DNA from: Sphingomonadales bacterium
GTDB lineage: Bacteria; Pseudomonadota; Alphaproteobacteria; Sphingomonadales; Sphingomonadaceae
Length of the DNA: 64,000 bases
Assembly (NCBI GenBank): GCA_017309275.1
Contig: JAFKLT010000043.1
Location: forward strand, 24,572-88,571
Direction: 5' to 3'
Shown: piece by piece, positions 1 to 64,000 of the stretch
Layout of the letters: each line of letters begins with the position of its first letter
Position numbering within the stretch: the first letter of the stretch is position 1
The notes under the pieces: model-generated
What the model was told of the DNA's origin: nothing
The model's input: only the letters and a program-made list of their open reading frames with translations
Database searches by the model: none
Made by a program: the position numbers and the translations under genes

Positions 1-276
1 CTGGAACAGGTCGATCTGGCTGTTCTGCAGCCGCCGCTCGATCCGCTCGGCGCGCGTCGCGACATCCGTCGCGGCGAACATGGGGCCCAGCACGACCTCG
101 GTCGCGGTCAGCGACAGGCGGATCTCGTCCAGCTTGGTCCCGCCGACCTTGGCGAAAAGATCGACGACGTTGGCGACGACCTGGTCGGGCGTGATCGCCA
201 TCGGCGCGCCATGGAACAGCGCCTCGGTCAGCGCTTTCAGAAATTTGAGCTGCCCGAAATTGAACGGCGCGGCCAT
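1..276 (-). CDS. 5' end of a gene running off the window (92 codons visible); possibly the N-terminus of a GMC-type oxidoreductase
   Basis: Open frame MAAPFNFGQLKFLKALTEALFHG...SQIDLFQ starting at ATG 276 with a purine-rich RBS. Not in the ORF track because no stop is in the window. Product guess is weak. Confidence 0.55.
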   Translation of the reverse strand, partial: MAAPFNFGQLKFLKALTEALFHGAPMAITPDQVVANVVDLFAKVGGTKLDEIRLSLTATEVVLGPMFAATDVATRAERIERRLQNSQIDLFQ

Positions 277-383
277 CGCCCTTCCCCCCTTTTTGCTTCC
301 CGCCGCAAAAAGGGCGGAAATCTGCGCAACTTCACTCGCAAAACGACTTTTTGTCGGCTTGGGCCCGCAACCGGGCGTATCAC

Positions 384-438
384 TAAAGCGACAAAAGCGA
401 CGCATAAACGGTTCGAAAATGTCGCTTTTATCGCTTTA
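384..438. promoter_or_regulatory. 18-bp inverted repeat built from tandem AAAGCGAC units (candidate operator)
   Basis: TAAAGCGACAAAAGCGAC (384-401) versus GTCGCTTTTATCGCTTTA (421-438): 17/18 complementary, 19-bp spacer, upstream of the gene starting at 276. Confidence 0.6.
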
Positions 439-590
439 AGCAAATCGCCGGATTTGGCCCCTTCGTACCGGTCGCAAGCTTTTGGCGAAGGGGTAGCGTG
501 TCCGGATTTTGTAGAACAGCGGATATTTTCCTGCCCATCCGATCGATGCGCGCCCCGACTTGCGCCGGGGATCACATGGATTGCGCCTGG

Positions 591-767
591 TCAGCGCTTC
601 CTGCGCCGCGCGAACCAGCCGGCCGATTGGATGAAGACGCAGGCAGCGGCGCTTGCGATCATCATCATTCCCGCGACCAGGCCGATCAGGTAGAAATATT
701 CCGCATGGCCTTGCGTGATCGCGCCCACGGCAAGCGACAGCAACCACAGCGTCGCGGAAGCTGCCAT
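591..767 (-). CDS. Small membrane protein with two hydrophobic segments
   Basis: MAASATLWLLSLAVGAI...LIGLVAGMMMIASAAACVFI...RRRKR with a basic C-terminus; start codon uncertain (may lie near 791). Confidence 0.5.
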   Translation of the reverse strand: MAASATLWLLSLAVGAITQGHAEYFYLIGLVAGMMMIASAAACVFIQSAGWFARRRKR

Positions 768-829
768 TATCAGCCTGGCCAGTGCGAGCAATCCGATGGC
801 GGCTCTCCCTATCCTGTCCGGCGACGGCG

Positions 830-1195
830 CTAGCAGGGATATTTGCCGAACAGCGCGTTGCGGATCGAGCTGACGGCGGAGAATTTGAGGCCGCTCGTCT
901 TGCCGCGCCAATAGTCGAGGACGATCGCGCGAACCTCGCCCGCGGTGATCTTGGCCGGCAGGCAGATATTGCCCTCCGCCATCTTGGTATCACCATAGAG
1001 CTTGATCATATCGTGCGCCGCCATGATGAAATAGTCGCAGGTGTCGAGGTCGGCCGCGGTCTTCGACGTGCACAGGTCATAGACCTGTTGCCCAGTCTTG
1101 AAGACACCGCTGGACGGCGTGCTATCCTGGGCCGCGGCAGGCATCGACGACGCGATCGCCAGCGCGGCGAGAGAAACTACAGCTTTGCGAAACAT
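830..1195 (-). CDS. Rap1a/Tai-family periplasmic immunity-like protein
   Basis: Sec signal (MFRKAVVSLAALAIASSMPAAA), FKTGQQVYDLC...DTCDYFI...NICLP...terminal YPC; this four-Cys pattern is typical of Rap1a. Confidence 0.75.
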   Translation of the reverse strand: MFRKAVVSLAALAIASSMPAAAQDSTPSSGVFKTGQQVYDLCTSKTAADLDTCDYFIMAAHDMIKLYGDTKMAEGNICLPAKITAGEVRAIVLDYWRGKTSGLKFSAVSSIRNALFGKYPC

Positions 1196-1256
1196 GACAA
1201 ATCCCCCAGTTTGACCCCGAGGGACGTCATAATGCGCTTGCGTCGCGAATGCCAGT

Positions 1257-3353
1257 TCAGGCGGCAGCCTTTTTCGCGAGCCGATATTTGTGAAGCAACG
1301 GCTCGGTATAGCCCGACGGCTGCGCCACGCCCTCAAAGATCAACGCGCGTGCGGCCTGCCACGCGGTGCCGTCCGGCGTCAGCTTTTCGTACAGCGGATC
1401 GCCGGCATTCTGCGCGTCGACCTTTGCCGCCATGCGCGTCAGCGCGGCGTCGACCTGCGCTTCGGTACAGACGCCGTGGAGCAACCAGTTCGCGAGCGCC
1501 TGGCTGGAGATGCGCAGCGTCGCGCGATCTTCCATCAGGCCGACGTCGTCGATGTCGGGCACCTTCGAACAGCCGACACCCTGATCGATCCAGCGCACGA
1601 CATAGCCGAGGATGCCCTGGCAATTATTGTCGAGTTCACGCGCGATTTCCGCCTCGCTCCAGTTGCGGCCCGCCGCGACGGGGATGTTCAGCAGCCGGTC
1701 GAGCGACGGCACCGCCTCGCCCGCGATTTCCCGCTGCCGCGCGAAGACGTCGATCTGGTGATAGTGCAGTGCGTGCAGCGTCGCGGCGGTCGGCGACGGC
1801 ACCCAGGCGGTGTTGGCGCCGCTTTTGGGATGGCCGATCTTCGCCTCGAGCATGCCGCGCATCAGGTCGGGCATCGCCCACATGCCCTTGCCGATCTGCG
1901 CCTTGCCGCTGAGGCCGCAGGCAAGCCCGATACGGACGTTGCGGTCCTCATAGCTGGCGATCCAGTCGCTGGCCTTCATCTCGCCCTTCGGGATCATCGG
2001 ACCCGCGCGCATCGACGTGTGAATCTCGTCGCCGGTCCGGTCGAGGAAGCCGGTGTTGATGAAGACGATGCGGTCCTTCACCGCGTGGATACAGGCGGCA
2101 AGGTTCGCGCTGGTGCGGCGTTCCTCGTCCATCACGCCGACCTTCATCGTGTGCCGCGCAAGCCCCAGCATATCCTCGACCGCGTCGAACAGGCGGTCGG
2201 TGAAGCCGCATTCTTCCGGCCCGTGCTGCTTGGGCTTCACGATATAGATGCTGCCCGCGCGGCTGTTCCGCAGGCTGCCCAGCCCCTTCAGATCGTGGAG
2301 CGAGCAGAGGCTGGTGATGACCGCATCGCACAGCCCCTCGGGCGCCTCGGCGCCGTTCGGCAGCTTGATCATCGGCGTGGTCATCAGGTGGCCGACGTTG
2401 CGCACGAACATCACGCTGCGGCCCGCCAGGGTGAAGGCGGTGCCGTCGGGTGCGGTCCAGCCGCGGTCAGGCTCCATCGCGCGCGTCACGGTCGCGCCGC
2501 CCTTGGCAAAGCTTTCGACCAGGTCGCCGCGCATCAGGCCGAGCCAGTTGGTGTAGCCGAGCGTCTTGTCCTCGCCATCGACCGCCGCGACCGAATCCTC
2601 GAGGTCGATAATCGTGGTCAGCGCGGCCTCGAGCAAGACGTCGGCGATACCCGCCGGGTCGGTTTTGCCGATCGCGCTGGCGGGGTCGATCACCAGTTCG
2701 ATGTGCAGGCCATTATGCTTCAGCAGGATGCCGCCGGGCTTGCTGCCCGCCCATTGCGACGGATCGGCGAGCGAAAGCTGACCGCCCTGCCAGTCGGCCC
2801 AGCTACCCGAGGCCAGCGGCACCGCTTCGTCGAGAAAGGCCTTCGCGCGCGCGATCACCGCCGCGCCGCGATCGGGATCGTAACCGCCGGGCCTTGCCGG
2901 CGGCGCGTCGAGCGCGTCGGTGCCGTAGAAGGCGTCATAGAGGCTGCCCCAGCGGGCGTTGGCGGCGTTGAGCGCGAAGCGCGCATTCAGCGCGGGAACG
3001 ACGAGCTGCGGCCCCGCCATCGTCGCAATCTCGGGATCGACATTCTGCGTGCCGACCTGAAAGGGTGCCGGTTCGGGCACGAGATAGCCGATCTCGCGCA
3101 GGAAGGCCTGATAGGCGGCGGCGTCGTGCGCCTGCCCTTCCCGGCCCTGGTGCCAGGCATCGATCCGCGCCTGCAAATCCTCTCGCTTGGTGAGCAACGC
3201 GGCATTTTCAGGGGCAAATTTACCGAGCAGCACGGCGAAATCGCTCCAGAATTCATCGGCTTCGATCCCGGTTCCGGGCAAGGCCTTGGCTTCGATGAAG
3301 GAAACGAGACGCGAATCGACGGACAGGCCGCTGCGATCGAGAAAATCAGTCAT
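1257..3353 (-). CDS. glcB: Malate synthase G
   Basis: 698 aa; [69 protein letters not shown]. Confidence 0.97.
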
Positions 3354-3461
3354 TCTGCACCCTTTGGTCAGCGCGATCGCGCCAGTGGACCCGGGGAGGA
3401 AAGGGCCGCCGCCCTATGGCCTGCCGTGGCGCGCTTGGCAATGGCTGCGGTGAGTCCGCCG

Positions 3462-4637
3462 TCAGGCGACCCCGCACACCGGCGCCGGGACCAAATCGAC
3501 GAGCGCGACACGAACCTGGTTCCGCCCGCCCGCCTTCGCACGGTAAAGTGCGGTGTCGGCGCGGTGCAGCAAGCCGGGCAAACTTTCGCGCTGCATCAAT
3601 TGGGCCACGCCGAACGAGGCGCTGAAGTGACGATCGACGCCGAGGACCGGCAATTTCGCGGTCGCAAAGGCGGCGCGAACCGATTCGGCGTAGAGCCGCC
3701 CGTCGGACAGCAGCGCCGCGGGCAGCAGGACGGCAAACTCTTCTCCGCCGACGCGGCCGACGATCGCGTCGGGAGGCGCGGCCTTGGACAGCATCGCGGC
3801 AAAATGCGCGATGACGCCATCGCCCGCCGCGTGGCCGAAGCTGTCGTTGATCTGCTTGAAATGATCGAGATCGGCGGCGATCAGCACCATCTCCTCGTCG
3901 CCGCGCGCGAGCGCCTCATCGGCACGGCGTTCGAAGCCGCGGCGGTTCAGGACGCCCGACAGCGGATCGGTTTCGGAGCGCGCGAGCATCTCGGCCGTCG
4001 TGTCGCGCATCGTCACCAGCAGCATCACGAGCCCGGTCGCCATCAGCACCACGACGCTGCCGCTTTGCGAGATCGCCGCATAGGTCGTCGCCATATAATC
4101 CTGTGGCGCGCGCGCCGTCCCCACAATCATGGCGAACAGCGGCTTGAGCATGTAGATCACCGCCGAAACGGCCTGCAGCGCTACGAGCAGCACATCGAGC
4201 GGCTGCCGCCGCCCCGAACGCCAGATCATGACGCCGAACAGCGTCTGCATGGCAACATAGGGCAATTGATAGATCACCAGCCGCGGTATCGAGCCATAGG
4301 TCATGCTGAAAATGACCGGCACCGACAGGAGCGTCGCAATCCAAATGGCCATCATGGCGGTCCACGGCGGCTCGACGCGATAATGACGCGCGCCTCCGAT
4401 CAGCGAGAAGCTGAGCGCCGCCAGGAAGACGAGGAAAAGGGCAATGCCGATCGGCGCGGGATCGACCTGTTGCCGGAGCAGGAACTCCAGGACGAAATAT
4501 ATGATTGCCATGCCGCAGCCGAGCGCGAGCCACCACGCCCCCCGCGCCAGGCGGTTGGTTGCGGCGACCACGGCAAAGGCCACGGCAAAAATGCCGGCAA
4601 CGGACATGTTTATGCCAAGCAAAAAGGCGGCAGTCAT
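3462..4637 (-). CDS. Membrane-anchored diguanylate cyclase
   Basis: Multi-TM N-terminus; TDPLSGVLNRR, DLDHFKQINDSFGH, RVGGEEF (GGEEF active site), ADTALYRAK. Confidence 0.92.
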   Translation of the reverse strand: MTAAFLLGINMSVAGIFAVAFAVVAATNRLARGAWWLALGCGMAIIYFVLEFLLRQQVDPAPIGIALFLVFLAALSFSLIGGARHYRVEPPWTAMMAIWIATLLSVPVIFSMTYGSIPRLVIYQLPYVAMQTLFGVMIWRSGRRQPLDVLLVALQAVSAVIYMLKPLFAMIVGTARAPQDYMATTYAAISQSGSVVVLMATGLVMLLVTMRDTTAEMLARSETDPLSGVLNRRGFERRADEALARGDEEMVLIAADLDHFKQINDSFGHAAGDGVIAHFAAMLSKAAPPDAIVGRVGGEEFAVLLPAALLSDGRLYAESVRAAFATAKLPVLGVDRHFSASFGVAQLMQRESLPGLLHRADTALYRAKAGGRNQVRVALVDLVPAPVCGVA

Positions 4638-4829
4638 CGACCCACTCGTTGTAATTTCGGACAGCTAGCGGCGCGGCGACGAAGTTTCGGTTAATCCCCC
4701 GCATCCGAAATCGATTCGCACGCCCCATGCCGCACGCACGGCATGCAGATCAGTGACTTACCGTATCGTGGCGACAAAATGCCGGACCGGGGGGTGCCAA
4801 AGCGCCTCGCCGCTCGCTATAGCCGTGCG

Positions 4830-6038
4830 ATGACAATGCTCACCGCGACCGAACAGGCGATGCTCGAACGCGCGGCCGACGCGCCGATGCTGGCTGAAGT
4901 CGAACGATGGGCGGCGACCAACAGCGGCACCGGCAACCTGGCCGGGCTGAAGATCGTTGCGGGCCAGCTTGCCGACGCATTCGCGGCGCTGCCCGGCGAG
5001 GTGCGGCTAGTCGCGCCCGATCCGGTCGAGAGCGTCGATACCGCCGGCAACGTGAAGACGACCCAGCGCGGCGACCATCTGCACCTCCGCGTCCGGCCCG
5101 ACGCACCGGTGCAACTGCTGCTGACCGGCCATATGGACACGGTCTTCGCGCCCGATCACCCCTTTCAGTCGCTGCGCTGGCTGGAGGACGGTGTCCTGAA
5201 CGGCCCCGGCACCGCCGACATGAAGGGCGGGATCGCGGTGATCCTCGCCGCACTGAAGGCGATCGAAGCATCGTCGATCGCTCCGCGCGTCGGCTATGAC
5301 GTGATGATCAACAGCGACGAGGAGACCGGCAGCCACGCCTCTGCCGCGCTGATCGCCGATCTGGCGAGGGGCAAGACCGCCGCGCTTACCTATGAACCGG
5401 CGTTGCCCGACGGCACGCTGGCGGGCGCGCGTCCGGGAAGCGGCAATTTCTCGATCCTGATCCACGGTCGTTCGGCGCACGCCGGACGCAACCCCGAGGA
5501 GGGCCGCAACGCCCTGATCGCAGCTGCCGACCTCGCGTTGCGGCTGAATGCGCTGAAATCGGCGGAGCTGAAGGTCAATCCGGCGAAGATCGATGGCGGC
5601 GGTCCGAACAATGTCGTTCCCGACCAGGCCATTCTGCGCGTCAACATGCGCCCGTCGACACCCGATGCGATGGCGGCGGCCGAGGCAGCGCTGCGCGACG
5701 CGATCGCGGCCATCTCTCGCGACCATGACGTGCATTGCCACCTTTACGGCAATTTCAACCGGCCGCCGAAGCCGCTCGACCCGGCAGCGACGCGGCTGTT
5801 CGAACTGGTGCGCAGCTGCGGCAGCGCGCTGGGCCTGACGATCGGCTGGAACGCGACCGGCGGCGTCTGCGACGGCAATAATATCGCCGCGTGCGGCGTG
5901 CCCGTCGTCGATACGATGGGCCCGCGCGGCGGCGCGATCCATTCGTCGGACGAATTTCTGATCGTCGACAGCCTGGCCGAGCGGGCCCGACTGTCGGCAC
6001 TAACCATGACAAGAATAGCGGAACGGGGGACGGTGTGA
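4830..6038 (+). CDS. M20/M25/M40 metallo-hydrolase (ArgE/carboxypeptidase G2-like)
   Basis: GHMDTV, GPGTADMKGG, SDEETGS, GRSAHAG, GGAIHS; stop overlaps the astA start (GTGA). Confidence 0.9.
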   Translation: MTMLTATEQAMLERAADAPMLAEVERWAATNSGTGNLAGLKIVAGQLADAFAALPGEVRLVAPDPVESVDTAGNVKTTQRGDHLHLRVRPDAPVQLLLTGHMDTVFAPDHPFQSLRWLEDGVLNGPGTADMKGGIAVILAALKAIEASSIAPRVGYDVMINSDEETGSHASAALIADLARGKTAALTYEPALPDGTLAGARPGSGNFSILIHGRSAHAGRNPEEGRNALIAAADLALRLNALKSAELKVNPAKIDGGGPNNVVPDQAILRVNMRPSTPDAMAAAEAALRDAIAAISRDHDVHCHLYGNFNRPPKPLDPAATRLFELVRSCGSALGLTIGWNATGGVCDGNNIAACGVPVVDTMGPRGGAIHSSDEFLIVDSLAERARLSALTMTRIAERGTV

Positions 6039-7036
6039 ATTATGTGATCCGGGCAGCCAAGCCGGGCGACCTGCAGAGCATTTACGAGATGGCGAAGCTG
6101 ACTGGTGGCGGCTTCACCAACCTGCCCCCCGACAAGAAGGCGCTGCGCGCCAAGCTGGAGCGTGCCGACGCAGGCTTCCAGTCGGAGAAGGAATATCCGG
6201 CCGACGAGCTGTATCTGATGGTCCTGGAAGACCTGGACAGCGGCGAAGTGCGTGGAACATGTCAAATCTTTGGGCAGGTCGGCCAACGCTGGCCCTTTTA
6301 TTCCTATCGCATCGGCACCGACAGCAAGCATAGCGAGCAGCTTGGCCGCACCTTTCATGCGCAGGTGCTGATGCTGAGCAACGACCTGAACGGTGCGAGC
6401 GAGGTTGGGGGGCTGTTCCTGCACCCCGCGGCGCGCGCCGGTGGACTGGGACTGCTGCTTGCGCGTTCGCGCTATCTGTTCATCGCGCGGCACCGGGCGC
6501 GCTTCGGCGGCCGCATCCTTGCCGAACTGCGTGGGGTGATCGACGAGGCGGGCGGATCGCCCTTCTGGGACGGCGTCGCGGGCAAATTCTTCGGGATGAA
6601 TTTCCAGGAAGCCGACCAGTTCAACGCCGTCCACGGCAACCAGTTCATCGCCGACCTGATGCCCAAGCACCCCGTCTATATCGCGATGCTGAGCGATCAT
6701 GCGCGCGGCGTGATCGGCGTCCCCCACCCGACCGGCCGCGCCGCGATGCGGATGCTGGAGAATGAAGGCTTCGCGTTCGAAAATTATGTCGACATCTTCG
6801 ACGGCGGGCCGACCATGACCGCGCGCACCGACCAGGTGGCGAGCGTCCGCGACGCCAAACATGTCGAGGTGACGGGCGTTGGCGACGGCGGCGAAGAGGC
6901 GCTGATCGCGACCGGCCGGCTCGGCGATTTTCGCTGCTGCTTTGGCCGCGTCAGTGCCGATGGAACGATCGACGCCGACGCCGCGCGCATATTGGGCATC
7001 GGCGCGGGCGACCAGATCAGCTGGATCGGGCGCTGA
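6035..7036 (+). CDS. astA: Arginine N-succinyltransferase
   Basis: GTG start; GFTNLP, LFLHP, LLARSRYLFIA, AELRG, SPFW, FIADLMPKHPVY, YVDIFDGGP. Confidence 0.92.
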   Translation: MNYVIRAAKPGDLQSIYEMAKLTGGGFTNLPPDKKALRAKLERADAGFQSEKEYPADELYLMVLEDLDSGEVRGTCQIFGQVGQRWPFYSYRIGTDSKHSEQLGRTFHAQVLMLSNDLNGASEVGGLFLHPAARAGGLGLLLARSRYLFIARHRARFGGRILAELRGVIDEAGGSPFWDGVAGKFFGMNFQEADQFNAVHGNQFIADLMPKHPVYIAMLSDHARGVIGVPHPTGRAAMRMLENEGFAFENYVDIFDGGPTMTARTDQVASVRDAKHVEVTGVGDGGEEALIATGRLGDFRCCFGRVSADGTIDADAARILGIGAGDQISWIGR

Positions 7037-7039
7037 ACG

Positions 7040-8290
7040 ATGATCACCGAAATCAACTTCGACGGGATCATCGGCCCCAGCCACAATTATGCGGGGCTAA
7101 GCCGCGGCAACATCGCGTCGGCGAACAATGCCGGCGACGTGTCGCAGCCGCGCGCTGCCGCGTTGCAGGGCATCGAGAAGATGCGCCACAATATCGCGCT
7201 CGGCCTGCCGCAGGGCTTCTTCATGCCGCTCGACCGCCCCGACGCGCCCTGGCTGGAGACGCTGGGCACGTCGTTGGAGACGGCCGAAACGCACCTGCGC
7301 GCGCAGGCCTGGTCGGCATCCTCGATGTGGGCCGCCAATGCCGCGACCGTGTCACCCGCGCCCGACAGCGCCGATGGCAAGTGCCATTTGACGGTCGCGA
7401 ACCTGGTCACCATGCCGCATCGCAGCCATGAATGGCCCGGAACGCTCGCACAGCTTCGGCTGGCATTCGCCGACCCGGCCTTCGTCGTGCATGGCCCCGT
7501 CCCCGCCCCGTTCGGAGACGAAGGTGCGGCGAACCATATGCGGCTGTGCGCCGGGCACGGATCGCCCGGCGTCGAAATCTTTGTCTATGGCGTCGGCGGC
7601 GGCCGGTTCCCGGCGCGCCAGCACCTGGACGCATCGAAGGCGATTGCGCGCAAGCACCGGCTCGACCCGGCGCGCACGCTCTTCATCCGTCAGTCGGATA
7701 CCGCGATCCAGGGCGGTGCCTTTCACAACGACGTCGTCGCGGTCGCAAACGAGCGCGTGCTGTTCACGCACGAGACCGCATTCGAGGATCGCGAAGGCGC
7801 GCATGCGCAGATTCGCGCTGCTTTTCCCGAGGTTGAGATCGTCGAGGTGCCGGCAAGCGCAGTGACGTTGCCCGAGGCGATCAAATCCTATCTGTTCAAC
7901 GCCCAGCTTGTCAGCCTGCCCGACGGCGCCGGCATGGGCCTGGTGGTGCCGACCGAAGCGCGCGAGATGCCGTCGGTGTGGACCTGGCTGGAGGATCATG
8001 TCGCGGGCAACGGGCCGATCCGCCGGCTGTTGCCGGTCGACGTCCGCCAGTCGATGGCGAACGGCGGGGGCCCCGCCTGTCTGCGGCTGCGCGTCGTCGC
8101 GGAACCCGGGACGGTCGATCCGCGTTTCATGGCCGATCCGGCGAAACTCGATCGGATTGCAGAGGTCGTCGCGGCGCATTGGCCCGAAGCGATCGCGCCC
8201 GGCGACCTCGTCTTGCCCGCGCTCGTCCGCGACGTTCAGCGGGCTCGCGCGGCGCTGCTCGACGCGCTGAATCTTTCCGAATTACTCTGA
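7040..8290 (+). CDS. astB: N-succinylarginine dihydrolase
   Basis: EINFDGIIGPSHNYAGLSRGN, SASSMWAANAATVSP, GDEGAANH, AFHNDVVAV, QSMANGGGPACLRLRV. Confidence 0.95.
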   Translation: MITEINFDGIIGPSHNYAGLSRGNIASANNAGDVSQPRAAALQGIEKMRHNIALGLPQGFFMPLDRPDAPWLETLGTSLETAETHLRAQAWSASSMWAANAATVSPAPDSADGKCHLTVANLVTMPHRSHEWPGTLAQLRLAFADPAFVVHGPVPAPFGDEGAANHMRLCAGHGSPGVEIFVYGVGGGRFPARQHLDASKAIARKHRLDPARTLFIRQSDTAIQGGAFHNDVVAVANERVLFTHETAFEDREGAHAQIRAAFPEVEIVEVPASAVTLPEAIKSYLFNAQLVSLPDGAGMGLVVPTEAREMPSVWTWLEDHVAGNGPIRRLLPVDVRQSMANGGGPACLRLRVVAEPGTVDPRFMADPAKLDRIAEVVAAHWPEAIAPGDLVLPALVRDVQRARAALLDALNLSELL

Positions 8291-8310
8291 CTCTTCCATC
8301 GCTTGTCGGA

Positions 8311-8329
8311 TTAACTTACAGTTTACCAT
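8311..8329 (+). promoter_or_regulatory. CtrA-like box
   Basis: TTAA-CTTACAG-TTTAC(CAT): TTAA-N7-TTAAC with one mismatch, about 57 bp upstream of the small membrane gene. Confidence 0.45.
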
Positions 8330-8385
8330 AAGCCCGTCGCGTCGAATCCACGATTTGCGCCACTGGCACGGCGCTTGCTTGGATT

Positions 8386-8631
8386 ATGGTGATGCTGAAA
8401 AAGATCGGACGCCTGTTCGTCATCAAGACTCGCTTTGAAGCGTGTCTGATCATTTATGCGCTGGCCGTGGGCGCGATGGCGCGTGGCATGGCCTATATCG
8501 ATCATTATCCAGGCATCGGCGGCAAGCTGTTGTTGCTGGCCTGTACCGGATCGGTCTTTCTGGCGGGCGCGAAGATTTTCGACTGCCTGCGTTATGAAAA
8601 GGCGGCGGAGGCAGCCAAGTCCCCTGCCTGA
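8386..8631 (+). CDS. Small two-TM hypothetical protein (81 aa)
   Basis: MVMLKKIGRLFVIKTRFEACLIIYALAVGA...GGKLLLLACTGSVFLAGAKIF; fills the intergenic gap and has two hydrophobic helices. Confidence 0.8.
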   Translation: MVMLKKIGRLFVIKTRFEACLIIYALAVGAMARGMAYIDHYPGIGGKLLLLACTGSVFLAGAKIFDCLRYEKAAEAAKSPA

Positions 8632-8677
8632 CGCGGCGGACTTTCGTCCGTCACCAACCTGTGCCAAGGCTTGAAGC

Positions 8678-9427
8678 ATGAGCAGGATCAGCGGGCGTCC
8701 CGACATCAGCACCCAGCATGCCTATGGCCTGACGCTGCGCGTCGCGCGGTGGCGCGTGGGGGCGGGCGGCACGCCGCTTCTGTTCCTGAACGGCATCGGC
8801 GCAGATATTGCCGCGGCCGCCCCGTTGCTGGCGCAGCTTCACGGCCGCGAAGTCTGGACGCTCGACATGCCGGGCGTCGGCGGTTCGCCCGACGCGCTGC
8901 TGCCCTATGGCGCGCCGACGATGGCGGCCGTGGTGATGGAGATCGCCGAACGGTTCGGCCAAAAGCAGGTCGACGTCGCAGGCTTTAGCTGGGGCGGCGC
9001 GCTGGCGCAGCAGGTTGCCATCCAGTTTCCCGGGCGCGTCCGGCGGCTGGTACTGATGGCGACGACGCCGACGGTCACCGCGCCGGGCATCGGCTGGGCG
9101 GCGTTGTTGGACGACGACATGCTGGCAAGCGGACTGAAACTGCCGACCGCGACGCCGCTCGGCCTGGCATATCAGACGATGGCGATGGCGGGCTGGACGA
9201 GCGTAGCCATGCTGCCGCAGCTCAAGACGATCCCCGTGCTGATCCTGATGGGCGAGCGCGATGGCGTCGTTCCCGCATGCCACGGACAGGCGATCGCCGA
9301 CCTGATCGACGGCGCGGTGTTGGAGGTGGTGCCCGGATCGCACCTGTTTCCGTTCACCCATGCCGCCGACATCGCGGCGCGGATCAGTGCTTTTCTTGAT
9401 CAGCCGGCGGAACAAGCCGCCGCGTAA
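8678..9427 (+). CDS. Alpha/beta hydrolase, PHA depolymerase (PhaZ)-like
   Basis: LLFLNGIGAD, DMPGVGGS, GFSWGG nucleophile elbow; shorter than typical PhaZ. Confidence 0.75.
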   Translation: MSRISGRPDISTQHAYGLTLRVARWRVGAGGTPLLFLNGIGADIAAAAPLLAQLHGREVWTLDMPGVGGSPDALLPYGAPTMAAVVMEIAERFGQKQVDVAGFSWGGALAQQVAIQFPGRVRRLVLMATTPTVTAPGIGWAALLDDDMLASGLKLPTATPLGLAYQTMAMAGWTSVAMLPQLKTIPVLILMGERDGVVPACHGQAIADLIDGAVLEVVPGSHLFPFTHAADIAARISAFLDQPAEQAAA

Positions 9428-10424
9428 GAAAGTCCGATATCGCCGCGGCGGTTTCGTCGGGCGCCTCCTCCATCGGCAGGTGACCGATGCCATCGAGCAG
9501 CACGACTTCGGACCCCGCAATTCGTTCATTGAAGGTCTGCGCCGCGGTCGGATTGATCAGCAGGTCCTTTTTCCCGAACAGGATCAACGTCGGCACCTTT
9601 ATGTCACCGACGCGGTCGGCCATGGCCGGTTCGCGATCCATCTGCGCACGCAGCACCGTTGCCTCGCGATTGCCGGGAAAGCGTAGCAATTCCCAATAGC
9701 GATCGATCATCGCATCATCGACGATGCCCTGTTTCTCGATCGAACCGCGCAGCGATTCCTCGACCAGCGAGCGCGGCGTGATCTGCGTCGCGAGCCAGCG
9801 CCCGAACGGATATTTCAGGATGCGAAAGCCGACGTTCGACGGCGGCGCCTTTTCCCCCTTGCGCAGCGGCATGCCCGACGCATCGATGAGCAGCAGCGCG
9901 TCGACATGCTCCGGCCGCGCGAGCGCATAGCGCCACGCGACCCAACCGCCCATCGAATTGCCGCCGAGGGTGAAATGATCGATCCCCAGCTTCGCCGCGA
10001 CGACATCGACCGCATCGATCATGCCGTCGGCGCCATAGTCCCTGTCGGGTGTTGCGCCGGTCAGGCCGTGCCCCGGCAGGTCGAGGGTGACGATGCGATA
10101 GGTTCCGCCAAGCCGCTTAACCAACGGCTCCCACGTTTGGAGGCTGGCGTTCGATCCGTGAAGAAGGACGACCACCGGGCCGTCGCGCCGGCCCTGATCG
10201 CGGTAATGGATGCGCTGGCCGGCGGGGCCGGCGGCGAAGGTCGCGTCGGGTCCGCCATATTTGGCGATCATCTCGTCCCGGTCGGTATCGCCGGTGCGCA
10301 GCGCGAGGAAGGCAATGAGGATCGCAAGAAGCAGGCCAAGCGGGATCAAGACCCGCTTGCGCCGGAACATCGGCCGCCGCGGCGGCTGGGGTTCGAAATC
10401 ATCCTCGTCGATCGCTTGCATCAT
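9384..10424 (-). CDS. Membrane-anchored alpha/beta hydrolase
   Basis: N-terminal TM segment, LLHGS, DLPGHG, GNSMGG, GHLPMEE; overlaps the convergent gene by 44 bp. Confidence 0.9.
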   Translation of the reverse strand: MMQAIDEDDFEPQPPRRPMFRRKRVLIPLGLLLAILIAFLALRTGDTDRDEMIAKYGGPDATFAAGPAGQRIHYRDQGRRDGPVVVLLHGSNASLQTWEPLVKRLGGTYRIVTLDLPGHGLTGATPDRDYGADGMIDAVDVVAAKLGIDHFTLGGNSMGGWVAWRYALARPEHVDALLLIDASGMPLRKGEKAPPSNVGFRILKYPFGRWLATQITPRSLVEESLRGSIEKQGIVDDAMIDRYWELLRFPGNREATVLRAQMDREPAMADRVGDIKVPTLILFGKKDLLINPTAAQTFNERIAGSEVVLLDGIGHLPMEEAPDETAAAISDFLTRRLVPPADQEKH

Positions 10425-10477
10425 GCCCCCTCAGAGCTTGCCGAGCCTAACCCCTGGGAGCGTTGCGTCAATGCACC

Positions 10478-12157
10478 CTATTGGTGGATCGGTCGGCGGA
10501 ACGTCTCGGGCAGGAACAGCAGGCCGACTATGACGGTGATCACCGCGACGACGACCGGGTACCAGAGGCCGTAATATATATTGCCCGTCGCCGCGACCAT
10601 GGCGAAGGCCGTCGTCGGCAGAAAACCGCCAAACCAGCCGTTGCCGATATGATAGGGCAGCGACATGGCGGTGTAGCGGATGCGGCTGGGAAACAGTTCG
10701 ACCAGCAGCGCGGCGATCGGGCCGTAGACCATCGTCACCAGCAGCACGAGATAGAAGAGGATGGCGACGACCAGCGGCTTGTTCATCGCCGCAGGATCGG
10801 CCTTTGCGGGATAGCCCGCCTCGGCGGTAGCAGCGGCCAGTTCCTTGCGAAACGCCTCGGCAGCGCCCGCGCGATCTTCTTCGGCCAAACGCCAGGGATC
10901 GTGTGCGATCAGCACGCGCTTGCCGATCCAGACGTCGGTCGGCTGGCCCGTCATGCGCGGACGCGTCACGCTGGTATAGCTGACCCCCGCCTTTGCGAGC
11001 GCCGATTTGGCGATGTCACAGCCGGTGCTTTCGAATTTGTTCTTGCCGACCGGATCGAACTGGAAGGCGCAGGAGCCCGGATCGGCGGTGACCGTCACCG
11101 CCGCGGTCTGCTGCGCCGTTGCCATCGCGGGATTCGCCGCGCTGGTGAGCAACTGGAACGCCGGGAAATAAGTGAGCGCGGCGAGCGCGCAGCCCGCCAG
11201 GATGATCGGCTTGCGCCCGATACGGTCGCTCAGCCAGCCAAAGAGGATGAAGAATGGCGTGCCGAGCGCGAGCGCGATGGCGATCAATATGTTCGCGGTC
11301 GCACCGTCGACCTTCAGCGTCTTTTCGAGGAAGAAGAGCGCGTAGAATTGCCCCGAGTACCAGACCACCGCCTGTCCCGCGACCGCGCCGAACAGCGCGA
11401 CGACAACCCATTTCAGGTTCGCCCAGCGACCGAAGGCTTCGGTAAGCGGGGCTTTCGAGGTCGTCCCCTCTTCCTTCATCTGCTTGAAGACCGGGCTTTC
11501 CTCGAGTTGCAGGCGAATCCACAACGACACGCCGAGCAGGATGATCGAGATCAGGAACGGGAGGCGCCAGGCCCAGGTGGTGAAGGCTTCTTCGCCAAGG
11601 ACTGAGCGTGTCACGATGACGACGAGCAGCGCGGCGAACAGGCCGAGCGTCGCCGTCGTCTGGATGAAGCTGGTGAAAAGCCCGCGCTTTCCCTCGGGCG
11701 CATGCTCGGCGACATAGGTCGCGGCGCCGCCATATTCGCCCCCGAGCGCCAGCCCCTGAAGCAGGCGAAGCCCGACCAGCATCGCGGGCGCAGCGACGCC
11801 GATCGACGCATAGTTGGGCAGCACGCCGACGAGGAAGGTCGACAGGCCCATCAGGCCCATGGTGACGAGAAAGGTGTTCTTGCGCCCGACAAGGTCGCCG
11901 ATGCGCCCGAAGAAGAGCGCGCCGAAGGGCCTTACCGCAAAACCCGCGGCAAAGGCCGCGAGCGCGAAGATGAAGCCGGTCGTCTCGTTGACGCCCGAAA
12001 AGAATTGCGCCGAGATGATCGTCGCAAGCAGGCCGTAAAGGTAGAAATCATACCATTCGAAGATCGTACCAAGCGACGAGGCAAGGATGACCTTGCGCTC
12101 GCTCTGCCTGCGGTCGGCCGGTATCGCCCCTGCCCCAATCCCTGCGCCGTCCGTCAT
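10478..12157 (-). CDS. MFS transporter, metabolite:H+ symporter family
   Basis: SSLGTIFEWYDF, RPFGALFFGRIGDLVGRK, LQGLALGGEYGGAATYVAEH, ELFPSRIRY. Confidence 0.93.
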   Translation of the reverse strand: MTDGAGIGAGAIPADRRQSERKVILASSLGTIFEWYDFYLYGLLATIISAQFFSGVNETTGFIFALAAFAAGFAVRPFGALFFGRIGDLVGRKNTFLVTMGLMGLSTFLVGVLPNYASIGVAAPAMLVGLRLLQGLALGGEYGGAATYVAEHAPEGKRGLFTSFIQTTATLGLFAALLVVIVTRSVLGEEAFTTWAWRLPFLISIILLGVSLWIRLQLEESPVFKQMKEEGTTSKAPLTEAFGRWANLKWVVVALFGAVAGQAVVWYSGQFYALFFLEKTLKVDGATANILIAIALALGTPFFILFGWLSDRIGRKPIILAGCALAALTYFPAFQLLTSAANPAMATAQQTAAVTVTADPGSCAFQFDPVGKNKFESTGCDIAKSALAKAGVSYTSVTRPRMTGQPTDVWIGKRVLIAHDPWRLAEEDRAGAAEAFRKELAAATAEAGYPAKADPAAMNKPLVVAILFYLVLLVTMVYGPIAALLVELFPSRIRYTAMSLPYHIGNGWFGGFLPTTAFAMVAATGNIYYGLWYPVVVAVITVIVGLLFLPETFRRPIHQ

Positions 12158-12209
12158 CCGCTGCCCCTTCGTGCTTATCGAACGAAGGGTAGCGGATGGA
12201 CGGTTGGGG

Positions 12210-13601
12210 TCAACCGACGCGCTTCACCGCGCCCTTGTGCGCGCCGACCTTGCCGCGATTCGGACGGAAGCGGCGCTTGCGCTGCGGCTGGCCGTCGGCG
12301 GCTGGGCCTTCACGGCGCGGACCACGCTCGCCGCGCGGCTGACCGCCGCCACGGTTCGCATCGCCACGACCGGCCACCGCTTCCTCGCGCTGGCGCTGCG
12401 GATTGCGGCCCTTGCTGCCGGTGTCGCGCGGCGGCTGGACGGGCTTCGGCAGGTTACGCACCAGCTCGCTGAAATTCTCGGGCAGCGGCATCGGCTCCGA
12501 CTTCGTCCGCGTCACGCGTTCGATGTCGCGCATATAGGGACGCTCGTCGGGCGCGATGAAGCTGATCGCCATGCCCTCCGCGCCGGCGCGCGCGGTGCGG
12601 CCGATGCGGTGGACATATTGTTCGGGCACGTTCGGAATCTCGAAGTTGATGACATGGCTGACGCCCGACACGTCGATCCCGCGCGCGGCGATATCGGTCG
12701 CGACGAGCAGCTTGATGTCGCCCGAGCGGAAGGCCTGCAACGCATGGGTGCGCTGCGCCTGGCTCTTGTTGCCGTGGATCGCCATCGCCTTGATCTTGGC
12801 GCCGGCGAGGTGGCGCACGACGCGATCGGCGCCATGCTTGGTACGGGTGAAGATCAGCGCGCGATCGATATTCTCGCGGTTCACGACGGCGGTCAGCAGC
12901 GCCTGCTTTTCCTTCTGTTCGACGAAGGTCGAGAACTGACGGATCTTTTCCGCGGTCGTCGCCTGCGGGGCGACCGACACCGTGACCGGATCGTTCAGGA
13001 ACTGGTCGGCAAGGCCCGCGATTTCCTTTGGCATCGTCGCCGAGAAGAAAAGATTCTGGCGGCGCGACGGCAGCAGCTTGGCGATGCGGCGCAGCGAATG
13101 GATAAAGCCCATGTCCATCATCTGGTCGGCTTCATCGAGCACGAAAATCTCGACATCGTCGAGGCGCAGGGCACGCTGTTCGATCAGGTCGAGCAGACGG
13201 CCCGGCGTGGCGACGAGGATGTCGACGCCCTGCGACAGGTCGCGGATCTGCTTGTTGATCGGCACGCCGCCGAACACGGTCGAGACCGACAGCTTGGTAA
13301 AGCGGCCATAGTCGCGGCAGCTTTGCGCGATCTGCGCGGCCAGTTCGCGCGTCGGCGACAGAACCAGCATGCGGCAGCTACGCGGGTTCGCGCGGTGCGG
13401 ATAGGTCAGCAGGTGGTGGATCGACGGCAGCGAAAAGGCCGCGGTCTTGCCGGTACCGGTCTGCGCGATGCCGCACAGGTCGCGGCCCTGTTTCAGGACC
13501 GGGATCGCCTGAAGCTGGATCGGGGTCGGCTGGGTATAATCCTTGGCGGCGAGGGCGCGATTGATATCGGCGTGCAGGCCAAAGTCATTGAAAGTCGTCA
13601 T
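12210..13601 (-). CDS. rhlE: DEAD-box RNA helicase (RhlE-like)
   Basis: Q motif PTPIQ, AQTGTGKT, PTRELA, TPGRLLD, DEAD, SAT, HRIGRTARAG; Arg/Gly-rich C-terminal tail. Confidence 0.9.
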   Translation of the reverse strand: MTTFNDFGLHADINRALAAKDYTQPTPIQLQAIPVLKQGRDLCGIAQTGTGKTAAFSLPSIHHLLTYPHRANPRSCRMLVLSPTRELAAQIAQSCRDYGRFTKLSVSTVFGGVPINKQIRDLSQGVDILVATPGRLLDLIEQRALRLDDVEIFVLDEADQMMDMGFIHSLRRIAKLLPSRRQNLFFSATMPKEIAGLADQFLNDPVTVSVAPQATTAEKIRQFSTFVEQKEKQALLTAVVNRENIDRALIFTRTKHGADRVVRHLAGAKIKAMAIHGNKSQAQRTHALQAFRSGDIKLLVATDIAARGIDVSGVSHVINFEIPNVPEQYVHRIGRTARAGAEGMAISFIAPDERPYMRDIERVTRTKSEPMPLPENFSELVRNLPKPVQPPRDTGSKGRNPQRQREEAVAGRGDANRGGGQPRGERGPRREGPAADGQPQRKRRFRPNRGKVGAHKGAVKRVG

Positions 13602-13800
13602 AATTTACTCACATAGGGCGACGCGCACAGCGTCCGTTCGCATCGAACGGACGGCGCACGGCCGCGGGTTCGAAACGACCCGCGTGAAAGGGTGCCTCTG
13701 GGGACAAAGCGCTGGTCCGGCTCGTCCCGCGCCTGTGTTGGGCGGGAAAATCACGCTGCCGGTGGTTGCGGCGGGTGGTCCCGCCATGCTGCGCTGCACA
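13602..13800 (-). ncRNA. Structured 5' leader of the helicase gene (candidate)
   Basis: 10-bp stem at 13631-13653 (CGTCCGTTCG-cat-CGAACGGACG) and 7-bp stem at 13663-13684 in a long 5' region. Confidence 0.4.
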
Positions 13801-13909
13801 ATATATGGCACAGCGCGCGCAATTTTGCAAGGTGGTTACGAATGTAAGTATCGCGCGGCTTGTCGGCAGCGCTTTCTTTCTGCATCAAAAGCGAAAGAGG
13901 GAGAGCATC

Positions 13910-15382
13910 ATGGCCGAGAAGATCATCGTCATCGACGAGGGAACCACCTCGACCCGCACGATGCTTTTCGCGGTCGACGGCACTCCGCTCGGCAGCGCGC
14001 AGCGCGAATTCCGCCAGTATTATCCGGGACCGGGTCTCGTCGAGCATGATGCCGCCGAAATCTGGGCCGCGACGCTGGCCTGTACGCGCGAGATGATCGC
14101 GCAGGCGGGCGGCGCAAGCGCGGTCGCCGCGATCGGCATCACGAACCAGCGCGAGACGGTCGTCTTCTGGGACCGCAGGACCGGCGAACCGCTCGCCCCC
14201 GCGATCGTCTGGCAGGACCGTCGCTCGGCCGCCGACTGCGCCGCGCTGAAGGATGCGGGGCATGAGGCGATGGCACAGGCCAAGACCGGCCTGCTGCTCG
14301 ATCCCTATTTCTCCGGCACCAAGATCGGCTGGGCGCTGAACCATTGGCCGCAGCTCAAGGAAGCGGGCGAGCATCTGGCCGTCGGGACGATCGAATCCTA
14401 TCTGGTCTATCGCCTGACGGGCGGCGTCCATGTCACCGACGCCAGCAACGCGTCGCGCACGCTGTTGATGGACATCAACGGCCAAGGCGGATGGGATGCC
14501 GAACTGTGCGACCTGCTGGGCGTGCCGATGAACCTGTTGCCCGAAATCACCGGTTGTACGACGACGGTCGGAACGACCGACCCCGCGCTGTTCGGCGGCG
14601 CGATCCCGATTTGCGGCATGGCGGGCGACCAGCAGGCCGCGACGATCGGCCAGGCCTGCCTGTCGCCGGGCCAGACCAAGGCCACCTTCGGCACCGGCGC
14701 CTTCATCCTGTCGGCAAGCGGGACCACGCGGCCGCAATCGAACAACCGCCTGCTCGCTACGGTGCTGGTCCAGGAAGGCGATGTCCGGTCCTATGCACTC
14801 GAAGGATCGGTGTTCGTCGCGGGCAGCCTGATCAAATGGCTGCGCGACGGGCTGGGCCTGCTCGCCAGCGCGAGCGAGAGCGAGGGGCTCGCGCGTTCGG
14901 TCGCCGACAATGGCGGGGTCTATCTGGTCCCTGCCCTCGCCGGGCTCGGCGCGCCGCACTGGCGGCCCGACGCGCTGGCGGCGCTATCGGGGCTGAGTTT
15001 CGCGAGCGGCAAGGCGCATGTCGCGCGCGCCGCGCTGGAGGCGCAGGCCTATCAGGCGCACGACCTGAAATCGGCCTTCGCCGCCGACGGCGTCGACTGG
15101 GCCGAGGTGCGCATCGACGGCGGCATGGCCGCGAACGACTGGATGGCGCAGGATCTGGCCGACATGCTGAACATATCGGTCGAGCGGCCGGATTTCGTGG
15201 AGAGCACGGCGCTGGGCGCCGCGATGCTCGCCGCGACGGGCGCGGGGCTATATGCCGACCTTGCAAGCGCCGCCGCGGCGATGCGCGGCACCGCGACCCG
15301 CTTCACGCCCGCGCTCGATGCCGAGAAACGCAAAACGCGCCTTGCCGGCTGGCAAAGCGCGCTTGCAAAAGTCTTGAGCTGA
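13910..15382 (+). CDS. glpK: Glycerol kinase (FGGY family)
   Basis: IDEGTTSTR, IGITNQRET, IVWQDRR, DPYFSGTK, TDASNASRT, GDQQAA, KATFGTGAF, DGGM; AGAGGGAG RBS. Confidence 0.93.
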   Translation: MAEKIIVIDEGTTSTRTMLFAVDGTPLGSAQREFRQYYPGPGLVEHDAAEIWAATLACTREMIAQAGGASAVAAIGITNQRETVVFWDRRTGEPLAPAIVWQDRRSAADCAALKDAGHEAMAQAKTGLLLDPYFSGTKIGWALNHWPQLKEAGEHLAVGTIESYLVYRLTGGVHVTDASNASRTLLMDINGQGGWDAELCDLLGVPMNLLPEITGCTTTVGTTDPALFGGAIPICGMAGDQQAATIGQACLSPGQTKATFGTGAFILSASGTTRPQSNNRLLATVLVQEGDVRSYALEGSVFVAGSLIKWLRDGLGLLASASESEGLARSVADNGGVYLVPALAGLGAPHWRPDALAALSGLSFASGKAHVARAALEAQAYQAHDLKSAFAADGVDWAEVRIDGGMAANDWMAQDLADMLNISVERPDFVESTALGAAMLAATGAGLYADLASAAAAMRGTATRFTPALDAEKRKTRLAGWQSALAKVLS

Positions 15383-15391
15383 AGCCGAAGC

Positions 15392-15619
15392 TTAGCGCTT
15401 GAGGGTGAGGCCACCGAAGCGCTTGTTGAACTTCGCAACCTGACCGCCCGCGTCGAGCATACGGCCCGTGCCGCCGGTCCATGCCGGGTGCGCGGTCGGA
15501 TCGATTTCGAGCGTCATCACGTCGCCTTCCTTACCCCAGGTCGAGCGCGTCTGATATTCGGTGCCGTCGGTCATCTTGACCGTGATCATGTGGTAAGCGG
15601 GGTGAATGTCTTTTTTCAT
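15392..15619 (-). CDS. rpmE: 50S ribosomal protein L31 (Cys-free type)
   Basis: [10 protein letters not shown]...HPAWTG...[10 protein letters not shown]. Confidence 0.96.
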
Positions 15620-15698
15620 GTCTCTGGGCTCCTGCGCCACTGGTTTCCGACCAGCGGCTGAGTCGATGCTTCCCCGTCCGGGGCCGCGAAGCGGCGTC

Positions 15699-15726
15699 CC
15701 CTAACGGCGAATAGCGTAAAATGCAA
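15699..15726 (-). promoter_or_regulatory. Housekeeping sigma70-type promoter of rpmE
   Basis: Minus strand TTGCAT-N16-TTAGGG; similar TTG...TA elements precede pyrH, rpsB and icd. Confidence 0.5.
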
Positions 15727-15736
15727 CACCCTCGCT

Positions 15737-15808
15737 CGTCATCCGGACTTGATCCGGAATCGATCGCGGCGCTGACGGAATGGACCCCGGATCGAATCCC
15801 GGGTGCCG
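15737..15808. repeat. REP-like palindromic element (degenerate)
   Basis: CGTCATCCGGACTTGATCCGGAAT...TGGACCCCGGATCGAATCCCGGGTGCCG; imperfect inverted repeat at the 3' end of fabZ. Confidence 0.6.
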
Positions 15809-15822
15809 AAGAGCGATATGGC

Positions 15823-16302
15823 TTATTCGCTCGGCGGGTCGGCGATCATCGCGGTGAACTGGCATTCGGTGGCCAGTTGGCCATCGAGCATCGCCCGTCC
15901 CTCGAACTTGCAGATATTCCGCTTCGCCTGAAGGATGTTCACGTGCAGGTCGAGCAGATGGCCCGGTTCCACGGGCTTGCGGAACTTGATGCCGTCGATG
16001 CTCATGAAATAGACGAGCTTGCCCGAACCCGCGAGGCCCATCGATTCGATCGCCAGCACGCCGCCGGCCTGCGCCAGCGCCTCGACGATGAGGACGCCGG
16101 GCATGATCGGCCGGCCGGGGAAATGGCCCTGAAAGAAGGGCTCGTTCATCGTCACCGCCTTGACCGCGTGGATCGAGGTGTCTTTCACCATCGATACCAC
16201 CCGGTCGACGAGCAGCATCGGATAACGATGCGGCAACAGGCTGAGGACACGGCGGATATCCGCCGAGCCCATAGCTTCGCCCACGCTTTCCCCGTCCGTC
16301 AT
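15823..16302 (-). CDS. fabZ: 3-hydroxyacyl-ACP dehydratase
   Basis: [43 protein letters not shown]. Confidence 0.97.
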
Positions 16303-16307
16303 GATCT

Positions 16308-16994
16308 TTAGCGGGTGGTCGGCGGGGTGCCGGCCGGTGCCGGAGCGGCCGCGCCCGGCTGCGCGGCGCGGGCCGCTTCCATCAGCTGCTGGTTACGCTG
16401 CTGAACGAGCTGACCCGGCTGGTAACCGGCGGGCACCGCGATCGACACGTTGGGCAGGATGCGGTTGAGTTCGGTCACGACGGCATCGGTGATGTCGACG
16501 TTGTTCTCGCGCGCCAGAACCGCTTCGGGGTTCAGCAGAAGGTCGACCTTCTTCGCGGTCATCGCGGCCTTGATCGCTTCGTTCATGCGAACGCTGATCT
16601 GGTCTTCGACATACGCGATCGCGAGTTCGACCGGCGCGCCGATCTGCGCGAGTTCGGTCTGCGCTGCGCGCTGCTTGTCCTGGACAGCCTTGCCGGCGGC
16701 CTGCACGGCGGCTTCGTTGCGCGGGGTCTTCTTCGTCTCTTCGTTATATTTGGCGATCAGGACGTTCATTTCGGCCTGCAGCGTCTGACCGCGGGTGTTC
16801 TGCTGGTCGATCTGAGCCTTGTAGGTGGTTTCGATCTGCTGCGTGGCGACAGTGAAGGCGTTCGACTTGCCGGCGGCGACGCGGACGTCGGCAACCGCGG
16901 TGGCGCGGGCCTGGGCAGCGGCAGGAGCAGCGAACATGGGCGATACGGAGACGCTGGCGATCGCCAGCGCCGAAGCGACGAGAATTTTCTTCAT
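16308..16994 (-). CDS. skp: OmpH/Skp periplasmic chaperone
   Basis: Signal peptide, coiled-coil body, [11 protein letters not shown]; canonical position between bamA and fabZ. Confidence 0.85.
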
Positions 16995-19660
16995 TAGAAT
17001 TGTGTTCCTACGTTGAATGAGAAGCGTTTGGTGTCATCGCCCTCTTCTTTGCGAAGGGCGTAAGCGAAGTCGATCCGGAAGGGACCGAAAGGCGAGTTCC
17101 AGTTGACGCCCGCGCCGATCGAGACGCGCGGGAGCCAAGTGTCGCCAAAATAGCGTTCCTCGAACGGCGAGAGTTCCGAGAAGCCGTTGGCCGTATCGCA
17201 CGTCGAATAGCGCGTGCTGCCCGCCGTAAGCGTCGCGAACGTCTTTTCGCCGGTGCTCGCCTTGCGGCACAGCGACTTGGTGTTGCCGTCCAGCGGATCC
17301 TTGAAATCGGCCAAGGTGGTCAGCGTCGGGCGACGAACGCCGAACACCGAACCCACGTCGAGGAAGACCGACGGACGCAGGCCGAGTTCCTTGGCACCGG
17401 TGCCGAGCGGAATGTCGACCTCGACCCGGCCCTGATAATAGGCACGGCCGCCGAGCGCGTCGTCGACGCGGCCGTTCCGACCGCTGAGGTCGGTGTTGAG
17501 GATCGGGTTGGCCGGATCGGTCAGGTCGACGTCGGCATAGCGGATGACGCGCGGGCCGATGCCGCGAATGTCGAAGCCGCGCATCTGCGGTTCGCCCAGG
17601 AAGAAGCGGTCGGTCAGGCGGACCTTGTCGCTCGTCGGCGTCGGGCGGCTGCCGAAGGGATAGATATAGCCACCCTCTGCCGAGATATTGAGGATGAAGC
17701 GGCTGCCGAGGTTGAAGTGCTTCGACGCGTTCGCACGGGTGCGCGCATATTTGACGCTGCCACCGAGGCCCGCGAAATCCTGGCTCAGCGAGAAGGACTG
17801 ACCGCGCGTCGGACGCAGGCGATTGTCGCGATCGTCATAGGCGAAGGTATAGCCGATCAGCGAGGTCGTGCGCTTGCCGATCGCGTCGCAGAGATAACGG
17901 CCCGCGATCAGCGGATCGCACTCGTTGCCGAAATAATAGAGCGACTTGTCGAGCGACACATCGTCATAGTTCAGGCTGTAGCGCCCGAACATCGACATGA
18001 ATTCGGTCAGAGGGACACCGACGTTGACCTGGAAGCCGGTCGTCACCTGTTGGAAGGTGGTGCGGCGGTCGTTGTTGATGAAGTTGAACGAGTTGAGGTC
18101 GCGGCGATAGACGCTGCCGCCGATCGAGATGTTGCGATCGAACAGATAGGGTTCGGTGAAACCGAGTTCGATCGACTTCGAATAGCTCGAATAATTGACC
18201 GATGCCTGAAGCTGCTGTCCCAGACCGCGGAAGTTGCGCTGGCGGACCGACGCCTGGAGGAGGAAATTCTCGATCGACGAGAAGCCGGCCGACAGCGAAA
18301 GCTCACCCGTCGGCTTTTCCTCGACATTGGTTTCGAGGATGATGCGATCGGGGGTCGAGCCTTCCTTGCGCTCGATCTCCAGATTTTCCTGGAAATAGCC
18401 GAGGCTGTTGAGGCGATTCTCGGTACGCTTGACGGCGAAGCTGTTGAACGCGTCGCCTTCGTTGAGGCGGAATTCGCGGCGCACGACCTTGTCGTGGGTC
18501 AGCGTGTTGCCGTTGACGTCGATGCGTTCGACATAGGTACGCGGGCTTTCGCCGACGTTGAAGGTGATCGCCATCGTCCGCGTTTCGGGGTCGCGGCGGA
18601 ATTCGGGGTTGATGTCGGCGAAGGCGTAACCGAACAGGCCGGCCGTTTCGCTGAGGCTTTCGACCGTGTCCTCGACCAGCTTGGCGTCGTACCAGTCGTC
18701 CTTTTTCATCGGCAGCAGCTTCTTCAGCATCTCCGGCTGGAAGTCGCGCAGCTCGCTCTTCACGTCGACGTCGCCGAACTTGTAGCGTTCGCCTTCCTCG
18801 ACGACGTAGGTGATGATGAAGTCCTGCTTGTTGCTGGTCAGCTCGGCGACCGCCGAGATGACGCGGAAGTCGGCATAGCCGTTCTGCAGGTAGAAGAGAC
18901 GCAGCTTCTGCTGGTCGTAGGCGAGACGATCGGGATCGTAGCTGGTGTTCGACGACAGGATCGTCAGCAGACCCGATTCCTTGGTCGCCATTTCGTCCTT
19001 GAGGTCGCCGTCGCTGAACTTTTCATTGCCCAGGATGTTGATCTGGCGGACCTTCGACTTCGGCCCCTCGTTGATTTCGAACACCACGTCGACGCGGTTC
19101 TGGTCGAGCTGAACCATCTTCGGCTCGACGGTCGCGGCGAAGCGGCCCTGGCGCTTGTAGAGTTCGATGATGCGCGCGACGTCGGCGCGAACTTTCGAGC
19201 GGGTGAAGATCTGGCGCGGCGCCAGCTTGATCTCGGGCCGGATCTTGTCTTCCTTCAGGCGCTTGTTGCCTTCCAGGATGACGCGGTTGATCACCGGGTT
19301 CTCGACGACCTGAATGGTGAGCGCACCATTGTCGTCGTTGATCTGGTAATCCTTGAACAGCTCGGTCGCGGCCAGATCCTTCAGCGCCTGGTCGAGTACC
19401 GACCGGTCATAGCTCTGACCCACGCGCAGGCGCAGGTACGACAGGATCGTCTGCGCCTCCAGACGCTGGTTGCCGGTGACCGTGATCGACTTGATCGTCG
19501 AGGCCGACACGGCGGCTTCGGTGGCGGGAGCGGGAACGGTGGGCGGTGCGACCTGCTGCGCCTGCACCGACGCGGCGGGCCATGCCAGCATCGTTCCTGC
19601 CATGAGGAGTACGGATAGCTGGGTCCGACCCTTGAAGTTCTGTGAAGCCACGCTGTTCAT
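16994..19660 (-). CDS. bamA: Outer-membrane protein assembly factor BamA
   Basis: POTRA repeats (GNQRLE, GNKRL, GNEKF, GNTLT), EKPTGELSLSAGFSS, QMRGF, SPFGP, terminal FNVGTQF; start codon approximate. Confidence 0.97.
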   Translation of the reverse strand: MNSVASQNFKGRTQLSVLLMAGTMLAWPAASVQAQQVAPPTVPAPATEAAVSASTIKSITVTGNQRLEAQTILSYLRLRVGQSYDRSVLDQALKDLAATELFKDYQINDDNGALTIQVVENPVINRVILEGNKRLKEDKIRPEIKLAPRQIFTRSKVRADVARIIELYKRQGRFAATVEPKMVQLDQNRVDVVFEINEGPKSKVRQINILGNEKFSDGDLKDEMATKESGLLTILSSNTSYDPDRLAYDQQKLRLFYLQNGYADFRVISAVAELTSNKQDFIITYVVEEGERYKFGDVDVKSELRDFQPEMLKKLLPMKKDDWYDAKLVEDTVESLSETAGLFGYAFADINPEFRRDPETRTMAITFNVGESPRTYVERIDVNGNTLTHDKVVRREFRLNEGDAFNSFAVKRTENRLNSLGYFQENLEIERKEGSTPDRIILETNVEEKPTGELSLSAGFSSIENFLLQASVRQRNFRGLGQQLQASVNYSSYSKSIELGFTEPYLFDRNISIGGSVYRRDLNSFNFINNDRRTTFQQVTTGFQVNVGVPLTEFMSMFGRYSLNYDDVSLDKSLYYFGNECDPLIAGRYLCDAIGKRTTSLIGYTFAYDDRDNRLRPTRGQSFSLSQDFAGLGGSVKYARTRANASKHFNLGSRFILNISAEGGYIYPFGSRPTPTSDKVRLTDRFFLGEPQMRGFDIRGIGPRVIRYADVDLTDPANPILNTDLSGRNGRVDDALGGRAYYQGRVEVDIPLGTGAKELGLRPSVFLDVGSVFGVRRPTLTTLADFKDPLDGNTKSLCRKASTGEKTFATLTAGSTRYSTCDTANGFSELSPFEERYFGDTWLPRVSIGAGVNWNSPFGPFRIDFAYALRKEEGDDTKRFSFNVGTQF

Positions 19661-19732
19661 CCCGCAAAAATAACTCAAAAGCGACGAACCCGCGTGGACG
19701 CGGGATCGGCGCAACTCCCTGCCCCAGTCCGT

Positions 19733-20863
19733 CTATCCAATCAAGCGTGCGATCCGGTCCCAAAGGCCGAATGAGCCCAAATCATTGAAAGTCACGACCA
19801 GCATCAACGTCACGATTGCCGCAAAGCCGAATCGGAACGCCCATTCCTGCACCTGCGGGGGCGCAGGCCGCCGCCTGATCGCCTCATAGGCATAGAAAAG
19901 CAAATGACCGCCATCGAGCATGGGCAATGGCAACAGGTTGATGAACCCCAGATTGATGGAGACGAACGCGATGAACGAGATCAGCGTGATCATGCCCAGC
20001 GTCGCCACCTCGCCCGACTGCTTCGCGATCCGCAGCGGCCCGCCCATCTCCTTGACCGAGCGCTCCCCGGTCGCGAACTGGCCCAGCACGCCGCCGGTCA
20101 GCCGCACCATGTCCCAGGTCTGCTTCGCACCCGCCTGCAGCGCCGTGATGGGGCCCGCCGACGACAGCACCGGCTGTCCCGGGAGGATGCCGATCACCGC
20201 CCGCTCGCTCTTGTTTCCAAATTGGTCCGTTTCGGAAATAATTCGCGGGCGCAGCGTGACGTCGAGCTGTTCTCCGCCGCGTTCGATATGCAGCTTCGCG
20301 GGCGCGCCCAGGTCGAACGCGACCGCGATGCGGATGTCCGAAAAGCTTTCCATCGTCCGCCCGTTGATCGCGCTTATGCGATCGCCGACGCGCAGCCCCG
20401 CCTCATCGGCGGCGCTGCCCGCCTGAACCGCCGAAATCACCGGCGGGGTCGTGGGAATACCGTAAACCAGGTTGAAGCCCGCGAATATCGCGATCGCGAA
20501 CAGGAAGTTGGTCATCGGACCGGCCGCGACGATCAGCGCCCGCTTCCACACCGGCTGCGCGGGAAAGCTGTGCGCGCGCACGTCGTCCGGCAACTGCCGC
20601 CAGTTCGCATCGGGCTGGCTGACCGCGTCGCGGTCGCCCGCGAACTGGACATAGCCGCCGAGCGGCAGCCAGCCGATCTTCCATTCGGTGCCGCGCTTGT
20701 CGGTCCATCCCAACACCTTGCGACCGAAACCGATAGAGAAGGTATCGGCCTTCACCCCGCACCAGCGACCGACGATATAATGCCCATATTCATGCACGAA
20801 CACGAGCGGCCCGAGGACGAGCAGGAAGGCGACGAGATAGAGCCAGGGGGGCACGTCAAGCAT
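19733..20863 (-). CDS. rseP: RIP metalloprotease RseP
   Basis: FVHEYGH (HExxH), AGPMTN, PDZ domain, NLLPLPMLDGGH. Confidence 0.95.
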   Translation of the reverse strand: MLDVPPWLYLVAFLLVLGPLVFVHEYGHYIVGRWCGVKADTFSIGFGRKVLGWTDKRGTEWKIGWLPLGGYVQFAGDRDAVSQPDANWRQLPDDVRAHSFPAQPVWKRALIVAAGPMTNFLFAIAIFAGFNLVYGIPTTPPVISAVQAGSAADEAGLRVGDRISAINGRTMESFSDIRIAVAFDLGAPAKLHIERGGEQLDVTLRPRIISETDQFGNKSERAVIGILPGQPVLSSAGPITALQAGAKQTWDMVRLTGGVLGQFATGERSVKEMGGPLRIAKQSGEVATLGMITLISFIAFVSINLGFINLLPLPMLDGGHLLFYAYEAIRRRPAPPQVQEWAFRFGFAAIVTLMLVVTFNDLGSFGLWDRIARLIG

Positions 20864-22019
20864 GTTCGTATTGTTCCACAAGATGCTGCGCGGCGAGGCG
20901 CGATGCCGCATCGACGCTGAATATGTCCTGAAGCGACGTCGGCACCGCGGGTGCTGCGGCATCGATCACATTGCGCACCGTGTCAACGATCGCCGGAAAG
21001 GGGATGCGGCCGGCGAGGAAGGCGGCGACCGCCACCTCGTTCGCCGCGTTGAGCTGCGCCGGACGCGCGCCGCCCTCGGCGATCGCGGCGCGGCAAAGCG
21101 CGGTGGCGGGGAAACGCGTTTCGTCCGGAGCCTCGAAATCGAGGCGGGCGATCGTCGCGAGGTCGAGCGGCGCGCACGGCGTCACCATCCGCTGCGGCCA
21201 GGCGAGCGCGCTGGCGATCGGGATACGCATGTCGGGCGAGCCGAGCTGGGCCAGGGTCGAGCAGTCGACATATTCGACCAGGCTGTGGATCACCGATTGC
21301 GGATGGACGAGGATTTCGATGCGGTCGAGCCCGACGGGGAACAGGTGATGCGCCTCGATCAGCTCAAGGCCCTTGTTCATCATCGTCGCCGAATCGACGC
21401 TGATCTTTGCGCCCATCGACCAGTTGGGATGCGCAACCGCCTGCGCCGGGGTGACGCGCGCCATGTCCGCCGCGCTCATGGTACGGAACGGTCCGCCGCT
21501 CGCGGTCAGGATGATACGGCGCACCTGGTCGAGGCGTCCGCCCGCCAGGCACTGGAAAATCGCATTATGCTCGCTGTCGATGGGCAGGATCGTCGCGCCC
21601 GATTTGTGCGCGGCGGCAATCATGAGCTCGCCAGCGGAGACCAGCGACTCCTTGTTGGCCAGCGCGACGTTGCGGCCCGCCTCCAACGCCGCCATCGTGG
21701 GCGCCAGCCCGGCGGTGCCGACAATCGCCGCCAGGACGAGATCGGTGGGATAGGTCGCGGCCTCGACCAGCGCCTCCGCGCCGGCCGCAACGCCGATATT
21801 TGTGCCGGCAAGCGCCTGCTGAAGCTCGCCATAACGGCTTTCGTCGGCGATCACGACCAGATCGGGACGGAATTCGAGCGCCAGCCGCGCCAGTTCCGCG
21901 ACATCGCTGTTCGCCGTCAGGACACCGACCTGCCAAGCCTCGCCATCGCGGCGGACGAGATCGAGGGTGGATTGCCCGACCGACCCCGTGGCCCCGAACA
22001 GCGAGAGGCGCCGCGCCAC
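20856..22019 (-). CDS. dxr: 1-deoxy-D-xylulose 5-phosphate reductoisomerase
   Basis: GATGSVG, LANKESLV, PIDSEH, LTASGGPF, HPNWSMGAKISVDSATMMNKGLE. Confidence 0.97.
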   Translation of the reverse strand: MARRLSLFGATGSVGQSTLDLVRRDGEAWQVGVLTANSDVAELARLALEFRPDLVVIADESRYGELQQALAGTNIGVAAGAEALVEAATYPTDLVLAAIVGTAGLAPTMAALEAGRNVALANKESLVSAGELMIAAAHKSGATILPIDSEHNAIFQCLAGGRLDQVRRIILTASGGPFRTMSAADMARVTPAQAVAHPNWSMGAKISVDSATMMNKGLELIEAHHLFPVGLDRIEILVHPQSVIHSLVEYVDCSTLAQLGSPDMRIPIASALAWPQRMVTPCAPLDLATIARLDFEAPDETRFPATALCRAAIAEGGARPAQLNAANEVAVAAFLAGRIPFPAIVDTVRNVIDAAAPAVPTSLQDIFSVDAASRLAAQHLVEQYEHA

Positions 22020-22020
22020 C

Positions 22021-22689
22021 CTAGCCCCGGATCACGATATGGCCCGCGAAAGCGAGCCCGCCGAGGATAAGCGCGACGGGAAGCAGCCCATCGACGCGGT
22101 CGAAGAGGCCGCCATGGCCGGGGATCAGCTTGCCCGAATCCTTGACGCCCGCGCGGCGCTTCATCCAGCTTTCGCCCAGATCGCCGAGCTGCGCGACCAG
22201 GCCCATGATCAGGCCGATCCACAGCGGAACGCCGATGATCCCGCCGCGGTCGGCAATCGTCGAGCCGACGACGAGCGCGGCCACCATGCCGCCGACCAGC
22301 CCGGACCAGGTCTTCGACGGGCTGATCTTTGGCGCAAGCCGCGCTCCGCCGAAGGCACGGCCGGCGAAATAGGCGCCGATGTCGGTCGCCCACACCATGC
22401 CGAAGACCCAAAGCGCCGCCGTCATGCCGAGGTGGTCGCGGACGAACCAGAGCCCAGCCATCGCGCCCAGGATCGCAAGCGGACCACCAATGGTCAGCGC
22501 GGTCCTTGCCCCGCTGCCGAGGCCCATTGCGCGCACCAGCGCGAGCCATTCGACCACGACGAGCGCCCCGCCGACCAGCAACAACAGACCGAAAGCGATA
22601 CCGCCGAACCACAAGGCCGTGCCCGCAATGGCGAACAGCACGATGGCCGACCCGACGCGCGTCCAAAGATCCGACTTGCCCGCCGCCAT
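22021..22689 (-). CDS. cdsA: Phosphatidate cytidylyltransferase
   Basis: TDIGAYFAG, ISPSKTWSG, GDLGESWMKR..VKDSG..IPGHGG..DRVD. Confidence 0.95.
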   Translation of the reverse strand: MAAGKSDLWTRVGSAIVLFAIAGTALWFGGIAFGLLLLVGGALVVVEWLALVRAMGLGSGARTALTIGGPLAILGAMAGLWFVRDHLGMTAALWVFGMVWATDIGAYFAGRAFGGARLAPKISPSKTWSGLVGGMVAALVVGSTIADRGGIIGVPLWIGLIMGLVAQLGDLGESWMKRRAGVKDSGKLIPGHGGLFDRVDGLLPVALILGGLAFAGHIVIRG

Positions 22690-22692
22690 AGT

Positions 22693-23385
22693 CTAGAGTC
22701 CCCCGTAGCGGCGTTCGCGCCGCGCAAAATGATCGAGTGCCGCCTGAAGGTCGGCCGGCGAGAAATCCGGCCATAATTTATCGGTGAAGTACAGCTCGGC
22801 ATAGGCCGACTGCCAGAGCAGGAAATTCGACAGCCGCACCTCGCCAGAGGTTCGAATGAGCAGGTCGAGCGGCGGCATGTCGGCCGTGTCGAGGTTGGCC
22901 TCGATCGCCTCGGCCGTGATTTCGCCCGCGGCGGCGGCAGCCTTTGCCGCGCGCACCAGCTCATCCTGCGAGCCATAGTTCAGCGCGACGGCCAGCGTGG
23001 TGCGCTTGTTTCCGGCAGTGCGCTCGAGCGCCTTTTCGATGAGGTCGACGACATCGGGCGCGAGCCCGCGCCAGTCGCCGATGATCTTCAACCGCACGTC
23101 GTTCGCCGCGAATTCTTCGAGATCGCTGATGATGAAGCGCTTCATCAGCCCCATCAGGTCGCTGACCTCTTCCTCCGGGCGCTTCCAGTTTTCCGACGAA
23201 AAGGCATAGAGGGTCATCGCCTCGATGCCAAGGTCGCCCGCCGCGCGGACGATCGTCCGCACCGCCTCGACGCCGGCCTTGTGCCCGGCGACGCGCGGCA
23301 GGAAACGTTTCTTGGCCCAGCGGCCGTTGCCATCCATGATGATGGCAACGTGGCGCGCACCGTGACTGGCGGCTGGCGTCGTCAT
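22693..23385 (-). CDS. uppS: Undecaprenyl diphosphate synthase
   Basis: [41 protein letters not shown]. Confidence 0.97.
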
Positions 23386-23419
23386 TCTTGTTCCAGGGCT
23401 CCGGCGACCATGCGGTCCA

Positions 23420-23974
23420 CTAGCCCAGGATTTCCTTTTCCTTCGCGGTCGCCGCGGCGTCGATTTCGGCGATGGTGCTGTCGGTCAGCTTCTGGACTTC
23501 GGTTTCGGCGCGCTTGCGCTCGTCCTCGCTGATTTCCTTCTTGTTTTCGTCCTGCTTCAGATTGTCCATGCCATCGCGGCGGACGTTGCGCGCAGCGACA
23601 CGTGCCTTTTCGGCATATTGGCCGGCGAGCTTGGACAGTTCCTTGCGGCGCTCCTGCGTCATTTCGGGGATCGGCAGGCGCAGCAGCTGGCCATCGACGA
23701 TCGGGTTGAGGCCGAGGCCCGCCGAGCGGATCGCCTTGTCGACCGGACCGACGTTCGACTTGTCCCACACCTGCACCGCGAGCATGCGCGGTTCGGGCAC
23801 GCTGACCGAAGCAACCTGGTTGAGCGGCATGTGCGAGCCATAAACCTCGACCGTCACCGGATCGAGCAGCGCGGTATTCGCGCGGCCGGTGCGCAGACCC
23901 GCCAGATCATGCTTCAGCGATTCGACCGCGCCGTGCATGCGGCGCTCAAGGTCGGCCTTGTCATATTTCGCCAT
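23420..23974 (-). CDS. frr: Ribosome recycling factor
   Basis: LRTGRAN, GLNP, ERRKEL, KEKEIL; ATG at 23974 with RBS. Confidence 0.97.
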
Positions 23975-23997
23975 CTGTCTTTCCTCTCTTGATCCTG

Positions 23998-24720
23998 TCA
24001 GTCGTCGCTGCGGACGATCGTCGCGACGCCCTCGCCCGTCAGCACGCGGGCCAGATTGCCGGCCTCGCGAATGTTGAACACGACGATGGGAATATTGTTG
24101 TCGCGGCACAGCGCCACCGCGCTCGCATCCATCACCTTCAGATTGTCCGCGAGCACGCGGTCGTAGCTGAGGCTATCATAGCGGACCGCGCTCGGATCCT
24201 TCTTGGGGTCGGCATTATATACGCCGTCGACGCTGGTGCCCTTCAGCAGCGCGTCGCACTTCATCTCGGCGGCGCGCAGCGCGGCGCCGCTGTCGGTGGT
24301 GAAATAGGGTGCACCGACGCCGGCCGCGAAGATCACGACCCGGCCCTTTTCCAGATGGCGCTCGGCGCGGCGGCGGATGACCGGCTCGCACACCTTGTCC
24401 ATCTCGATCGCCGACTGGACACGCGTCTGGACGCCCAGCTGCTCGAGCGCATTCTGCATGGCCAGCGCGTTCATCACGGTCGCCAGCATGCCCATATAGT
24501 CGGCCTGTGCGCGGTCCATGCCCTTTGCCGCGCCCGCCATGCCGCGAAAGATATTGCCGCCGCCGATCACCAGACAGATCTCTAGGCCGCGATCCTTCGC
24601 TTCCTTTACCTCTGCCGCCATGCTGGCGACGGTTTCGGGGTCGATGCCGAACGGGGTCGAACCCATCAGCGCCTCGCCCGACAGCTTGAGCAGGATGCGT
24701 TTCATGCCGGGCAAAGCCAT
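23998..24720 (-). CDS. pyrH: Uridylate kinase
   Basis: [43 protein letters not shown]. Confidence 0.97.
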
Positions 24721-24836
24721 GTCGGGGGGAACCTCTTGCAAACTCGATAAATGCGAATGGCGCGCACCCTAGAGAGAGTACGCGCCATTGCCAAGCGGAC
24801 TGCGGCGCCCAAGGCGCAGCAATCCAATCCAATAAA

Positions 24837-25763
24837 TCAGACGCCAGCGGCCGCAGCGACTTCCGCCGCGAAGTCGCTTTCTTCCTTCTCGATGCCTTCA
24901 CCGAGCTGGAAGCGGACGAAGCCCTTGAGCGTGATCGTCGCGCCGACATCCTTGCCGGCAGCGGCAACGACTTCGGCAACCGGAGTCTTGCCGTCGATCA
25001 CGAACAGCTGCGACAGCAGCGCGTTTTCCTTGCGGAACTTGGCGATCGATCCGTCGACCATCTTGGCGACGATTTCGGCGGGCTTGCCCGACTGGGCCGC
25101 CTTTTCTTCGGCGATCGCACGTTCGCGCGCGACCATGTCGGCGTCGAGATCGTCACCGTTCAGCGCCAGCGGGAACGCGGCAGCGACGTGCATCGCAAGC
25201 TGCTTGCCGAGCGGTTCGAGAACGTCGGCGCCAGCGGTCGATTCGAGCGCGATCAGCACGCCGATCTTGCCCATGCCGGGCGCAACCGCATTGTGGACAT
25301 AACCCGTCACGACGCCCGAGCCGACCGACAGGACGGCCGCACGGCGCAGCGACTGGTTCTCACCGATCGTCGCGATATTGCTGGTCAGCTTTTCCGCGAC
25401 GGTGCCGCCGGTCGGATAAGCCGTCGCGGCGAGCGCGTCGATGTCGGTGATGTTGCCGGCAAGCGCGACCTGCGTCACTTCGCGGACGAACTCCTGGAAC
25501 TGCTCGTTCTTGCCGACGAAGTCGGTTTCGCTGTTCACTTCGACGAGCGCACCCTTGGTGCCGTCGGTCGCAAAGCCGACGAGACCTTCGGCGGCGACAC
25601 GGCCGGCCTTCTTGGCGGCGGCGGCGAGGCCCTTGGTGCGCAGCCAGTCGATCGACGCTTCGATATCGCCGTTGTTTTCGGCAAGCGCCTTTTTGCAATC
25701 CATCATGCCGGCGCCGGTGCGGTCGCGCAGTTCCTTGACGAGAGCGGCCGTAATCTCAGCCAT
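24837..25763 (-). CDS. tsf: Elongation factor Ts
   Basis: [37 protein letters not shown]. Confidence 0.98.
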
Positions 25764-25843
25764 GGGGTGTTCCTTTCCAAAAGGGGCAGGCTCTGTTCGG
25801 CCTGCGTCCGCCCGCGCGCATGACGGGGCGATAAGTCAAATGA

Positions 25844-25886
25844 ATGACAGGGACGGCGCCAGCCCGAGGCAGCGCCGTCCCGTCAT
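25844..25886 (-). terminator. Hairpin between rpsB and tsf (weak terminator or processing site)
   Basis: ATGAC-A-GGGACGGCGC ... GCGCCGTCCC-GTCAT; modest U-rich tail on the minus strand. Confidence 0.5.
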
Positions 25887-25899
25887 GCGTCATAGCGGA

Positions 25900-26733
<834 letters not shown>

Positions 26734-26828
26734 AGTCTTTCTCCTTCCGGTTAGTCCTCTGAAAGGCAAGAACCGAGGGATCCGCTGAGGGATCATCCCG
26801 GCACCGGTATGTGCGCCTTCCATGTGGA
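26734..26828 (-). ncRNA. rpsB 5' leader (autoregulatory leader candidate)
   Basis: About 95-nt leader with CACATACCGG...AGAGGACTAACCGG elements between the promoter and the ATG; S2 leader regulation is known in other Proteobacteria. Confidence 0.45.
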
Positions 26829-26954
26829 ATGCGCGGGCCGTTAGACGGCCGGCCCGCAAAAAGCAAGGGTCAACAACGTTTCAGGCGTCATTTGCCACAA
26901 CGCCAAAAACTCGCCCGGGCGATAAAGTGACTCCGTTCGTCGCATTTTACTTGA

Positions 26955-26969
26955 GAACAAAACGGGAAC
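26955..26969 (+). promoter_or_regulatory. Alphaproteobacterial LexA (SOS) box
   Basis: Exact GAAC-AAAACGG-GAAC (GAAC-N7-GAAC), overlapping a TTGAGA -35-like hexamer. Confidence 0.75.
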
Positions 26970-26982
26970 ATGGAACTAAAGA

Positions 26983-26999
26983 GTTAACGAAACCGTAAC
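26983..26999 (-). promoter_or_regulatory. CtrA-like box
   Basis: Minus strand TTAC-GGTTTCG-TTAAC, one mismatch from TTAA-N7-TTAAC. Confidence 0.45.
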
Positions 27000-27040
27000 A
27001 TCGAGCGGTTTCGCAGGAAACGAAGCCGAAAGGACATATC

Positions 27041-27286
27041 ATGGTTCAGGTCGCTGCAGCTCTCCTCTTCGCCCTTGCCGCCGGGCTTGGTCTGACCGTG
27101 ATTGTCGCGATGCTTCGTTCCAATGGAGACGCGATCCTGTCGGCGCTGTCCGGCGAGGGCGCCTTCCCTGCCGAGGCCGCGCCGCATCCCGGCCCCGCCG
27201 CCAATATCATCACGCTGCGCCAGCCGATGCGCCGCCACGCGGCCCGCCCCGCGCGCGTCCAGCCGCTTCTCAGCCGCGCCGCCTGA
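27041..27286 (+). CDS. Small single-TM hypothetical protein (81 aa)
   Basis: MVQVAAALLFALAAGLGLTVIVAMLRSNGDAILSAL..., AAGGA RBS, Pro/Arg-rich tail. Confidence 0.75.
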   Translation: MVQVAAALLFALAAGLGLTVIVAMLRSNGDAILSALSGEGAFPAEAAPHPGPAANIITLRQPMRRHAARPARVQPLLSRAA

Positions 27287-28043
27287 TACGCGCATAGCTC
27301 GCCAGTCCGAAGGGTATCAGCGTAACATAGATGACGCTGACTGCGAGCAGCGTATGCCACGGCGCGGTGACCAACGCCGCACCCAGCAACCCCACCCCCG
27401 CGAGCGCGAACAGCCGCCATGAACGGCGCAGGCGGATCGACGACCAGCTGTAGGTCGGGATCGCCGAGATCATCAGCATGGCGACACCAAGTCCCCAGGG
27501 CATGACGATGTACCATTCGCGGAAAAGGTCGTTGCCCGTGACCAGCCAGAGATAGAGCGGAACGAACGAGAGCCCGGCGCCTGCGGGCGCGGGGATGCCG
27601 GTCAGGAAGCCGGCCGACTTGTGCGGCTGGAATTCCGAATCCATCCGCGAATTGAAACGCGCGAGACGCAGCGCACAGCAGACCGCGAGCGCGAGAGCCG
27701 CGGTCCAGCCGAACTTCGGCGCATATTGCAGCGACCAGAGGAACAGCACCATGGCCGGCGCGACGCCGAAGGCGATCACGTCGGACAGCGAATCGAGCTC
27801 GGCGCCGAACTTGCTCTGTGCCCGAAGCAGACGCGCGATGCGCCCGTCCATTCCATCCAGCACGCCGGCAAAGATGATCGCGGCCAGCGCCTTATCCCAC
27901 TCCTCGCCGATCGCGAAGCGCACGCCGGTCAGGCCGAAGCACAGCGCAAGGGCGGTAATGGCGTTGGGCGCAAAGGCGCGCAGCGGTATTCCGCCTACAC
28001 TGCGCGCAGCGGTACCCGTATCGATCTCCGGTTCGCCCGCCAC
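27270..28043 (-). CDS. pssA: CDP-diacylglycerol--serine O-phosphatidyltransferase
   Basis: PNAIT, DGMDGRIAR, FGAELDSLSD, RLARFN, FLTGIPAP; GTG start. Confidence 0.93.
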   Translation of the reverse strand: MAGEPEIDTGTAARSVGGIPLRAFAPNAITALALCFGLTGVRFAIGEEWDKALAAIIFAGVLDGMDGRIARLLRAQSKFGAELDSLSDVIAFGVAPAMVLFLWSLQYAPKFGWTAALALAVCCALRLARFNSRMDSEFQPHKSAGFLTGIPAPAGAGLSFVPLYLWLVTGNDLFREWYIVMPWGLGVAMLMISAIPTYSWSSIRLRRSWRLFALAGVGLLGAALVTAPWHTLLAVSVIYVTLIPFGLASYARIRRRG

Positions 28044-28044
28044 T

Positions 28045-28779
28045 CTATTGGCCGACGCCGTCGAGGGTCTCGGACTTGCCGATACGCGCGACGATCGTCT
28101 CTCCCGCCAGCGTGCGCTGCCCCAGGAGAACCTGCGGGGACGTACCCGTCGGCAGATAGACATCGACGCGGCTGCCGAAGCGGATCAGGCCGACGCGCTG
28201 CCCGGTCGCAAGCTCGGCGCCCATGCTGACGAACGGCAGGATGCGCCGCGCGACGAGTCCGGCGATCTGCGTGAAACCGATACGCACGCCGTCGGCGCGT
28301 TCGACGACGAAATGCTGGCGCTCATTCTCTTCGCTCGCCTTGTCGAGGTCGGCGTTCAGGAACTTGCCGGGCAGATAGACCAGCTTTTTCAGGGTGCCGG
28401 CGACCGGCGTACGGTTGATGTGGACGTCGAATACGCTCATGAAAATCGAAACGCGCAGCATCGTCGCATCGTTCAATCCGTCGGGTCCGGCGATCTCGGG
28501 CGGGGGCGCGACCTCGGCGATCTGGGTCACCAGCCCGTCGGCGGGTGCGATGATGACGTCGGATCCGGTCGGCGTGACGCGCACGGGATCGCGGAAGAAG
28601 GCCGCGACCCAAATGGTGATGCCGAAGGCGATCCAGCCGACGATTTCCCAGCCGAGAAGCCAGAAACAGAGCGTGATGACCCCCGCGATGAGCAGGAATT
28701 TGCGGCCTTCGGGGTGCACCGAGGGCCAACGCCACTTGATGCCGCCGCCAGGGCGGTTCGATGAGATGGTTGTGGACAT
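28045..28779 (-). CDS. psd: Phosphatidylserine decarboxylase proenzyme
   Basis: [37 protein letters not shown] self-cleavage motif. Confidence 0.95.
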
Positions 28780-28963
28780 GGCAGCCTTTCTAGGCAGCAG
28801 GTCCCATACTGACAATGGGATAAGACCGGCGATCGCACGTCGCACCGCAATCGGTGCGCAGGCGACGGGCGCGATCGACGGAGGAACACGGGGCGGTTGA
28901 TCAATCGCGCAGCTTTGCCTAAGGCCCGCTCAACTCCGACTCCCCAAGGAAAAAGGCAGCAGC

Positions 28964-30178
28964 ATGGGCAAGATCAAGGTAGCCAACCCGGTAGTCGAAC
29001 TCGACGGCGATGAAATGACCCGGATCATCTGGCAGTGGATCCGCGAACGGCTGATCCTTCCCTATCTCGACGTCGACCTGCATTATTATGACCTCGGCAT
29101 CGAGGAACGCGACCGTACCGACGACAAGATCACCGTCGACGCGGCGAACGCGATCAAGAAGCATGGCGTCGGCGTGAAGTGCGCGACCATCACCCCCGAC
29201 GAAGCGCGGGTCGAAGAATTCGGCCTCAAAAAGATGTGGAAATCGCCGAACGGCACGATCCGCAACATCCTGGGCGGCGTCGTGTTCCGCGAACCGATCG
29301 TCATGAAGAATGTCCCTCGCCTGGTTCCCGGCTGGACCGATCCGATCGTCGTCGGTCGCCACGCCTTCGGTGACCAGTATCGCGCGACCGACTTCCGCGT
29401 CCCCGGCCCCGGCAAGCTGCGCCTGGTGTTCGAAGGCGAAGACGGCAAGGTCATTGACGAAGAAGTATTCCAGTTCCCATCGTCAGGCGTCGCGATGGCG
29501 ATGTACAACCTCGACGATTCGATCCGCGACTTCGCGCGCGCCAGCCTGAACTATGGCATCGCGCGCCAGTGGCCGGTGTACCTGTCGACCAAGAACACGA
29601 TCCTCAAGGCCTATGACGGCCGCTTCAAGGACCTGTTCGAGGAAGTCTTCACCAACGAGTTCAAGGCGAAGTTCGACGAGCTCGGCATCGTGTACGAACA
29701 CCGCCTGATCGACGACATGGTCGCCTCCGCGCTGAAGTGGAGCGGCAAGTTCGTCTGGGCCTGCAAGAACTACGACGGCGACGTCCAGTCGGATACCGTC
29801 GCGCAGGGCTTTGGCTCGCTCGGCCTTATGACCAGCGTCCTGATGACCCCCGACGGCCAGACGGTGGAATCGGAAGCCGCGCACGGCACGGTCACCCGCC
29901 ACTATCGCATGCACCAGCAGGGCAAGGCGACGTCGACCAACCCGATCGCGTCGATCTTTGCCTGGACCGGCGGTCTGAAGCATCGCGGCAAGCTCGACGG
30001 CACGCCCGAAGTCGTGCAGTTCGCCGACGACCTGGAAAAGGTCTGCGTCGCGACGGTCGAAAGCGGCAAGATGACCAAGGATCTCGCGCTGCTGATCGGT
30101 CCCGACCAGAACTGGCTGACGACCGAAGGCTTCTTCGAAGCGATCGTCGAGAATCTCGACAAGAAGATGGGCGCCTAA
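28964..30178 (+). CDS. icd: NADP-dependent isocitrate dehydrogenase
   Basis: [57 protein letters not shown]. Confidence 0.98.
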
Positions 30179-30242
30179 ACAACCAAAAAGGTTGGGTTAG
30201 CCATCTAGCCAATCGGGGCCGGCCTGCATAAGGTCGGCCCTT

Positions 30243-32024
30243 ATGGTATCGGAGACAGAAACCTCGCTCATCGGCGACGCGCTGGTGGTGCTGGGCGCCG
30301 CGGGCGTCATCATTCCCGCCTTCGCGCGCTTCAGGATTTCGCCGGTGATCGGCTTCATCCTCGTCGGCCTGCTCGTGGGGCCATCGGGGCTGGGCGCGCT
30401 GACGGGCGATTATCCCTGGCTGCGCCACATAACGATCGGATCGGCCGAAGAGATTGCGCTGTTCGCCGAACTGGGCATCGTGTTGCTGCTCTTTTCGATC
30501 GGGCTGGAATTATCCTTTCGCCGCCTGTGGCAGCTGCGCAAGCTGGTGTTCGGGATCGGCGCGGCGGAACTCGGGCTGTGCGGGCTGATCCTCGGCACCG
30601 CGCTTTTGCTGTTCGGCAATCTTTCGACCGCCGCCGCTTATGGCCTGGGGATCGCGCTCGCCCTCTCCTCCACTGCGCTTGTGCTCCCGATCGCGGGCAT
30701 GAAGTCGGCGGTCGGCCGCTCGGCATTCTCGATGCTGCTGTTCGAGGATCTGGCACTCGTCCCGATCATCTTCATCCTTGCCGCACTGTCGCCCGACGCC
30801 TCGGGCGACAGCGCCGAGCAGCTATTGACGACCCTGTGGCAGGGCGCACTGGTTGTCGCCGGTCTCGCCATCGGGGGATGGTTCCTGCTGCCGAAGATAT
30901 TCGCCCAGGCAGCCCGCGCGAAAGATCCCGAACTGTTCCTCGCGGCCAGCCTGCTCGTCGTGATCGTCGCCGCGCTAGCCACGGCCGCTGTCGGGCTATC
31001 GCCGATCGTCGGCGCGCTGCTCGCGGGCCTGATGATTGCCGAAACCGAATATCACAATGAAGTCGAGGCGATTACCGCGCCGTTCAAAGGGCTGGCGCTC
31101 GGGGTTTTCCTGATCAGCGTCGGGATGGGGCTCAACCTGAAAAGCATCGCGGCGCTGTGGCCCGAACTGATCGCCGCGGTCGTCGGCGTCGTGCTCGTCA
31201 AGGCGACGGTCACCGCCGCCTTGCTGCGCTTTTCAGGCGTCGTCCGACGCGGCACCGCCGCCGAGGTGGGCCTGCTGATGGCCAGCCCGTCGGAAACCAC
31301 GCTGATCGTGCTCGCGACCGCGCTTCAGGCGCAGATCATCAGCCGCAGCACCGCCGAATTCTGGCAGCTTGTTACCGCCATCGGCCTGACCATCACCCCG
31401 TTGCTGGCACGTATCGGGCACGACGTCGCGCGGCGGATCGAGATGCGCTCCGGCTATGCACAGGCCGAGGAAACGCCCGAGGGACGTACCGTCGTCGTCG
31501 GTTTCGGGCGTGTCGGGCATACGGTCGCCGAGCTGCTGCGCGAACATGGCCGGCCCTACATCGCCGTCGATGCCGATATCGACACGGTCGCAGCCGCCCG
31601 GCGCGACGGCTTCATCGTCCGGTTCGCAGACGTCGCGCGTCCGGGTGCGCTCGACAAGCTGGGAATAGAGAGCGCCAACGCGATCGTCCTGACGATGGAC
31701 GATCCGGTCCAGCAATTGCGCATGACGCGCCAGCTCAAGCAGAAATATCCCGATCTGCCGGTCATCAGCCGCGCACGCGATGCCGATCACGCCGCCGCGC
31801 TCTATCGCGCGGGGGCGAATGATGCGGTGCCCGAAACGCTCGAAAGCTCGCTACAGCTTGCCGAGGCGGTGCTGATCGACCTTGGCGTCGCGATGGGGCC
31901 GGTGATTGCATCGATCCACGACGTGCGCGCCAAGATGCGTCACGACATCATGACCAAAGGCCAGCTCGAACATGAACCGCGCATCCGCAGGACGCGCCCC
32001 ACCCCGGGTAGCGGCAGCGTCTAG
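30243..32024 (+). CDS. CPA2 cation:proton antiporter with C-terminal KTN/RCK domain (KefC-like)
   Basis: Multi-TM CPA2 domain (LLFSIGLE, LLFEDLA), VVVGFGRVG. Confidence 0.9.
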   Translation: MVSETETSLIGDALVVLGAAGVIIPAFARFRISPVIGFILVGLLVGPSGLGALTGDYPWLRHITIGSAEEIALFAELGIVLLLFSIGLELSFRRLWQLRKLVFGIGAAELGLCGLILGTALLLFGNLSTAAAYGLGIALALSSTALVLPIAGMKSAVGRSAFSMLLFEDLALVPIIFILAALSPDASGDSAEQLLTTLWQGALVVAGLAIGGWFLLPKIFAQAARAKDPELFLAASLLVVIVAALATAAVGLSPIVGALLAGLMIAETEYHNEVEAITAPFKGLALGVFLISVGMGLNLKSIAALWPELIAAVVGVVLVKATVTAALLRFSGVVRRGTAAEVGLLMASPSETTLIVLATALQAQIISRSTAEFWQLVTAIGLTITPLLARIGHDVARRIEMRSGYAQAEETPEGRTVVVGFGRVGHTVAELLREHGRPYIAVDADIDTVAAARRDGFIVRFADVARPGALDKLGIESANAIVLTMDDPVQQLRMTRQLKQKYPDLPVISRARDADHAAALYRAGANDAVPETLESSLQLAEAVLIDLGVAMGPVIASIHDVRAKMRHDIMTKGQLEHEPRIRRTRPTPGSGSV

Positions 32025-32037
32025 ATAGGGCCGGTCC

Positions 32038-34998
32038 TCAGCGTCCGCCCGAACCTGTAGGCGCGCCCTGCGCACTTGCATCCGCCAGCGTCATGCCTTT
32101 CGGCAGAATCGCGATCGACCATTGGCGTGCCGGCAGCAGATACTGCCGTGCAAGCCGCTGGATATCGGCAGGGGTCACGCTGCTGATATCGTCCTCGATC
32201 GACAGCGCCGCCTGGGTCACGCGCGGATCGCGCGTCGCGCCTTCGAGCAGGAACATCCAATAGACGTTGCCCGTGGAAGCACGCGCGACCTGTTCACGGA
32301 TAGGCCCGGCGTTGCGCGCCAGTTCGTCCGCTCCGACAGGATTGGCGACCAGGTCGGCCGCAATGTCCTTTGCGATCGAATAGAAGCGGTCGATATCCTT
32401 CGGCGCCAACAGACTGCCGACGAGCAGATAGCCGCCGCTGTTGTCGAAACCCGTCGGCCAGTGGCTATCGACCACCGGGCCATAGCTCGCGCCCTGTTCG
32501 GCGCGCAGCCGGTCGAACAGTCGATCGTTGAAGATCGCCGCGAGTACATCCATGCCGCGCTGGTCGCGCGGATTGGCCAGGCCCGCTCCGGTCGGCCAGG
32601 CAGTCATGGCCGCTGCCTGTCCCTTTTCGCCCGTATGATAGGCGACGGCCGGCGAGGCCGTATGCTGGGCGAAGGCGACCGCCTGCCCCGACGGCGGCGC
32701 GATCGGCTTGCGCGTCGGCAGGGCGCCAACGGTGCTCGCCAGAATCTGGCGATAGTCGACCGACGAAAGGTCGCCGAAAAGCTGCACCTCGATCGGACCC
32801 GAGGCGAGGCGAGGTTCCCAGAAAGCGCGGAAGGTGGCGGGCGTCAGCGCCGATATCGCGGGCTTGTCCGGAGCCGTCCAGCGCGCATCATTATCGGTGA
32901 GCCAGCCACGCATGTTACGGTCGAGCACGGCGTTGGGCGTCGCATCGTTGAGGTCGTAGCCGGTCAGATACCCCACGCGCAGCCGATCGATCGGCGCCGC
33001 GTCCCAGCGCGGAAACGCGAGCTTTCCAGCCATCAGTTTCATCTGGTCGGCGATGTCGGCCGGCCTGCTTTCCGCCGACAGTTCGAAGGCGTCGTCCTCG
33101 ATCGAGAAGTTCATCTGAATCTGACGGCCGTTGGTCAGCTGGTCGATCTCATTCTGCCCCCAAGGCCCGATGCCGCTCGCGACGAGCGCATAGTCGCCGG
33201 TCCACAGGAGATTGGGCGCGTCGGCCGCAACGCTGCGGTTCCCGGTCCCGAAGCGGATGTTCACGCGTACCTTTCCGGGCTCGACCTTATTGTCCGAGAC
33301 CAGCGCGGTCACGCCGTTCGCGAACTCGATCCGCTCGGCGCGCAGCCCCGGAAGCCGCGTCATCGAAACAATCTCTCCCGGCTGCCCGAAAGCGGGAAGT
33401 TGGCTCATGTCCGCCTTTACCGCCGCAAGACGGTCATCGCGGATCTTTGCAGGTGCGGCCAACGCGGCAAGCAGCGCGCCATCGCCGCCCGCAACCGCAG
33501 TCGGCGACGTCAGCACGACGCGCGTCACCGGCGCATTGAAGATGGCCTTGCTGACGTCGAGCATTACCTTCGGCGTCGCCGACGCACGGATCGCCTTGAA
33601 CATGTCGACCTGTCCCTGCGGGCTGGTCACCGTTTCGTTGATGTCGACCGCGCGCACCATATCGTCGGCCAGGCGGGCGCCCGGCTCGTTCCGCGCGTTT
33701 TCCAGTTCCTTCACGAGGAAGGCCTCGATCTCGTTGGCTTCGCGGTCGATGTCGGCCTGCGAAGGCGGCGTCGTCACCGCATCGGCAATGACGCCGCGGA
33801 CGTCGGCAAGCGCGTCCTTCCAGTCGGCGAGCGGCACGATCTGAGCCATCGTGACGTCCGCGCTGCGGCTGACATATTGCTGTTCGACCGTCGCGACGAG
33901 ATAGCTGCCACCGCTGCGCGCCCGATTTTCGAGGCGGCGGTTGACCAGCGCCTGGGCGATATACTCAAGGTAAAGCCGGCGTGTATTCTCGACCGTGTCG
34001 ACCCGCTTCTGCCACGGGCGGAGCATCGCCAGCGTGACCGCCAGCGGCTGGTTAGCCTCGACGATCGTCTTGGCAACTGGCGCCTTGACGTTCGGCTTGC
34101 CGAAATCGGGCTGCTTCGGCGCGGGGCCATTGGCTTTCCAGTCGCCGTAATATTTCGCGATCAGGCGCGCGAATTCGGCCGGGTCGCCGTCGCCGACCAT
34201 GACCACGACGGCACGGTCGGGACGATACCAACGATCATGGAAGGCACGCACGGTATCCGCCTGCGCCGCCGCGAGCGATTCATTCGTGCCGATCGGGGAA
34301 CGGTCGCCGAGCAACTGTCCGGCAAAGAGATGTGAGGTCGTCTGGTCCGCGATCCGCTTTTGCGGACCATCGGATTCGCGGAGTTCCGACATCACGACGC
34401 CGCGTTCGGCCGTCACCGCCGTCTCCGAAATCAACGGCTCGCGCACCATGCCCGAAAGCAATTTCATGCTTTCGTCGAGGTTGGCCGGTGTCACGCTGGG
34501 CAGGTCGAGTTGATACACCGTCTGCGTCGGCGTCGTCTGTGCGTTGGAATCGCTGCCGAACGTCACCCCGAACCGCTGCCAGATGCGTTTCGCCTCGCCA
34601 TCCGGAATATGTTCGGAACCGCGAAAGGTCAGATGCTCCAACAGATGCGCGAAGCCGCGCTCCTTGTCGGTCTCGAACATCGATCCCACGTCCATGCGCA
34701 CGCGGATCGAAACCTGTCCCGGCGGCACGCCATTGTTGCGCACCGCATAGCGTACGCCGTTGGGCAGGACGCCGAACTGCCAGCCGGTATCGCGCGGGAT
34801 ATCGCTGCCCGCATAAAGCCAGTCGTCTTTCGAGCCTGCTTGTACCGCGGGCGTCGGTTTCACACCCTTCGCGGCAACCGGCGCTGCGGTGTCCTGCGCT
34901 AATACCGCGGGTATCAGCAGGAACGCCGTGGCGGCGGTGCAGGCCGGAAGAATCGAACGGAGCAAACGACGCGAAACGCGCGGGGAGAGATAAGACAT
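32038..34998 (-). CDS. M16 family zinc metallopeptidase (PqqL-like), exported
   Basis: Signal peptide, LPNG, AHLLEHL (HxxEH), SNAQT, second FANG lobe, LRAEQGASYG. Confidence 0.92.
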   Translation of the reverse strand: MSYLSPRVSRRLLRSILPACTAATAFLLIPAVLAQDTAAPVAAKGVKPTPAVQAGSKDDWLYAGSDIPRDTGWQFGVLPNGVRYAVRNNGVPPGQVSIRVRMDVGSMFETDKERGFAHLLEHLTFRGSEHIPDGEAKRIWQRFGVTFGSDSNAQTTPTQTVYQLDLPSVTPANLDESMKLLSGMVREPLISETAVTAERGVVMSELRESDGPQKRIADQTTSHLFAGQLLGDRSPIGTNESLAAAQADTVRAFHDRWYRPDRAVVVMVGDGDPAEFARLIAKYYGDWKANGPAPKQPDFGKPNVKAPVAKTIVEANQPLAVTLAMLRPWQKRVDTVENTRRLYLEYIAQALVNRRLENRARSGGSYLVATVEQQYVSRSADVTMAQIVPLADWKDALADVRGVIADAVTTPPSQADIDREANEIEAFLVKELENARNEPGARLADDMVRAVDINETVTSPQGQVDMFKAIRASATPKVMLDVSKAIFNAPVTRVVLTSPTAVAGGDGALLAALAAPAKIRDDRLAAVKADMSQLPAFGQPGEIVSMTRLPGLRAERIEFANGVTALVSDNKVEPGKVRVNIRFGTGNRSVAADAPNLLWTGDYALVASGIGPWGQNEIDQLTNGRQIQMNFSIEDDAFELSAESRPADIADQMKLMAGKLAFPRWDAAPIDRLRVGYLTGYDLNDATPNAVLDRNMRGWLTDNDARWTAPDKPAISALTPATFRAFWEPRLASGPIEVQLFGDLSSVDYRQILASTVGALPTRKPIAPPSGQAVAFAQHTASPAVAYHTGEKGQAAAMTAWPTGAGLANPRDQRGMDVLAAIFNDRLFDRLRAEQGASYGPVVDSHWPTGFDNSGGYLLVGSLLAPKDIDRFYSIAKDIAADLVANPVGADELARNAGPIREQVARASTGNVYWMFLLEGATRDPRVTQAALSIEDDISSVTPADIQRLARQYLLPARQWSIAILPKGMTLADASAQGAPTGSGGR

Positions 34999-35087
34999 TG
35001 GTCGACCTTATCGCCTTCAAACCTTACTGGCCACTGAACTTCGACGGACGCCTTGTCCTCCACCCCATACCGGCCTAGCCAAGGCTG

Positions 35088-35954
35088 ATGGAACCCGCAT
35101 CGCCCACTTCCACCCCGACCGCCGCGCTCGTCCAGATGACGAGCGGCATCGATCCAGCGGCAAATTTGGCGACGATCGATCGCGCCGTCGGTGATGCGGC
35201 AACGCGCGGTGCCGCGATGGCGTTCCTGCCCGAAATGTCGCTGCTCCTCGACCGCGACCGTACGCGATCGGCACCTTACATCCTGCGCGAAGGGGAAAGC
35301 GCCTGGCCCGCCGCGCTGCAGGAAATCGCGCAAAGGCACGGGATCTGGCTGCACTCGGGTTCGATGCCGCTTATGTCGGAAGACGGCGCGCGCCGCGTCA
35401 ACCGCAGCCATGTCATCGCCGCCGACGGTCGGATCGCCGCCCGCTATGACAAGATCCACATGTTCGACGTCACCCTGCCCTCGGGCGAAAACTGGACCGA
35501 ATCGGCCGCCTATGCCGGCGGTGAAGCGGTGACGGTGGTCGATACGCCGATCGGCCGACTGGGCCTTAGCGTCTGTTACGATCTGCGATTCCCCGAATTA
35601 TATCGCACCCTTGTCGACCAGGGCGCAGAGGTGATCGCGGTTCCCGCCGCCTTCACCGTATCGACTGGAGAGGCACATTGGCACGTCCTGCTTCGCGCCC
35701 GCGCGATCGAGACGGCTTGCCACGTCCTCGCCGCTGCGCAGGCCGGCACGCACGCCGATGGCCGCGCCACCTTTGGGCACAGCCTGGCGGTCGATCCCTG
35801 GGGCAAGCTTCTGGCGGAGGCGACGGCGGGCAACCGATCAGGCGACGGTGGCTATGACCTCACGCTGGCACCGATTGACGCGGGCGCATTGACGAAGGCG
35901 CGACAATCCATTCCGCTCGCCCGGTCGCGCGCGGTTCGCGGCATCCAGCTATAA
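35088..35954 (+). CDS. Carbon-nitrogen hydrolase (Nit1/deaminated glutathione amidase-like)
   Basis: FLPE, YDKIHMFDV, SVCYDLRFPE, HWHVLLRARAIET, GHSLAVDPWG. Confidence 0.92.
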   Translation: MEPASPTSTPTAALVQMTSGIDPAANLATIDRAVGDAATRGAAMAFLPEMSLLLDRDRTRSAPYILREGESAWPAALQEIAQRHGIWLHSGSMPLMSEDGARRVNRSHVIAADGRIAARYDKIHMFDVTLPSGENWTESAAYAGGEAVTVVDTPIGRLGLSVCYDLRFPELYRTLVDQGAEVIAVPAAFTVSTGEAHWHVLLRARAIETACHVLAAAQAGTHADGRATFGHSLAVDPWGKLLAEATAGNRSGDGGYDLTLAPIDAGALTKARQSIPLARSRAVRGIQL

Positions 35955-35976
35955 AAAAAGCCCGAACAATTCGGGC
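35953..35976 (-). terminator. Intrinsic terminator
   Basis: GCCCGAA-caa-TTCGGGC with an A7 run on the plus strand (U7 tail on the minus strand). Confidence 0.75.
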
Positions 35977-36027
35977 GTAAGAGCGATCCGATGTCGCTCA
36001 GCAGGCCAACGCCTGCTCCAGATGCAC

Positions 36028-36058
36028 AAAAGGCCCCGAGCCGAAGCTCGGAGCCTTT
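36028..36058 (-). terminator. Intrinsic terminator with cUUCGg loop
   Basis: AAAGGC-C-CCGAGC-CGAA-GCTCGG-A-GCCTTT, directly after the 73-aa gene. Confidence 0.75.
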
Positions 36059-36076
36059 CGGTATTTCACAACCAGA

Positions 36077-36298
36077 TTACGGGCTGGTCGGCGTGTCGCT
36101 GTTGTTATCCGACGCGATGATGATGCCACCAATGATGGCGGCCAGAGCAACGATCGCGATGATCCAGCTGGTGCTGCCTTCGAGTTCGCTTTCACCAGCA
36201 ACGTCCGAAGCCGCGCGGGTCTGGGCCGAGGCGGCGACCGGAGCCGCAATCATCGACATTGCTGCGAGGGAGACCGCAGCCTTCTTAAGCAGGTTCAT
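36077..36298 (-). CDS. Small exported/membrane protein (73 aa)
   Basis: Signal-like MNLLKKAAVSLAAMSMIAAPVAASA, acidic linker, hydrophobic WIIAIVALAAIIGGIIIA, TPTSP end; GGAG RBS. Confidence 0.85.
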   Translation of the reverse strand: MNLLKKAAVSLAAMSMIAAPVAASAQTRAASDVAGESELEGSTSWIIAIVALAAIIGGIIIASDNNSDTPTSP

Positions 36299-36475
36299 CT
36301 TATTCTCCGTCCACTGGAAAAATAGTCTTCTCGAATCACGCCGGTTTTGTGTCTCCGGCATGAATCTGCCCAACCTCTGTAGGCAGTGTCGCTCTCAATT
36401 GCAACGATGATTTGCCTAGGCAGCATTTGTTATGAAATTGCTAAATCTAAGAAATATCGCCGAAATGGTGTTAAT

Positions 36476-37252
36476 TTACCCACGCCGAACCCGATCGAAC
36501 GGCTCGCTGGTGACCGGATAGCCGAGGTGGCCGGGAATGCAGAGATGCGACCCCCCTTCGCGGTCTTCGATCCAGGGCGTGACGAGTTCGACCGGAAATT
36601 GTGCTGCGTGCGCCGCAAAAGCTGGGAAATCGGAAGCCTGGGCCAATCGCTCCAGATTGCGCCGCGTCGGGAAGATAACCGACACCTCACCGCGATCGGC
36701 CATGTCGAGCGTGTCCTGCGCGGTCGACCAGAAAATATGGCTGTGCTCGGCCTCCTCGACAGTCAGCTCGTGCCCATGATGTGGCGCCATGACGGCATAG
36801 AATCGCGTATCGAAGGTCCGCGCCTCTTTGAAATTGGGGCACCAGCGCGCGAAAGGAACGAGCGAATCCAGCGCGATTCGTTCGCCACGCGCCTTCAGGA
36901 TATCGGACAGCAACGATCCCGCGAGCAGCGCCTGCCTCACCTCTTCGAGATCCTCCTCCGCCAAGGTCGGCCAACCAACCGCGAGCCCGGTCTCCTCCAG
37001 CGTCTCGCGCAGCGCCGCGACGCGGGCCGCGCCCTCCGCCTCGTCGGTGAACCCGTGCTGGCGCGCGACCAGATAATCGTCGGGATCGACGCGCCCGCCG
37101 GGAAAGACGACCGCTCCGGCCGCGAAGGCCATGTTGGTCGAACGCTTGACCATCAAAATCTCGTCACGCCCGCCGGTCTCGGTGGGGCGCATGATGACGA
37201 GCGTCGCAGCGGGGATGGCGCCTTCGGGCAGCGATGAAATGGTGTCGGTCAT
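36476..37252 (-). CDS. NUDIX hydrolase
   Basis: PAATL, VFPGGRVD, AALRETLEETG, RTFDTRFY. Confidence 0.9.
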   Translation of the reverse strand: MTDTISSLPEGAIPAATLVIMRPTETGGRDEILMVKRSTNMAFAAGAVVFPGGRVDPDDYLVARQHGFTDEAEGAARVAALRETLEETGLAVGWPTLAEEDLEEVRQALLAGSLLSDILKARGERIALDSLVPFARWCPNFKEARTFDTRFYAVMAPHHGHELTVEEAEHSHIFWSTAQDTLDMADRGEVSVIFPTRRNLERLAQASDFPAFAAHAAQFPVELVTPWIEDREGGSHLCIPGHLGYPVTSEPFDRVRRG

Positions 37253-37373
37253 GCTTCGACCGATAAGCCCGCTTTGCGGCCTTGTCATCTGGTGACAGCG
37301 ACAGGCCATTGCTCCCGCCTCGACAGGGGTGCAAGATGGGCGCGGCACGCAGGCCGATGTGGGGAGCAGGGCC

Positions 37374-38000
37374 ATGGGAATATTGGAGATTCTGGGCATC
37401 GCCGGCAGCCTGAGCCTGCTGGCCGGATGGCGGCTCTATCTGACCATTCTGGCGACGGGCATCGCGATGCACTTCGGCTGGCTGCCGCTTCCCGAACATC
37501 TGAAGGCGCTGCAGATCCTCGCCAGCCCTTGGGTGCTCGGCGTCGCCGCGGTCGGCACGCTTGCCGAGTTTCTTGCCGACAAGATCGCCTGGGTCGATTC
37601 CGCCTGGGACACCATCCACAGCATCATCCGTCCGCTCGGTGGCGCCCTGCTCGCGCTCGCGCTCGTCGACGCATCGGATCCGACATGGCAGGTCGTCGCC
37701 TTCCTGCTCGGCGGCGGCGGCGCGCTGCTCAGCCATGGCGCGAAGGCGACGACGCGCGCGGTCGTCAACGTCAGCCCCGAACCGTTCAGCAACGTTGCGG
37801 TATCGAGCAGCGAAGATATCGCAACGGGCGGCCTGCTGGCGCTTGCTATCGCCTATCCGCCGCTGGCGATCGTCATCGCGATCGTGATGCTGGTCGCCGC
37901 GGTCGTGGTGATCATCGCGCTCCGCCGCCTGCTCCGCAACATCAAGTCGACGCTGAAGCGAGCCATGGGCGACGGCGAAACCCCAACTGCGGACGTTTAA
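37374..38000 (+). CDS. DUF4126-like membrane protein
   Basis: LLAGWRLYL, EFLADKIAWVDSAWD, SPEPFSN...S.SED. Confidence 0.85.
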   Translation: MGILEILGIAGSLSLLAGWRLYLTILATGIAMHFGWLPLPEHLKALQILASPWVLGVAAVGTLAEFLADKIAWVDSAWDTIHSIIRPLGGALLALALVDASDPTWQVVAFLLGGGGALLSHGAKATTRAVVNVSPEPFSNVAVSSSEDIATGGLLALAIAYPPLAIVIAIVMLVAAVVVIIALRRLLRNIKSTLKRAMGDGETPTADV

Positions 38001-39169
38001 GGGGTTTCCCGCACGGTTTCGCGAAATCGCTTCAGCCGCTCCACGGCCGCGTCGATCGTGGGGCCGTCCTTCGTAAAGCAGAGGCGTAATATGTGCCTCG
38101 GCCCCTCACCCTCCCACAGCGCCGAAACCGGGATCGTCGCCACGCCGGCTTCGCGTACCGCCCGCTCGCTGAAGTCGCGATCCGAAATCGCGATGCCCGA
38201 AGCGGCAAGGTCGACGCACAGGAACCAGGTCGCGGCGCCGGGCAGGACCACGAAGCCCGCCACATCCAGCCCGCGGGAGAGTTGCTCGCGCGATGCGGCC
38301 CAGCGGCGGTGCTGCGGCGCGAACCAGTCGTCGGATTGCCCCAACCCCTCGGCCACCGCCCATTGCAGCGCGGGCGGAGTCGTAAAGGTCAGGAACTGAT
38401 GCGCGCGGCCCAACGCCTGCGCCAGGTCGCCGGACGCGCACAGCCACCCGGTCTTCCAACCCGTGAGGCCGAATATCTTTCCGGCCGATCCGATCTTGAC
38501 CGCGCGCTCCGCCATGCCCGCCATTGCCAGAAGCGAGCGGTGCGGAAGGCCGTCGAAGCGCACATCCTCCCATACTTCGTCGCAGATCGCGATGAGGTCG
38601 TGCCGGATGCAGGTGTCGGCGATCATCGCGAGTTCGGCCTCGCTCGCGACCTTGCCCGCAGGATTGAGCGGATCGTTGAGGATCAGCAATCGGGTTCGCG
38701 GCGTGATCGCCGCCGCGAGCTGCTCTGCGTCATAGCGCCAGTCGGGCGGGCGCAAGTGGATCGACACCGGCGTCCCGCCCGCGCGGCGGATCATCGGCGC
38801 ATAGCTGTCATAGGCCGGCTGGAAGAGCAGAACCTCGTCGCCCTCCTTGACCAGCGTCAGGATGGCGGCGGCAAGCGCCTCGGTCGCGCCGGAGGTCACG
38901 ACGACCTGATCGGTCGACAGGGCGAGCCCCTGCCGCCTTCGGTAGAAATCGCATATCGCCGCGCGCAGTTCGGGAAGCCCGAAAGCCGGCGGATATTGGT
39001 TCGACTTTTCCCGAATGGCCCGCGCGACCGCAGCGACCATGTCGGGATGCGGCGGGTCGTCGGGGAACCCCTGTCCCAGGTTGATCGCGCCATGCGCCTT
39101 GGCGAGCGCCGACATATGTTCGAAGATCGTCGGCGCCATAGAGACATAGATGGGATGGATCGGGTTCAC
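37997..39169 (-). CDS. PLP-dependent class I aminotransferase (YbdL-like)
   Basis: INLGQGFPD, VTSGATEA, NDPLNPAG, CDEVW, GSAGKIFGLTGWK, LRLCF; GTG start. Confidence 0.92.
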   Translation of the reverse strand: MNPIHPIYVSMAPTIFEHMSALAKAHGAINLGQGFPDDPPHPDMVAAVARAIREKSNQYPPAFGLPELRAAICDFYRRRQGLALSTDQVVVTSGATEALAAAILTLVKEGDEVLLFQPAYDSYAPMIRRAGGTPVSIHLRPPDWRYDAEQLAAAITPRTRLLILNDPLNPAGKVASEAELAMIADTCIRHDLIAICDEVWEDVRFDGLPHRSLLAMAGMAERAVKIGSAGKIFGLTGWKTGWLCASGDLAQALGRAHQFLTFTTPPALQWAVAEGLGQSDDWFAPQHRRWAASREQLSRGLDVAGFVVLPGAATWFLCVDLAASGIAISDRDFSERAVREAGVATIPVSALWEGEGPRHILRLCFTKDGPTIDAAVERLKRFRETVRETP

Positions 39170-39335
39170 GTCAGTCCTGCCGGCCCGGGCATGACGTGAC
39201 ACCGATCCGCTGTAAAGCCTTTGCGCATCCGCCATGCGCGAAGCCGCGCCGAAGCGGTTTTGCGGCGCCCATGCAAAAGGCCAGCCCGCGCAAGGTGCGG
39301 ACTGGCCTTTTCGTGGACGGAAGGGGTCGCCGGGC

Positions 39336-39515
39336 TTACTGGCCCTTCTTCTCCGTCTTCTTCGCCGCATGATAGGCGGCCTTCTTCACGGGCGCCTTGG
39401 TCGTGGCGGCCTTCTTCACCGGCTGCGTGGCGGGCGTGGTCGCCGCAAAGGCGGATCCGCTGGCGATCGCCAGCGACAGGGCGGCGGCGGTAGCGAGCTT
39501 GGCAATGTTACGCAT
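39336..39515 (-). CDS. Small secreted Lys/Ala-rich protein (59 aa; below the ORF-track cutoff)
   Basis: MRNIAKLATAAALSLAIASGSAFA|ATTPATQPVKKAATTKAPVKKAAYHAAKKTEKKGQ; AGGAG RBS; signal peptide. Confidence 0.85.
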   Translation of the reverse strand: MRNIAKLATAAALSLAIASGSAFAATTPATQPVKKAATTKAPVKKAAYHAAKKTEKKGQ

Positions 39516-39552
39516 ATTTAGGCTCCTAGACAGTTGATCCGCCCCGTTGATT

Positions 39553-39624
39553 GGGCGTCGCCTGGATGAACCGGTCCACTGCCAGGGTCAGGGGGATGGG
39601 TTGGGACCGGCTCATCCGACGCCC
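39553..39624 (-). ncRNA. Long hairpin with C-rich loop (leader or sRNA candidate)
   Basis: GGGCGTCG-cct-GGATGAACCGGTCC pairs with GGACCGGCTCATCC-GACGCCC; minus-strand loop contains CCCATCCCCCTGACCC. Confidence 0.45.
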
Positions 39625-39666
39625 CCCTTATGCGCCGGGCCTCCTGCCCGCCCGATGACGGCGGGA

Positions 39667-40629
39667 TTACAGTTTCGTCATCTGGCGCCCCGGTCGCCAC
39701 AACCAGGCAGCGCAGGCAAGATCCTGAACGATCGAGCCCAGCGACTTGTAAATCGTCACGTCGCTTGCGGAGATACGTCCAGGCGCGCGGCCGGAAAAGA
39801 CGTGGCCGATTTCCGGCAGCACATGGCCTTCGTCGATCAGCCCAGCCGACTTCGCGCGCAGATATTCCGCGCCCTGCGCCAGAACACCCTCGCGGTGATC
39901 GGGAATGAAGCGCGCACGCGCAACCAGCGTCTCGTCAATCTCGGACGGTCCGGCGTGGCTTGAACCCACGGCATTGACATGGGCTCCGTCGGCGACGTCG
40001 CGGTCGAACAGGATGGGATCTGGCGCTGCCGTGAGGGCACATATGATGTCGGCGTCCGCCGCCGCCTCTGCAACAGAGCCCGCTACGCGCACCGACAACC
40101 CCAGGTCGGCGATCCGCCCCGCAAGCGCCTGCGCCTTGTCCGGCGCACGTCCCCACAACACCACCTCGTCGAGGGTGCGGACATGCCGGATCGCAGCGAC
40201 ATGGTGCCACGCCTGCTCGCCGGTCCCCAGAATTGCTAGCCGTCGCGCATCGGGCCGCGCCAGCACATCGGTCGCCGCGGCGGTGGCGGCGGCAGTGCGG
40301 ATCGCCGTGACCTCGCCCGCGTCGATTACGCACACCGGCGCGCCGCTTGCACGGTCAAAGAGGATGATGACGCCCTGATGCGACGCGCCATGGGCGGCCG
40401 CTGCAGGAAAGACGCTGATGATCTTTGCCCCGAAACCCGCACCGTCGAGCGCGCCCGGCATCACCCCGAACAGGTCGCCGCCGCCAAGGTCGATGATCCC
40501 GCGCAGCAATTGCTGGCTATGCCCGCCCGACAGCGCGGCCATCGCCCGTTTCATCAACGGGATGCAGTCGGCATGGCTCAGCCGTGCCCGCACCTCCGCC
40601 GCGTCGATGAAGGCGATCGGGTCAGCCAC
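39667..40629 (-). CDS. Ornithine cyclodeaminase/mu-crystallin family protein
   Basis: GVMPG, KIISVFP, TAIRTAAA, GTGEQA, HVNAVGS, YKSLG; GTG start overlaps the upstream gene. Confidence 0.9.
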   Translation of the reverse strand: MADPIAFIDAAEVRARLSHADCIPLMKRAMAALSGGHSQQLLRGIIDLGGGDLFGVMPGALDGAGFGAKIISVFPAAAAHGASHQGVIILFDRASGAPVCVIDAGEVTAIRTAAATAAATDVLARPDARRLAILGTGEQAWHHVAAIRHVRTLDEVVLWGRAPDKAQALAGRIADLGLSVRVAGSVAEAAADADIICALTAAPDPILFDRDVADGAHVNAVGSSHAGPSEIDETLVARARFIPDHREGVLAQGAEYLRAKSAGLIDEGHVLPEIGHVFSGRAPGRISASDVTIYKSLGSIVQDLACAAWLWRPGRQMTKL

Positions 40630-41749
40630 CCCACACGCCTTCGGCATGCCGCAGGAAGTTCTGGCCCACGATCTTTTCGATCCGCCGCGACGAATAGCCG
40701 CGCGCGGCCAGCAGGTCGATCAGCTTGCGGAACTGGTCGGGTCCGCGCAGGTCGACCACGAAAGGATAGGTGTCGGGCCGCTCGCCGGTCGCGCTGATGC
40801 CGGCCGCGCGGCGCGCCTCGATCTCTTTCGCCAGCGCCGCTTCATAGATTTTCAGGTCGTCGATCTGCGTCACCGTGCCGTCGGTGCCGATCCCCACATG
40901 ATCCTCGCCGCAGACATTCACGGCATGGTCGATATGCGCGACGACGTCCTCGGCGTGCGCATGGCCCGACAGGTTCAGGAACGGCATGAAATATATGCCG
41001 ACGAACCCGCCCTTTTCCGCCACCAGCCTCAGTTCCGCATCGGTCTTGTTGCGCGGCAGGTCGGTGACGGCGCGGCAGCCGGTGTGGTTGATCGAGATCG
41101 GTGCCTTCGACGCCCGCGCGGCCTCCAGGCACGTGCGCTCGCCGCTATGCGACAGGTCGACGATCATCCTCTGCGCGTTGAGCCGTTCGATCACCTCGTG
41201 CCCAAAGGCCGTAAGCCCCGGATTATCTGCCGCCATCGACCCGCCGCCGAGCTGGTTCGCCGGATTGTAGGTGATCTGGAAAATGCGCACGCCCATGTTC
41301 GCGAAGATGTCGACGCGGCTCGCGTCCTTCCCCATCATCGCGCCGTTCTGAAACCCATAGATGACGCCGATCCGCTTTTCCGCCTTTGCGCGGCGGATAT
41401 CGGCGACGCTCAATATCTTGACCAGATCGCGCGGATAGCGGCGAAGCAGCATGTCCATCTCGGCCACGTCGGCAACGCTCTTTTCGAACGGTTCGGCAGG
41501 GCCGGCGACATAGCCGAGGGTGCAGTTGATCGCGGCCACGCCCGATGCATGCGCCTCTGCCAGCACGCGCGGCGAAAAGGGATCGACGGCATCGGGATCG
41601 TTCGGATCGGCCACGCCGCCGAGCGCGTTGACGATGACCCACTTGCGGCTGTCGTTCGCCGCCGCCAGGGCGCCGCGCGGCAGCATCGCGGTCGCCGCCA
41701 GCCCCGCCGCGCCGATCATCATGCTCCGCCGTTCAATCGTCATCGCCAA
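40622..41749 (-). CDS. Membrane dipeptidase (peptidase M19), Tat-exported
   Basis: ERRSMMIGAAG twin-arginine-like signal, QITYN, IVDLSHS, INHTG, HPxN-like RNKTD, HVGIGTD. Confidence 0.88.
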   Translation of the reverse strand: MAMTIERRSMMIGAAGLAATAMLPRGALAAANDSRKWVIVNALGGVADPNDPDAVDPFSPRVLAEAHASGVAAINCTLGYVAGPAEPFEKSVADVAEMDMLLRRYPRDLVKILSVADIRRAKAEKRIGVIYGFQNGAMMGKDASRVDIFANMGVRIFQITYNPANQLGGGSMAADNPGLTAFGHEVIERLNAQRMIVDLSHSGERTCLEAARASKAPISINHTGCRAVTDLPRNKTDAELRLVAEKGGFVGIYFMPFLNLSGHAHAEDVVAHIDHAVNVCGEDHVGIGTDGTVTQIDDLKIYEAALAKEIEARRAAGISATGERPDTYPFVVDLRGPDQFRKLIDLLAARGYSSRRIEKIVGQNFLRHAEGVWGG

Positions 41750-43094
41750 GCTCCTTTGCCGTCACCGGAACATAATCGGCGCGGCGATATTCGCGGCCAC
41801 GCTTCACCGTCATTTCGATCCGTTCGATATTGCCGATATCGACCAGCGGGTCCGCCGTCAGCACGACGAAATTCGCAAGCTTGCCTGCCTCGACCGACCC
41901 CATGTCCTTTGCCTGCCCCGCCGCGCGCGCACCCACCAGCGTCGCCGAATGGATCACGGCGAGCGGCGGCATGCCGACGTCCACAGCCAGGTAGCGCAGT
42001 TCTTCATGCACCTCCGGCCACGCGCCGCTCGCCGGATTGACGAAGTCGGTGCCGGTGGAGATCGGAACGCCCGCACGCACCGCCTGCTGCGTCAGGCGGA
42101 TCGTTTGTGCCCCGCTACAGCGCAGCGGCTTCTTGTCGGGATGTGCCTTTCGCTCGGCCTCGAACTTCACGAACAGGCTGCCCGTCGCATCGAGGATCGT
42201 CCCCCGGTCGAGCATCGCGCGATACAGGCGGGCGACGACGGGATCATCGCCCGACGGCGCCAGCAACTCCTCCCGCACGGGCGTCCGATCCTCATAGGCG
42301 GCAAGATTTTGCGGCTGCGCCTGATAACCCAGGTAGCAGACATGGCTGATCGCGTCGGCCCCCGCGGCGATGACATCGAGCGGCTTTGCCGGAAAGACCG
42401 AACTATGCGCCCAGATCATCATATGCTGGCGGTGCGCCTCGGCCGTGATCGCGCGGACGCGTTCGGCGGGCAGATCGGCATAGATCTTGATCGCAGTCGC
42501 CGAGGTGCCGCGCGCCAGCGTGACCGCGCTGCGCAGGTCGGTCGCCTTGTCGATCGCCTGCATCCACGGCGCCGTTCCCGGCTGAAAGCCGCGGCTGACG
42601 GCAAGCACGCGCGGATCCTGGAAAAAGGGCGGCCCCGCCATCAACACGGCATAATAGATGTCGGGCGCCGGGATTTCTCCGACCAGCGACGCGCGCGACA
42701 GATCGCCGACCACGCGCAGATCGTCGGCCATGTCGCGCACGGCGGTGACCCCGCCATAGAGCTGGCGGCGAAGGATCGCCTCCGCTCGCGACCGATTGGG
42801 CGGCGTCGCGAGATGTACGTGGCTGTCGATCAGGCCAGGGATGACATAACGGCCCGTCAGGTCGACGCTGCGCGCGCCGACGGCGCGGTCGCCCAGGCTG
42901 CCCTGCCCGCCAATGGCGAGGATCCGTTCGCCCTCGACCAGAATGTCCTGATGCGGCTGTGCCGGGGCGCCGGTCCCGTCGATGACGGTGGCGTTGCTGT
43001 ACAGGATGGTATCCGCCGCAGCGGCCGGACTGACGAGGGCAACCACGGCCAGCGAAAAAAGCGAAGTGCGAAAGCGCGAACGAAAGCGGGTCAT
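41733..43094 (-). CDS. Exported metal-dependent amidohydrolase
   Basis: Signal peptide, PGLIDSHVHL, GVTAVRD, IKIY, WAH, HVC, STGTD, GSVEAGKLANFVVL. Confidence 0.9.
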   Translation of the reverse strand: MTRFRSRFRTSLFSLAVVALVSPAAAADTILYSNATVIDGTGAPAQPHQDILVEGERILAIGGQGSLGDRAVGARSVDLTGRYVIPGLIDSHVHLATPPNRSRAEAILRRQLYGGVTAVRDMADDLRVVGDLSRASLVGEIPAPDIYYAVLMAGPPFFQDPRVLAVSRGFQPGTAPWMQAIDKATDLRSAVTLARGTSATAIKIYADLPAERVRAITAEAHRQHMMIWAHSSVFPAKPLDVIAAGADAISHVCYLGYQAQPQNLAAYEDRTPVREELLAPSGDDPVVARLYRAMLDRGTILDATGSLFVKFEAERKAHPDKKPLRCSGAQTIRLTQQAVRAGVPISTGTDFVNPASGAWPEVHEELRYLAVDVGMPPLAVIHSATLVGARAAGQAKDMGSVEAGKLANFVVLTADPLVDIGNIERIEMTVKRGREYRRADYVPVTAKELGDDD

Positions 43095-43144
43095 GGATAT
43101 TGGCTAACCGCCCGCTCCCATTCCCGCAACCGCAAGCTGGCGGC

Positions 43145-43432
43145 CTATCTGTTCGTCGATCGGCGCGCCTGCCGCGCCTCTTCGCAATATTGGCCGCTCT
43201 CCCGGCAAGCCGCCTCCAGCGCCTGGATCGACTTTTCCCACTGGTCCTGGACATAGGGGTCTTTGGAGATCGATGGCGAATATATGTCGCGCATCCTCGC
43301 GTCGCCCAGATTGGCGGTCGAGGACGGCCCGCTCCCGCCCGTCGCGATCGCCATCAGCACCACGACGAACAAGGCCGCGCCGGACAGCAGCCCCAACAAC
43401 GCAAAGACGATCCAGCGGTGGCGTTTCAGCAT
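43145..43432 (-). CDS. Small bitopic membrane protein (95 aa) with C-x6-C motif
   Basis: MLKRHRWIVFALLGLLSGAALFVVVLMAIA...ACRESGQYCEEARQAR; GAGAGG RBS. Confidence 0.7.
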   Translation of the reverse strand: MLKRHRWIVFALLGLLSGAALFVVVLMAIATGGSGPSSTANLGDARMRDIYSPSISKDPYVQDQWEKSIQALEAACRESGQYCEEARQARRSTNR

Positions 43433-43702
43433 GAAATGGCGGCCTCTCATCCCGTTGATGGCCGGACGAGCGGCGGTGGTCCAGCCCCTTTCCGTCGGCC
43501 GCCGGGATGTGCCCGATATCGGGCGGACTAGGCCGATGACGGGCACCTCCCCCTATGGCGTACCCCTCAAGACTATGTGGCGCCGACGGGCCTTCCGTTA
43601 TTCCCGCCAAGCGGGCATGGAACGGCAAAGAAGGCGACGCAAATCCCGGTTGCCGCGCATGTCGGCCATGGAGCGACGCCTCGGAATCACGGGGGGCTGC
43701 CG

Positions 43703-44809
43703 ATGAACAAGCCAATGACATTGGGCTCGATACCGAAGCCCGCATTCGGAACCCCGGCGCCCTGGTTCAAAGCGCCCGTGCTGGGCGGCAATCCCCAATT
43801 CACCTTCCACACCGTTGCGGGGCGCGCGGTCATCCTGATGTTCATGGAATCCGCCGCCGATCCGTCGGCGAAGGCTGCGCTCGACCTGTTCATGGCCGCC
43901 GCCGATCGCTTCGACGATTTCCACTGCTGTTTCTTCGGCATCAGTGGCGACCCCGACGACGCGGCGACCGGACGCGTCAAAACCCGCATTCCCGGCATCC
44001 GTTTCCTGATCGACGAGGAACGATCGATCAGCACGCCATTCGGTGCGGCTGGCGAAGACTCGCCCGGTTATGAACCCTATATATTGGTTCTCGACCGCCA
44101 GTTGCGCGTGGCGGGTCGATATTCCTTGGCGCGCGCCGCAGATGCGCTGGCGCTAGCCGATCGCCTGATCGACGAGGTGGCGGCCGGCGACTGGGCCCCC
44201 GTGCTGCTGGTGCCGCGCGTGCTCGATCGATCGACCTGCGCACGGCTGATCCGGCTCTATGACGAAGACGGCGGCGAGGATTCGGGCTTCATGCGCGAAA
44301 TCGACGGCAAGACCGTTTCGGTCATCGACCATTCGTACAAGCGCCGATCGGACCTGGCGATCAAGGACGAGGCGCTTTGCGGATTGCTCAACGCGCGCGT
44401 CCATCACTGCCTGCGGCCCGCCATCAAAAAGGCCTTCAGCTTTGATGCATCCCGCATGGAGCGTTATATTGTGGCCTGTTACGACGCCACTATCGGCGGC
44501 CATTTTCGCCCGCATCGCGACAATACGACGAAGGGCACCGCCCATCGGCGCTTTGCCGTGACGATCAACCTCAACGAGGATTTCGACGGCGGCGAGCTGC
44601 GCTTTCCCGAATTCGGAAACCGCACCTATCGCGCGCCGCCGGGGGGCGCGATCGTCTTTGGCTGCGGCCTGCTGCACGAAGCGACGCCGATCACGCGGGG
44701 GCGGCGTTATGCGTTTCTTCCCTTTCTCTACGACGATGCCGCCGCCGCCGAGCGGGTAGAAAACAATGCTTTTCTGGGCGAGGGTATTCAGCCGTATCAA
44801 TTTGGCTGA
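43703..44809 (+). CDS. Redoxin-like domain fused to a 2OG-Fe(II) oxygenase
   Basis: N-terminal AhpC/TSA-like fold (PAPWF...GRAVILMF...YILVLDRQLRV); C-terminal FRPHRDN, INLN, GGELRFPE, LLHEATP, RY (HxD...H...R). Confidence 0.85.
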   Translation: MNKPMTLGSIPKPAFGTPAPWFKAPVLGGNPQFTFHTVAGRAVILMFMESAADPSAKAALDLFMAAADRFDDFHCCFFGISGDPDDAATGRVKTRIPGIRFLIDEERSISTPFGAAGEDSPGYEPYILVLDRQLRVAGRYSLARAADALALADRLIDEVAAGDWAPVLLVPRVLDRSTCARLIRLYDEDGGEDSGFMREIDGKTVSVIDHSYKRRSDLAIKDEALCGLLNARVHHCLRPAIKKAFSFDASRMERYIVACYDATIGGHFRPHRDNTTKGTAHRRFAVTINLNEDFDGGELRFPEFGNRTYRAPPGGAIVFGCGLLHEATPITRGRRYAFLPFLYDDAAAAERVENNAFLGEGIQPYQFG

Positions 44810-44836
44810 AACCGGCCGGTCGGCTTTTCGGACCGC

Positions 44837-45289
44837 CTAGAGTTCAATCGATATCTTCACATTCTGCGACTTGATGCCCGCAAGCGCCGCGATCGCCAGG
44901 CGCGCGGCATGGATCATGATGCTCAGACGCTGCGGGTTCGCAAGCCCATCGGGAATCTCGTTATTCTGCCACACCTCGGGCCCGATCATCTCCTGGTCGA
45001 AGCGATAGGCGGCGGTGTCGCTTCGGCCGACCAGGTCGATCTCCGCGATCCCCAGCGCGTTCGCGAGCATCTGTAGATTGCTTTGGCGCGGCTGTGTCCG
45101 TCCCGATTCCCACGCCCAGATCGTCGGCCGACTGAGCCCGGTTCGTTCGGCGAGTTCGGACCGGCTCATGCCGCATTCCTCGCGAAGGCGGCGGAGGCGC
45201 GCCGGCAACGGCTCGCCGATCTCGATACCGATCTGACTTGCGGAAGCGCTCACGCCGAACCGTCCCAACCGCGACCTGCGGCAGCGCAT
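44837..45289 (-). CDS. XRE-family HTH transcriptional regulator
   Basis: LRRLREECGMSRSELAERTGLSRPTIWAWESGRTQP HTH; C-terminal IAALAGIKSQNVKISIEL. The true start may be GTG at 45253. Confidence 0.88.
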   Translation of the reverse strand: MRCRRSRLGRFGVSASASQIGIEIGEPLPARLRRLREECGMSRSELAERTGLSRPTIWAWESGRTQPRQSNLQMLANALGIAEIDLVGRSDTAAYRFDQEMIGPEVWQNNEIPDGLANPQRLSIMIHAARLAIAALAGIKSQNVKISIEL

Positions 45290-45336
45290 GCCTTTTCAAC
45301 GACATTGACACCCATGGACGCCCCCTAAAGCAACGC

Positions 45337-45396
45337 GCCATCCCCGATCTGCTATGCTGGAAATTGAAATTTCCCGTCATTCCCTGTTGGGGACAT
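45337..45396 (-). promoter_or_regulatory. Conserved ~60-bp element, copy A
   Basis: Minus strand ATGTCCCCAACAGGGAATGACGGGAAATTTCAATTTCCAGCATAGCAGATCGGGGATGGC; about 46/61 identical to 56286-56346 by manual alignment. Confidence 0.75.
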
Positions 45397-45478
45397 ATGG
45401 AAAACGCTGTGTCAAAATCGGCCGATCTTCTTTGAACAGAGGCGACCCGCAGACCCTCCGGCCCCCGAACATCAATGT

Positions 45479-47377
45479 TTAGAATGCCGTACCGAAGGTG
45501 ATCGAGAACGCCTTCGAACGATCGCCTGCCTGACGCACGACCGGCTGCGCAATGTTGAAGCGAAGCTTGCCCGGCGCGAGGTTGAACGACAGGCCGAAGC
45601 CGACCGCAACGCGCGGCTTTGCCGAATTGCCGATCAGCACTTCACCCGGCCCCAGTTCGGATCGCCGCGTGCCGAAAACCGACCCGGCATCGACGAATAT
45701 GCTCGGTGTTACCCCAAACTTATCCAGAGCGCCGTCCAGGCGCATCGACAGCTCGATCCGCCCGACATAGTAAGCGCTGCCGCCGATCGCGGTTGCCTGC
45801 CCCGGACCGGCGTTGACGGGGATCACCTTTGGTCCCAGGCCGCGAAGGTCGAAGCCGCGCATGCTGTTGCCGCCGATATAGAAACGGTCGAACAGCGGGA
45901 TATCGCGGCCGCCGAAGCCCTTCATATAGCCGCCCTCCAGCCCCAGCGAGACATCGAGGTTGCCGCTGAGGCGGCGCTGAAAAGTGCCCCCCGCGCGGAT
46001 CCGGACATAACGCGTCGTGCCCCCCGGACCGGCGATATCCTGCGTGACGCGGAGCTGGAAACCGCGCGTCGGATCAGTCGCGCTGTCGCGCCGGTCGAGG
46101 CTGAGCGCGACGCTGAAGACCGAACTGGTCGACGGGCCAAGCGCGTCGCAGAAGGGCGTGCCGTGAATGCCGACGTCGCAGAGAGCGTTCTTCCGGCGGA
46201 TGCGAAAGTCCTCGTCGGAAAAGCGGTAGTTGGCGGCGACGCGAAACCCGCGGTCGAGCTGCCGCCCGACATAGAAGTTGATGCCGCGCGCCGACTGGAC
46301 GAACAGCGAGGCGCTGTCGGCCCTGTCGAAACCGACCGCGGTCGAGCGCGAATAAAAGAAGGTGGGCGCCACGGCGAACTTGCTGCCCAGCAGATTGCCG
46401 TCGACCGCGCCGAGCTCGACGAGCGTCTGGACCTTTGAATAGCGCGCCGACACGCTGATGTCGCGGCCCGGCGCGCCGATGTTCGTGCGCGACAGCTTGA
46501 TCGACGCGATCGGTCCCTCGATCGACGAATAACCGCCCGACAGCGCCAGCCCGCCGCGCGACAGCGTCTGGAGCGACAGGAGATCGCCCTCGCGCGCCGC
46601 GCCGTCGGTCGCGGTGCTGTCGGCGGCAACGTCCATGTCGCGGCTCGGAACACCGCTGGCCGGATCGTCGTCGTCACGATCGGGGGCTGTCGACATCGGC
46701 TCGCCGGCGGCGTGCGGAGCCTGGCCGTCGAGCGCCGCAGCGGGGGCAAAGGCGTGCCGCGATCCCATGTCGGCGAGCGCGATCGCCGCCTGCCGCTTCG
46801 GGCCCGGATCGCCGAGCCAGGGCGCCGCGGCGGCTTCTCCGCCAAAGATTTGCGCCGTCGAGGGGGGTGCGTGGGCCGCAGGGTCCGACAGCGGGGCCGC
46901 ATCGAGGAACGGCGACGTATCGGCGGCAGGCACCAGCGTGTCGGCCAACAACGGCAGCGCCGATGCCGAAGGTGCATAGTCCGGCGCCCCGCCCGGCAAG
47001 GCCGGAGCATCGGCCAACACCGGCGCCAGCATCCCCACATAAGGAGGCTCCGTCCCCGCCATTTCGTCGAGCACCAAAGGTGGCCCCACCGCGTCCGCTT
47101 TGTCGATCAGGGGCCGCGTCGACGACGTCGGGGGGAACGCATGCTTTCGGGTACGCCGCGCGGCAACAGCCGGCAGCACGACGTCAAGCGGCACGTCGAA
47201 CGCACGATTGGAGGGGTAGGAAGCGATCGGCCCATAGCGCGTGTACGGGGGAAATATCGCCGGGCCGGGTACACCGGCCGATCCGGTACCGCCGATCCCG
47301 ATGGTGACCGCCACCCCCAGCGCAGTCCCCTGCACCGCCTGGTGGATGCCCTGGCAAAGTAATCCGTATCCGGACAA
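45479..47377 (-). CDS. BamA-like Omp85 beta-barrel lacking POTRA domains, with a long Pro/Ala/Asp-rich N-terminal region
   Basis: TTG start with a strong RBS; barrel motifs GLALSGGYSS, DPTRG, SMRGFDLRGLGP, IFVDAGSVFG, terminal FSITFGTAF align with bamA in this window. Confidence 0.85.
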   Translation of the reverse strand: MSGYGLLCQGIHQAVQGTALGVAVTIGIGGTGSAGVPGPAIFPPYTRYGPIASYPSNRAFDVPLDVVLPAVAARRTRKHAFPPTSSTRPLIDKADAVGPPLVLDEMAGTEPPYVGMLAPVLADAPALPGGAPDYAPSASALPLLADTLVPAADTSPFLDAAPLSDPAAHAPPSTAQIFGGEAAAAPWLGDPGPKRQAAIALADMGSRHAFAPAAALDGQAPHAAGEPMSTAPDRDDDDPASGVPSRDMDVAADSTATDGAAREGDLLSLQTLSRGGLALSGGYSSIEGPIASIKLSRTNIGAPGRDISVSARYSKVQTLVELGAVDGNLLGSKFAVAPTFFYSRSTAVGFDRADSASLFVQSARGINFYVGRQLDRGFRVAANYRFSDEDFRIRRKNALCDVGIHGTPFCDALGPSTSSVFSVALSLDRRDSATDPTRGFQLRVTQDIAGPGGTTRYVRIRAGGTFQRRLSGNLDVSLGLEGGYMKGFGGRDIPLFDRFYIGGNSMRGFDLRGLGPKVIPVNAGPGQATAIGGSAYYVGRIELSMRLDGALDKFGVTPSIFVDAGSVFGTRRSELGPGEVLIGNSAKPRVAVGFGLSFNLAPGKLRFNIAQPVVRQAGDRSKAFSITFGTAF

Positions 47378-47442
47378 CTTCCTTCCCCCTCTTCCGGAGC
47401 GCTAGGCCCCGGCCCACACCTCAGCTCGAAGCCGCCTTGGGG

Positions 47443-48801
47443 TCATGATTCCCGGAAGGATCGGTTGAAACTGTCGATCATCGGCTGGAACAGATATTGG
47501 ATCAGCGAATTCGACCCGAGGTTGATGTAAACCTCGGCCGGCATGCCCGACATCAACCGCACGCCGGGATAACGCTTCAATTGCTCGGGAGCGATTTGGA
47601 CGATCACCTTGTAGTATATCTGCTGGCTGTCCTTGTCGAAGATCGCATCGGGGCTGACCTCCTTCACCGTTCCGAGAAGGTTCGGGATCACGCGCGCCTT
47701 ATAGGGCGTCAGCTTGATTTCGGCCTTCAGGCCCGAATGGACCATGTCGATGTCGTTGGGACGCAGCCGCGCCGCGACCACGATCCCTTCGGACGAGGGC
47801 ACGATGTCCAATATCGGTTGCCCGGCCCCGACGACCCCGCCCGGGGTAATCAGCCGCAGATTGGCGACGCGCCCCTCGATCGGCGCCACGATCTGCTGGC
47901 GGGTGCGGACGTCGGCGCTGACCTTCAGCTTTTCCCTTGCCTCGGCGATCCGGAGCTGAACCTCGCGCTGCTGCGACGTCGCCTCCAGCGCCACCTGACC
48001 GCGCAGCGACACCATCTGGGCCCGCGTTTCGCCGATGGTGTCGCGAAGGCGATCGAGGTTGTTGGTCAGCTTGCCCTGCTCGCCCTCAACGAGCGCTTGC
48101 TGCCGCTGCAGCGCGAGCAGGCGCGACTTGCGCTCCAATCCCTCGTCCACCAGCATGTTCACGCCCATTTCCTCGTCGTTCAGCAGCTTGGCCTGGTCGG
48201 AAAGCGCGGCGATCTGCGCGTCGGAACTGCGTATATCTGCGTGCGACTGCCCGATCCGTTGCGTGAGGACCGCCGTCTGTTCCGAAAGCCCGCGCTGCCG
48301 CGACAGGAATTCGGCGTTGGACGCCGCGATGATCTCCTTGACCTCGGGGTCGCTCGCGACCGCGAGCAGTTCGGCCGGGTAGCGGATCGTCCGCAGCCCC
48401 AGCCGCTCGGCGGTCAGCCGCGCGTCCTGCGCCAGCAGGCCGTAAAGCGTCGAGCGCAGCGCGGCATCGGACGCGTCGGTCTGGGTGTCGTCGAGCTCGA
48501 CGAGCGGCTGGCCGGCGCGCACGAACTGCCCCTCCTCGACCAGGAAGCGACGAACGATCCCGCCCTCCAGATGCTGCACCGTCCGCCGCCCGCCACCCGC
48601 CGCCTCCAGATAGCCGGGCGCGATCGCGGCGCTGTTGAGCGGCGCGGCCCAGGCCCAGATCCCGAAGGCGATGACGAACAGGCCGATCGAGATCAGCGCC
48701 ATGCGGAGCGACCCGCGGACCCGGGGGCCCGGCGCGTGGCCGGCGAGCGCAGGCAGCGCGAGCGGCGCCGGATCGCGGCTCAGACTAAGCGGAACATTCA
48801 T
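47443..48801 (-). CDS. Type I secretion membrane fusion protein (HlyD/PrtE family)
   Basis: TM helix, WAWAAPLNSAAIAPG, TVQHLEGGIV, IVAPIEGRV, GVVGAGQPILDIVP, LMSGMPAEV; ATG overlaps the ABC gene stop. Confidence 0.95.
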   Translation of the reverse strand: MNVPLSLSRDPAPLALPALAGHAPGPRVRGSLRMALISIGLFVIAFGIWAWAAPLNSAAIAPGYLEAAGGGRRTVQHLEGGIVRRFLVEEGQFVRAGQPLVELDDTQTDASDAALRSTLYGLLAQDARLTAERLGLRTIRYPAELLAVASDPEVKEIIAASNAEFLSRQRGLSEQTAVLTQRIGQSHADIRSSDAQIAALSDQAKLLNDEEMGVNMLVDEGLERKSRLLALQRQQALVEGEQGKLTNNLDRLRDTIGETRAQMVSLRGQVALEATSQQREVQLRIAEAREKLKVSADVRTRQQIVAPIEGRVANLRLITPGGVVGAGQPILDIVPSSEGIVVAARLRPNDIDMVHSGLKAEIKLTPYKARVIPNLLGTVKEVSPDAIFDKDSQQIYYKVIVQIAPEQLKRYPGVRLMSGMPAEVYINLGSNSLIQYLFQPMIDSFNRSFRES

Positions 48802-50594
48802 GCCCCCGCTCCCTTCTGGTTGAACATGACCGGGTTGGTCTTTGCAGGGTCGCCGTGCGGTGCACCCTCGCCAGGCGCGATTACCCGCCGACTGCCGCTC
48901 ATCTCGGCAATCACGTTTCGGGCATCGCCGAATTTGGCCGCCTGTCCATCCACCATCAGCAGGATCTTGTCGGCCAGTTCGAGCAGGTTCGACCGATGCG
49001 ACACGATGATCGTCGTCATGTTCAGCGCCTTGAGCTTCTTGATCGTCGCCAACAGCGCCGCGTCGCCACGCGCGTCGAGGCTTGCATTGGGTTCGTCGAG
49101 CACGACCAGCGGCGGCAGTCCGTACAGCGCGCGCGCCAGCCCGACCCTCTGTCGCTGTCCCCCGGACAGTTGATGCCCGCCGTCGGTCAGAACGCAATCA
49201 TAGCCGCCGTCGAGGCGCAGGATCATGTCGTGGCAATCGGCCAGCTTGGCCGCCGCGATGATGTCCGCATCCCTTGCGTCGGGCCGAAATCGCCCGATGT
49301 TTTCGCGGATGGATCCCGGCAAAAGCTCGACGTCCTGCGGCAGATAGCCGACGTTGGGGCCGAAATCGCTGCGCATCCAATCGAAGGTATCGGCGCCGTC
49401 GAGCCGGACATGACCCGAACTCGGCTTCAGCACGCCGACCAGCAGGCGCGACAGGGTCGTCTTTCCCGACGCCGACGGCCCGACGATCGCGAGCATCTTG
49501 CCCGCGTCGATCGCGAAGGTGACATTCTTCAGGATCGCGCCCTTCACCCCCGGCGCAAAAAAGGTCAGCCCCTGGATCGCCATGGCGCCCGACGGCTTCG
49601 GCAGCGACATCTGCGACGGGCGCGCGACCGGCAGGTCGCAGAAGCGCGACAGGCGGCGCAGGCTTTCGCGCGCAAGCACGAACTGTTTCCAATAGCTCAT
49701 CGCCGCTTCGATCGGTGCGAGCAGCCGCGCGATGAGGATCGATCCGGCGATCATCGCGCCGCCGGTCAATTGCTGATCGAGAATGAGCAGCGCGCCGACG
49801 CCCAGCAATATGACCTGCACCAGGTTGCGGACGAACTTCATCCAGGCAAGCACCCGGCTCGACTGGAACTGCGTGCGATCCACGGACTCGGTCTCGGCAT
49901 AATAGCGTTCGGCCCAATGCCCGACCGTATCCTTGGCCATGCCCATCGCATCGATGACTTCGCTGTTGCGGACGAGCGACTCCGCATATTGCATGTTGCT
50001 GGCCGCCAGCTTCTGCGTCTCGCTGATCGCGCTGCGCGTGATCCGCTCATTGTACCAGGTGAGGCCGAACAGCACGACGGCGCCGACGAACGAGATCAGG
50101 CCGAAAATGGGATGCAAAAGGAAGACGACCACCAGGTAGAGCGGCACCCACAGCATGTCGACGACGCTGAAAACGGTGGGCGTCGATATGAAATTCTTGA
50201 CCTGCGCCAGCTCGCGCAGGGCTTCCAGTCGCGTTCCCGGTGTGATCAGCCTTTGCTCGAGCGAACGGATGAGCAGCGTCGGAGCGAGCCGCTGCGCCAT
50301 CCATGTGCCGACGCGGTTCGCCGCCTGTTGCCGCACACCGTCGAGGATCGCGCCAAGTCCGATGGCCAGCGAGATCGCGACCATCAGAAAGAACAGCGTA
50401 TCCTTGCTCTGGCTGGTCAGAACGCGGTCGAAAATCTGCATCATGTATAGCGACATGGCGAGAGCGGCCATGTTGGTGATCATCGAGAAGAGAATGAGCT
50501 GCGCGGCTATGCGGCGCTGCGGCCACAATATTTCCTTGAGCGGATTGGGTCCCTTTGCCGCTGCGCGCGGTTCGACCAGGGCGTTTGCCGCCAT
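48798..50594 (-). CDS. Type I secretion ABC transporter (PrtD/AprD/RsaD type, no C39-like domain)
   Basis: LYMMQIFDRVLTSQS, DMLWVPLY, GPSASGKTT (Walker A), GYLPQDVEL, LSGGQRQRVGLARA, LVVLDEPNASLD. Confidence 0.95.
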   Translation of the reverse strand: MAANALVEPRAAAKGPNPLKEILWPQRRIAAQLILFSMITNMAALAMSLYMMQIFDRVLTSQSKDTLFFLMVAISLAIGLGAILDGVRQQAANRVGTWMAQRLAPTLLIRSLEQRLITPGTRLEALRELAQVKNFISTPTVFSVVDMLWVPLYLVVVFLLHPIFGLISFVGAVVLFGLTWYNERITRSAISETQKLAASNMQYAESLVRNSEVIDAMGMAKDTVGHWAERYYAETESVDRTQFQSSRVLAWMKFVRNLVQVILLGVGALLILDQQLTGGAMIAGSILIARLLAPIEAAMSYWKQFVLARESLRRLSRFCDLPVARPSQMSLPKPSGAMAIQGLTFFAPGVKGAILKNVTFAIDAGKMLAIVGPSASGKTTLSRLLVGVLKPSSGHVRLDGADTFDWMRSDFGPNVGYLPQDVELLPGSIRENIGRFRPDARDADIIAAAKLADCHDMILRLDGGYDCVLTDGGHQLSGGQRQRVGLARALYGLPPLVVLDEPNASLDARGDAALLATIKKLKALNMTTIIVSHRSNLLELADKILLMVDGQAAKFGDARNVIAEMSGSRRVIAPGEGAPHGDPAKTNPVMFNQKGAGA

Positions 50595-50595
50595 C

Positions 50596-51807
50596 CTATT
50601 GCTCCCAGATAGGGGAGCTGTCGGCGGCGTGGAGCGGAAGGATCAGGCCGGAAATCAGGCCTGCAAGTTCCATCTGGCGATGGACGCCCAGCTTCGCACG
50701 GACACGCTTCAGATAGGTGCGCGCCGTTTCCTCCGACAGGCCGCAGCCCTCCGCCGCGTTGCACAGGCTGCTCGATCGCAGGAAGTGGCCGAGGAAGCGT
50801 TGCTCGGATGGCAAAAGCCCGAGGGCTTCGAGCAGCGACCGGGGCGCGTCAACCTTGCCCGCCCCCATGATGATCATCATGGCGCAGCGCGCCGTTCCGC
50901 CTTCCGACCGCGATTTGGCCGAAATCACATAGACCAGGCGCCAGTCGCCATTGCGGCAGTCGAGCCGGAATACATCCTCCACCGGCACGTCCGCCGTCGC
51001 GGCGCGGCGGATACTCTCGCGAAGCTGTTTCGCCTGTTGGGGGTCCACCGCGACGATCGCGCCGTCGGCCGCTCGGATCAGCCATTTGCGCTGTTCGACC
51101 ATCGCTGCCGCCGCGCTGTTTAGGAACAGCGGTTGGGCGTCTGCCGACAGCAACGCCATCGACAGCGAAACCCGATCGAACATGCCCTCCAGCATGGCGG
51201 AGCGGCGGGACTGGCGCGCGAGCTGCGCAACCCCGGCGGCGGAATCGGCGAGCAGAGGCGCTATCAACTGCAGGGAACAGCTGTCCTGCTCGCTGAACCG
51301 TCCGCATCCGCTCTTCCGAAAGAACAGCGCCTGAATATTCGCGCCATTCCGCCTCATCCGAATGGCGATGCCGCAATCATAGACGCGCGGCATGCTGCCG
51401 GCATCAACGCTGCCGGGCTCTTCGAGGCTGAAATCTACGGCTGCATCGGCCGCGGAAATCTGGAATTGGTGGACCGGCGCGTCCCCGATGCGCAGCCACA
51501 GATGGCCCATCATCTTCAGCAGCGCCTCGATCGCCTTGGGATTGCCCCGGGCCTCGTCCAGTCCGATCAGGAAGGAATGGCGCCGCGGCACGGCCCCCCG
51601 AAACGTGACCGTCAGAATCGCCGAAACGATGTCGAACTGTGCAAGATAGTCGTACCAGACCTTTCGGGTATTCGACGCCACGTCGACGACGCGCTCATGA
51701 CCGAGGCACACCTCATCCTGACCGAACTCACCTGCATCGCCATAGGTATCGCAACCATCGCCATTCGCGTCAGCGTAAAGCGTCGAAAGCTCCATATCCG
51801 AAGGCAT
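50596..51807 (-). CDS. Sensor-domain (GAF/PAS-like) transcriptional regulator with a LuxR-type C-terminal HTH
   Basis: PLFLNSAAAAM (PAS-like); GLLPSEQRFL...GLSEETARTYLKRVRAKLGVHRQMEL (LuxR HTH); stop lies 1 bp from the ABC start. Confidence 0.85.
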   Translation of the reverse strand: MPSDMELSTLYADANGDGCDTYGDAGEFGQDEVCLGHERVVDVASNTRKVWYDYLAQFDIVSAILTVTFRGAVPRRHSFLIGLDEARGNPKAIEALLKMMGHLWLRIGDAPVHQFQISAADAAVDFSLEEPGSVDAGSMPRVYDCGIAIRMRRNGANIQALFFRKSGCGRFSEQDSCSLQLIAPLLADSAAGVAQLARQSRRSAMLEGMFDRVSLSMALLSADAQPLFLNSAAAAMVEQRKWLIRAADGAIVAVDPQQAKQLRESIRRAATADVPVEDVFRLDCRNGDWRLVYVISAKSRSEGGTARCAMMIIMGAGKVDAPRSLLEALGLLPSEQRFLGHFLRSSSLCNAAEGCGLSEETARTYLKRVRAKLGVHRQMELAGLISGLILPLHAADSSPIWEQ

Positions 51808-52171
51808 TATGGTCCCCCCATGAGTCATAGGCCGGACGCGAGCGCCAACGCCCGCGACAGGAAATGCATGCGCGACCATGATGTGGACGCGACGCTCCGG
51901 GTACGGACAGAACGCGCGTCTTTGGCTGGGATACCTCGAACTTTGTTTCCCTAGCCGAAGCTGTCGATTGACGTGGATCTCTCGATAGCGCCGCCTGCTG
52001 CCAGAGCTGCAGGAGACAGCCGACGTCTATTTCGATTCGACCGAGAGAGTCTATTATCCCCTCGGACATATCCGTTTGGGTAGTTTCCCGCCGCGCCGCC
52101 GCGCACTAGTCTCCATGCATAAGAAAAAAGGGGCGTCGCGCTCGAATCCAGCGAGATTCAGGAGAGGCGAA

Positions 52172-53743
52172 GTGCGGAATTTCTCGACATTCGGAGCGGT
52201 CGTGCTGAGCGCGTCCTGCACCGCGCTGACGATCGCGATCGGCGCGACGCCGCTGGCCGCGCAGGACGCCCCAGTGGGCAATATCCCGTCGGGCACGATG
52301 GCCGGGCTGGCGCGCCACGTCGTCGAATTCAATCCGGATGTCGTGGCGCAGCGCCAGCAGGTCCGCATCGCAAAGGCGCGGCTCGAGTCTGCCGAGGCAG
52401 GCTATCTGCCCACGATCCAGGCAAGCGGGCTCGTCCAAAGGCGCGAGATCGACGTCAAGAAGGGCGGCACCGGCGACTCCGAATATACCGCGGGACAGGC
52501 ATCGATCGAGGCGCGGCTGCGCTTCTATGACGGCAATCGCACCTATAACGCCGTCAAGATCGCCAAGGCCGAACTGCAGGCGGCGGAGGCAGGCCTGCAG
52601 GGCACCGCCTCGGACATCCTGCTCGAACTGTTGACCAGCGCGGCCGACATCCATCTCAACCGGAAGATATTGGAATATTCGCAGGCGCAGAGCGACGCGA
52701 TCGGCGAGCAGCTTCGTGCGACCGAACGCCGGCTGGAATTCGGCGAGGCGACCCGGACCGATCAGGAACTGGCACGCGCGCGGCTCGCGACGTCGGAGGC
52801 CGGCGTCCTTGCCGCGACCGAACAGCTCAACGTCACCAGCTATCGCTTTCGATCGGTCAGCGGCCTGTCGGGCACGGCGACACCGCCCCTGCCTTCGCTC
52901 GCGGCGATACCCGGCTCGCTTGGCGAAGCGCAGCGCATCGCGTCCGAAAATGCACCGCGGTTGCGCGCCGCGCGCCTGAACGCGCAGGCGGGAAAGTCCG
53001 GGGTCAATTTCGCATCGGGGGCGCTGCTGCCGCAGCTCGACGCGGTGAGCGGCTATGAATATCTGACCGGCGGCGTCGCCAATCTGTTCACCGGCAAGCT
53101 GCCCAAGGATCGTTCGTCGCTCTATTATGGCGTCGAACTGAACGTCCCCATCTTTCAGCCGCGCGACCATGCCGAGGTTCGCCGCGCGCGCGCCGTCCGC
53201 GACCAACGGCTGGCGCAGGCGAATTCCGCCGAGCGGACGGTGGCGGAGGAAGTGGGCAGCTATTGGACGCAGTGGCAGTCGGCGAAGAGCACCATCGCCG
53301 CCGCCGAGACGGCCGTCGCCTCGATCGAGAAGGCGGCCGAAGGCATAAAGAAGGAGGCGGTGGGCGGAAACCGGACGCTGACCGACGTCCTCAACGCGCA
53401 GAACGAGCTGCTCTCGGCCCGGGTGACGCTGGAGCGGGCGCGCCGGGCGGAGTTCGTGGCGCGCGCCGGCCTGCTCGCCGCGATCGGACAGCTCGACACC
53501 GATGCGATCGTCGAGGGGCGCTGCTGCGCCGGCGACCCGATCACGCGCCCCGACTCGTCGCGGCTCGGCAAGCCCGTCATCGCGGCCGCCCCCGACGCGG
53601 CGCCGCGACCGGAGGCCGCGACCGAGCGGCCGCAACGATCGGCGCTCGGCAAGGATGTCAGGCTGGCCCGCATCGACAAGGTGCCGCCCCCGGTGGATGC
53701 CGCGCGCCCCGGCGCCTCGACACTCGGGCGCAGGCCCGACTAG
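52172..53743 (+). CDS. TolC-family outer-membrane channel
   Basis: GTG start with AGGAG RBS, signal peptide, AGYLPTI, RLEFGEATRTD, GNRTLTDVLNAQNEL. Confidence 0.93.
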   Translation: MRNFSTFGAVVLSASCTALTIAIGATPLAAQDAPVGNIPSGTMAGLARHVVEFNPDVVAQRQQVRIAKARLESAEAGYLPTIQASGLVQRREIDVKKGGTGDSEYTAGQASIEARLRFYDGNRTYNAVKIAKAELQAAEAGLQGTASDILLELLTSAADIHLNRKILEYSQAQSDAIGEQLRATERRLEFGEATRTDQELARARLATSEAGVLAATEQLNVTSYRFRSVSGLSGTATPPLPSLAAIPGSLGEAQRIASENAPRLRAARLNAQAGKSGVNFASGALLPQLDAVSGYEYLTGGVANLFTGKLPKDRSSLYYGVELNVPIFQPRDHAEVRRARAVRDQRLAQANSAERTVAEEVGSYWTQWQSAKSTIAAAETAVASIEKAAEGIKKEAVGGNRTLTDVLNAQNELLSARVTLERARRAEFVARAGLLAAIGQLDTDAIVEGRCCAGDPITRPDSSRLGKPVIAAAPDAAPRPEAATERPQRSALGKDVRLARIDKVPPPVDAARPGASTLGRRPD

Positions 53744-53881
53744 CGGCACCCCGCGACCGGAGCGGACCGCCGGCGGCGCTTCGAACGGGGCGCCCCGTTG
53801 CCGCGCGTGCGCGGGCCTGTCCGGGCGCCATGATCCGGCCCGACCTGACCCAAAATGAACCACCTCAGAAAATTGTCGGCC

Positions 53882-53899
53882 ATGTCCCCATGCAGGAAT
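53882..53899 (+). promoter_or_regulatory. Core motif TGTCCCCA-N4-GGAAT, copy C
   Basis: ATGTCCCCATGCAGGAAT, about 125 bp upstream of the RTX gene ATG. Confidence 0.6.
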
Positions 53900-54023
53900 A
53901 TTCGTCCCCGGGCCCCCGCCATATCCAATGCTCATGGCCTTGTAATCTCAAGGCCATCCGGGTGTGTTTTGGCTGGTCAGGCGAAAGCGCATCCATTCGA
54001 CCAGAAACGAAGAGGATAGCGAA

Positions 54024-56198
54024 ATGCCAACTGTTAATCCTTCAAGTGCGCCTAACGCACCCAAGGCGACGACCGCGAGGGGCCAGGTACTCGGCACGAA
54101 CGCAGTCGACTTTATCGACCTCAATGCGATCACCACGACCGCCAACCTGCCGTACAATGCGCGCGGCAACGGCGGGAACGACACCGTTTATGGCAATAAT
54201 TTCGACAATGATCTGTACGGCGATGCCGGCGACGACAATGTCATCGGCCGTTCGGGGAACGACCGGATCGATGGCGGGCTCGGCAACGACACGCTGATCG
54301 GCGATCAGGCCTCGTTCGTCGTCGTCGGACCTGGAAATGTCGTCTATTCGGGCATCGACAATGGCGGCGCCGACGGCAACGACACGCTGCTCGGCGGTGC
54401 CGGTAACGATACTGCGTGGGGCGGAGGCGGAAACGACTTCATCCGCGGCGACGCCGGTAACGACGTGCTCAACGGCCAATCGGGCGACGACCGCATCGAA
54501 GGCAATGCCGGCAACGACACCATCGACGGCGGGACCGGCAACGACAATCTGTTCGGCGGGACCGAAACCGACGTCGTGACCGGCGGCGACGGCGATGACT
54601 ATATCGACGGCGGCACCAACTCGAACGGCGTCGACAGCCTGTCGGGCGGCAACGGCAATGACGTGATCTTCGGCGATGGCGGCCCCGGCCGTAACGCCGA
54701 CACCGATTACGCCTATAACCAGAGCGGCTATAACCCGGGGCTCGGCCATGCCGACAGCATTTCGGGCGGCAACGGCGACGATCAGATCTTTGGCCAAGGC
54801 GGCAACGACTCGATCACCGGCGATGACGGCGACGACCTTCTGTGGGGTGATGACGGCAACGACACCATCTCCGGCGGGACCGGCTTCGATGCGATCGATG
54901 GCGGCGAAGGCGACGACAACCTGGCCGGCAACGACGGCGATGACGAGCTGAACGGCGATGCCGGCAACGACGTCATCCGCGGCGGTGCGGGCCTCGACTT
55001 CGTCCAGGGCGGCGCCGACAATGACGACATCGGCGGCGGCACCGGCGACGACACGTTGAACGGCAACGACGGCGACGATCTGGTCAACGGCGACGCAGGC
55101 GACGACCTGATCGCCGGACAACTGGGCGACGACGTGCTGAATGGCGGCGACGGTAACGACGTCATCACCGGCAACGGCGAGCAATCGCCCTATGACCCGT
55201 CCGACCCCGACTTCACCGACGATGACATCATCTCCGGCGGCAACGGCGACGACACGCTGAACGGCAACGACAGCGACGACATCGTGAACGGCGACGCAGG
55301 CAATGACTATGTCAGCGGCGACGAAGGCGACGACAGCCTGTCGGGCGGCACCGGCGACGACTATGTCACCGGCGGCGCCGGAAACGACGTCGCGGCCGGA
55401 AATGACGGCGATGACTCGGTCTATGGCGATGCCGGAGCCGACAATCTGTCGGGTGGCAACGGCGACGACTTCGTCTCGGGCGGCGTCGGCAACGACGTGG
55501 CGTCGGGCGATGACGGCGACGATGTCGTGACCGGCGGCCTCGGTGCCGACCTCATCTTCGGTGGCGACGGCAACGACGTCCTCGATGGTGACAACTTCGA
55601 CGATGCGGTCACCGGCGGCAACGACACGATGTACGGCGGCAACGGCTTCGACTTCATGGAAGGCGGTGGCGGTAACGACTTCATGGACGGCGGCGCGGAC
55701 GACGACACGATGTACGGCGACCGCGGCAACGACAACATGTTTGGCGGAACCGGCGACGACTATATCGAAGGCGAGTCGGGCAACGACAGCATCACCGGCG
55801 GTGAAGGCAACGACCGGATGTCGGGCGGAAGCGGAAAGGACCTGTTCAAGTTCGATTCGACCGATACGTCGCCGGGATTCGGTGACGACACGATCGAATC
55901 GCCGCTCGGCGGTCTCGACTTCAACCTCGCCAACCGCGACACGCTGGTCTTCGACGTCGATGCGGGCTTCGACCCTACATCCGACATCGTCGTGCTGACG
56001 GCCGACTGGGACGGCGACGGCGATGCCCTGGACGTGCTCGTCGCGACCGCGGCTGGCAGCGTCATCCTCGAGGATTTCTGGCAGGGCGCCTCGGCTCCCA
56101 TCCAGGCCCTCGCGGCGGCTGGCGCGTATGACTCGGTTGCGGCGATCAACGCCTACAGCCAAGGCAACGCAAGCTACGACATGATCACGTTCGTCTGA
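54024..56198 (+). CDS. RTX (GGxGxDxUx) calcium-binding repeat protein, T1SS substrate, 724 aa
   Basis: About 50 nonapeptide repeats by manual count, no Sec signal, T1SS-type C-terminal domain; GAGGA RBS. Confidence 0.93.
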   Translation: MPTVNPSSAPNAPKATTARGQVLGTNAVDFIDLNAITTTANLPYNARGNGGNDTVYGNNFDNDLYGDAGDDNVIGRSGNDRIDGGLGNDTLIGDQASFVVVGPGNVVYSGIDNGGADGNDTLLGGAGNDTAWGGGGNDFIRGDAGNDVLNGQSGDDRIEGNAGNDTIDGGTGNDNLFGGTETDVVTGGDGDDYIDGGTNSNGVDSLSGGNGNDVIFGDGGPGRNADTDYAYNQSGYNPGLGHADSISGGNGDDQIFGQGGNDSITGDDGDDLLWGDDGNDTISGGTGFDAIDGGEGDDNLAGNDGDDELNGDAGNDVIRGGAGLDFVQGGADNDDIGGGTGDDTLNGNDGDDLVNGDAGDDLIAGQLGDDVLNGGDGNDVITGNGEQSPYDPSDPDFTDDDIISGGNGDDTLNGNDSDDIVNGDAGNDYVSGDEGDDSLSGGTGDDYVTGGAGNDVAAGNDGDDSVYGDAGADNLSGGNGDDFVSGGVGNDVASGDDGDDVVTGGLGADLIFGGDGNDVLDGDNFDDAVTGGNDTMYGGNGFDFMEGGGGNDFMDGGADDDTMYGDRGNDNMFGGTGDDYIEGESGNDSITGGEGNDRMSGGSGKDLFKFDSTDTSPGFGDDTIESPLGGLDFNLANRDTLVFDVDAGFDPTSDIVVLTADWDGDGDALDVLVATAAGSVILEDFWQGASAPIQALAAAGAYDSVAAINAYSQGNASYDMITFV

Positions 56199-56248
56199 GG
56201 AAAGGCTTCGTACGGGGACCCGATCCCCGGACGAACCTCTGCAGACTG

Positions 56249-56282
56249 GAGGGCAGGCCGCCGCGGCCTGCCCTCTTTTTTT
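56249..56282 (+). terminator. Intrinsic terminator of the RTX gene
   Basis: GAGGGCAGGCC-gccgc-GGCCTGCCCTC followed by T7; a second hairpin lies at about 56208-56237. Confidence 0.9.
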
Positions 56283-56285
56283 GCG

Positions 56286-56346
56286 TTGTCCCCATCTGGG
56301 AATGACGGGGATCGCGAATTTCCGGCATTTCCGGATCAGGGATGGC
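56286..56346 (+). promoter_or_regulatory. Conserved ~60-bp element, copy B
   Basis: TTGTCCCCATCTGGGAATGACGGGGATCGCGAATTTCCGGCATTTCCGGATCAGGGATGGC; homologous to 45337-45396 (minus strand). Confidence 0.75.
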
Positions 56347-56576
56347 AGGGTCAGGACCACTCCCGCAACAAGGTGGAATCACTGCAGAGAAGATGGGTCG
56401 ATCGGCGCGGACAGAACGTCGCCTGCCCCAAGTTCGGCCAGCTGCGGCTGGCCAGCCGGCTCCGCCGCCACGCCCCCCTGGCGGCGGCCGGCATCCCCGT
56501 CGCCAGCGGACCGGCAACAGCGCCCGTCTCGACCGAAGACGCCGACATGGTTGCAGATGATCGGCCATGAAGATCA

Positions 56577-56730
56577 GTATAATAAAATCAATATTCTGAT
56601 AAATATTATATTAACCGAAATTTTTGAAATTGATTTCATAATCATAAAATTAATATTGCGATATATATTTCAGATATTGATAAGTAATATTGTGAATTTT
56701 CATATATTACTCATTTAGTTATTAAATTCA
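56577..56730. other. Extremely AT-rich block upstream of the adhesin
   Basis: 24 G+C in the 150 bp 56581-56730 (16%) in otherwise very GC-rich DNA; eight ATATT pentamers. Confidence 0.95.
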
Positions 56731-56977
56731 TCCGAAAGTATGAGTGCGCATACCGCAAATTGCCATTGCAGAATCATCGACCCAGGTTTGTATTTGACGG
56801 GTCAGTGACCAGGCACGGGCATCGGGCGCCAAAGAGACCCAGCACGATCACAACTGCATTCAGCTTCGCTCCACACCCTGTCGGCGTGGAAGCGCGGCGC
56901 CGTCCATAGCGGCCGGGCCCTTCGCGGGGAACGGCATCGGATGGGCAGATGTCGAGGTGGAGGGGGACCGAAGGGCG

Positions 56978-59900
56978 ATGGAGCGAAGGTCAATTCAGCA
57001 GCCCGCCGAAGCGGCCGGCGCAGCGAAAGCCGTTCCCGCAGGATCGACGAGCATCCAGCCCGCCGGCGGCGTGGTACAACTGCCGCCCGGAACGCGGCTC
57101 GACGCCATCAAATTGTCCGGCAACGACCTGATCGTCACCCTGCCCGATGGGCAGGTCCTGGTCATCATCGATGGCGCGCTTCAGATTCCGCAGGTCAAGA
57201 TCGGCCCGATCAACATCCCCGCCCCGACGATCGCCGCGCTGATCGCGGGACAGGAACCGGAACCGGCGGCCGGCGCACCGCAAAGCTCCGGCGGGAATTT
57301 CGAACAGACACCCGGCGACATCGGCTCGCCCTTCGCTTTGGGCGACCTGTTGCCGCCGACCGATTTCGCGCTGCCCGACCGCGAGGCGAACGAACTGATC
57401 CCCAACGCAATCGACGATGAGCCGGAGATACTGATCACTACCCCCGATCAGCCGGCTGGCGCCACCTCGGCCACGGCAACGGTGGCCGAGGCGGCGCTTC
57501 CCCCACGCGGCAGCGAGCCCGCCGGATCGGACCCCGCCTCGACCGCCGAAGCGATCAGCGGCACGATCCAGATCAGCGCGCTGGATCAACCCAGCGTCGT
57601 GTCGGTCAACGGTACGGTCGTCACGGCGATCGGACAGGTCATCGCGACGCCGCTCGGCCAGATCACGATCACCAGCATCGCGCCCGACGCGATCGGCTAC
57701 AGCTATACGCTGACCGACAACAGCACCGACCCGAATGCGACCGACACGGTCACCGTCACGGTCACCGACAATGACGGCGACGTCGCAACCGCCACGCTGA
57801 CACTGACCATTACCGATGATGCGCCGACGGCACGCGCCGATACCGACGACGTCGCCGACGGCACCGCGCGGGGCAATGTCATCACCGGCGCCAATACGAC
57901 CAGCGACGTCGCCGGGGCCGATACGCCCGGCGCCGACGGTGCGGTCGTCAGCGGGGTTCAGGTCGGATCGGACGGCACCTTCGCGCCGGCGGGGACGGCG
58001 GTCAACGGCCAGTACGGCCGCCTGCTGATCGGTGCCGACGGTACCTATGTCTACATCCGCGCGGCGGGCACGCCCGGCGGCGTCTCCGACGTCTTCACCT
58101 ATCGGCTGACCGACGGCGACGGGGATACCGCGACGGCGACGCTGACGATCCGGATTCCGGACAGCACTCCCACGCTCACCGTCCCCTCGGCGGGCGGCGA
58201 AGGAACGCTGGTCGACGAGGCCGGCCTGCCCGAAAGCGACGGCGGATCGCCCGGATCGCGCGCGGGCGACGACAGCAACGCGACCTCCGGCATCATCCAG
58301 TACAGCGCCGCCGACGGCCCCGCCGTCATCACCATCAACGGCGTCCAGATCACCGGCGAGGGACAGGAAATCCAGCTCGACACCGGCATCTTCCTTGTCA
58401 TCGCGATCAATCCGGACTCGATCGAATATGCCTTCGTCCTGACCGACAATGTGATCGGCGATCCGGCGTCGCAGCCGATCATGGTCGGCATCACCGACAG
58501 CGACGGCGACACCATATCCGCCAGCTTCGATATCGACATTCTCGACGACATGCCCGACGCACGCGCCGACACCGACAGCCTGACCGCGGGCGTCGACGAA
58601 GCGGCGACGGGGAATGTCGTCACCGACGCCGAAAATGACGGCGGGCGCGACGTACCGGGTGCCGACGGCGCGACCGTCACGGCCATTTCGGCCGGCGGCG
58701 AAAACGGCACCGTCGGCGGCGCGACGGCCGGCGCCTATGGCGCGCTGGAGATCGCGGCGGACGGCAGCTATCGCTATGTGATCGATCCCGAAAATACAGA
58801 GGTTCAGGGGCTCGACGGCGACGAAGAGCTGACCGAGACATTCGATTATGTCCTGACCGACGGCGACGGCGACGAGGTCACGGCGACGCTGACCATCACC
58901 ATTCGCGGGCGCGACGACGGCGTGACGCTGACCGGGCTCAATCCCGCGGGTGCCGAGGTGACGGTCGCGGAGGCCAGTCTTTCGGACGGGTCGAACCCCG
59001 ACAGCGTCGCGCTGACCCAGACCGGCAGCTTCAGCTTCGACGCCGCGGACGGCATTGCCGCGCTGACGATCGGCGGCGAGCCGCTGTTCGACGGCACGGT
59101 CATTCCCGGACTGACGATCGCGACCGCGCTCGGCATACTGACGATCACCGACTTCGAACCGATATTCGATGCGGTGGGCGACGTCGTCGGCGGCACCATC
59201 AGCTACAGCTACGAGCTGATCGACAACAGCCTGCTCCACAGCGGTGCCAACGGCGCATCACTTACCGAATCCTTTGCGATCCAGATCGTCGACAGCGACG
59301 GCACGACCGCGACGGCCAGCCTGGATGTCCAGATACTCGACGACAATCCGGTGGCCCGCTCTGCCCCGTCGATCACGGTGGCGGAGGACGCGCCGCCGAT
59401 TTCGGGCAATCTGCTGGCGAACGACACGCGGGGCGCCGACGGCGCGGTCGTTACCTCGGTCACCGTCGGCGGCGTGATGGTCGCGGTCGCGGCGACCGGA
59501 ACGACCAGCTACACCAATGCCAACGGCACCTACAGCTTTCAGCCGAACGGCGCGTGGACGTTCGATCCGGTCACGAAGACCAGCGCCTTCGCGGTGAACG
59601 CCGACTTCACCTATACGATCACCGACGGCGACGGCGACCAGTCGTCGGCGCTGCAACAGATCCGCATCGCCGACGGCACCGATCCGCACGCCAGCGCGCC
59701 GATCACCCTTGTCGTCGACGACCAGAATCTGGAAACCGGGTCGACCCCCTCGGTCGTCCAGCCGGTTTCGGCGAGCGGCCAGATCACCTTCACCGCCGGT
59801 TCCGACGCCATCGCGTCGATCGGCTTCGGCGACCTGTCGACCCTCGACGGCGGGCTGAGCTGGACCTTCGAATCCGCCACGCAGATTATCGGTTGGGACG

Positions 59901-62900
59901 CCGACCAGAACGCGGTCATCGTGATCGACCTCGGCGTGTCGGGCAATGTCGCGACCGTCACCGCGACGCTGCAGTATAATTACGGCCTGCATCCCGACAC
60001 GACGATCGACGACATCGCCAACCTGGGCTCGATCACCGTCGTCGCGACCGACGCAGACGGCGACACGGCGGCCGGGACCGTCAATCTTTCGGTGTCCGAC
60101 GACATACCCTCGATCAGCGCGGCGGGTTCGGCGGCCGGTTTGCTGGTCGTCGACGAAACCGATCTCGCGACCAATGCGACGGCGAATTTCGCCAGCCTGT
60201 TCAACATGACGGTCGGCGCCGACATGGCGGGCAGCGGCGTGACCTACAGCTTCGAGGTGACGAACGCGTCCGGGCTGATCGACGTCGCGACGGGACAAAA
60301 GATCATATTGAACGCGGCCGGCAATGTCGTGGAGGGCCGCCTTCAAGGTTCGCCCTCCACCGTCGCGTTCCGGTTGACGGTCGGGGCCGACGGCATCGCG
60401 ACGCTCGACCAGATTCGCGCCGTTCGGCATCCCGATGCCTCGAACCCCAACGACAGCGTCACGCTTTCGCCGACGCTGATCCGGCTGACCGCGACCATCA
60501 CCGATGGCGACGGCGACCATGCGTCGGCAACCGCGCTGGTCGGCGCCGCATTGGTGTTCAAGGACGACGGGCCGTCGATCAGCGCCGCGAACGTCGACAC
60601 GAACAGCATCACCCTGACGACGCAGGATGCCGACACGCGCGGCGCGGCGTTCGACACGGCGACCGCCGATCTGTCGGGCGCCTTTTCGGTTTCGATGGTG
60701 CAATTCGGGGCGGACGGCCCGGCCGGTACGGGCCTGGCGACATGGTCCTATTCCCTGGCGCTGGGCTCGGCGGTCGCGACCACCGCCCTGTTCAGCAACG
60801 GCGTGCCGGTCACGCTGTCCCTCGTATCTGGCGAGATCGTGGGCAGCGCGGGCGGCACGCCTATTTTTTCCATCGCCGTGAACGCGGCGACCGGCATCGT
60901 CACGCTGACCCAGTTTGCCGAGATCGATCATCCGCTGCCGGGCTCGTCCGGCAATTATGCGGCGCAGCTCGTCACGCTCGCCGTCAATCTGGTCGAACTG
61001 CACGGCACCGCGACGATCGTCGACGGCGACGGCGATGCGATTTCGGCGACCGCGATCGTCGACCTGGGCGGCAATATCCGCTTCGCCGATGACGGCCCGT
61101 CGATATCCGCCGGCGGCACCGCACCGAACCTGGTCGTCGACGAAAGCAATTTCGCGGTCGACGCGACCGCCAATCTGTCGGGACTGTTTGCCGTGACGAC
61201 CGACTTCGGCGCCGATGGCCCGGGCAGCGTCGCCTACAAGCTGGGCGTGACGGCCGGCGCCAGCGGCCTGATCGACTCGCTGACGGGCGAAGCGGTGGTC
61301 CTGTCGATCACCGACGGCGTCATCTCTGGCCGCACCGCTACGCAGGAGGTGTTCCGCATCTCTGTGGACGCCGCGGGCGTCGTCACTTTCGACCAGTCGC
61401 GCGCGGTGATCCACAGTCCCGACAGCGGTCCCGATCAGATAATGTTCCTTTCGGGCAGCAACCTCATCACGCTGACCGCAATCGTCACCGACGGCGACGG
61501 CGACACCGCGCAAACGACCGCCGATATCAGCGGGCATTTCGCGATCCGCGACGATGCGCCGGTCGCGGTGCACGACGACGACAATGTTTCGCGCGATGGA
61601 CAGATTTTTGCCGACGGCAATGTGCTGACCGGGATCGGCGGAACCGACGAAAACGGCATGGACGGATCGCCCGACAGCGCGGGGAGCGACGGGGGGCTGC
61701 GCGTCGTCGGCGTGGCGTTCGGCGCGACGGTCGGGACGCTCGGCACCGCGCTGGCCGGCGCCCATGGCACGATCACGCTCGCCGTGGACGGCAGCTATCG
61801 TTACGATCTCGATCCCAATGATCCGGCGGTCATCGCGCTCGACTCCAACGAGACGCTGACCGAGACTTTTCAATATACCGTGCGCGATGCCGACGGCGAC
61901 GCATCGACCGCGACGATCACGATCAGCATCACCGGCGCGAACGACTTTCCCATCGCGCGCGCCGACACCAACTGGGTGCTCGACGGGCCGAGCGGGTCGG
62001 ACCCGAGCGCGACCGGCAATGTGCTGCAGAATATCGCCCACCCCGTCGCGCCCTTCGGCAGCTTTGCCGATGTCGCGGACAACGACCCCGACCTGGAGGC
62101 GATCACCGTCACCACGGCGGGCACCTATGTCGGGCTTTACGGCACGCTCGTGATCGCGGCCGACGGCGGCTACACCTATACGCTCGACGAGGACAAGGCG
62201 GCGGTGAACGCGCTCGACGCGGGCCAGACGCTGGTCGACAGCTTCGCCTATACGATCAGCGACGGTTCGCTGTCGGTCGGCTCGATGCTCAGCGTCACCG
62301 TCTTCGGAACGAACGACGCGCCCACGATCGGCACCGCGATCGCGCGCATCTCCGAAGAGGGGCTGGTCGGCGGGCTTCCCGACAATGCCCCGAACGCGAC
62401 GCTCGACACGACGAACAGCACGGCGGCCAGCGGCGTCCTGGCGATCGGCGACGCCGACGCGGGCGAAACGCTGACCGCGACGCTGGGCAATCCGGGGGCG
62501 GTGCTGACCGCGGGGGGCATTCCCGTCACCTGGACGGGGGTCGGCACCGGCACGCTGATCGGCTCGGCGGGCGGATCGGAGGTCATTCGCGTGACCCTCG
62601 CCGCCAACGGCGCCTATACCGTCACGCTGTCGCACGCGGTCGATCATCCGACCGTCGCGCTGGAGGATCTGAAGAACTTCTCGGTCCCGGTGTCGGTGTC
62701 CGACGGTACCGTGACGACGACCAGCGCGTCGGCGATCCAGATCGTGATCGAGGACGATGCGCCGACGGCGCAGGGCGAGACGGGTTCGTCGGCGCAGATT
62801 CAACAGGACGTCAACACGCTCTTCATCCTCGATTTCAGCGACAGCATCGACAGCGGAGAGCTCAACACGATGATCGGCGCGGTCCAGGGCGCGCTGACGC

Positions 62901-64000
62901 AGCTCGACAATGCCGCGTCGGGGGCGATGACCATTCGCTTCGTCATCTTTTCGTCGGGCTCCTTCGCCTCGCCCTCCTTTTCCAACGCGGCCGATGCGAA
63001 CGCCTATCTCACCTCGCTCAACCCGCTGGCGGGCGGCGAGCGGCCGTCGCAGGCGCTGCCGCCCGACGGGATCGGGCTCAACACCAACTATTCGGGCGCG
63101 ATTCAGACCGCGCTCGCCAATTTCACCGCGATCCCGGGGGCGAGCAACCAAGTCTTCTTCCTCAGCGACGGCAACCCGAACCAGCAGGTGCAGTTCGGCG
63201 GCGTTCCGCCCGGGGTTGTCAACTCGCTGACGGCCTCCACCGCCACCGCCTGGAACAGCTTCATCGACAATAACCACGTAAACGTCACCGCCATCGGCAT
63301 CGACAACAACCCGCTGCAGCCCCTCAACATCCAGCGGCTGCGCGACGTCGACCTGAACGATGCGCCGAACAACAATCCGATCCTGGTCGACGATTTCCAG
63401 GATCTGGTGGCGACGCTGCTGTCGGTGATCGTGCCGTCAGCGGTGGCGGGCGATCTGGACGCGAACGATGCCTTCGGCGCCGACGGCGGCCGCCTGCTCT
63501 CGATCACCATCGGCTCGACCACCTATACGTGGGACGGTGCATCGAGCATCGCGGTTTCCACCGGCGGCACGATTGCGGGAAGCGCGCTGAACGCGGTCAC
63601 GACGCCGATGGGCGGGACGCTGACGCTCGACTTCGCGACGGGCCAATATAACTACCAGCCGCCGAGCCCGATCACGGTCACCGCGACCGAGGTCTTTTCC
63701 TACGTCGTGACCGACCGCGACGGCGATACCGCGACCGCCAACCTGTCGGTGACGATCACGGCGCTGGCGCCGCCGATCGCGATGGACCTGGACGGTGACG
63801 GGGTCGAATTCTTGCCCGGCGCCGCCGGCGTCCGCTTCGACTATGATGGCGACGGCAAGCCCGAAAGCACCGCCTGGGTCGCGGCCGACGACGGGCTGCT
63901 CGCGATCGACAAGAATGGCGACGGCAAGATCAACGACGGATCCGAACTCGTCTTCGGCAAGGCCGGCGTGTCCGACCTGCAGGGACTGGCCGCGGCCTAT
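56978..64000 (+). CDS. Giant LapA-like T1SS adhesin (partial, >2341 aa): N-terminal retention-like module, VCBS/Ig-like and DUF5801-like repeats, vWA domain, C-terminal DLDGDG region
   Basis: ATG at 56978. The frame was open at every point I spot-checked, no ORF-track entry lies in this frame, and it reaches the window end (AGVSDLQGLAAAY). Motifs: PEPAAG..SSGGNF, repeated TDGDGD and DDAP, LTETFDY, FGADGPG, MIDAS DFSDS at 62831, FFLSDGNP, PIAMDLDGDGVEF. Confidence 0.9.
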   Translation, partial: MERRSIQQPAEAAGAAKAVPAGSTSIQPAGGVVQLPPGTRLDAIKLSGNDLIVTLPDGQVLVIIDGALQIPQVKIGPINIPAPTIAALIAGQEPEPAAGAPQSSGGNFEQTPGDIGSPFALGDLLPPTDFALPDREANELIPNAIDDEPEILITTPDQPAGATSATATVAEAALPPRGSEPAGSDPASTAEAISGTIQISALDQPSVVSVNGTVVTAIGQVIATPLGQITITSIAPDAIGYSYTLTDNSTDPNATDTVTVTVTDNDGDVATATLTLTITDDAPTARADTDDVADGTARGNVITGANTTSDVAGADTPGADGAVVSGVQVGSDGTFAPAGTAVNGQYGRLLIGADGTYVYIRAAGTPGGVSDVFTYRLTDGDGDTATATLTIRIPDSTPTLTVPSAGGEGTLVDEAGLPESDGGSPGSRAGDDSNATSGIIQYSAADGPAVITINGVQITGEGQEIQLDTGIFLVIAINPDSIEYAFVLTDNVIGDPASQPIMVGITDSDGDTISASFDIDILDDMPDARADTDSLTAGVDEAATGNVVTDAENDGGRDVPGADGATVTAISAGGENGTVGGATAGAYGALEIAADGSYRYVIDPENTEVQGLDGDEELTETFDYVLTDGDGDEVTATLTITIRGRDDGVTLTGLNPAGAEVTVAEASLSDGSNPDSVALTQTGSFSFDAADGIAALTIGGEPLFDGTVIPGLTIATALGILTITDFEPIFDAVGDVVGGTISYSYELIDNSLLHSGANGASLTESFAIQIVDSDGTTATASLDVQILDDNPVARSAPSITVAEDAPPISGNLLANDTRGADGAVVTSVTVGGVMVAVAATGTTSYTNANGTYSFQPNGAWTFDPVTKTSAFAVNADFTYTITDGDGDQSSALQQIRIADGTDPHASAPITLVVDDQNLETGSTPSVVQPVSASGQITFTAGSDAIASIGFGDLSTLDGGLSWTFESATQIIGWDADQNAVIVIDLGVSGNVATVTATLQYNYGLHPDTTIDDIANLGSITVVATDADGDTAAGTVNLSVSDDIPSISAAGSAAGLLVVDETDLATNATANFASLFNMTVGADMAGSGVTYSFEVTNASGLIDVATGQKIILNAAGNVVEGRLQGSPSTVAFRLTVGADGIATLDQIRAVRHPDASNPNDSVTLSPTLIRLTATITDGDGDHASATALVGAALVFKDDGPSISAANVDTNSITLTTQDADTRGAAFDTATADLSGAFSVSMVQFGADGPAGTGLATWSYSLALGSAVATTALFSNGVPVTLSLVSGEIVGSAGGTPIFSIAVNAATGIVTLTQFAEIDHPLPGSSGNYAAQLVTLAVNLVELHGTATIVDGDGDAISATAIVDLGGNIRFADDGPSISAGGTAPNLVVDESNFAVDATANLSGLFAVTTDFGADGPGSVAYKLGVTAGASGLIDSLTGEAVVLSITDGVISGRTATQEVFRISVDAAGVVTFDQSRAVIHSPDSGPDQIMFLSGSNLITLTAIVTDGDGDTAQTTADISGHFAIRDDAPVAVHDDDNVSRDGQIFADGNVLTGIGGTDENGMDGSPDSAGSDGGLRVVGVAFGATVGTLGTALAGAHGTITLAVDGSYRYDLDPNDPAVIALDSNETLTETFQYTVRDADGDASTATITISITGANDFPIARADTNWVLDGPSGSDPSATGNVLQNIAHPVAPFGSFADVADNDPDLEAITVTTAGTYVGLYGTLVIAADGGYTYTLDEDKAAVNALDAGQTLVDSFAYTISDGSLSVGSMLSVTVFGTNDAPTIGTAIARISEEGLVGGLPDNAPNATLDTTNSTAASGVLAIGDADAGETLTATLGNPGAVLTAGGIPVTWTGVGTGTLIGSAGGSEVIRVTLAANGAYTVTLSHAVDHPTVALEDLKNFSVPVSVSDGTVTTTSASAIQIVIEDDAPTAQGETGSSAQIQQDVNTLFILDFSDSIDSGELNTMIGAVQGALTQLDNAASGAMTIRFVIFSSGSFASPSFSNAADANAYLTSLNPLAGGERPSQALPPDGIGLNTNYSGAIQTALANFTAIPGASNQVFFLSDGNPNQQVQFGGVPPGVVNSLTASTATAWNSFIDNNHVNVTAIGIDNNPLQPLNIQRLRDVDLNDAPNNNPILVDDFQDLVATLLSVIVPSAVAGDLDANDAFGADGGRLLSITIGSTTYTWDGASSIAVSTGGTIAGSALNAVTTPMGGTLTLDFATGQYNYQPPSPITVTATEVFSYVVTDRDGDTATANLSVTITALAPPIAMDLDGDGVEFLPGAAGVRFDYDGDGKPESTAWVAADDGLLAIDKNGDGKINDGSELVFGKAGVSDLQGLAAAY

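What the first reader, a model, noticed from the sequence alone, without database searches (positions are those of the whole stretch)
44837..64000. Candidate undescribed surface-assembly system: T1SS operon with its own POTRA-less BamA paralogue, two RTX-type substrates, two regulators and a shared cis-element
Seen in sequence: luxR-type regulator, ABC, MFP and a BamA-like barrel are co-oriented and tightly packed (gaps of 1, -4 and 65 bp), followed by an XRE regulator. Divergently lie tolC, a 724-aa beta-roll protein and a >2341-aa adhesin. One DNA motif precedes three of these genes. Established: canonical T1SS needs only ABC, MFP and TolC, with no dedicated Omp85. Inference: a self-contained, co-regulated adhesion or surface-layer module in which the Omp85 helps assemble, anchor or display components.
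Basis: partly seen in the sequence, partly recalled or inferred. Interest (0 to 1): 0.82.

Follow-up and report, generated by a model that had tools for sequence, protein, structure and literature searches.

The report
RTX secretion operon with own Omp85
A type I secretion operon in Sphingopyxis and close relatives always carries its own stripped-down copy of the outer-membrane assembly protein BamA, a conserved partnership that I did not find described and whose function is unknown.

Summary
The genes, their order and the gaps (1, -4, 65 bp) are as described. The 632-aa Omp85 has no POTRA domain. It has a short hydrophobic N-terminus, about 240 disordered Pro/Ala-rich residues, and a 16-strand BamA-type barrel.

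The linkage is not chance. In 36 of 39 related loci with enough flank, the order RTX724 <- TolC <-> PAS-LuxR regulator -> PrtD-type ABC -> HlyD MFP -> Omp85 is kept, down to 35% barrel identity. No BamA locus has T1SS neighbours (0 of 45). Among 136 Sphingopyxis species genomes, 26 carry the Omp85 paralogue. 25 of them also carry the regulator orthologue on the same contig, and 110 have neither gene.

The interpretation needs trimming. The giant adhesin is not core. In two relatives it is followed directly by its own LapB-type T1SS and a LapG-like protease, and this genome holds those genes on another contig. The XRE gene occurs only in the Sphingopyxis loci examined. The shared palindrome marks the cargo genes, not the apparatus operon. 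Its third copy belongs to an M23 peptidase gene deleted here. One related module lacks the Omp85.

What the barrel does is inference. I found no description of it in four literature searches. It is a new variant of a known kind, with a narrow taxonomic range.

The parts
43577..44809 (+). AhpC-TSA + 2OG-Fe(II) oxygenase fusion gene (410 aa). A conserved neighbour at the XRE edge of the island in 8 of 9 Sphingopyxis loci tested. Not shown to belong to the system.
   Evidence: Pfam; tblastn 66-81% identity next to XRE in L067-70, L073, L076, L082 and L104, no match in L088
44837..45289 (-). XRE/Cro-type HTH regulator (150 aa) with its own motif-bearing upstream region. Present only in the Sphingopyxis loci examined.
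   Evidence: HTH_3 E 1.5e-15; 60-80% identical orthologues downstream of the Omp85 in Sphingopyxis loci and none in the Sphingorhabdus-type clade
45354..45397 (-). Motif copy C: ATGTCCCCAACAGGGAATGACGGGAAATTTCAATTTCC, a TCCCC-N3-GGGGA-type palindrome followed by a GGAAA..TTTCC palindrome. It lies about 65-105 nt upstream of XRE.
45479..47377 (-). POTRA-less Omp85 (632 aa). N-terminal hydrophobic helix (aa 3-25), disordered Pro/Ala/Asp-rich region to about aa 271, then a 16-strand BamA-type barrel (aa 275-632). Invariant residues include the L6 motif MRGFDLRG, the FVDAGSVFG motif and a Cys pair in L4.
47443..48801 (-). HlyD-family type I secretion adaptor (MFP, 452 aa)
   Evidence: TIGR01843, 347 bits (cut-off 209)
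48798..50594 (-). PrtD-type T1SS ABC permease/ATPase (598 aa, no N-terminal C39-like domain)
   Evidence: TIGR01842, 605 bits (cut-off 510)
50596..51807 (-). PAS-PAS-LuxR(HTH) regulator and first gene of the operon. 403 aa from ATG 51807; the longest ORF reaches 51879.
   Evidence: GerE hit in 16/16 orthologues but below the cut-off; AF2; Foldseek to VqmA, EL222 and PpsR; conserved start MS..M(D/E)(F/Y)
52173..53743 (+). TolC-family outer membrane factor (523 aa from GTG 52173), divergently transcribed
   Evidence: PF02321 E 3e-53; TIGR01844 208.6 bits, just under the cut-off of 225; start inferred
53881..53935 (+). Motif copy A plus the conserved downstream GCCATATCC element. Candidate operator and promoter of the RTX gene.
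   Evidence: found upstream of the RTX gene in 32 loci, consensus CATGTCCCCAaGCAGGaAT..CCGCCATATCC
54024..56198 (+). RTX724: a 724-aa protein that is almost entirely beta-roll, with a conserved about 130-aa C-terminal domain ending ...NAYSQGNASYDMITFV. Presumed cargo of the PrtD-type T1SS.
   Evidence: 65-85% identical in all syntenic loci; C-terminal domain shared with the RTX protein of L163
56248..56276 (+). Intrinsic terminator after the RTX gene (13-bp stem, 10 GC pairs, T tract)
56285..56330 (+). Motif copy B. In relatives it precedes an M23 peptidase gene; here it is orphaned by a deletion.
56495..56735 (.). The place where relatives carry the M23 peptidase gene. It holds the 13-32% GC island that also lies directly upstream of the adhesin gene in relatives.
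   Evidence: blastn of the flanks; GC profiles; no M23 orthologue in this genome
56978..64000 (+). Giant BapA/LapF-type adhesin, cut by the window. The complete ORF on the contig is 2672 aa from GTG 56957, or 2665 aa from ATG 56978. It is a neighbour of the module, not core, and probably cargo of a second LapB-type T1SS.
   Evidence: orthologues followed by their own T1SS and LapG-like gene

Best explanation
The region holds two adjacent type I secretion modules.

The first is a six-gene unit that is inherited as a block. One arm is PAS-LuxR regulator -> PrtD-type ABC -> HlyD adaptor -> POTRA-less Omp85. The divergent arm is TolC -> RTX724.

Shown:
- The Omp85 is a BamA-like barrel with no POTRA domains. 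It carries a conserved hydrophobic N-terminus and a variable disordered periplasmic tail.
- It sits in the position where many T1SS operons carry the outer-membrane factor.
- It co-occurs with the module all-or-none.
- The constant companion across the whole Omp85 clade is an RTX724-type protein. This holds even in a sister subfamily where no ABC or MFP lies within the contig held.

Inferred:
- ABC-MFP-TolC export RTX724 through its C-terminal signal, in the ordinary one-step way.
- The Omp85 is a dedicated outer-membrane partner of that cargo. It most likely holds or organises the calcium-folded beta-roll protein at the cell surface, or helps tether it to the outer membrane. It is unlikely to be a general OMP insertase.
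- The PAS-LuxR protein (or XRE in Sphingopyxis) binds the TCCCC-N3-GGGGA palindrome upstream of the cargo genes.

The adhesin belongs to the second module, a LapB-type T1SS with a LapG-like protease.
For: - Synteny: the same gene order is found in L005-L008, in 31 of 32 informative genome loci, and in three distant members, L162, L164 and L166. In L162 and L164 the MFP stop abuts the Omp85 start.
- 0 of 45 BamA loci have T1SS neighbours.
- Genus survey: 26 of 136 genomes have the Omp85 and 25 have the regulator orthologue. All 25 regulator genomes also carry the Omp85, about 5 kb away on the same contig. The single Omp85-only genome has a contig break there.
- The paralogue clade is monophyletic, 100/100 support.
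- Pairwise distances track those of MFP (r 0.96) and ABC (r 0.95).
- The barrel is BamA-like with invariant L6 and beta-13 motifs.
- The link to the RTX cargo goes beyond the apparatus. In L163 the Omp85 lies next to an M23 peptidase and an RTX protein of at least 1038 aa. That protein's C-terminal domain is 36% identical to that of RTX724.
- The motif lies upstream of the cargo genes in all loci.
- The regulator fold is PAS-PAS-HTH.
Against:
- The extracellular loops are short (2-20 aa, apart from L6 at 47) and conserved, and look like the ordinary BamA dome. There is no obvious docking domain for a surface protein.
- Omp85 distances correlate less with RTX724 (r 0.75; partial r 0.28 controlling for ABC) than with MFP or TolC. 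This fits an apparatus role better than a cargo role.
- The gene lies in the apparatus operon, not behind the cargo motif.
- A related module (G331, L066) has the regulator, ABC, MFP, TolC and RTX but no Omp85.
- Two family members sit away from any T1SS (L096; L165).
Confidence: 0.4

Rival explanations
1. Dedicated assembly factor. The barrel-only BamA paralogue locally catalyses or stabilises insertion of the module's own fast-evolving TolC paralogue into the outer membrane, or nucleates the outer-membrane end of the T1SS. It would then be an apparatus part rather than a cargo partner.
For: It is encoded in the apparatus operon directly after the MFP, and abuts it in L162 and L164. It keeps the BamA hallmarks: the L6 RGF motif, the FxDxG motif and a terminal aromatic. 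All top 50 structural matches are BamA barrels. Its distances co-vary more with MFP and TolC than with RTX724. The module's TolC is the fastest-evolving part, with mean distance 1.11.
Against: There are no POTRA domains, which in BamA bind substrates and the BamD-type lipoprotein (established knowledge; absence shown). The G331 module has a TolC but no Omp85. In L163 the Omp85 sits beside an RTX protein and an M23 peptidase, with no TolC within the contig held.
Confidence: 0.25
2. Envelope-spanning tether. The conserved N-terminal hydrophobic helix is not cleaved and stays in, or at, the inner membrane next to ABC-MFP. The 100-400-aa Pro/Ala-rich linker crosses the periplasm and the barrel sits in the outer membrane. 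This would position or gate the T1SS, in the manner of TonB or VirB10 architecture.
For: The N-terminal ~30 aa are conserved across genera (MSGC..AALGVAAMCGNG and LSGYG..QGTALGVAV.IGIG), unlike ordinary signal peptides. The linker varies in length and sequence but is never shorter than about 95 aa. AF2 predicts a helix at aa 3-25 at low confidence. A short motif, PWLGDPGxRRQ, recurs in the linker of Sphingopyxis members.
Against: The hydrophobic stretch is weak (Gly/Ala/Thr-rich, with Gln and His). It could equally be an extended signal peptide of the kind known from type V secretion proteins. No processing data exist, and no single polypeptide with an inner-membrane helix and an Omp85 barrel is known.
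Confidence: 0.1
3. Decoy or immunity. RTX724 is a bacteriocin-like protein that acts on the BamA of competing sphingomonads, and the barrel-only copy protects the producer or serves as its self-receptor.
For: From established knowledge, BamA surface loops serve as receptors for contact-dependent inhibition toxins and lectin-like bacteriocins, and RTX bacteriocins exported by T1SS exist in rhizobia. The paralogue keeps a BamA-like dome. The module is patchily distributed, in 19% of Sphingopyxis species.
Against: Both RTX724 (65-85% identity) and the Omp85 loops are conserved, not diversified as toxin-immunity pairs usually are. RTX724 has no recognisable toxin domain.
Confidence: 0.08
4. Linkage without a shared function. 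The Omp85 gene was captured once next to the MFP gene and is carried along because the island moves and is lost as a block.
For: The module behaves as an accessory island, all-or-none in 136 genomes. One related module lacks the Omp85.
Against: The gene stays intact and in place over divergence down to 35% barrel identity. 83 columns are invariant across 19 members (A1), and 50 remain invariant when the distant members are aligned (A3). Intergenic gaps of 0-67 bp argue for co-translation or co-transcription. A sister subfamily is again found beside an RTX724-type gene in a different arrangement.
Confidence: 0.07

Closest known systems
PrtDEF / AprDEF-type type I secretion systems (protease, lipase, S-layer and beta-roll cargo)
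   Same: A PrtD-type ABC without a C39-like domain, a HlyD adaptor, a TolC-family factor and RTX cargo with a C-terminal acidic-then-hydrophobic end.
   Different: The third gene of the apparatus operon is an Omp85 barrel instead of the outer-membrane factor, and TolC is moved to the divergent arm with the cargo. From established knowledge, no such system has an Omp85 component. I found none in the literature searches.
BamA (core of the beta-barrel assembly machinery)
   Same: A 16-strand barrel. The family profile aligns to E. coli BamA residues 420-807. The L6 (V/M)RGF and beta-13 FxDxG motifs are kept. All top 50 structural matches are BamA.
   Different: No POTRA domains. The barrel is 360-362 aa, against 388-457 aa in sphingomonad BamA. 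TIGR03303 scores 180 bits against a cut-off of 297. It forms a separate clade on a branch of 1.92 substitutions per site. The genome keeps a normal 912-aa-frame bamA elsewhere in the window.
'noNterm' Omp85 subfamily (Heinz and Lithgow 2014, PMC4104836; Leptospira paralogues, PMC11358297)
   Same: An Omp85 barrel without a folded periplasmic domain, of unknown function, with adhesin-type genes noted nearby in Leptospira.
   Different: Here a conserved hydrophobic N-terminus and a 95-400-aa disordered tail precede the barrel. The barrel is closest to BamA. The gene is fixed inside a T1SS operon, and neither paper reports a T1SS context.
Lap-type adhesin systems (LapA with LapEBC, LapG, LapD)
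   Same: The neighbouring 2672-aa adhesin has a conserved PAAG site near residue 100. In relatives it is followed by TolC, a 711-728-aa ABC, an MFP and a LapG-like cysteine protease.
   Different: That is the second module, not the Omp85 operon. A cell-wall hydrolase gene sits between its ABC and MFP genes. LapD was not looked for. In five loci (L006, L008=L090, L097, L102, L162) the LapG-like gene lies just downstream of the Omp85 gene, directly adjacent in all but L162.
Two-partner secretion (TpsB/TpsA, type Vb)
   Same: An Omp85-superfamily barrel encoded beside a large secreted repeat protein.
   Different: The barrel has no POTRA pair and is BamA-like, not ShlB/FhaC-like (no PF03865 hit). 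The cargo has a C-terminal T1SS signal. No TPS domain was detected by Pfam or NCBIfam, and the N-terminus does not look like a signal peptide.

Membership tests
Omp85 superfamily | C-terminal 16-strand beta-barrel (Pfam PF01103) | tested here: met
   PF01103 E 4.5e-46. AF2 gives 16 strands over aa 275-632 with pLDDT 75-90.
Omp85 superfamily | Conserved loop-6 (V/I/M)RG(F/Y) motif and beta-13 FxDxG 'lid-lock' motif | tested here: met
   R507 G508 F509 and F561 D563 G565 are invariant in 19 members.
BamA orthologue | Five (at least one) N-terminal POTRA domains | tested here: not met
   No PF07244 or PF08478 hit. AF2 gives aa 1-271 as disordered. The PDB profile match starts at BamA residue 420.
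BamA orthologue | Score above the curated equivalog cut-off (TIGR03303) | tested here: not met
   180 bits against a cut-off of 297. The genome's real bamA is at G000:C43:41568-42806, in a 912-aa frame.
noNterm Omp85 (Heinz and Lithgow class) | No folded N-terminal periplasmic domain before the barrel | tested here: met
   There is, however, a long disordered tail and a conserved hydrophobic N-terminus.
noNterm Omp85, Leptospira/Cytophagales DUF5982 type | DUF5982 motif over the first two strands | tested here: inconclusive
   The Pfam scan returned only PF01103. I did not verify that a DUF5982 model is in the library used.
Type I secretion system, PrtD/AprD class | ABC permease/ATPase of the PrtD subfamily | tested here: met
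   TIGR01842, 605 bits against a cut-off of 510.
Type I secretion system, PrtD/AprD class | HlyD-family periplasmic adaptor | tested here: met
   TIGR01843, 347 bits against a cut-off of 209.
Type I secretion system, PrtD/AprD class | TolC-family outer membrane factor | tested here: met
   PF02321, 181 bits. TIGR01844 gives 208.6 bits, slightly under its cut-off of 225.
Type I secretion system, PrtD/AprD class | Cargo with RTX nonapeptides and an uncleaved C-terminal signal | tested here: met
   21 HemolysinCabind stretches. The C-terminus reads ...ASYDMITFV. Actual secretion is not testable with these tools.
Lap-type adhesin system | Periplasmic BTLCP protease (LapG, PF06035) and an adhesin with an N-terminal (T/P)AAG site | tested here: met
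   PF06035 gene on contig C19. It lies next to the adhesin's T1SS in G386 and G054. PAAG is conserved in the window and L067 adhesins. This applies to the neighbouring module only.
Lap-type adhesin system | LapD-type c-di-GMP receptor | not tested
Two-partner secretion (TpsB) | Two POTRA domains and a ShlB-type barrel (PF08479, PF03865) | tested here: not met
   No such Pfam hits.
LuxR/GerE-type regulator | C-terminal four-helix GerE HTH | tested here: inconclusive
   GerE matches in 16/16 orthologues, but all are below the gathering score (best E 1.8e-4). AF2 shows four C-terminal helices after two PAS-like domains. Foldseek matches the PAS+LuxR proteins VqmA and EL222.

The most novel reading that the evidence does not exclude
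This would be the first type I secretion system with a dedicated Omp85 component. The BamA-derived barrel would act as a second outer-membrane station that receives or tethers the exported RTX beta-roll protein, together with an M23 peptidase. That would make it a hybrid between one-step T1SS export and Omp85-mediated surface display. The sister subfamily beside exosortase/PEP-CTERM loci would use the same barrel for another surface-sorting route.
Probability: 0.3. Interest if true: 0.8.

Novelty: new variant of a known kind. Interest (0 to 1): 0.6.

Why it matters
T1SS is taught as a three-part machine, and Omp85 proteins as POTRA-bearing insertases or translocases. This locus shows a POTRA-less BamA derivative fixed inside a T1SS operon across two sphingomonad lineages (Sphingopyxis-type and Sphingorhabdus-type) and always accompanied by one type of RTX protein.

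That gives the poorly understood barrel-only Omp85 proteins a concrete genetic context that can be tested. It also suggests that some T1SS cargo needs a dedicated outer-membrane partner.

The system occurs in cultured, non-pathogenic Sphingopyxis strains, so simple deletions could settle the question. The taxonomic range is narrow, which limits the general impact unless similar pairings turn up elsewhere.

Tried and rejected
- Hidden POTRA domains in the 300-aa N-terminal part: rejected.
- Lipoprotein anchoring through the conserved Cys in the Sphingorhabdus-type clade (AAMCG): the Cys is absent in most Sphingopyxis members and the -1 residue is usually not lipobox-like. Not pursued.
- The adhesin as second cargo of the PrtD-type system: made unnecessary by its own LapB-type T1SS.
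- Joining contigs C43 and C19: no sequence overlap. Adjacency is inferred only from two relatives.
- Homologue search with the RTX724 C-terminal region: no scored hit, not even orthologues. Treated as a technical failure.
- Plasmid carriage: only bamA hits.
- Rfam families in 44.5-57.3 kb: none.
- Sigma-70 promoter scan: 0 sites, and the terminator count is at the chance level apart from the one after the RTX gene.
- Mirror-tree partial correlations: all components co-vary, so this is weak for discriminating partners.
- Literature: four searches for an Omp85 or BamA paralogue combined with T1SS or RTX terms found nothing relevant, and the Sphingopyxis + RTX + T1SS search returned no papers at all. 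The Zymomonas T1SS preprint does not mention Omp85.
As a result there were no RNA evidence, no class-wide survey, and no look at the possibly decayed copy in G451.


Full report
**What is in the window**

The minus strand carries, in transcription order:
- a 427-aa ORF, more likely 403 aa from ATG 51807
- a PrtD-type ABC exporter (48798-50594)
- a HlyD adaptor (47443-48801)
- a 632-aa Omp85 (45479-47377)

The gaps are 1, -4 and 65 bp. After a further 189 bp comes an XRE regulator (44837-45289).

The plus strand carries a TolC-family factor (likely start GTG 52173), a 724-aa protein that is almost pure RTX beta-roll (54024-56198) with a strong terminator, and a giant adhesin from 56978.

**The Omp85 has no POTRA domains**

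- Pfam and NCBIfam match only the barrel.
- In an alignment of 19 family members, conservation begins exactly at LSRGGLALSGGYSS, which is barrel strand 1. Upstream lies a variable-length Pro/Ala/Asp-rich stretch and, at the very N-terminus, a conserved hydrophobic segment.
- A profile of the family aligns to E. coli BamA residues 420-807 only.
- AlphaFold2 gives pLDDT below 40 for aa 1-271, with only a low-confidence helix at aa 3-25. It gives a confident 16-strand barrel for aa 275-632.
- All 50 best structural matches are BamA barrels.
- The L6 MRGF and beta-13 FVDAG motifs and a Cys pair in L4 are invariant. The surface loops are short and conserved.
- The genome keeps an ordinary bamA in a 912-aa frame in the same window.

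**The linkage with the T1SS is conserved**

Gene order RTX(724-736 aa) <- TolC <-> regulator -> ABC -> MFP -> Omp85 was found in the following sets:
- Four divergent homologues looked up by identity.
- A scan of one genome per species, which returned 35 family loci. Of the 32 with informative flanks, 31 have all six genes in the same order. One short contig shows the MFP upstream. One Sphingorhabdus MAG has an orphan copy.
- Three still more distant relatives (35-41% barrel identity), found through an exhaustive HMMER search. In two of them the MFP stop abuts the Omp85 start.

None of 45 BamA loci fetched by the same scan has T1SS genes nearby.

In a sample of 400 genomes from 112 genera of the family, the paralogue appears only in Sphingopyxis. 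Among 136 Sphingopyxis species genomes, 26 have the paralogue and 25 have the regulator orthologue. All 25 regulator genomes also carry the Omp85, about 5 kb away on the same contig. The one Omp85-only genome has a contig break next to the Omp85.

The paralogue clade is monophyletic (100/100) on a long stem and splits into a Sphingopyxis branch and a Sphingorhabdus-type branch. Its pairwise distances follow those of MFP and ABC (r 0.96 and 0.95). It evolves about twice as fast as they do and half as fast as TolC.

**What is core and what is not**

- A related module in another genus (G331, L066) has the regulator, ABC, MFP, TolC and a 740-aa RTX protein, but a CoA-transferase gene follows the MFP. 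The barrel is thus an addition to an RTX-T1SS, not a general requirement.
- XRE follows the Omp85 only in the Sphingopyxis loci examined. In L006, L008=L090, L097 and L102 a LapG-like cysteine protease gene takes that place. In L162 a LapG-like gene follows after one small intervening ORF.
- The adhesin is complete on the contig, at 2672 aa.
- In G386 and G054 its orthologue is followed directly by TolC(465), ABC(728, LapB-type), a cell-wall hydrolase and MFP(424), with LuxR(246) and a LapG-like gene on the opposite strand.
- The window's genome has these genes, 82-86% identical for the three transport genes (LapG-like 53%), on the 10.6-kb contig C19. The two contig ends do not overlap, so adjacency here is inferred.
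- The adhesin therefore has its own secretion and release system and gives no RTX Pfam hit. It is a neighbour, not a demonstrated second cargo.
- The two modules are again adjacent, in a different arrangement, in the distant locus L162. This hints at a functional association of the two systems.

**The cis-element**

ATGTCCCCA-N3-GGGAAT contains a TCCCC-N3-GGGGA palindrome. It occurs exactly three times in the window.

In relatives it has three settings:
- Upstream of the RTX gene in 32 loci, followed about 35 nt later by a conserved GCCATATCC.
- Just after the RTX terminator.
- In Sphingopyxis, upstream of XRE. The last two classes carry a second GGAAA..TTTCC palindrome.

The copy after the terminator precedes an M23 peptidase gene in Sphingopyxis, or a 271-aa ORF in the other clade. 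In this genome the M23 gene is deleted. Only its leader remains (56431-56495), now abutting the AT-rich island that also precedes the adhesin gene in relatives.

The motif is also present in the Omp85-less G331 locus, which has no XRE. It is absent from the regulator-TolC intergenic region of the Omp85-bearing loci. It thus marks the cargo genes. The module's PAS-PAS-LuxR protein is the best candidate binder, but this is inference.

**A wider clue**

A sister subfamily of the barrel (34-37% identity to the distant T1SS-linked member P0097; 497 aa) lies beside an exosortase EpsH/EpsI/PEP-CTERM locus. On its other side it faces an M23 peptidase gene and an RTX protein of at least 1038 aa. The C-terminal domain of that protein is 36% identical to that of RTX724, including the NAYSQG.S.YDMI end. 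Across the whole clade, the constant companion is therefore an RTX724-type protein, often with an M23 peptidase.

**Mechanism**

Export of RTX724 by ABC-MFP-TolC follows from family membership. The role of the barrel is inferred.

I favour a dedicated outer-membrane partner of the RTX cargo, acting in tethering or display (about 0.4). The reasons are the RTX companionship beyond the apparatus and the loss of the POTRA domains that an insertase would need.

The main rival is a dedicated assembly factor for the module's TolC (about 0.25). This is favoured by the operon position and by the stronger co-variation with MFP and TolC.

Less likely readings are an envelope-spanning tether that uses the conserved N-terminal helix and the Pro-rich linker, a decoy or immunity role, and neutral hitch-hiking.

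**Known or new**

T1SS of this class and barrel-only ('noNterm') Omp85 proteins are both known (PMC4104836, PMC11358297). Neither paper mentions a T1SS context. Five literature searches found no description of an Omp85 inside a T1SS operon.

I class it as a new variant of a known kind: real, conserved and experimentally tractable, but taxonomically narrow and without a demonstrated function.

Noticed in passing
window 56330-56950; L067 17892-18878: Relatives carry a 328-aa M23 peptidase gene between the RTX gene and the adhesin, behind motif copy B. This genome has lost it and has no orthologue elsewhere. An M23 gene also lies next to the barrel in the exosortase-linked subfamily (L163).
   Followed up: yes
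window 56570-56750; L067 18880-19120, L068 18840-19080, L069 18140-18380: A 200-240-nt island of 13-32% GC lies directly upstream of the adhesin gene in this genome and in three relatives. It is therefore a conserved feature of the adhesin's control region, not a local accident.
   Followed up: partly
G000 contig C19 (L156 375-8927); L157 8640-16896; L159 9831-18155: A second T1SS with an unusual cell-wall hydrolase gene (PF07486) between its 728-aa ABC and its MFP, plus a LuxR and a LapG-like protease. It follows the adhesin in two relatives.
   Followed up: yes
L163 and L167 (metagenome contigs): A sister subfamily of the POTRA-less barrel (497 aa) sits next to an exosortase EpsH/EpsI, PEP-CTERM, SurA_N-like and glycosyltransferase locus. 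This is another surface-sorting context.
   Followed up: partly
window 43577-44809: An AhpC-TSA/2OG-Fe(II) oxygenase fusion gene is conserved next to XRE in 8 of 9 Sphingopyxis copies of the island tested. 2OG oxygenases of this Pfam family include prolyl hydroxylases, and the barrel's tail is Pro-rich. This may be pure coincidence.
   Followed up: no
Omp85 aa ~185-200 (window ~46780-46830) and alignment A1 columns 355-395: A short motif, (A/V)(A/S)PWLGDPGx(K/R)RQ, recurs in the otherwise unconserved disordered tail of Sphingopyxis members, twice in some. It is a candidate binding motif.
   Followed up: no
G451:C6:268103-274850: In one Sphingopyxis genome the Omp85 match covers only aa 122-362 in a 243-aa frame, and the regulator match has an internal TGA. 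This may be joint decay of the module.
   Followed up: no
L005 12261-13949: The public gene call for the oxygenase gene runs antisense through the XRE gene (562 aa, against 410 aa here). This is probably an over-extended ORF in high-GC DNA, so XRE is unannotated there.
   Followed up: partly
family-wide: The C-terminal half (aa ~180-420) of the module's regulator has paralogues of 350-420 aa in 118 of 400 sampled genomes of the family, often several per genome. This is a large, apparently uncharacterised PAS-LuxR regulator family.
   Followed up: no

Follow-up and report, generated by a model that had tools for sequence, protein, structure and literature searches.

LuxR, TraR and LasR act by class II activation from boxes centred near −42. 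The locus described here, in a Sphingomonadales bacterium (assembly GCA_017309275.1; the window, that is, the whole stretch of DNA analysed, is 64,000 nt long), resembles these systems in that a box of about 17–20 bp with dyad character lies over the −35 position of promoters that have no −35 hexamer, and in that a candidate regulator with a predicted C-terminal LuxR-type helix-turn-helix (HTH) is encoded beside its putative targets in a small local regulon. However, the sensor part consists here of two PAS/GAF-like domains and in the LuxR type of an acyl-homoserine-lactone-binding domain, and the present box (TGTCCCC...GGGGAAT) is unrelated to the lux box in sequence and asymmetric at its ends. 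VqmA, of Vibrio cholerae and phage VP882, shares the order of PAS followed by LuxR-type HTH and is among the top Foldseek matches of our regulator. It activates very few promoters via an 18-bp stretch with a GG-N6-CC palindrome (PMC8284805). Whereas VqmA, of about 220–250 residues, carries a single PAS domain, the present protein has two sensor domains and 403 residues; identity is 13–16%, the TM score is 0.2–0.37 on a low-confidence model, and the order of the C- and G-tracts is reversed in the present box. A PDB sequence search gave no match to VqmA, and, the architecture alone being alike, we do not place the protein among the VqmA-type receptors.

The half-site of DosR/DevR, (A)GTCCC, resembles the present (T/A)GTCCCC, a likeness that should be taken as a lead only, and the half-sites of the DosR box stand in the opposite order (GGGACT...AGTCCC). 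DosR has a NarL/LuxR-type HTH (PDB 1ZLJ, 1ZLK), and its C-terminal DNA-binding domain is the best PDB profile match of our HTH, at E=0.2 only; it differs in that it belongs to the response regulators and carries a receiver domain. For the second regulatory gene of the locus, which encodes a Cro/C1-type (XRE) protein, the closest precedent is PraR of Rhizobium leguminosarum, which binds a TTGCAA motif, is antagonised by the small protein CinS and controls the Rap adhesins (PMC4149787). Like XRE, PraR is a small alphaproteobacterial Cro/C1-type HTH protein; it is autoregulated and linked to the genes of type-I-secreted cargo (PMC4149787), and in both proteins the HTH is N-terminal, at residues of about 20–70, a comparison by features and not by homology. 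PraR, however, itself binds the DNA of the genes it controls, whereas XRE appears here to be a target of the box and dispensable for it, and the small ORF upstream of XRE is not conserved as a peptide.

A first-pass annotation of this DNA proposed that three copies of a motif, TGTCCCCA-N4-GGAAT, tie the XRE gene, an RTX gene and an adhesin gene into one regulon. The three copies are genuine: they are the only exact matches in the window (boxes A, B and C; Table 1), and 100 dinucleotide-preserving shuffles gave none. Their sites had been placed correctly, save for one surplus 5′ base, and each box does point toward its downstream gene, as had been proposed. The motif is neither common nor randomly placed, since no further copy at 0 or 1 mismatch exists anywhere in this Sphingopyxis genome of 5.1 Mb in 121 contigs, and under a weight matrix derived from 53 orthologous sites the three boxes score 31–33 bits, the runner-up site reaching 16.8 bits. 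Short-word blastn with the 120-nt elements found no further copies in the same genome. An Rfam search of 44–58 kb at E<=1 gave no match on the boxes or leaders, a nearby weak match sitting on the RTX terminator. With three copies per genome and no Rfam match on the boxes, a dispersed repeat, a MITE or a small RNA family was ruled out as the identity of the box.

Table 1. Features of the locus, in positions of the window
Feature	Positions	Strand	Remarks
XRE gene (Cro/C1-type HTH), 138 aa	44837..45253	-	Pfam HTH_3, E=1.5e-15
Leader ORF, 21 codons	45250..45315	-	TGA stop overlaps the XRE GTG start
Putative −10-like hexamer CATAGC	45351..45356	-	starts 23 nt after box A (22-nt gap)
Second inverted repeat GGGAAAT-N-ATTTCC	45359..45375	-	between box A and its −10-like hexamer
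Box A (TGTCCCCAACAGGGAAT)	45379..45395	-	upstream of the small leader ORF and XRE gene
Candidate cognate regulator, 403 aa	50596..51807	-	two PAS/GAF-like domains and C-terminal LuxR-type HTH
Box B (TGTCCCCATGCAGGAAT)	53883..53899	+	upstream of the RTX gene
Putative −10-like hexamer CATATC	53920..53925	+	20 nt after box B
Conserved hairpin CATGGCC...GGCCAT	53933..53957	+	predicted 5′ end of the RTX transcript
RTX-repeat protein gene, putative target of box B	54024..56198	+	Pfam HemolysinCabind, E=1.5e-91
Predicted intrinsic terminator of the RTX gene	56248..56276	+
Box C (TGTCCCCATCTGGGAAT)	56287..56303	+	10 nt past the RTX terminator
Conserved structured leader	56304..56514	+	before M23 in relatives; here followed by a deletion scar and AT-rich block
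Second inverted repeat, weaker copy	56307..56323	+	after box C
Putative −10-like hexamer CATTTC	56326..56331	+	starts 23 nt after box C (22-nt gap)
Deletion scar	about 56514-56704

The box measures 17 bp; written generally, it is TGTCCCC-A-N2-3-GGRAT and forms an imperfect 7-bp inverted repeat. The quasi-palindrome TCCC...GGGA seen in the first pass is real in boxes A and C and weak in box B. The same holds among orthologous sites, as TCCCC-N3-GGGGA is found in classes A and C of most species and class B is barely palindromic; in three genomes (G429, G453 and G520) the 7-bp repeat is near-perfect (TGTCCCC-ATC-GGGGACT). The outer invariant bases are asymmetric, with TGT on the left and AAT on the right, and together with the barely palindromic box B this would be unusual for a symmetric HTH dimer. 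Outside the core, the extended similarity of about 60 bp that had been described is real for boxes A and C, which agree in 48 of 62 columns of the extended alignment and over the 42 nt beyond the core are more alike than 2000 of 2000 shuffles, but it does not extend to box B, where similarity to the other two is limited to the core.

Conservation points to a function for the core. Across orthologous loci, the 13 specified box positions have a pairwise identity of 0.98–1.00, compared with 0.39–0.81 upstream and 0.55–0.73 downstream. Of 114 Sphingopyxis genomes of good quality, about 22 have the three-box layout, and in each of these the box occurs almost nowhere else. The first-pass proposal had been made to depend on conservation in orthologous loci, which was borne out in an unbiased sample of 16 loci retrieved via the regulator protein alone: box C is exact in all 16 and box B in 15, with two mismatches in the remaining locus, while box A is present in 13 of 13 loci that contain XRE and in none of the three that do not. 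Beyond Sphingopyxis, boxes B and C survive in one MAG and in four further sphingomonad genera, with diverged or unalignable flanks. It might be argued from the likeness of A and C over about 60 bp in the present genome that the copies are functionless leftovers of a duplicated promoter segment. This is hardly credible, as box B has only the core in common with them, and the core is nearly invariant where flanks diverge and persists across genera where flanks cannot be aligned. These observations support the view that the 17-bp box is a real, conserved and locus-specific cis-regulatory element combined with promoters.

Which protein would bind it? The first-pass annotation named either the local LuxR-type protein or XRE, and our results favor the former. 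Binding by XRE would mean autoregulation at box A and control of the RTX and downstream genes; it would fit the position of box A directly upstream of the XRE operon, the frequent autoregulation of Cro/C1-type regulators via palindromic operators, and the precedent of Rhizobium PraR, an autoregulated repressor of type-I-secreted adhesin genes (PMC4149787). However, no XRE homologue exists anywhere in the genomes of three Sphingopyxis (G419, G431 and G432) and three members of other genera (G561, G331 and G567), and all six keep the RTX-side and downstream boxes invariant; the XRE-side box alone vanishes with the XRE gene, being gained and lost along with it as a promoter would be. Because the boxes are kept without XRE and box A is tied to the XRE gene, XRE would be a target and not a required binder. 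An autoregulatory operator of XRE should occur only where XRE is present, which is not the case for the box, and an unlinked XRE-like gene in G531 has no box upstream. The phyletic pattern has thus already largely refuted binding by XRE, which we regard as very improbable.

A possible alternative site for XRE is the second inverted repeat (Table 1), which is common to classes A and C in most Sphingopyxis but is found neither in class B nor in other genera. As an XRE operator, this repeat is a lead only, being unconserved in the XRE-bearing subclade of G429, G453 and G520 and kept in XRE-less genomes. The GTG start at 45253 was assigned to XRE from its orthologues. Leader ORFs of 20–42 codons with ATGA or GTGA overlaps precede it in most orthologous loci, and the peptide is poorly conserved.

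The best candidate for the binder is the LuxR-type protein encoded at the locus. Its start is conserved at 51807, and its HTH lies at residues of about 320–395. Among orthologues with as little as 35% overall identity, the recognition helix, EETARTYLKRVRAKLG, hardly varies, while the remainder of the protein diverges. Against Pfam GerE (PF00196) it scores 18.7 bits (E=0.0014; cut-off 23.5 bits), and sub-threshold GerE matches recur in 14 of 14 orthologues (best E=5e-4), which also match the related Sigma70_r4_2 (best E=1.6e-4); NCBIfam gave no match for the regulator. The structure model comprises two alpha/beta sensor domains and four C-terminal helices at low confidence (pLDDT 60), and therefore the Foldseek matches, which include tandem-PAS proteins, the PAS-LuxR receptor VqmA and PAS-HTH repressors such as PpsR, inform on architecture only. 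Our literature search found no described sphingomonad regulator of this kind. Orthologues in other genera (57%, 51%, 47%, 36% and 35% identity) all have boxes before and after the RTX gene. No box was found within about 1.5 kb of regulator paralogues (25–30% identity) in 22 other genomes, and the secretion machinery genes of Sphingopyxis have no box of their own. The regulator and the boxes always lie in one linked locus, so that their co-occurrence is also compatible with a factor encoded elsewhere. In one genome (G495), a contig ends at box A and XRE, and the regulator, the HlyD orthologue and the other boxes are absent from the assembly; this genome is uninformative, yet it could be a counter-example.

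Such a factor encoded elsewhere might be an alternative sigma or global factor, for which the box would be a promoter element, for example a sigma-32-like −10. Sigma-32 promoters have a −35 element CTTGAA and a −10 element CCCCATNT, and CCCCAT is the core of the E. coli −10 element. The invariant bases of the box are directional rather than symmetric, CCCCAT lies inside boxes A and C, and in class A a GGGACA is conserved at a distance of 17 nt on its upstream side. However, class B reads CCCCAA in most species, and a conserved −35 partner upstream of CCCCAT is not present in all copies, class C having no conserved upstream partner element. Moreover, GGAAT and the downstream −10-like hexamer would stay unexplained, three genome sites all in one cluster are implausible for such a factor, and the boxes are restricted to genomes with an orthologue of the LuxR-type protein. 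We consider this explanation improbable.

The arrangement of the promoters suggests how the LuxR-type regulator might act. No sigma-70 consensus promoter was found within 44.8–57.1 kb, and each box is followed by a putative −10-like hexamer (Table 1). The position 20 nt after box B reads CATATC in Sphingopyxis, G561 and L063 and CATAGT in G531, and CCATATCC is invariant in 21 Sphingopyxis sequences of class B; the consensus of class C is CAATTT, and conservation of the hexamers in classes A and C is only moderate. An A/T tract lies directly upstream of the box. What occupies the position 16–18 nt upstream of the −10-like hexamers is the 3′ end of the box (GGAATG/AATGTC), which is unlike TTGACA. 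The box centre would lie at about −41 for RTX and −43 for XRE and M23, counted from the −10-like hexamers, on which these positions depend. At the level of sequence this fits the pattern of class II promoters, with no recognisable −35 hexamer and a putative activator site over the −35 position. The earlier suggestion that the element is combined with a promoter is supported.

A box over the −35 region, centred at about −41/−43, argues that the regulator is most likely a class-II-type activator, and we think it probable that the 403-aa protein binds the box and acts in this way at the RTX, M23 and XRE promoters. The same protein could also sit on the box as a repressor, with an operator over −35 and with polymerase alone or another factor driving the promoters. 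All ties between box and regulator apply equally to repression, a site overlapping −35 could occlude polymerase, and PAS-HTH repressors such as PpsR are among the fold matches. However, the three promoters have no recognisable −35 hexamer, the 12-kb region holds no sigma-70 consensus promoter, and recruitment agrees better than occlusion with the A/T tract upstream and with a distance between box and −10 that is the same across genera, which makes repression unlikely. We infer from sequence which protein binds the box, whether it activates or represses, and where transcription would start.

Comparison with relatives also changes the gene content of the regulon. The first-pass annotation had counted the adhesin as its third member. 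The RTX terminator lies upstream of box C, so that box C would be an independent promoter, and in 25 of 25 related loci box C precedes an M23 peptidase gene, which is deleted in the present genome. No box is associated with the adhesin, which has an AT-rich block and a conserved upstream region to itself. Box C is thus best read as the promoter box of the M23 peptidase and not as an adhesin operator, and the adhesin drops out of the proposed regulon. The hairpin downstream of box B (Table 1) is also found in G561 and L063. ORFs from the ATG in the shared GGATGGC/GGATGAC block were rejected as genes, their peptides being unconserved between species.

We propose that the 403-aa PAS-PAS-LuxR regulator would occupy the 17-bp box at three promoters, covering the −35 region where no −35 hexamer exists, and would turn on type I secretion cargo and accessory genes, namely those for the RTX protein, the M23 peptidase and, where present, XRE. 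The XRE gene, coupled to its leader ORF, would probably feed back, and the deletion of M23 would have left its promoter and leader orphaned in front of the adhesin. It would be tempting to go further and see in the PAS-PAS-LuxR protein and its box a VqmA-like dedicated signal-sensing switch for an undescribed sphingomonad surface module (type I secretion, POTRA-less Omp85, RTX and M23), which controls cargo and accessory genes only, feeds forward via the leader-ORF-coupled XRE, and whose third promoter was rewired onto the giant adhesin by loss of M23. This idea is speculative, and we would give it only a small chance as a whole.

The proposed regulator-box pair is well supported. For a family of PAS-LuxR regulators so far uncharacterised, our analysis thus names a precise and testable pair of regulator and box, and it maps for the first time the regulation of a type I secretion/RTX/adhesin cluster shared by Sphingopyxis and neighbouring genera. 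Relatives show that the third site had been assigned to the wrong gene, and they reveal a recent promoter-orphaning deletion in the present strain. The specificity of the box, with three sites per genome, makes it usable as a marker of the regulon in other genomes, and the system is suited to asking which signal the PAS domains sense.

The motif TGTCCCCA-N4-GGAAT has three exact matches in the window, which we call boxes A (XRE side), B (RTX side) and C (downstream of the RTX gene), and none in 100 shuffles. No further match was found when the 5.1-Mb, 121-contig genome was searched with 0 or 1 mismatch, and in a genome scan with a weight matrix derived from 53 distinct box sites in orthologous loci the three boxes scored 31-33 bits versus 16.8 bits for the runner-up site. 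The copies at boxes A and C are identical in 48 of 62 aligned columns, their similarity over the 42 nt beyond the core exceeding 2000/2000 shuffles, and box B resembles the other copies in the core only. Therefore, the first-pass annotation, which had reported this arrangement and called for a genome-wide scan, described the element accurately.

Features of the cluster around the three boxes, in window coordinates
Feature	Position	Strand
XRE-type (Cro/C1-type) HTH gene	44837-45253	minus
Leader ORF	45250-45315	minus
Box A	45379-45395	minus
Omp85-family gene	45479-47377	minus
HlyD-type adaptor gene		minus
PrtD-type ABC exporter gene		minus
403-aa protein with weak LuxR-type HTH	50596-51807	minus
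Invariant GCGCGACCATGATGT block	51870-51884	
Direct repeat, then CATATCC	52025-52073	
TolC-type gene	52076-53743	plus
Box B	53883-53899	plus
Hairpin CATGGCC...GGCCAT	53933-53957	
RTX-repeat gene	54024-56198	plus
Strong terminator of RTX gene	56248-56276	plus
Box C	56287-56303	plus
Structured leader	56304-56514	
AT-rich block, 16-27% GC	between RTX terminator and adhesin	
Conserved segment without box	56745-56855	
Giant Ig/cadherin-repeat adhesin gene	start 56978	plus

By motif scan, the three-box layout recurs in ~22 of 114 good-quality Sphingopyxis genomes, with a single box on one strand and, ~8.8 and ~11.3 kb away, a pair on the opposite strand, and in each of these genomes the cluster is almost the sole occurrence of the motif. 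To avoid motif-based choice, 16 comparison loci were retrieved by the LuxR-type protein alone. Conservation in orthologous loci, another check proposed in the first pass, is seen there as well: box C is found in 16/16 and box B is exact in 15/16, with two mismatches in the last, a Sphingomonadales MAG with 51% regulator identity. Box A occurs in all 13 loci that contain XRE and in none of the three that lack it. Pairwise identity across the 16 loci is 0.98-1.00 at the 13 specified box positions, versus 0.39-0.81 over the 40-nt upstream flank and 0.55-0.73 over the 60-nt downstream flank; this confinement of conservation to the core contradicts the idea that the copies are a non-functional duplication. 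One Sphingopyxis genome carries a fourth box, TGTCCCCAACCGGGACT (L032:2078-2094), 21 kb from the cluster; the gene ~180 nt downstream of it encodes a PEP-CTERM protein and may be an extra regulon member.

The element had been proposed as an operator of the local LuxR-type or XRE protein, and the phyletic pattern separates the two. In three Sphingopyxis genomes (G419, G431 and G432), the XRE gene and box A are both missing and no XRE orthologue was found elsewhere, yet boxes B and C are retained together with the LuxR-type gene. A family-wide protein search recovered full-length LuxR-type orthologues in four other genera (57%, 47%, 36% and 35% identity), and all four, as well as the MAG, have TGTCCCCA-N4-GGRAT both before and after the RTX gene. 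No XRE homologue was detected at E<=0.001 in three of them (G561, G331 and G567), and weaker regulator paralogues (25-30% identity) have no box nearby. In G331 and G567 a further variant box lies upstream of TolC, and in G331 the RTX gene is preceded by two tandem boxes at a spacing of 40 nt (box positions L096:9879, 11287 and 11327 in G331 and L097:10288 in G567). Over the whole orthologue range, the region of the regulator's recognition helix has hardly changed, whereas identity in the sensor part falls to 35%. Because orthologues keep the boxes, with or without XRE, and paralogues lack them, the comparison argues that the box follows the LuxR-type protein and that XRE is one predicted target; the same pattern contradicts a model in which XRE binds the box. 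A distant sigma or global factor reading the box is unlikely, because each genome has only three sites and these sit in a single cluster.

The regulator, with a conserved start at 51807, belongs to an uncharacterised family with a LuxR-superfamily HTH. GerE and Sigma70_r4_2 matches are sub-threshold in 14/14 orthologues, no NCBIfam model matches, and the top PDB profile match is the DosR DNA-binding domain (E=0.2). A low-confidence AlphaFold2 model (14-sequence alignment, pLDDT 60) shows two alpha/beta sensor domains followed by four C-terminal helices, and retrieved with Foldseek, at low TM-scores, tandem-PAS proteins and the PAS-LuxR receptor VqmA. The GCGCGACCATGATGT block, ~65 nt upstream of the start codon, may act as promoter or leader for the regulator-ABC-HlyD-Omp85 operon.

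Predicted promoter elements follow the boxes. Downstream of box B, the Sphingopyxis copies have an invariant CCATATCC, whose CATATC begins exactly 20 nt past GGAAT; CATATC or CATAGT stands at the same distance in G561, the MAG and G531, and CAnnnT-type hexamers follow copies of A and C after a 22-nt gap. If these hexamers are taken as -12 to -7, box B would cover ~-49 to -33, with its centre near -41, and boxes A and C would cover ~-51 to -35, with their centres near -43. An A/T tract lies immediately upstream of the box, no TTGACA-like hexamer is present at the box promoters, and a consensus scan of 12 kb found no sigma-70 promoter. Lux-box regulators and other class II activators have the same arrangement of site and promoter, and by analogy the box promoters would be arranged for activation; that the LuxR-type protein binds the box but represses is a less likely alternative. 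The target of VqmA is likewise an 18-bp palindrome with G/C tracts, bound at very few promoters (PMC8284805). Between box and -10 region, the A and C copies carry a second inverted repeat, GGAAA-N4-5-TTTCC, which could serve as an additional operator, possibly one for XRE, although its distribution does not cleanly match XRE presence.

The RTX gene starts 125 nt downstream of box B, and where its transcript is predicted to begin lies a conserved hairpin that is also seen in other genera. In the regulator-TolC divergent region, an almost invariant direct repeat (GTCTATT-N17-GTCTATT) precedes CATATCC, the same -10-like sequence as in the RTX promoter; this block probably serves as the promoter of TolC and would include a site for a different regulator. 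Downstream of box A, the stop of a 21-codon leader ORF overlaps the XRE start. This ORF has 20-42 codons across orthologous loci, with an ATGA or GTGA overlap in nearly all species, and conservation of only its first ~6 residues suggests translational coupling to XRE rather than a functional peptide.

The third copy, which starts 10 nt past the RTX terminator, had been assigned to the adhesin. However, in 25/25 related loci an M23-family peptidase gene (Pfam E=3.7e-22) directly follows box C and a structured leader of ~300 nt, and the AT-rich block and adhesin come after it. This genome alone lacks the ~1-kb gene: aligned to the closest relative, the leader is conserved to ~56514 and homology returns at ~56704, so that box C and its leader are fused to the AT-rich block. 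Since the M23 gene follows box C in all 25 related loci and is gone here, box C is best read as the orphaned promoter of that gene. The stretch from box C to the adhesin start contains no terminator-like site, and in this strain read-through may therefore reach the adhesin. The adhesin itself lacks a box; the ~110 nt between the AT-rich block and its start, strongly conserved across species, are probably its own promoter or leader. The box C leader is a candidate cis-regulatory RNA: it has no Rfam match, and its conserved hairpins show compensatory changes between species (e.g., GGCCAGC/GCTGGCC versus GGTCAGC/GCTGACC; CCGCCGCCA/TGGCGGCGG versus CCGCTGCCA/TGGCAGCGG).

The earlier interpretation is thus partly supported and sharpened, with the LuxR-type protein instead of XRE as the predicted regulator and the M23 gene instead of the adhesin as the third target. 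We found no description of this combination in the literature, and the LuxR-type protein and its box constitute a new predicted regulator-box pair.

Follow-up and report, generated by a model that had tools for sequence, protein, structure and literature searches.

What is an Omp85 barrel doing at the end of a T1SS operon when it carries none of the POTRA domains of its BamA relatives? Textbooks present the T1SS as a machine of three parts and Omp85 proteins as insertases or translocases that depend on POTRA, and neither account provides an obvious place for such a protein. The gene in question lies in a 64,000-nucleotide stretch of DNA from a Sphingomonadales bacterium (the window), whose relevant features are collected in Table 1. 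The answer offered here moves from the architecture of the protein through its descent to its genomic company, and from there to the roles it might play.

Table 1. Features of the Omp85 gene and its neighbours; positions count from the first letter of the window.
Feature	Position	Strand	Basis and remarks
POTRA-less Omp85/BamA paralogue, whole gene	45479..47377	-	632 aa, TTG start, TAA stop; ORF list and translation
16-strand Omp85 barrel, aa 274-632	45482..46558	-	AlphaFold strands, Foldseek, PDB sequence matches, invariant columns
Disordered Pro/Ala/Asp-rich region, aa 31-273	46559..47287	-	pLDDT, composition, GC3, motif map, family length range
N-terminal hydrophobic helix, aa 1-30	47288..47377	-	family conservation, model helix aa 2-26, codon-position entropy
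Shine-Dalgarno site AGGGGGAAGG	47381..47390	-	3 nt upstream of TTG start; sequence
HlyD-family T1SS adaptor	47443..48801	-	TIGR01843 E=4.7e-103
PrtD-type T1SS ABC permease/ATPase	48798..50594	-	TIGR01842 E=1.2e-181, above cut-off
Regulator of ~400 aa, first operon gene	50596..51879	-	C-terminal LuxR/sigma-70 region 4 type HTH; weak GerE match
TolC-family outer-membrane channel, divergent	52076..53743	+	TIGR01844 E=1.6e-61; PF02321 OEP E=3.1e-53
Beta-roll RTX protein, ~724-744 aa	53964..56198	+	HemolysinCabind, 21 stretches, E=1.5e-91
Giant adhesin (Big_9, Cadherin_4, DUF5801)	56957..64000	+	Pfam; runs past window end

A BamA-like barrel behind a disordered tail

PF01103 (Omp85) is the sole Pfam family in the 632-aa protein (aa 304-632, E=4.5e-46, 158 bits against a 24-bit cut-off), and the NCBIfam BamA model TIGR03303 aligns through its barrel part only (model positions 398-741), at 180 bits and thus under the equivalog cut-off of 297 bits. 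AlphaFold places 16 long strands over aa 274-631, with pLDDT mostly 80-95; Foldseek with the modelled barrel returns BamA barrels (E=5e-21, target-normalised TM 0.74-0.78), and the PDB sequence matches are BamA barrels together with three weaker mitochondrial Sam50 barrels. This segment carries MRGF in loop 6 (aa 506-509), F-V-D-A-G in strand 13 (aa 561-565), Cys400 and Cys410, Gly629 and a C-terminal Phe. Both lid-lock elements of the Omp85 superfamily, (V/I/M)RG(F/Y) in loop 6 and FxDxG in strand 13, are therefore present, and model and alignment agree that the dome-forming loop 6 is BamA-like with its lid-lock motif intact. Among 55 family members many barrel residues are without variation: R507, G508, F509, D510, C400 and C410 are invariant, and F561, D563, G565 and G629 are kept in at least 90% (invariant in an 18-member alignment).

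Upstream of the barrel, aa 1-273 consist of a hydrophobic N-terminal helix and then a Pro/Ala/acidic disordered region (21% Ala, 14.5% Pro and 10% Asp over residues 40-273) whose length ranges from 118 to 413 aa across the family. AlphaFold assigns pLDDT below 50 to aa 1-270 of the paralogue and to aa 1-139 of a divergent member, and no folded domain upstream of strand 1 emerged from Pfam, hhalign or two AlphaFold models. For POTRA in particular, Pfam gave no family at E<=0.01, NCBIfam models showed none either, hhalign of 62 family N-termini against 15 Sphingomonadales BamA POTRA regions gave a probability of 0.1%, and the beta-alpha-alpha-beta-beta fold is absent from both models, which come from divergent clades. 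An earlier note made from the letters of this DNA had proposed just such an architecture, a BamA-type barrel in which a low-complexity Pro/Ala/Asp region takes the place of the POTRA domains, and composition, profile searches and structure prediction all bear it out, with no cryptic POTRA coming to light.

Two short motifs can be recognized in the disordered region, F..D....WLGD.G..R.A (aa 176-197) and DGQA.E.DLL immediately ahead of strand 1, and one of the two is restricted to the Sphingopyxis clade in the family alignment. Between close orthologues the tail is 33-44% identical against 77-84% for the barrel; so poorly conserved a tail is, outside the two motifs, a less convincing candidate for specific binding. 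The preceding helix (aa 1-30) has the consensus SGYG(I/L)LFRGVHQAVQGTALGVAV.G.G, kept across the family alignment, and resembles a signal peptide, but one with neither a clear basic n-region nor a consistent AxA cleavage site; Sec export through it is assumed. A lipoprotein signal was considered and rejected: although in some members a Cys lies close to where the helix ends, the lipobox L-[AS]-[GA]-C is absent from the alignment.

Descent from BamA and coding status

The genome retains its canonical BamA (window 16994-19714, minus strand; five POTRA matches), to which the paralogue is 29% identical over the barrel (BLASTP, E=3e-49). The alignment reproduces every motif pair that the earlier note had quoted, here as paralogue / BamA: GLALSGGYSS / ELSLSAGFSS; CDVGIHGTPFCDALG / CDPLIAGRYLCDAIG; PTRG in both; MRGFDLRGLGP / MRGFDIRGIGP; and FGTAF / VGTQF. 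It also shows that the second Cys-containing loop insertion of BamA is missing from the paralogue, as the note had read. A glycine three residues before the C-terminus and a terminal F are common to the two proteins, and, among the BamA sequences compared, MRGFD[IL]RG and F[VL]D[AV]GSVFG are common only to the family and the genome's own (Sphingomonadales) BamA. Set beside BamA in general (TIGR03303; PF01103 plus five PF07244 POTRA domains), the paralogue shares the 16-strand barrel, (V/M)RGF, FxDxG, the near-C-terminal glycine, the terminal aromatic residue of the beta-signal and the alphaproteobacterial Cys pair, but it has no POTRA, its barrel is ~78 aa shorter through missing loop insertions, a disordered extension has been added, and its gene belongs to a T1SS operon, outside the gene neighbourhood that is conserved around BamA.

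The family is narrow (~24 representatives at 50% identity, mostly Sphingomonadales), and a profile search among 1.84 billion representatives separates it cleanly from BamA: no member scores below 284 bits and no BamA above 258. The tree recovers the family as a single clade (99/100) whose sister is Sphingomonadales BamA (91/91), with a stem of 1.27 substitutions per site. Both the length of this stem and the low identity to the BamA of the same genome mark the duplication as old. The suggestion of a recent duplication thus survives only in part: descent from the BamA lineage is upheld by the tree and the derived motifs, while recency is ruled out by the stem. Judged from these comparisons, the paralogue is an old duplicate of Sphingomonadales BamA that lost all five POTRA domains.

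Absence of POTRA alone is not new. A noNterm class of Omp85 proteins without POTRA was described in 2014 (Heinz and Lithgow, PMC4104836) and studied in Leptospira in 2024 (LIC12252/12254/12258; PMC11358297), and Sam50 functions without its POTRA (PMC4104836, PMC11358297); the premise from which the earlier note argued, that BamA, TamA and TpsB all rely on POTRAs, is outdated now that this class is known. Like the noNterm proteins, the paralogue combines an Omp85 barrel that keeps the lid-lock motifs with the lack of any folded N-terminal, periplasmic domain, and in this sense it belongs with them, though it has a long disordered extension instead of a short stub. The stubs of noNterm proteins are 22-43 aa long, with DUF5982 in a subset, whereas the extension in the paralogue family is several times that length and PF01103 is the only Pfam family, DUF5982 giving no Pfam match in the paralogue. 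Reports place noNterm genes in varied surroundings, none of them with a T1SS, whereas the paralogue family is T1SS-linked. The lack of a DUF5982 match and the place beside Sphingomonadales BamA, in a tree that includes no described noNterm sequence, point to a loss of POTRA independent of the described noNterm groups (the DUF5982-bearing proteins of Leptospira and Cytophagales). By contrast, neither the disordered tail nor the constant linkage to a T1SS appears to have been described.

Low complexity and poor conservation of the N-terminal region, together with frames broken in a few MAG loci (L011, L031), might suggest a decaying BamA pseudogene whose N-terminus is a frameshift product or a spurious upstream extension of the ORF in a GC-rich genome. 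Comparison across loci effectively refutes this reading. The Shine-Dalgarno sequence and start codon (AGGGGGAAG and TTG) are invariant in 20 Sphingopyxis-clade loci, with the remaining upstream DNA variable; codon-position entropy over the N-terminal peptide is 0.42/0.30/0.81, so that the third position varies most, a mark of coding constraint; and GC3 of the disordered region is 80% in frame. The frame is open in nearly all loci although lengths vary threefold, and wherever the N-terminal and barrel motifs were both found it runs unbroken from one to the other; many barrel residues stay invariant across the 55 sequences. The orthologues, to which the earlier note had looked for a frameshift-derived N-terminus as a sign of decay, instead have open frames and an invariant start.

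The T1SS locus and its variants

The Omp85 gene closes a co-oriented run of LuxR-like regulator, PrtD-type ABC exporter and HlyD adaptor; these four genes and the divergent TolC and beta-roll RTX genes form a six-gene module. The HlyD and PrtD genes overlap by 4 nt (ATGA, the hlyD ATG lying over the PrtD stop), a gap of 65 nt precedes the Omp85 gene, and no terminator above chance was found between HlyD and Omp85; we infer that the operon is co-transcribed. The RTX gene is the best conserved of the module (64-85% identity across loci), and its product is the probable cargo.

In 39 of the 40 informative loci (the window, 34 distinct further loci and L054-L057) the Omp85 gene lies directly after HlyD and PrtD, so the final place in a T1SS operon that had been noticed in this one sequence holds for nearly all loci that could be judged. 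The linkage extends to members scoring 284-366 bits against the family profile and persists while barrel identity drops to ~30-45%, over at least two orders by MAG labels. It is not absolute: in a Sphingorhabdus MAG (L035) it is a solitary gene flanked by TonB-dependent receptor genes, and no T1SS lies nearby. The LuxR-like regulator has 174 homologues, the three most distant of those examined remaining in the same module, and its family co-occurs with the Omp85 family in the same distribution. A divergent TolC gene is found in every locus long enough to judge; since the locus has its own TolC, the barrel would be an addition to the exit duct and not a replacement for it. Near-constant last place in one T1SS operon suggests that the protein is an undescribed fourth component of that system. 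Literature searches on Omp85 with T1SS, with LapG or with BTLCP, and on sphingomonad T1SS brought up no account of the arrangement, and a preprint on the Zymomonas T1SS does not mention Omp85.

Several orthologous loci include a further gene in the same operon, for a LapG-like BTLCP protease with a Cys-His-Asp triad. The triad is intact (GDCEDY...DHA...D) in three loci where the gene starts 36-152 nt downstream of Omp85 (L005, L006, L055), and LapG-like matches lie downstream of Omp85 in two more (L036, L041); the 64-kb window contains no LapG-like gene. Adhesins similar in kind to the giant adhesin of the window adjoin the module in L054 and L055. The sequence PAAG is visible in the N-terminus of the window's adhesin. 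A LapG-type di-alanine site in the Omp85 tail was also considered and dropped, as HAAG occurs in the paralogue and its nearest relative but is not conserved.

The Lap-type T1SS of Pseudomonas fluorescens comprises LapBCE with LapA, the LapG protease and the LapD receptor, and to our knowledge Lap systems have no Omp85 component. As in Lap-type systems, also known from Legionella (PMC11264772), the T1SS here lies beside a giant repeat adhesin and, in the orthologous loci just described, in one operon with a LapG-like protease, but LapD was not seen beside the LapG-like gene of the orthologues. No literature link between LapG and a T1SS-associated Omp85 barrel was found. A second partial parallel is the Borrelia BBJ25 cluster, in which an Omp85-family barrel lies beside a MacB-like ABC transporter (PMC13078400, a computational study). 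Both are cases of such a barrel in a conserved envelope-spanning ABC export cluster; in Borrelia, however, the companions are a MacB-type (type VII) ABC protein with LolA-like and chaperone proteins, for which lipoprotein export is proposed, and here they are PrtD, HlyD and TolC with RTX cargo, and the two lineages are unrelated.

Possible roles and their implications

The reading that we favor, with a probability of roughly 0.55, is that this ancient duplicate of Sphingomonadales BamA serves as a dedicated outer-membrane accessory of its T1SS. The earlier note had taken it for a repurposed insertase or pore, which it may be. On the accessory reading the barrel would be placed in the outer membrane next to TolC, and the disordered tail, as expected from Omp85 topology, would hang into the periplasm. 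There the flexible tail could contact a periplasmic partner (HlyD, TolC or, where present, the LapG-like protease) through its short conserved motifs, and the BamA-like barrel may handle a polypeptide, either by assembling or anchoring the outer-membrane part of the system or by holding RTX cargo at the cell surface. Because the module includes TolC and a canonical T1SS needs only three parts, no known step demands an Omp85 protein.

A stronger version can be envisioned, though only tentatively, as a four-part T1SS in which the POTRA-less BamA-derived barrel is an obligate partner of TolC and its tail docks on HlyD. The seam of the barrel would then capture or anchor the RTX cargo or the adhesin at the surface after exit through TolC; alternatively, the barrel would assemble a dedicated TolC. 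In lineages with a LapG-like protease and no LapD, the tail could hold or present the protease, yielding an adhesin-release switch based at the outer membrane.

Other readings set the T1SS aside or redraw the protein's topology. The paralogue might be a general auxiliary insertase of outer-membrane proteins or a stress paralogue, roles that have been put forward for noNterm proteins in Leptospira, and its T1SS adjacency would then be meaningless. The varied neighbourhoods of POTRA-less Omp85 genes elsewhere, the POTRA-independent function of Sam50 (PMC4104836, PMC11358297), the unlinked Sphingorhabdus gene and the BamA lid-lock and gate features kept in the barrel all suit this idea, but it leaves unexplained a placement right after HlyD that all informative loci but one retain and a LuxR-like regulator family distributed identically; linkage held over such great divergence is improbable in the absence of selection, and we regard this reading as unlikely. 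Less probable again is a self-exporting type V-like protein, whose disordered N-terminus would pass as a passenger through the protein's own barrel to be displayed at the surface. The order of domains, an N-terminal extension followed in the same polypeptide by a C-terminal Omp85-type 16-strand barrel, is that of type Vd (PlpD), and the extension shows the acidity and variability that are frequent in regions exposed at the surface; PlpD, however, has a folded patatin passenger and one POTRA, neither of which Pfam or AlphaFold detects in the paralogue, nor is there any enzymatic domain. The lid-lock loop, intact as in BamA, speaks against a passenger route as well, and T1SS linkage would go unexplained.

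Conservation of the helix across the family and the long proline-rich spacer after it also bring to mind a two-membrane tether, in which an uncleaved inner-membrane helix, a Pro/Ala-rich periplasmic span (cf. TonB, VirB10) and the outer-membrane barrel would mark or stabilize the T1SS site. Pro at +1 blocks signal peptidase I, and in the alignment Pro can be read at +1 of several candidate cleavage sites. Yet the hydrophobic core of the helix spans only ~12-15 residues, many of them Gly and Thr, hydrophobicity on the Kyte-Doolittle scale peaks at only 1.65 over 15 residues, and the best 19-residue window on the Hessa scale comes to ~+6 kcal/mol (hand sum), far from a stable membrane helix; an inner-membrane anchor is rejected on these values, and we know of no outer-membrane beta-barrel with such an anchor, which makes the tether very improbable. 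Weaker still is an alternative outer-membrane exit duct that would serve the ABC-HlyD pair instead of TolC. Many T1SS operons do have the gene for their outer-membrane factor right after that of the adaptor, the very slot occupied here, but the constant presence of TolC in loci long enough to judge rules out its replacement, and the modelled barrel is BamA-like, without the periplasmic alpha-helical tunnel on which HlyD could dock.

Loss of the POTRA domains, the disordered tail and T1SS linkage kept through deep divergence imply for the protein a job outside both textbook pictures. Sphingomonads have no LPS, and candidate jobs include anchoring of RTX proteins at their surface, assembly of a dedicated TolC and control of adhesin release. 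Whatever that job is, nature has here run an experiment on the abilities of a BamA barrel deprived of POTRA domains and BAM lipoproteins. A four-part T1SS, if true, would for the first time couple Omp85 and T1SS machineries in function.

A BamA-derived barrel behind a translated, disordered extension

The sole Pfam family in the 632-aa protein is the Omp85 barrel (PF01103, aa 304–632, E=4.5e-46), and no POTRA model of Pfam matches it at E<=0.01. This HMM scan was a check proposed in an earlier note on the sequence; together with the ORF and the composition of aa 40–273 (Ala 21%, Pro 14.5%, Asp 10%), it bears out the coordinates, Omp85 barrel and Pro/Ala/Asp-rich N-terminus reported there. The NCBIfam BamA equivalog aligns to the barrel part only (model positions 398–741) and scores 180 bits, under its cut-off of 297. 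By BLASTP, aa 275–632 are 29% identical to the genome's canonical BamA (E=3e-49), and the alignment reproduces every motif pair the note had listed, the Cys pair included, as well as the absence from the paralogue of a Cys-containing BamA loop insertion. In an AlphaFold2 model built with a 55-sequence alignment, aa 274–632 form a confident barrel of sixteen long strands, with blocks mostly at 80–95 pLDDT. Its top structural matches are BamA barrels (E down to 5e-21, target-normalised TM 0.74–0.78), which also lead a PDB sequence search, followed only by three far weaker mitochondrial Sam50 barrels. Loop-6 RGFD is among the residues invariant across the family's barrels, and the strand-13 F.D.G motif and C-terminal glycine are kept in at least 90% of members. 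The family's barrel derives from BamA and has evolved under strong purifying selection.

Chance upstream extension of ORFs is frequent in GC-rich genomes, so the start of the Omp85 gene was tested. A Shine-Dalgarno site, AGGGGGAAGG, precedes the TTG start; across 20 orthologous loci of the Sphingopyxis clade the TTG is invariant, the Shine-Dalgarno nearly so, and the other upstream DNA variable. Over the first 32 codons, entropy is 0.42, 0.30 and 0.81 at positions 1, 2 and 3, and such a peak at the third position marks translated sequence, as opposed to an element acting as DNA or RNA. The low-complexity part has a GC3 of 80%, as do adjoining genes. A conserved N-terminal peptide (consensus SGYG(I/L)LFRGVHQAVQGTALGVAV.G.G) runs through the family, and from it to the first barrel strand the frame is open family-wide over a spacing of about 127 to 374 aa; the entire extension measures 118–413 aa in 62 family proteins. 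Broken frames in a few MAG loci (L011, L031) are taken for assembly errors or occasional loss. A frameshift-derived N-terminus, which the note had raised against itself, is contradicted by the conserved start, coding entropy, GC3 and open frames. As to annotation, a second clade has GTG in place of TTG, with a strong Shine-Dalgarno; the query start codon occupies 47375–47377 of the window; the member in locus L054 apparently starts at an upstream TTG, not at the annotated ATG; and several database entries begin too late, at MQGTALG.

Almost all of aa 1–270 falls below 50 pLDDT, and the only elements predicted there are a helix at aa 2–26 and a short one at aa 192–202. A second model, of the divergent and shorter P0052 (500 aa), likewise has a disordered segment (aa 1–139) before the barrel (144–500). 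Compared profile to profile with POTRA regions from 15 BamA proteins, the 62 N-termini gave a probability of 0.1%. With the Pfam null and the two disordered models, this leaves no cryptic POTRA in the extension, as the note had supposed in finding none recognisable upstream of the barrel. The extension, variable in length, is thus translated and disordered. Its N-terminal helix, moderately hydrophobic (Kyte-Doolittle maximum 1.65 over 15 residues) and abundant in Gly, Ala and Thr, fits a signal-peptide h-region rather than a membrane anchor; it is atypical, since on our reading of the alignment it has neither a clear basic n-region nor a consistent cleavage motif. Sec export is assumed. The tail also carries F..D....WLGD.G..R.A (aa 176–197), mainly in the Sphingopyxis clade, and DGQA.E.DLL immediately ahead of strand 1.

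Near-obligate linkage to one T1SS module

The Omp85 gene lies 65 nt beyond the HlyD gene on the same strand; no terminator above chance was found in the gap, and the two are probably co-transcribed. Searching all fetched loci with tblastn recovered the order RTX, TolC / regulator, PrtD, HlyD, Omp85 in the window and 34 further distinct loci. The 174 homologues of the regulator are as narrowly distributed as the Omp85 family, which suggests a regulator specific to the module; the three most distant of them (43–48% identity) all belong to this module and have a POTRA-less Omp85 of 456–535 aa beside them. P0221, a 451-aa protein whose profile score is marginal for the family, is encoded directly after a HlyD gene. 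Overall, linkage holds in 39 of 40 informative loci: association with a single T1SS module, itself equipped with a TolC, is near-obligate, and the position last in a T1SS operon described in the note stands. The exception, a 573-aa member in a Sphingorhabdus MAG (L035), lies between TonB-dependent receptor genes, with an IclR regulator and hydrolase genes also flanking it; it may be either an additional copy or a gene that has moved.

Several observations concern the partners. The regulator is cytoplasmic, its C-terminal LuxR/sigma-70 region 4 HTH is weak, and in some sources it goes by 'PAS domain-containing'. Of the module's products, the beta-roll RTX protein is conserved best (64–85% identity where the Omp85 barrel has 45–84%); secreted proteins are seldom so conserved, and a structural role is suggested. 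In locus L054 (a contig of GCA_041730635.1 labelled Cypionkella sp.) the whole module is present, with a 456-aa POTRA-less Omp85, and its proteins are only 29–43% identical to those of the window; either a binning error or horizontal transfer from a Sphingomonadales source could account for it.

Beyond the Omp85 gene, contents vary. LapG-like proteases with an intact catalytic GDCEDY...DHA...D signature follow it in L005, L006 and L055, and in L036 and L041, too, the barrel gene is followed by LapG-like matches. The protease of some lineages has a signal peptide along with the intact Cys-His-Asp signature. No LapD gene lies beside the LapG-like gene in those loci, and the 64-kb window has no LapG-like gene. 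Sphingopyxis has an XRE regulator and an AhpC-TSA/2OG-Fe(II) oxygenase in its place. The same fused oxygenase, with no obvious signal peptide, recurs past Omp85 in L007, L034, L037, L054 and L055; it might modify a module product, the Pro-rich tail and the Asp/Asn-rich repeats of the RTX protein being candidates.

Coordinates and annotation of the features (positions in the window unless a locus is named)
Feature	Position	Strand	Remarks
Canonical BamA	16994-19714	-	Same genome and window
Fused AhpC-TSA/2OG-Fe(II) oxygenase	43577-44809	+	PF13640, prolyl-hydroxylase-like; just past Omp85 gene
POTRA-less Omp85/BamA-type gene	45479-47377	-	632-aa ORF, TTG start
HlyD adaptor		-	TIGR01843, E=5e-103; ATG overlaps PrtD stop
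PrtD-type ABC exporter		-	TIGR01842, E=1e-181
Regulator	50596-51879	-	Roughly 400 aa, C-terminal LuxR-type HTH; first gene of operon
TolC-family channel			Divergent from Omp85 operon
Beta-roll RTX protein	53964-56198	+	21 HemolysinCabind stretches
Giant adhesin			Big_9/Cadherin/DUF5801; divergent from Omp85 operon
LapG-like BTLCP protease	L005 11540-12391; L006 10597-11682; L055 16300-17163		36-152 nt downstream of Omp85
Unlinked Omp85 member	L035 5592-7313

Descent and relation to known Omp85 proteins

Four genes of the Omp85 superfamily occur in the genome: BamA, TamA-like, TpsB and the POTRA-less paralogue. A maximum-likelihood tree of barrel domains (37 rows, rooted on TpsB) sampled 14 family members, 10 Sphingomonadales-type and 9 other BamA, and the genome's BamA and TamA, without reference noNterm, PlpD or E. 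coli-type TamA sequences. The family forms a monophyletic group (99/100) whose long stem measures 1.27 substitutions per site, with the Sphingomonadales BamA clade as sister (91/91, not starred) and the BamA of other bacteria outside. Long-branch attraction would be expected to pull toward TamA or TpsB rather than toward the Sphingomonadales BamA clade. MRGFD[IL]RG (vs FRGFQ.AG), F[VL]D[AV]GSVFG and a G-T-x-F C-terminus are shared by the family and the genome's own BamA and absent from the BamA of other bacteria compared. Placement, stem and motifs together indicate that the duplication from BamA suggested earlier is genuine but old, not recent. Among 1.84 billion representative proteins, the profile search separated the family (964 down to 284 bits) cleanly from BamA-type proteins, which begin at 258 bits. 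The family comprises about 24 representatives (full-length members 451–741 aa); those with names are Sphingopyxis, Sphingorhabdus and other Sphingomonadales, and one divergent cluster is labelled Cypionkella (a Rhodobacterales MAG; MAG-locus labels are as deposited).

The earlier note's observation is confirmed and its interpretation partly supported: it cited the reliance of BamA, TamA and TpsB on POTRAs, and POTRA-less Omp85 proteins are an accepted class, the 'noNterm' proteins (Heinz and Lithgow, 2014; PMC4104836), with three Leptospira paralogues in a 2024 study (PMC11358297). The POTRA-less state alone is therefore already known. Unlike the present family with its long tail and T1SS, however, noNterm proteins have 22–43-aa stubs and are encoded in varied neighbourhoods with no link to a T1SS; DUF5982, present in some of them, is absent from this family. 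The Borrelia Omp85 BBJ25, adjoining a MacB-like ABC transporter (PMC13078400, 2026, computational), is a loose precedent for an Omp85 within an ABC export cluster, in a different system. The adhesin and the LapG-like protease also occur in Lap-type adhesin T1SS, which have no Omp85. The literature searched contained no description of the sphingomonad module and nothing tying LapG, BTLCP or T1SS to a T1SS-associated Omp85 barrel; as far as we found, no BamA-derived lineage combining a long disordered tail with fixed linkage to a T1SS has been described.

A possible role in secretion

Strand 1 of Omp85 barrels begins at the periplasmic face, as established for BamA, TamA and FhaC structures, and for this reason the tail is predicted to lie in the periplasm, with the protein itself probably in the outer membrane. 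A part in the module's T1SS is likely on the evidence of gene linkage. Rival readings are a general auxiliary insertase, for a gene almost always beside one T1SS; a type V-like self-exporter; a two-membrane tether, to be set beside an N-terminal helix that suits a signal peptide; a TolC substitute, in a module with its own TolC; and a pseudogene, against which the conserved start and open frames speak. The invariant TTG suggests a low copy number, a weak argument for a machine part or catalyst over stoichiometric anchoring of an abundant secreted protein. Barrel N-termini in some alphaproteobacteria are reportedly bound covalently to peptidoglycan (work of Godessart et al. 2021), and by analogy a peptidoglycan tether is conceivable for the tail.

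We consider it slightly better than even (about 0.55) that the protein is a dedicated outer-membrane accessory of the module's T1SS. As such an accessory, it would use the tail as a flexible tether with short binding motifs, and its barrel would still act on a polypeptide: the outer-membrane part of the system itself, or RTX cargo at the cell surface.
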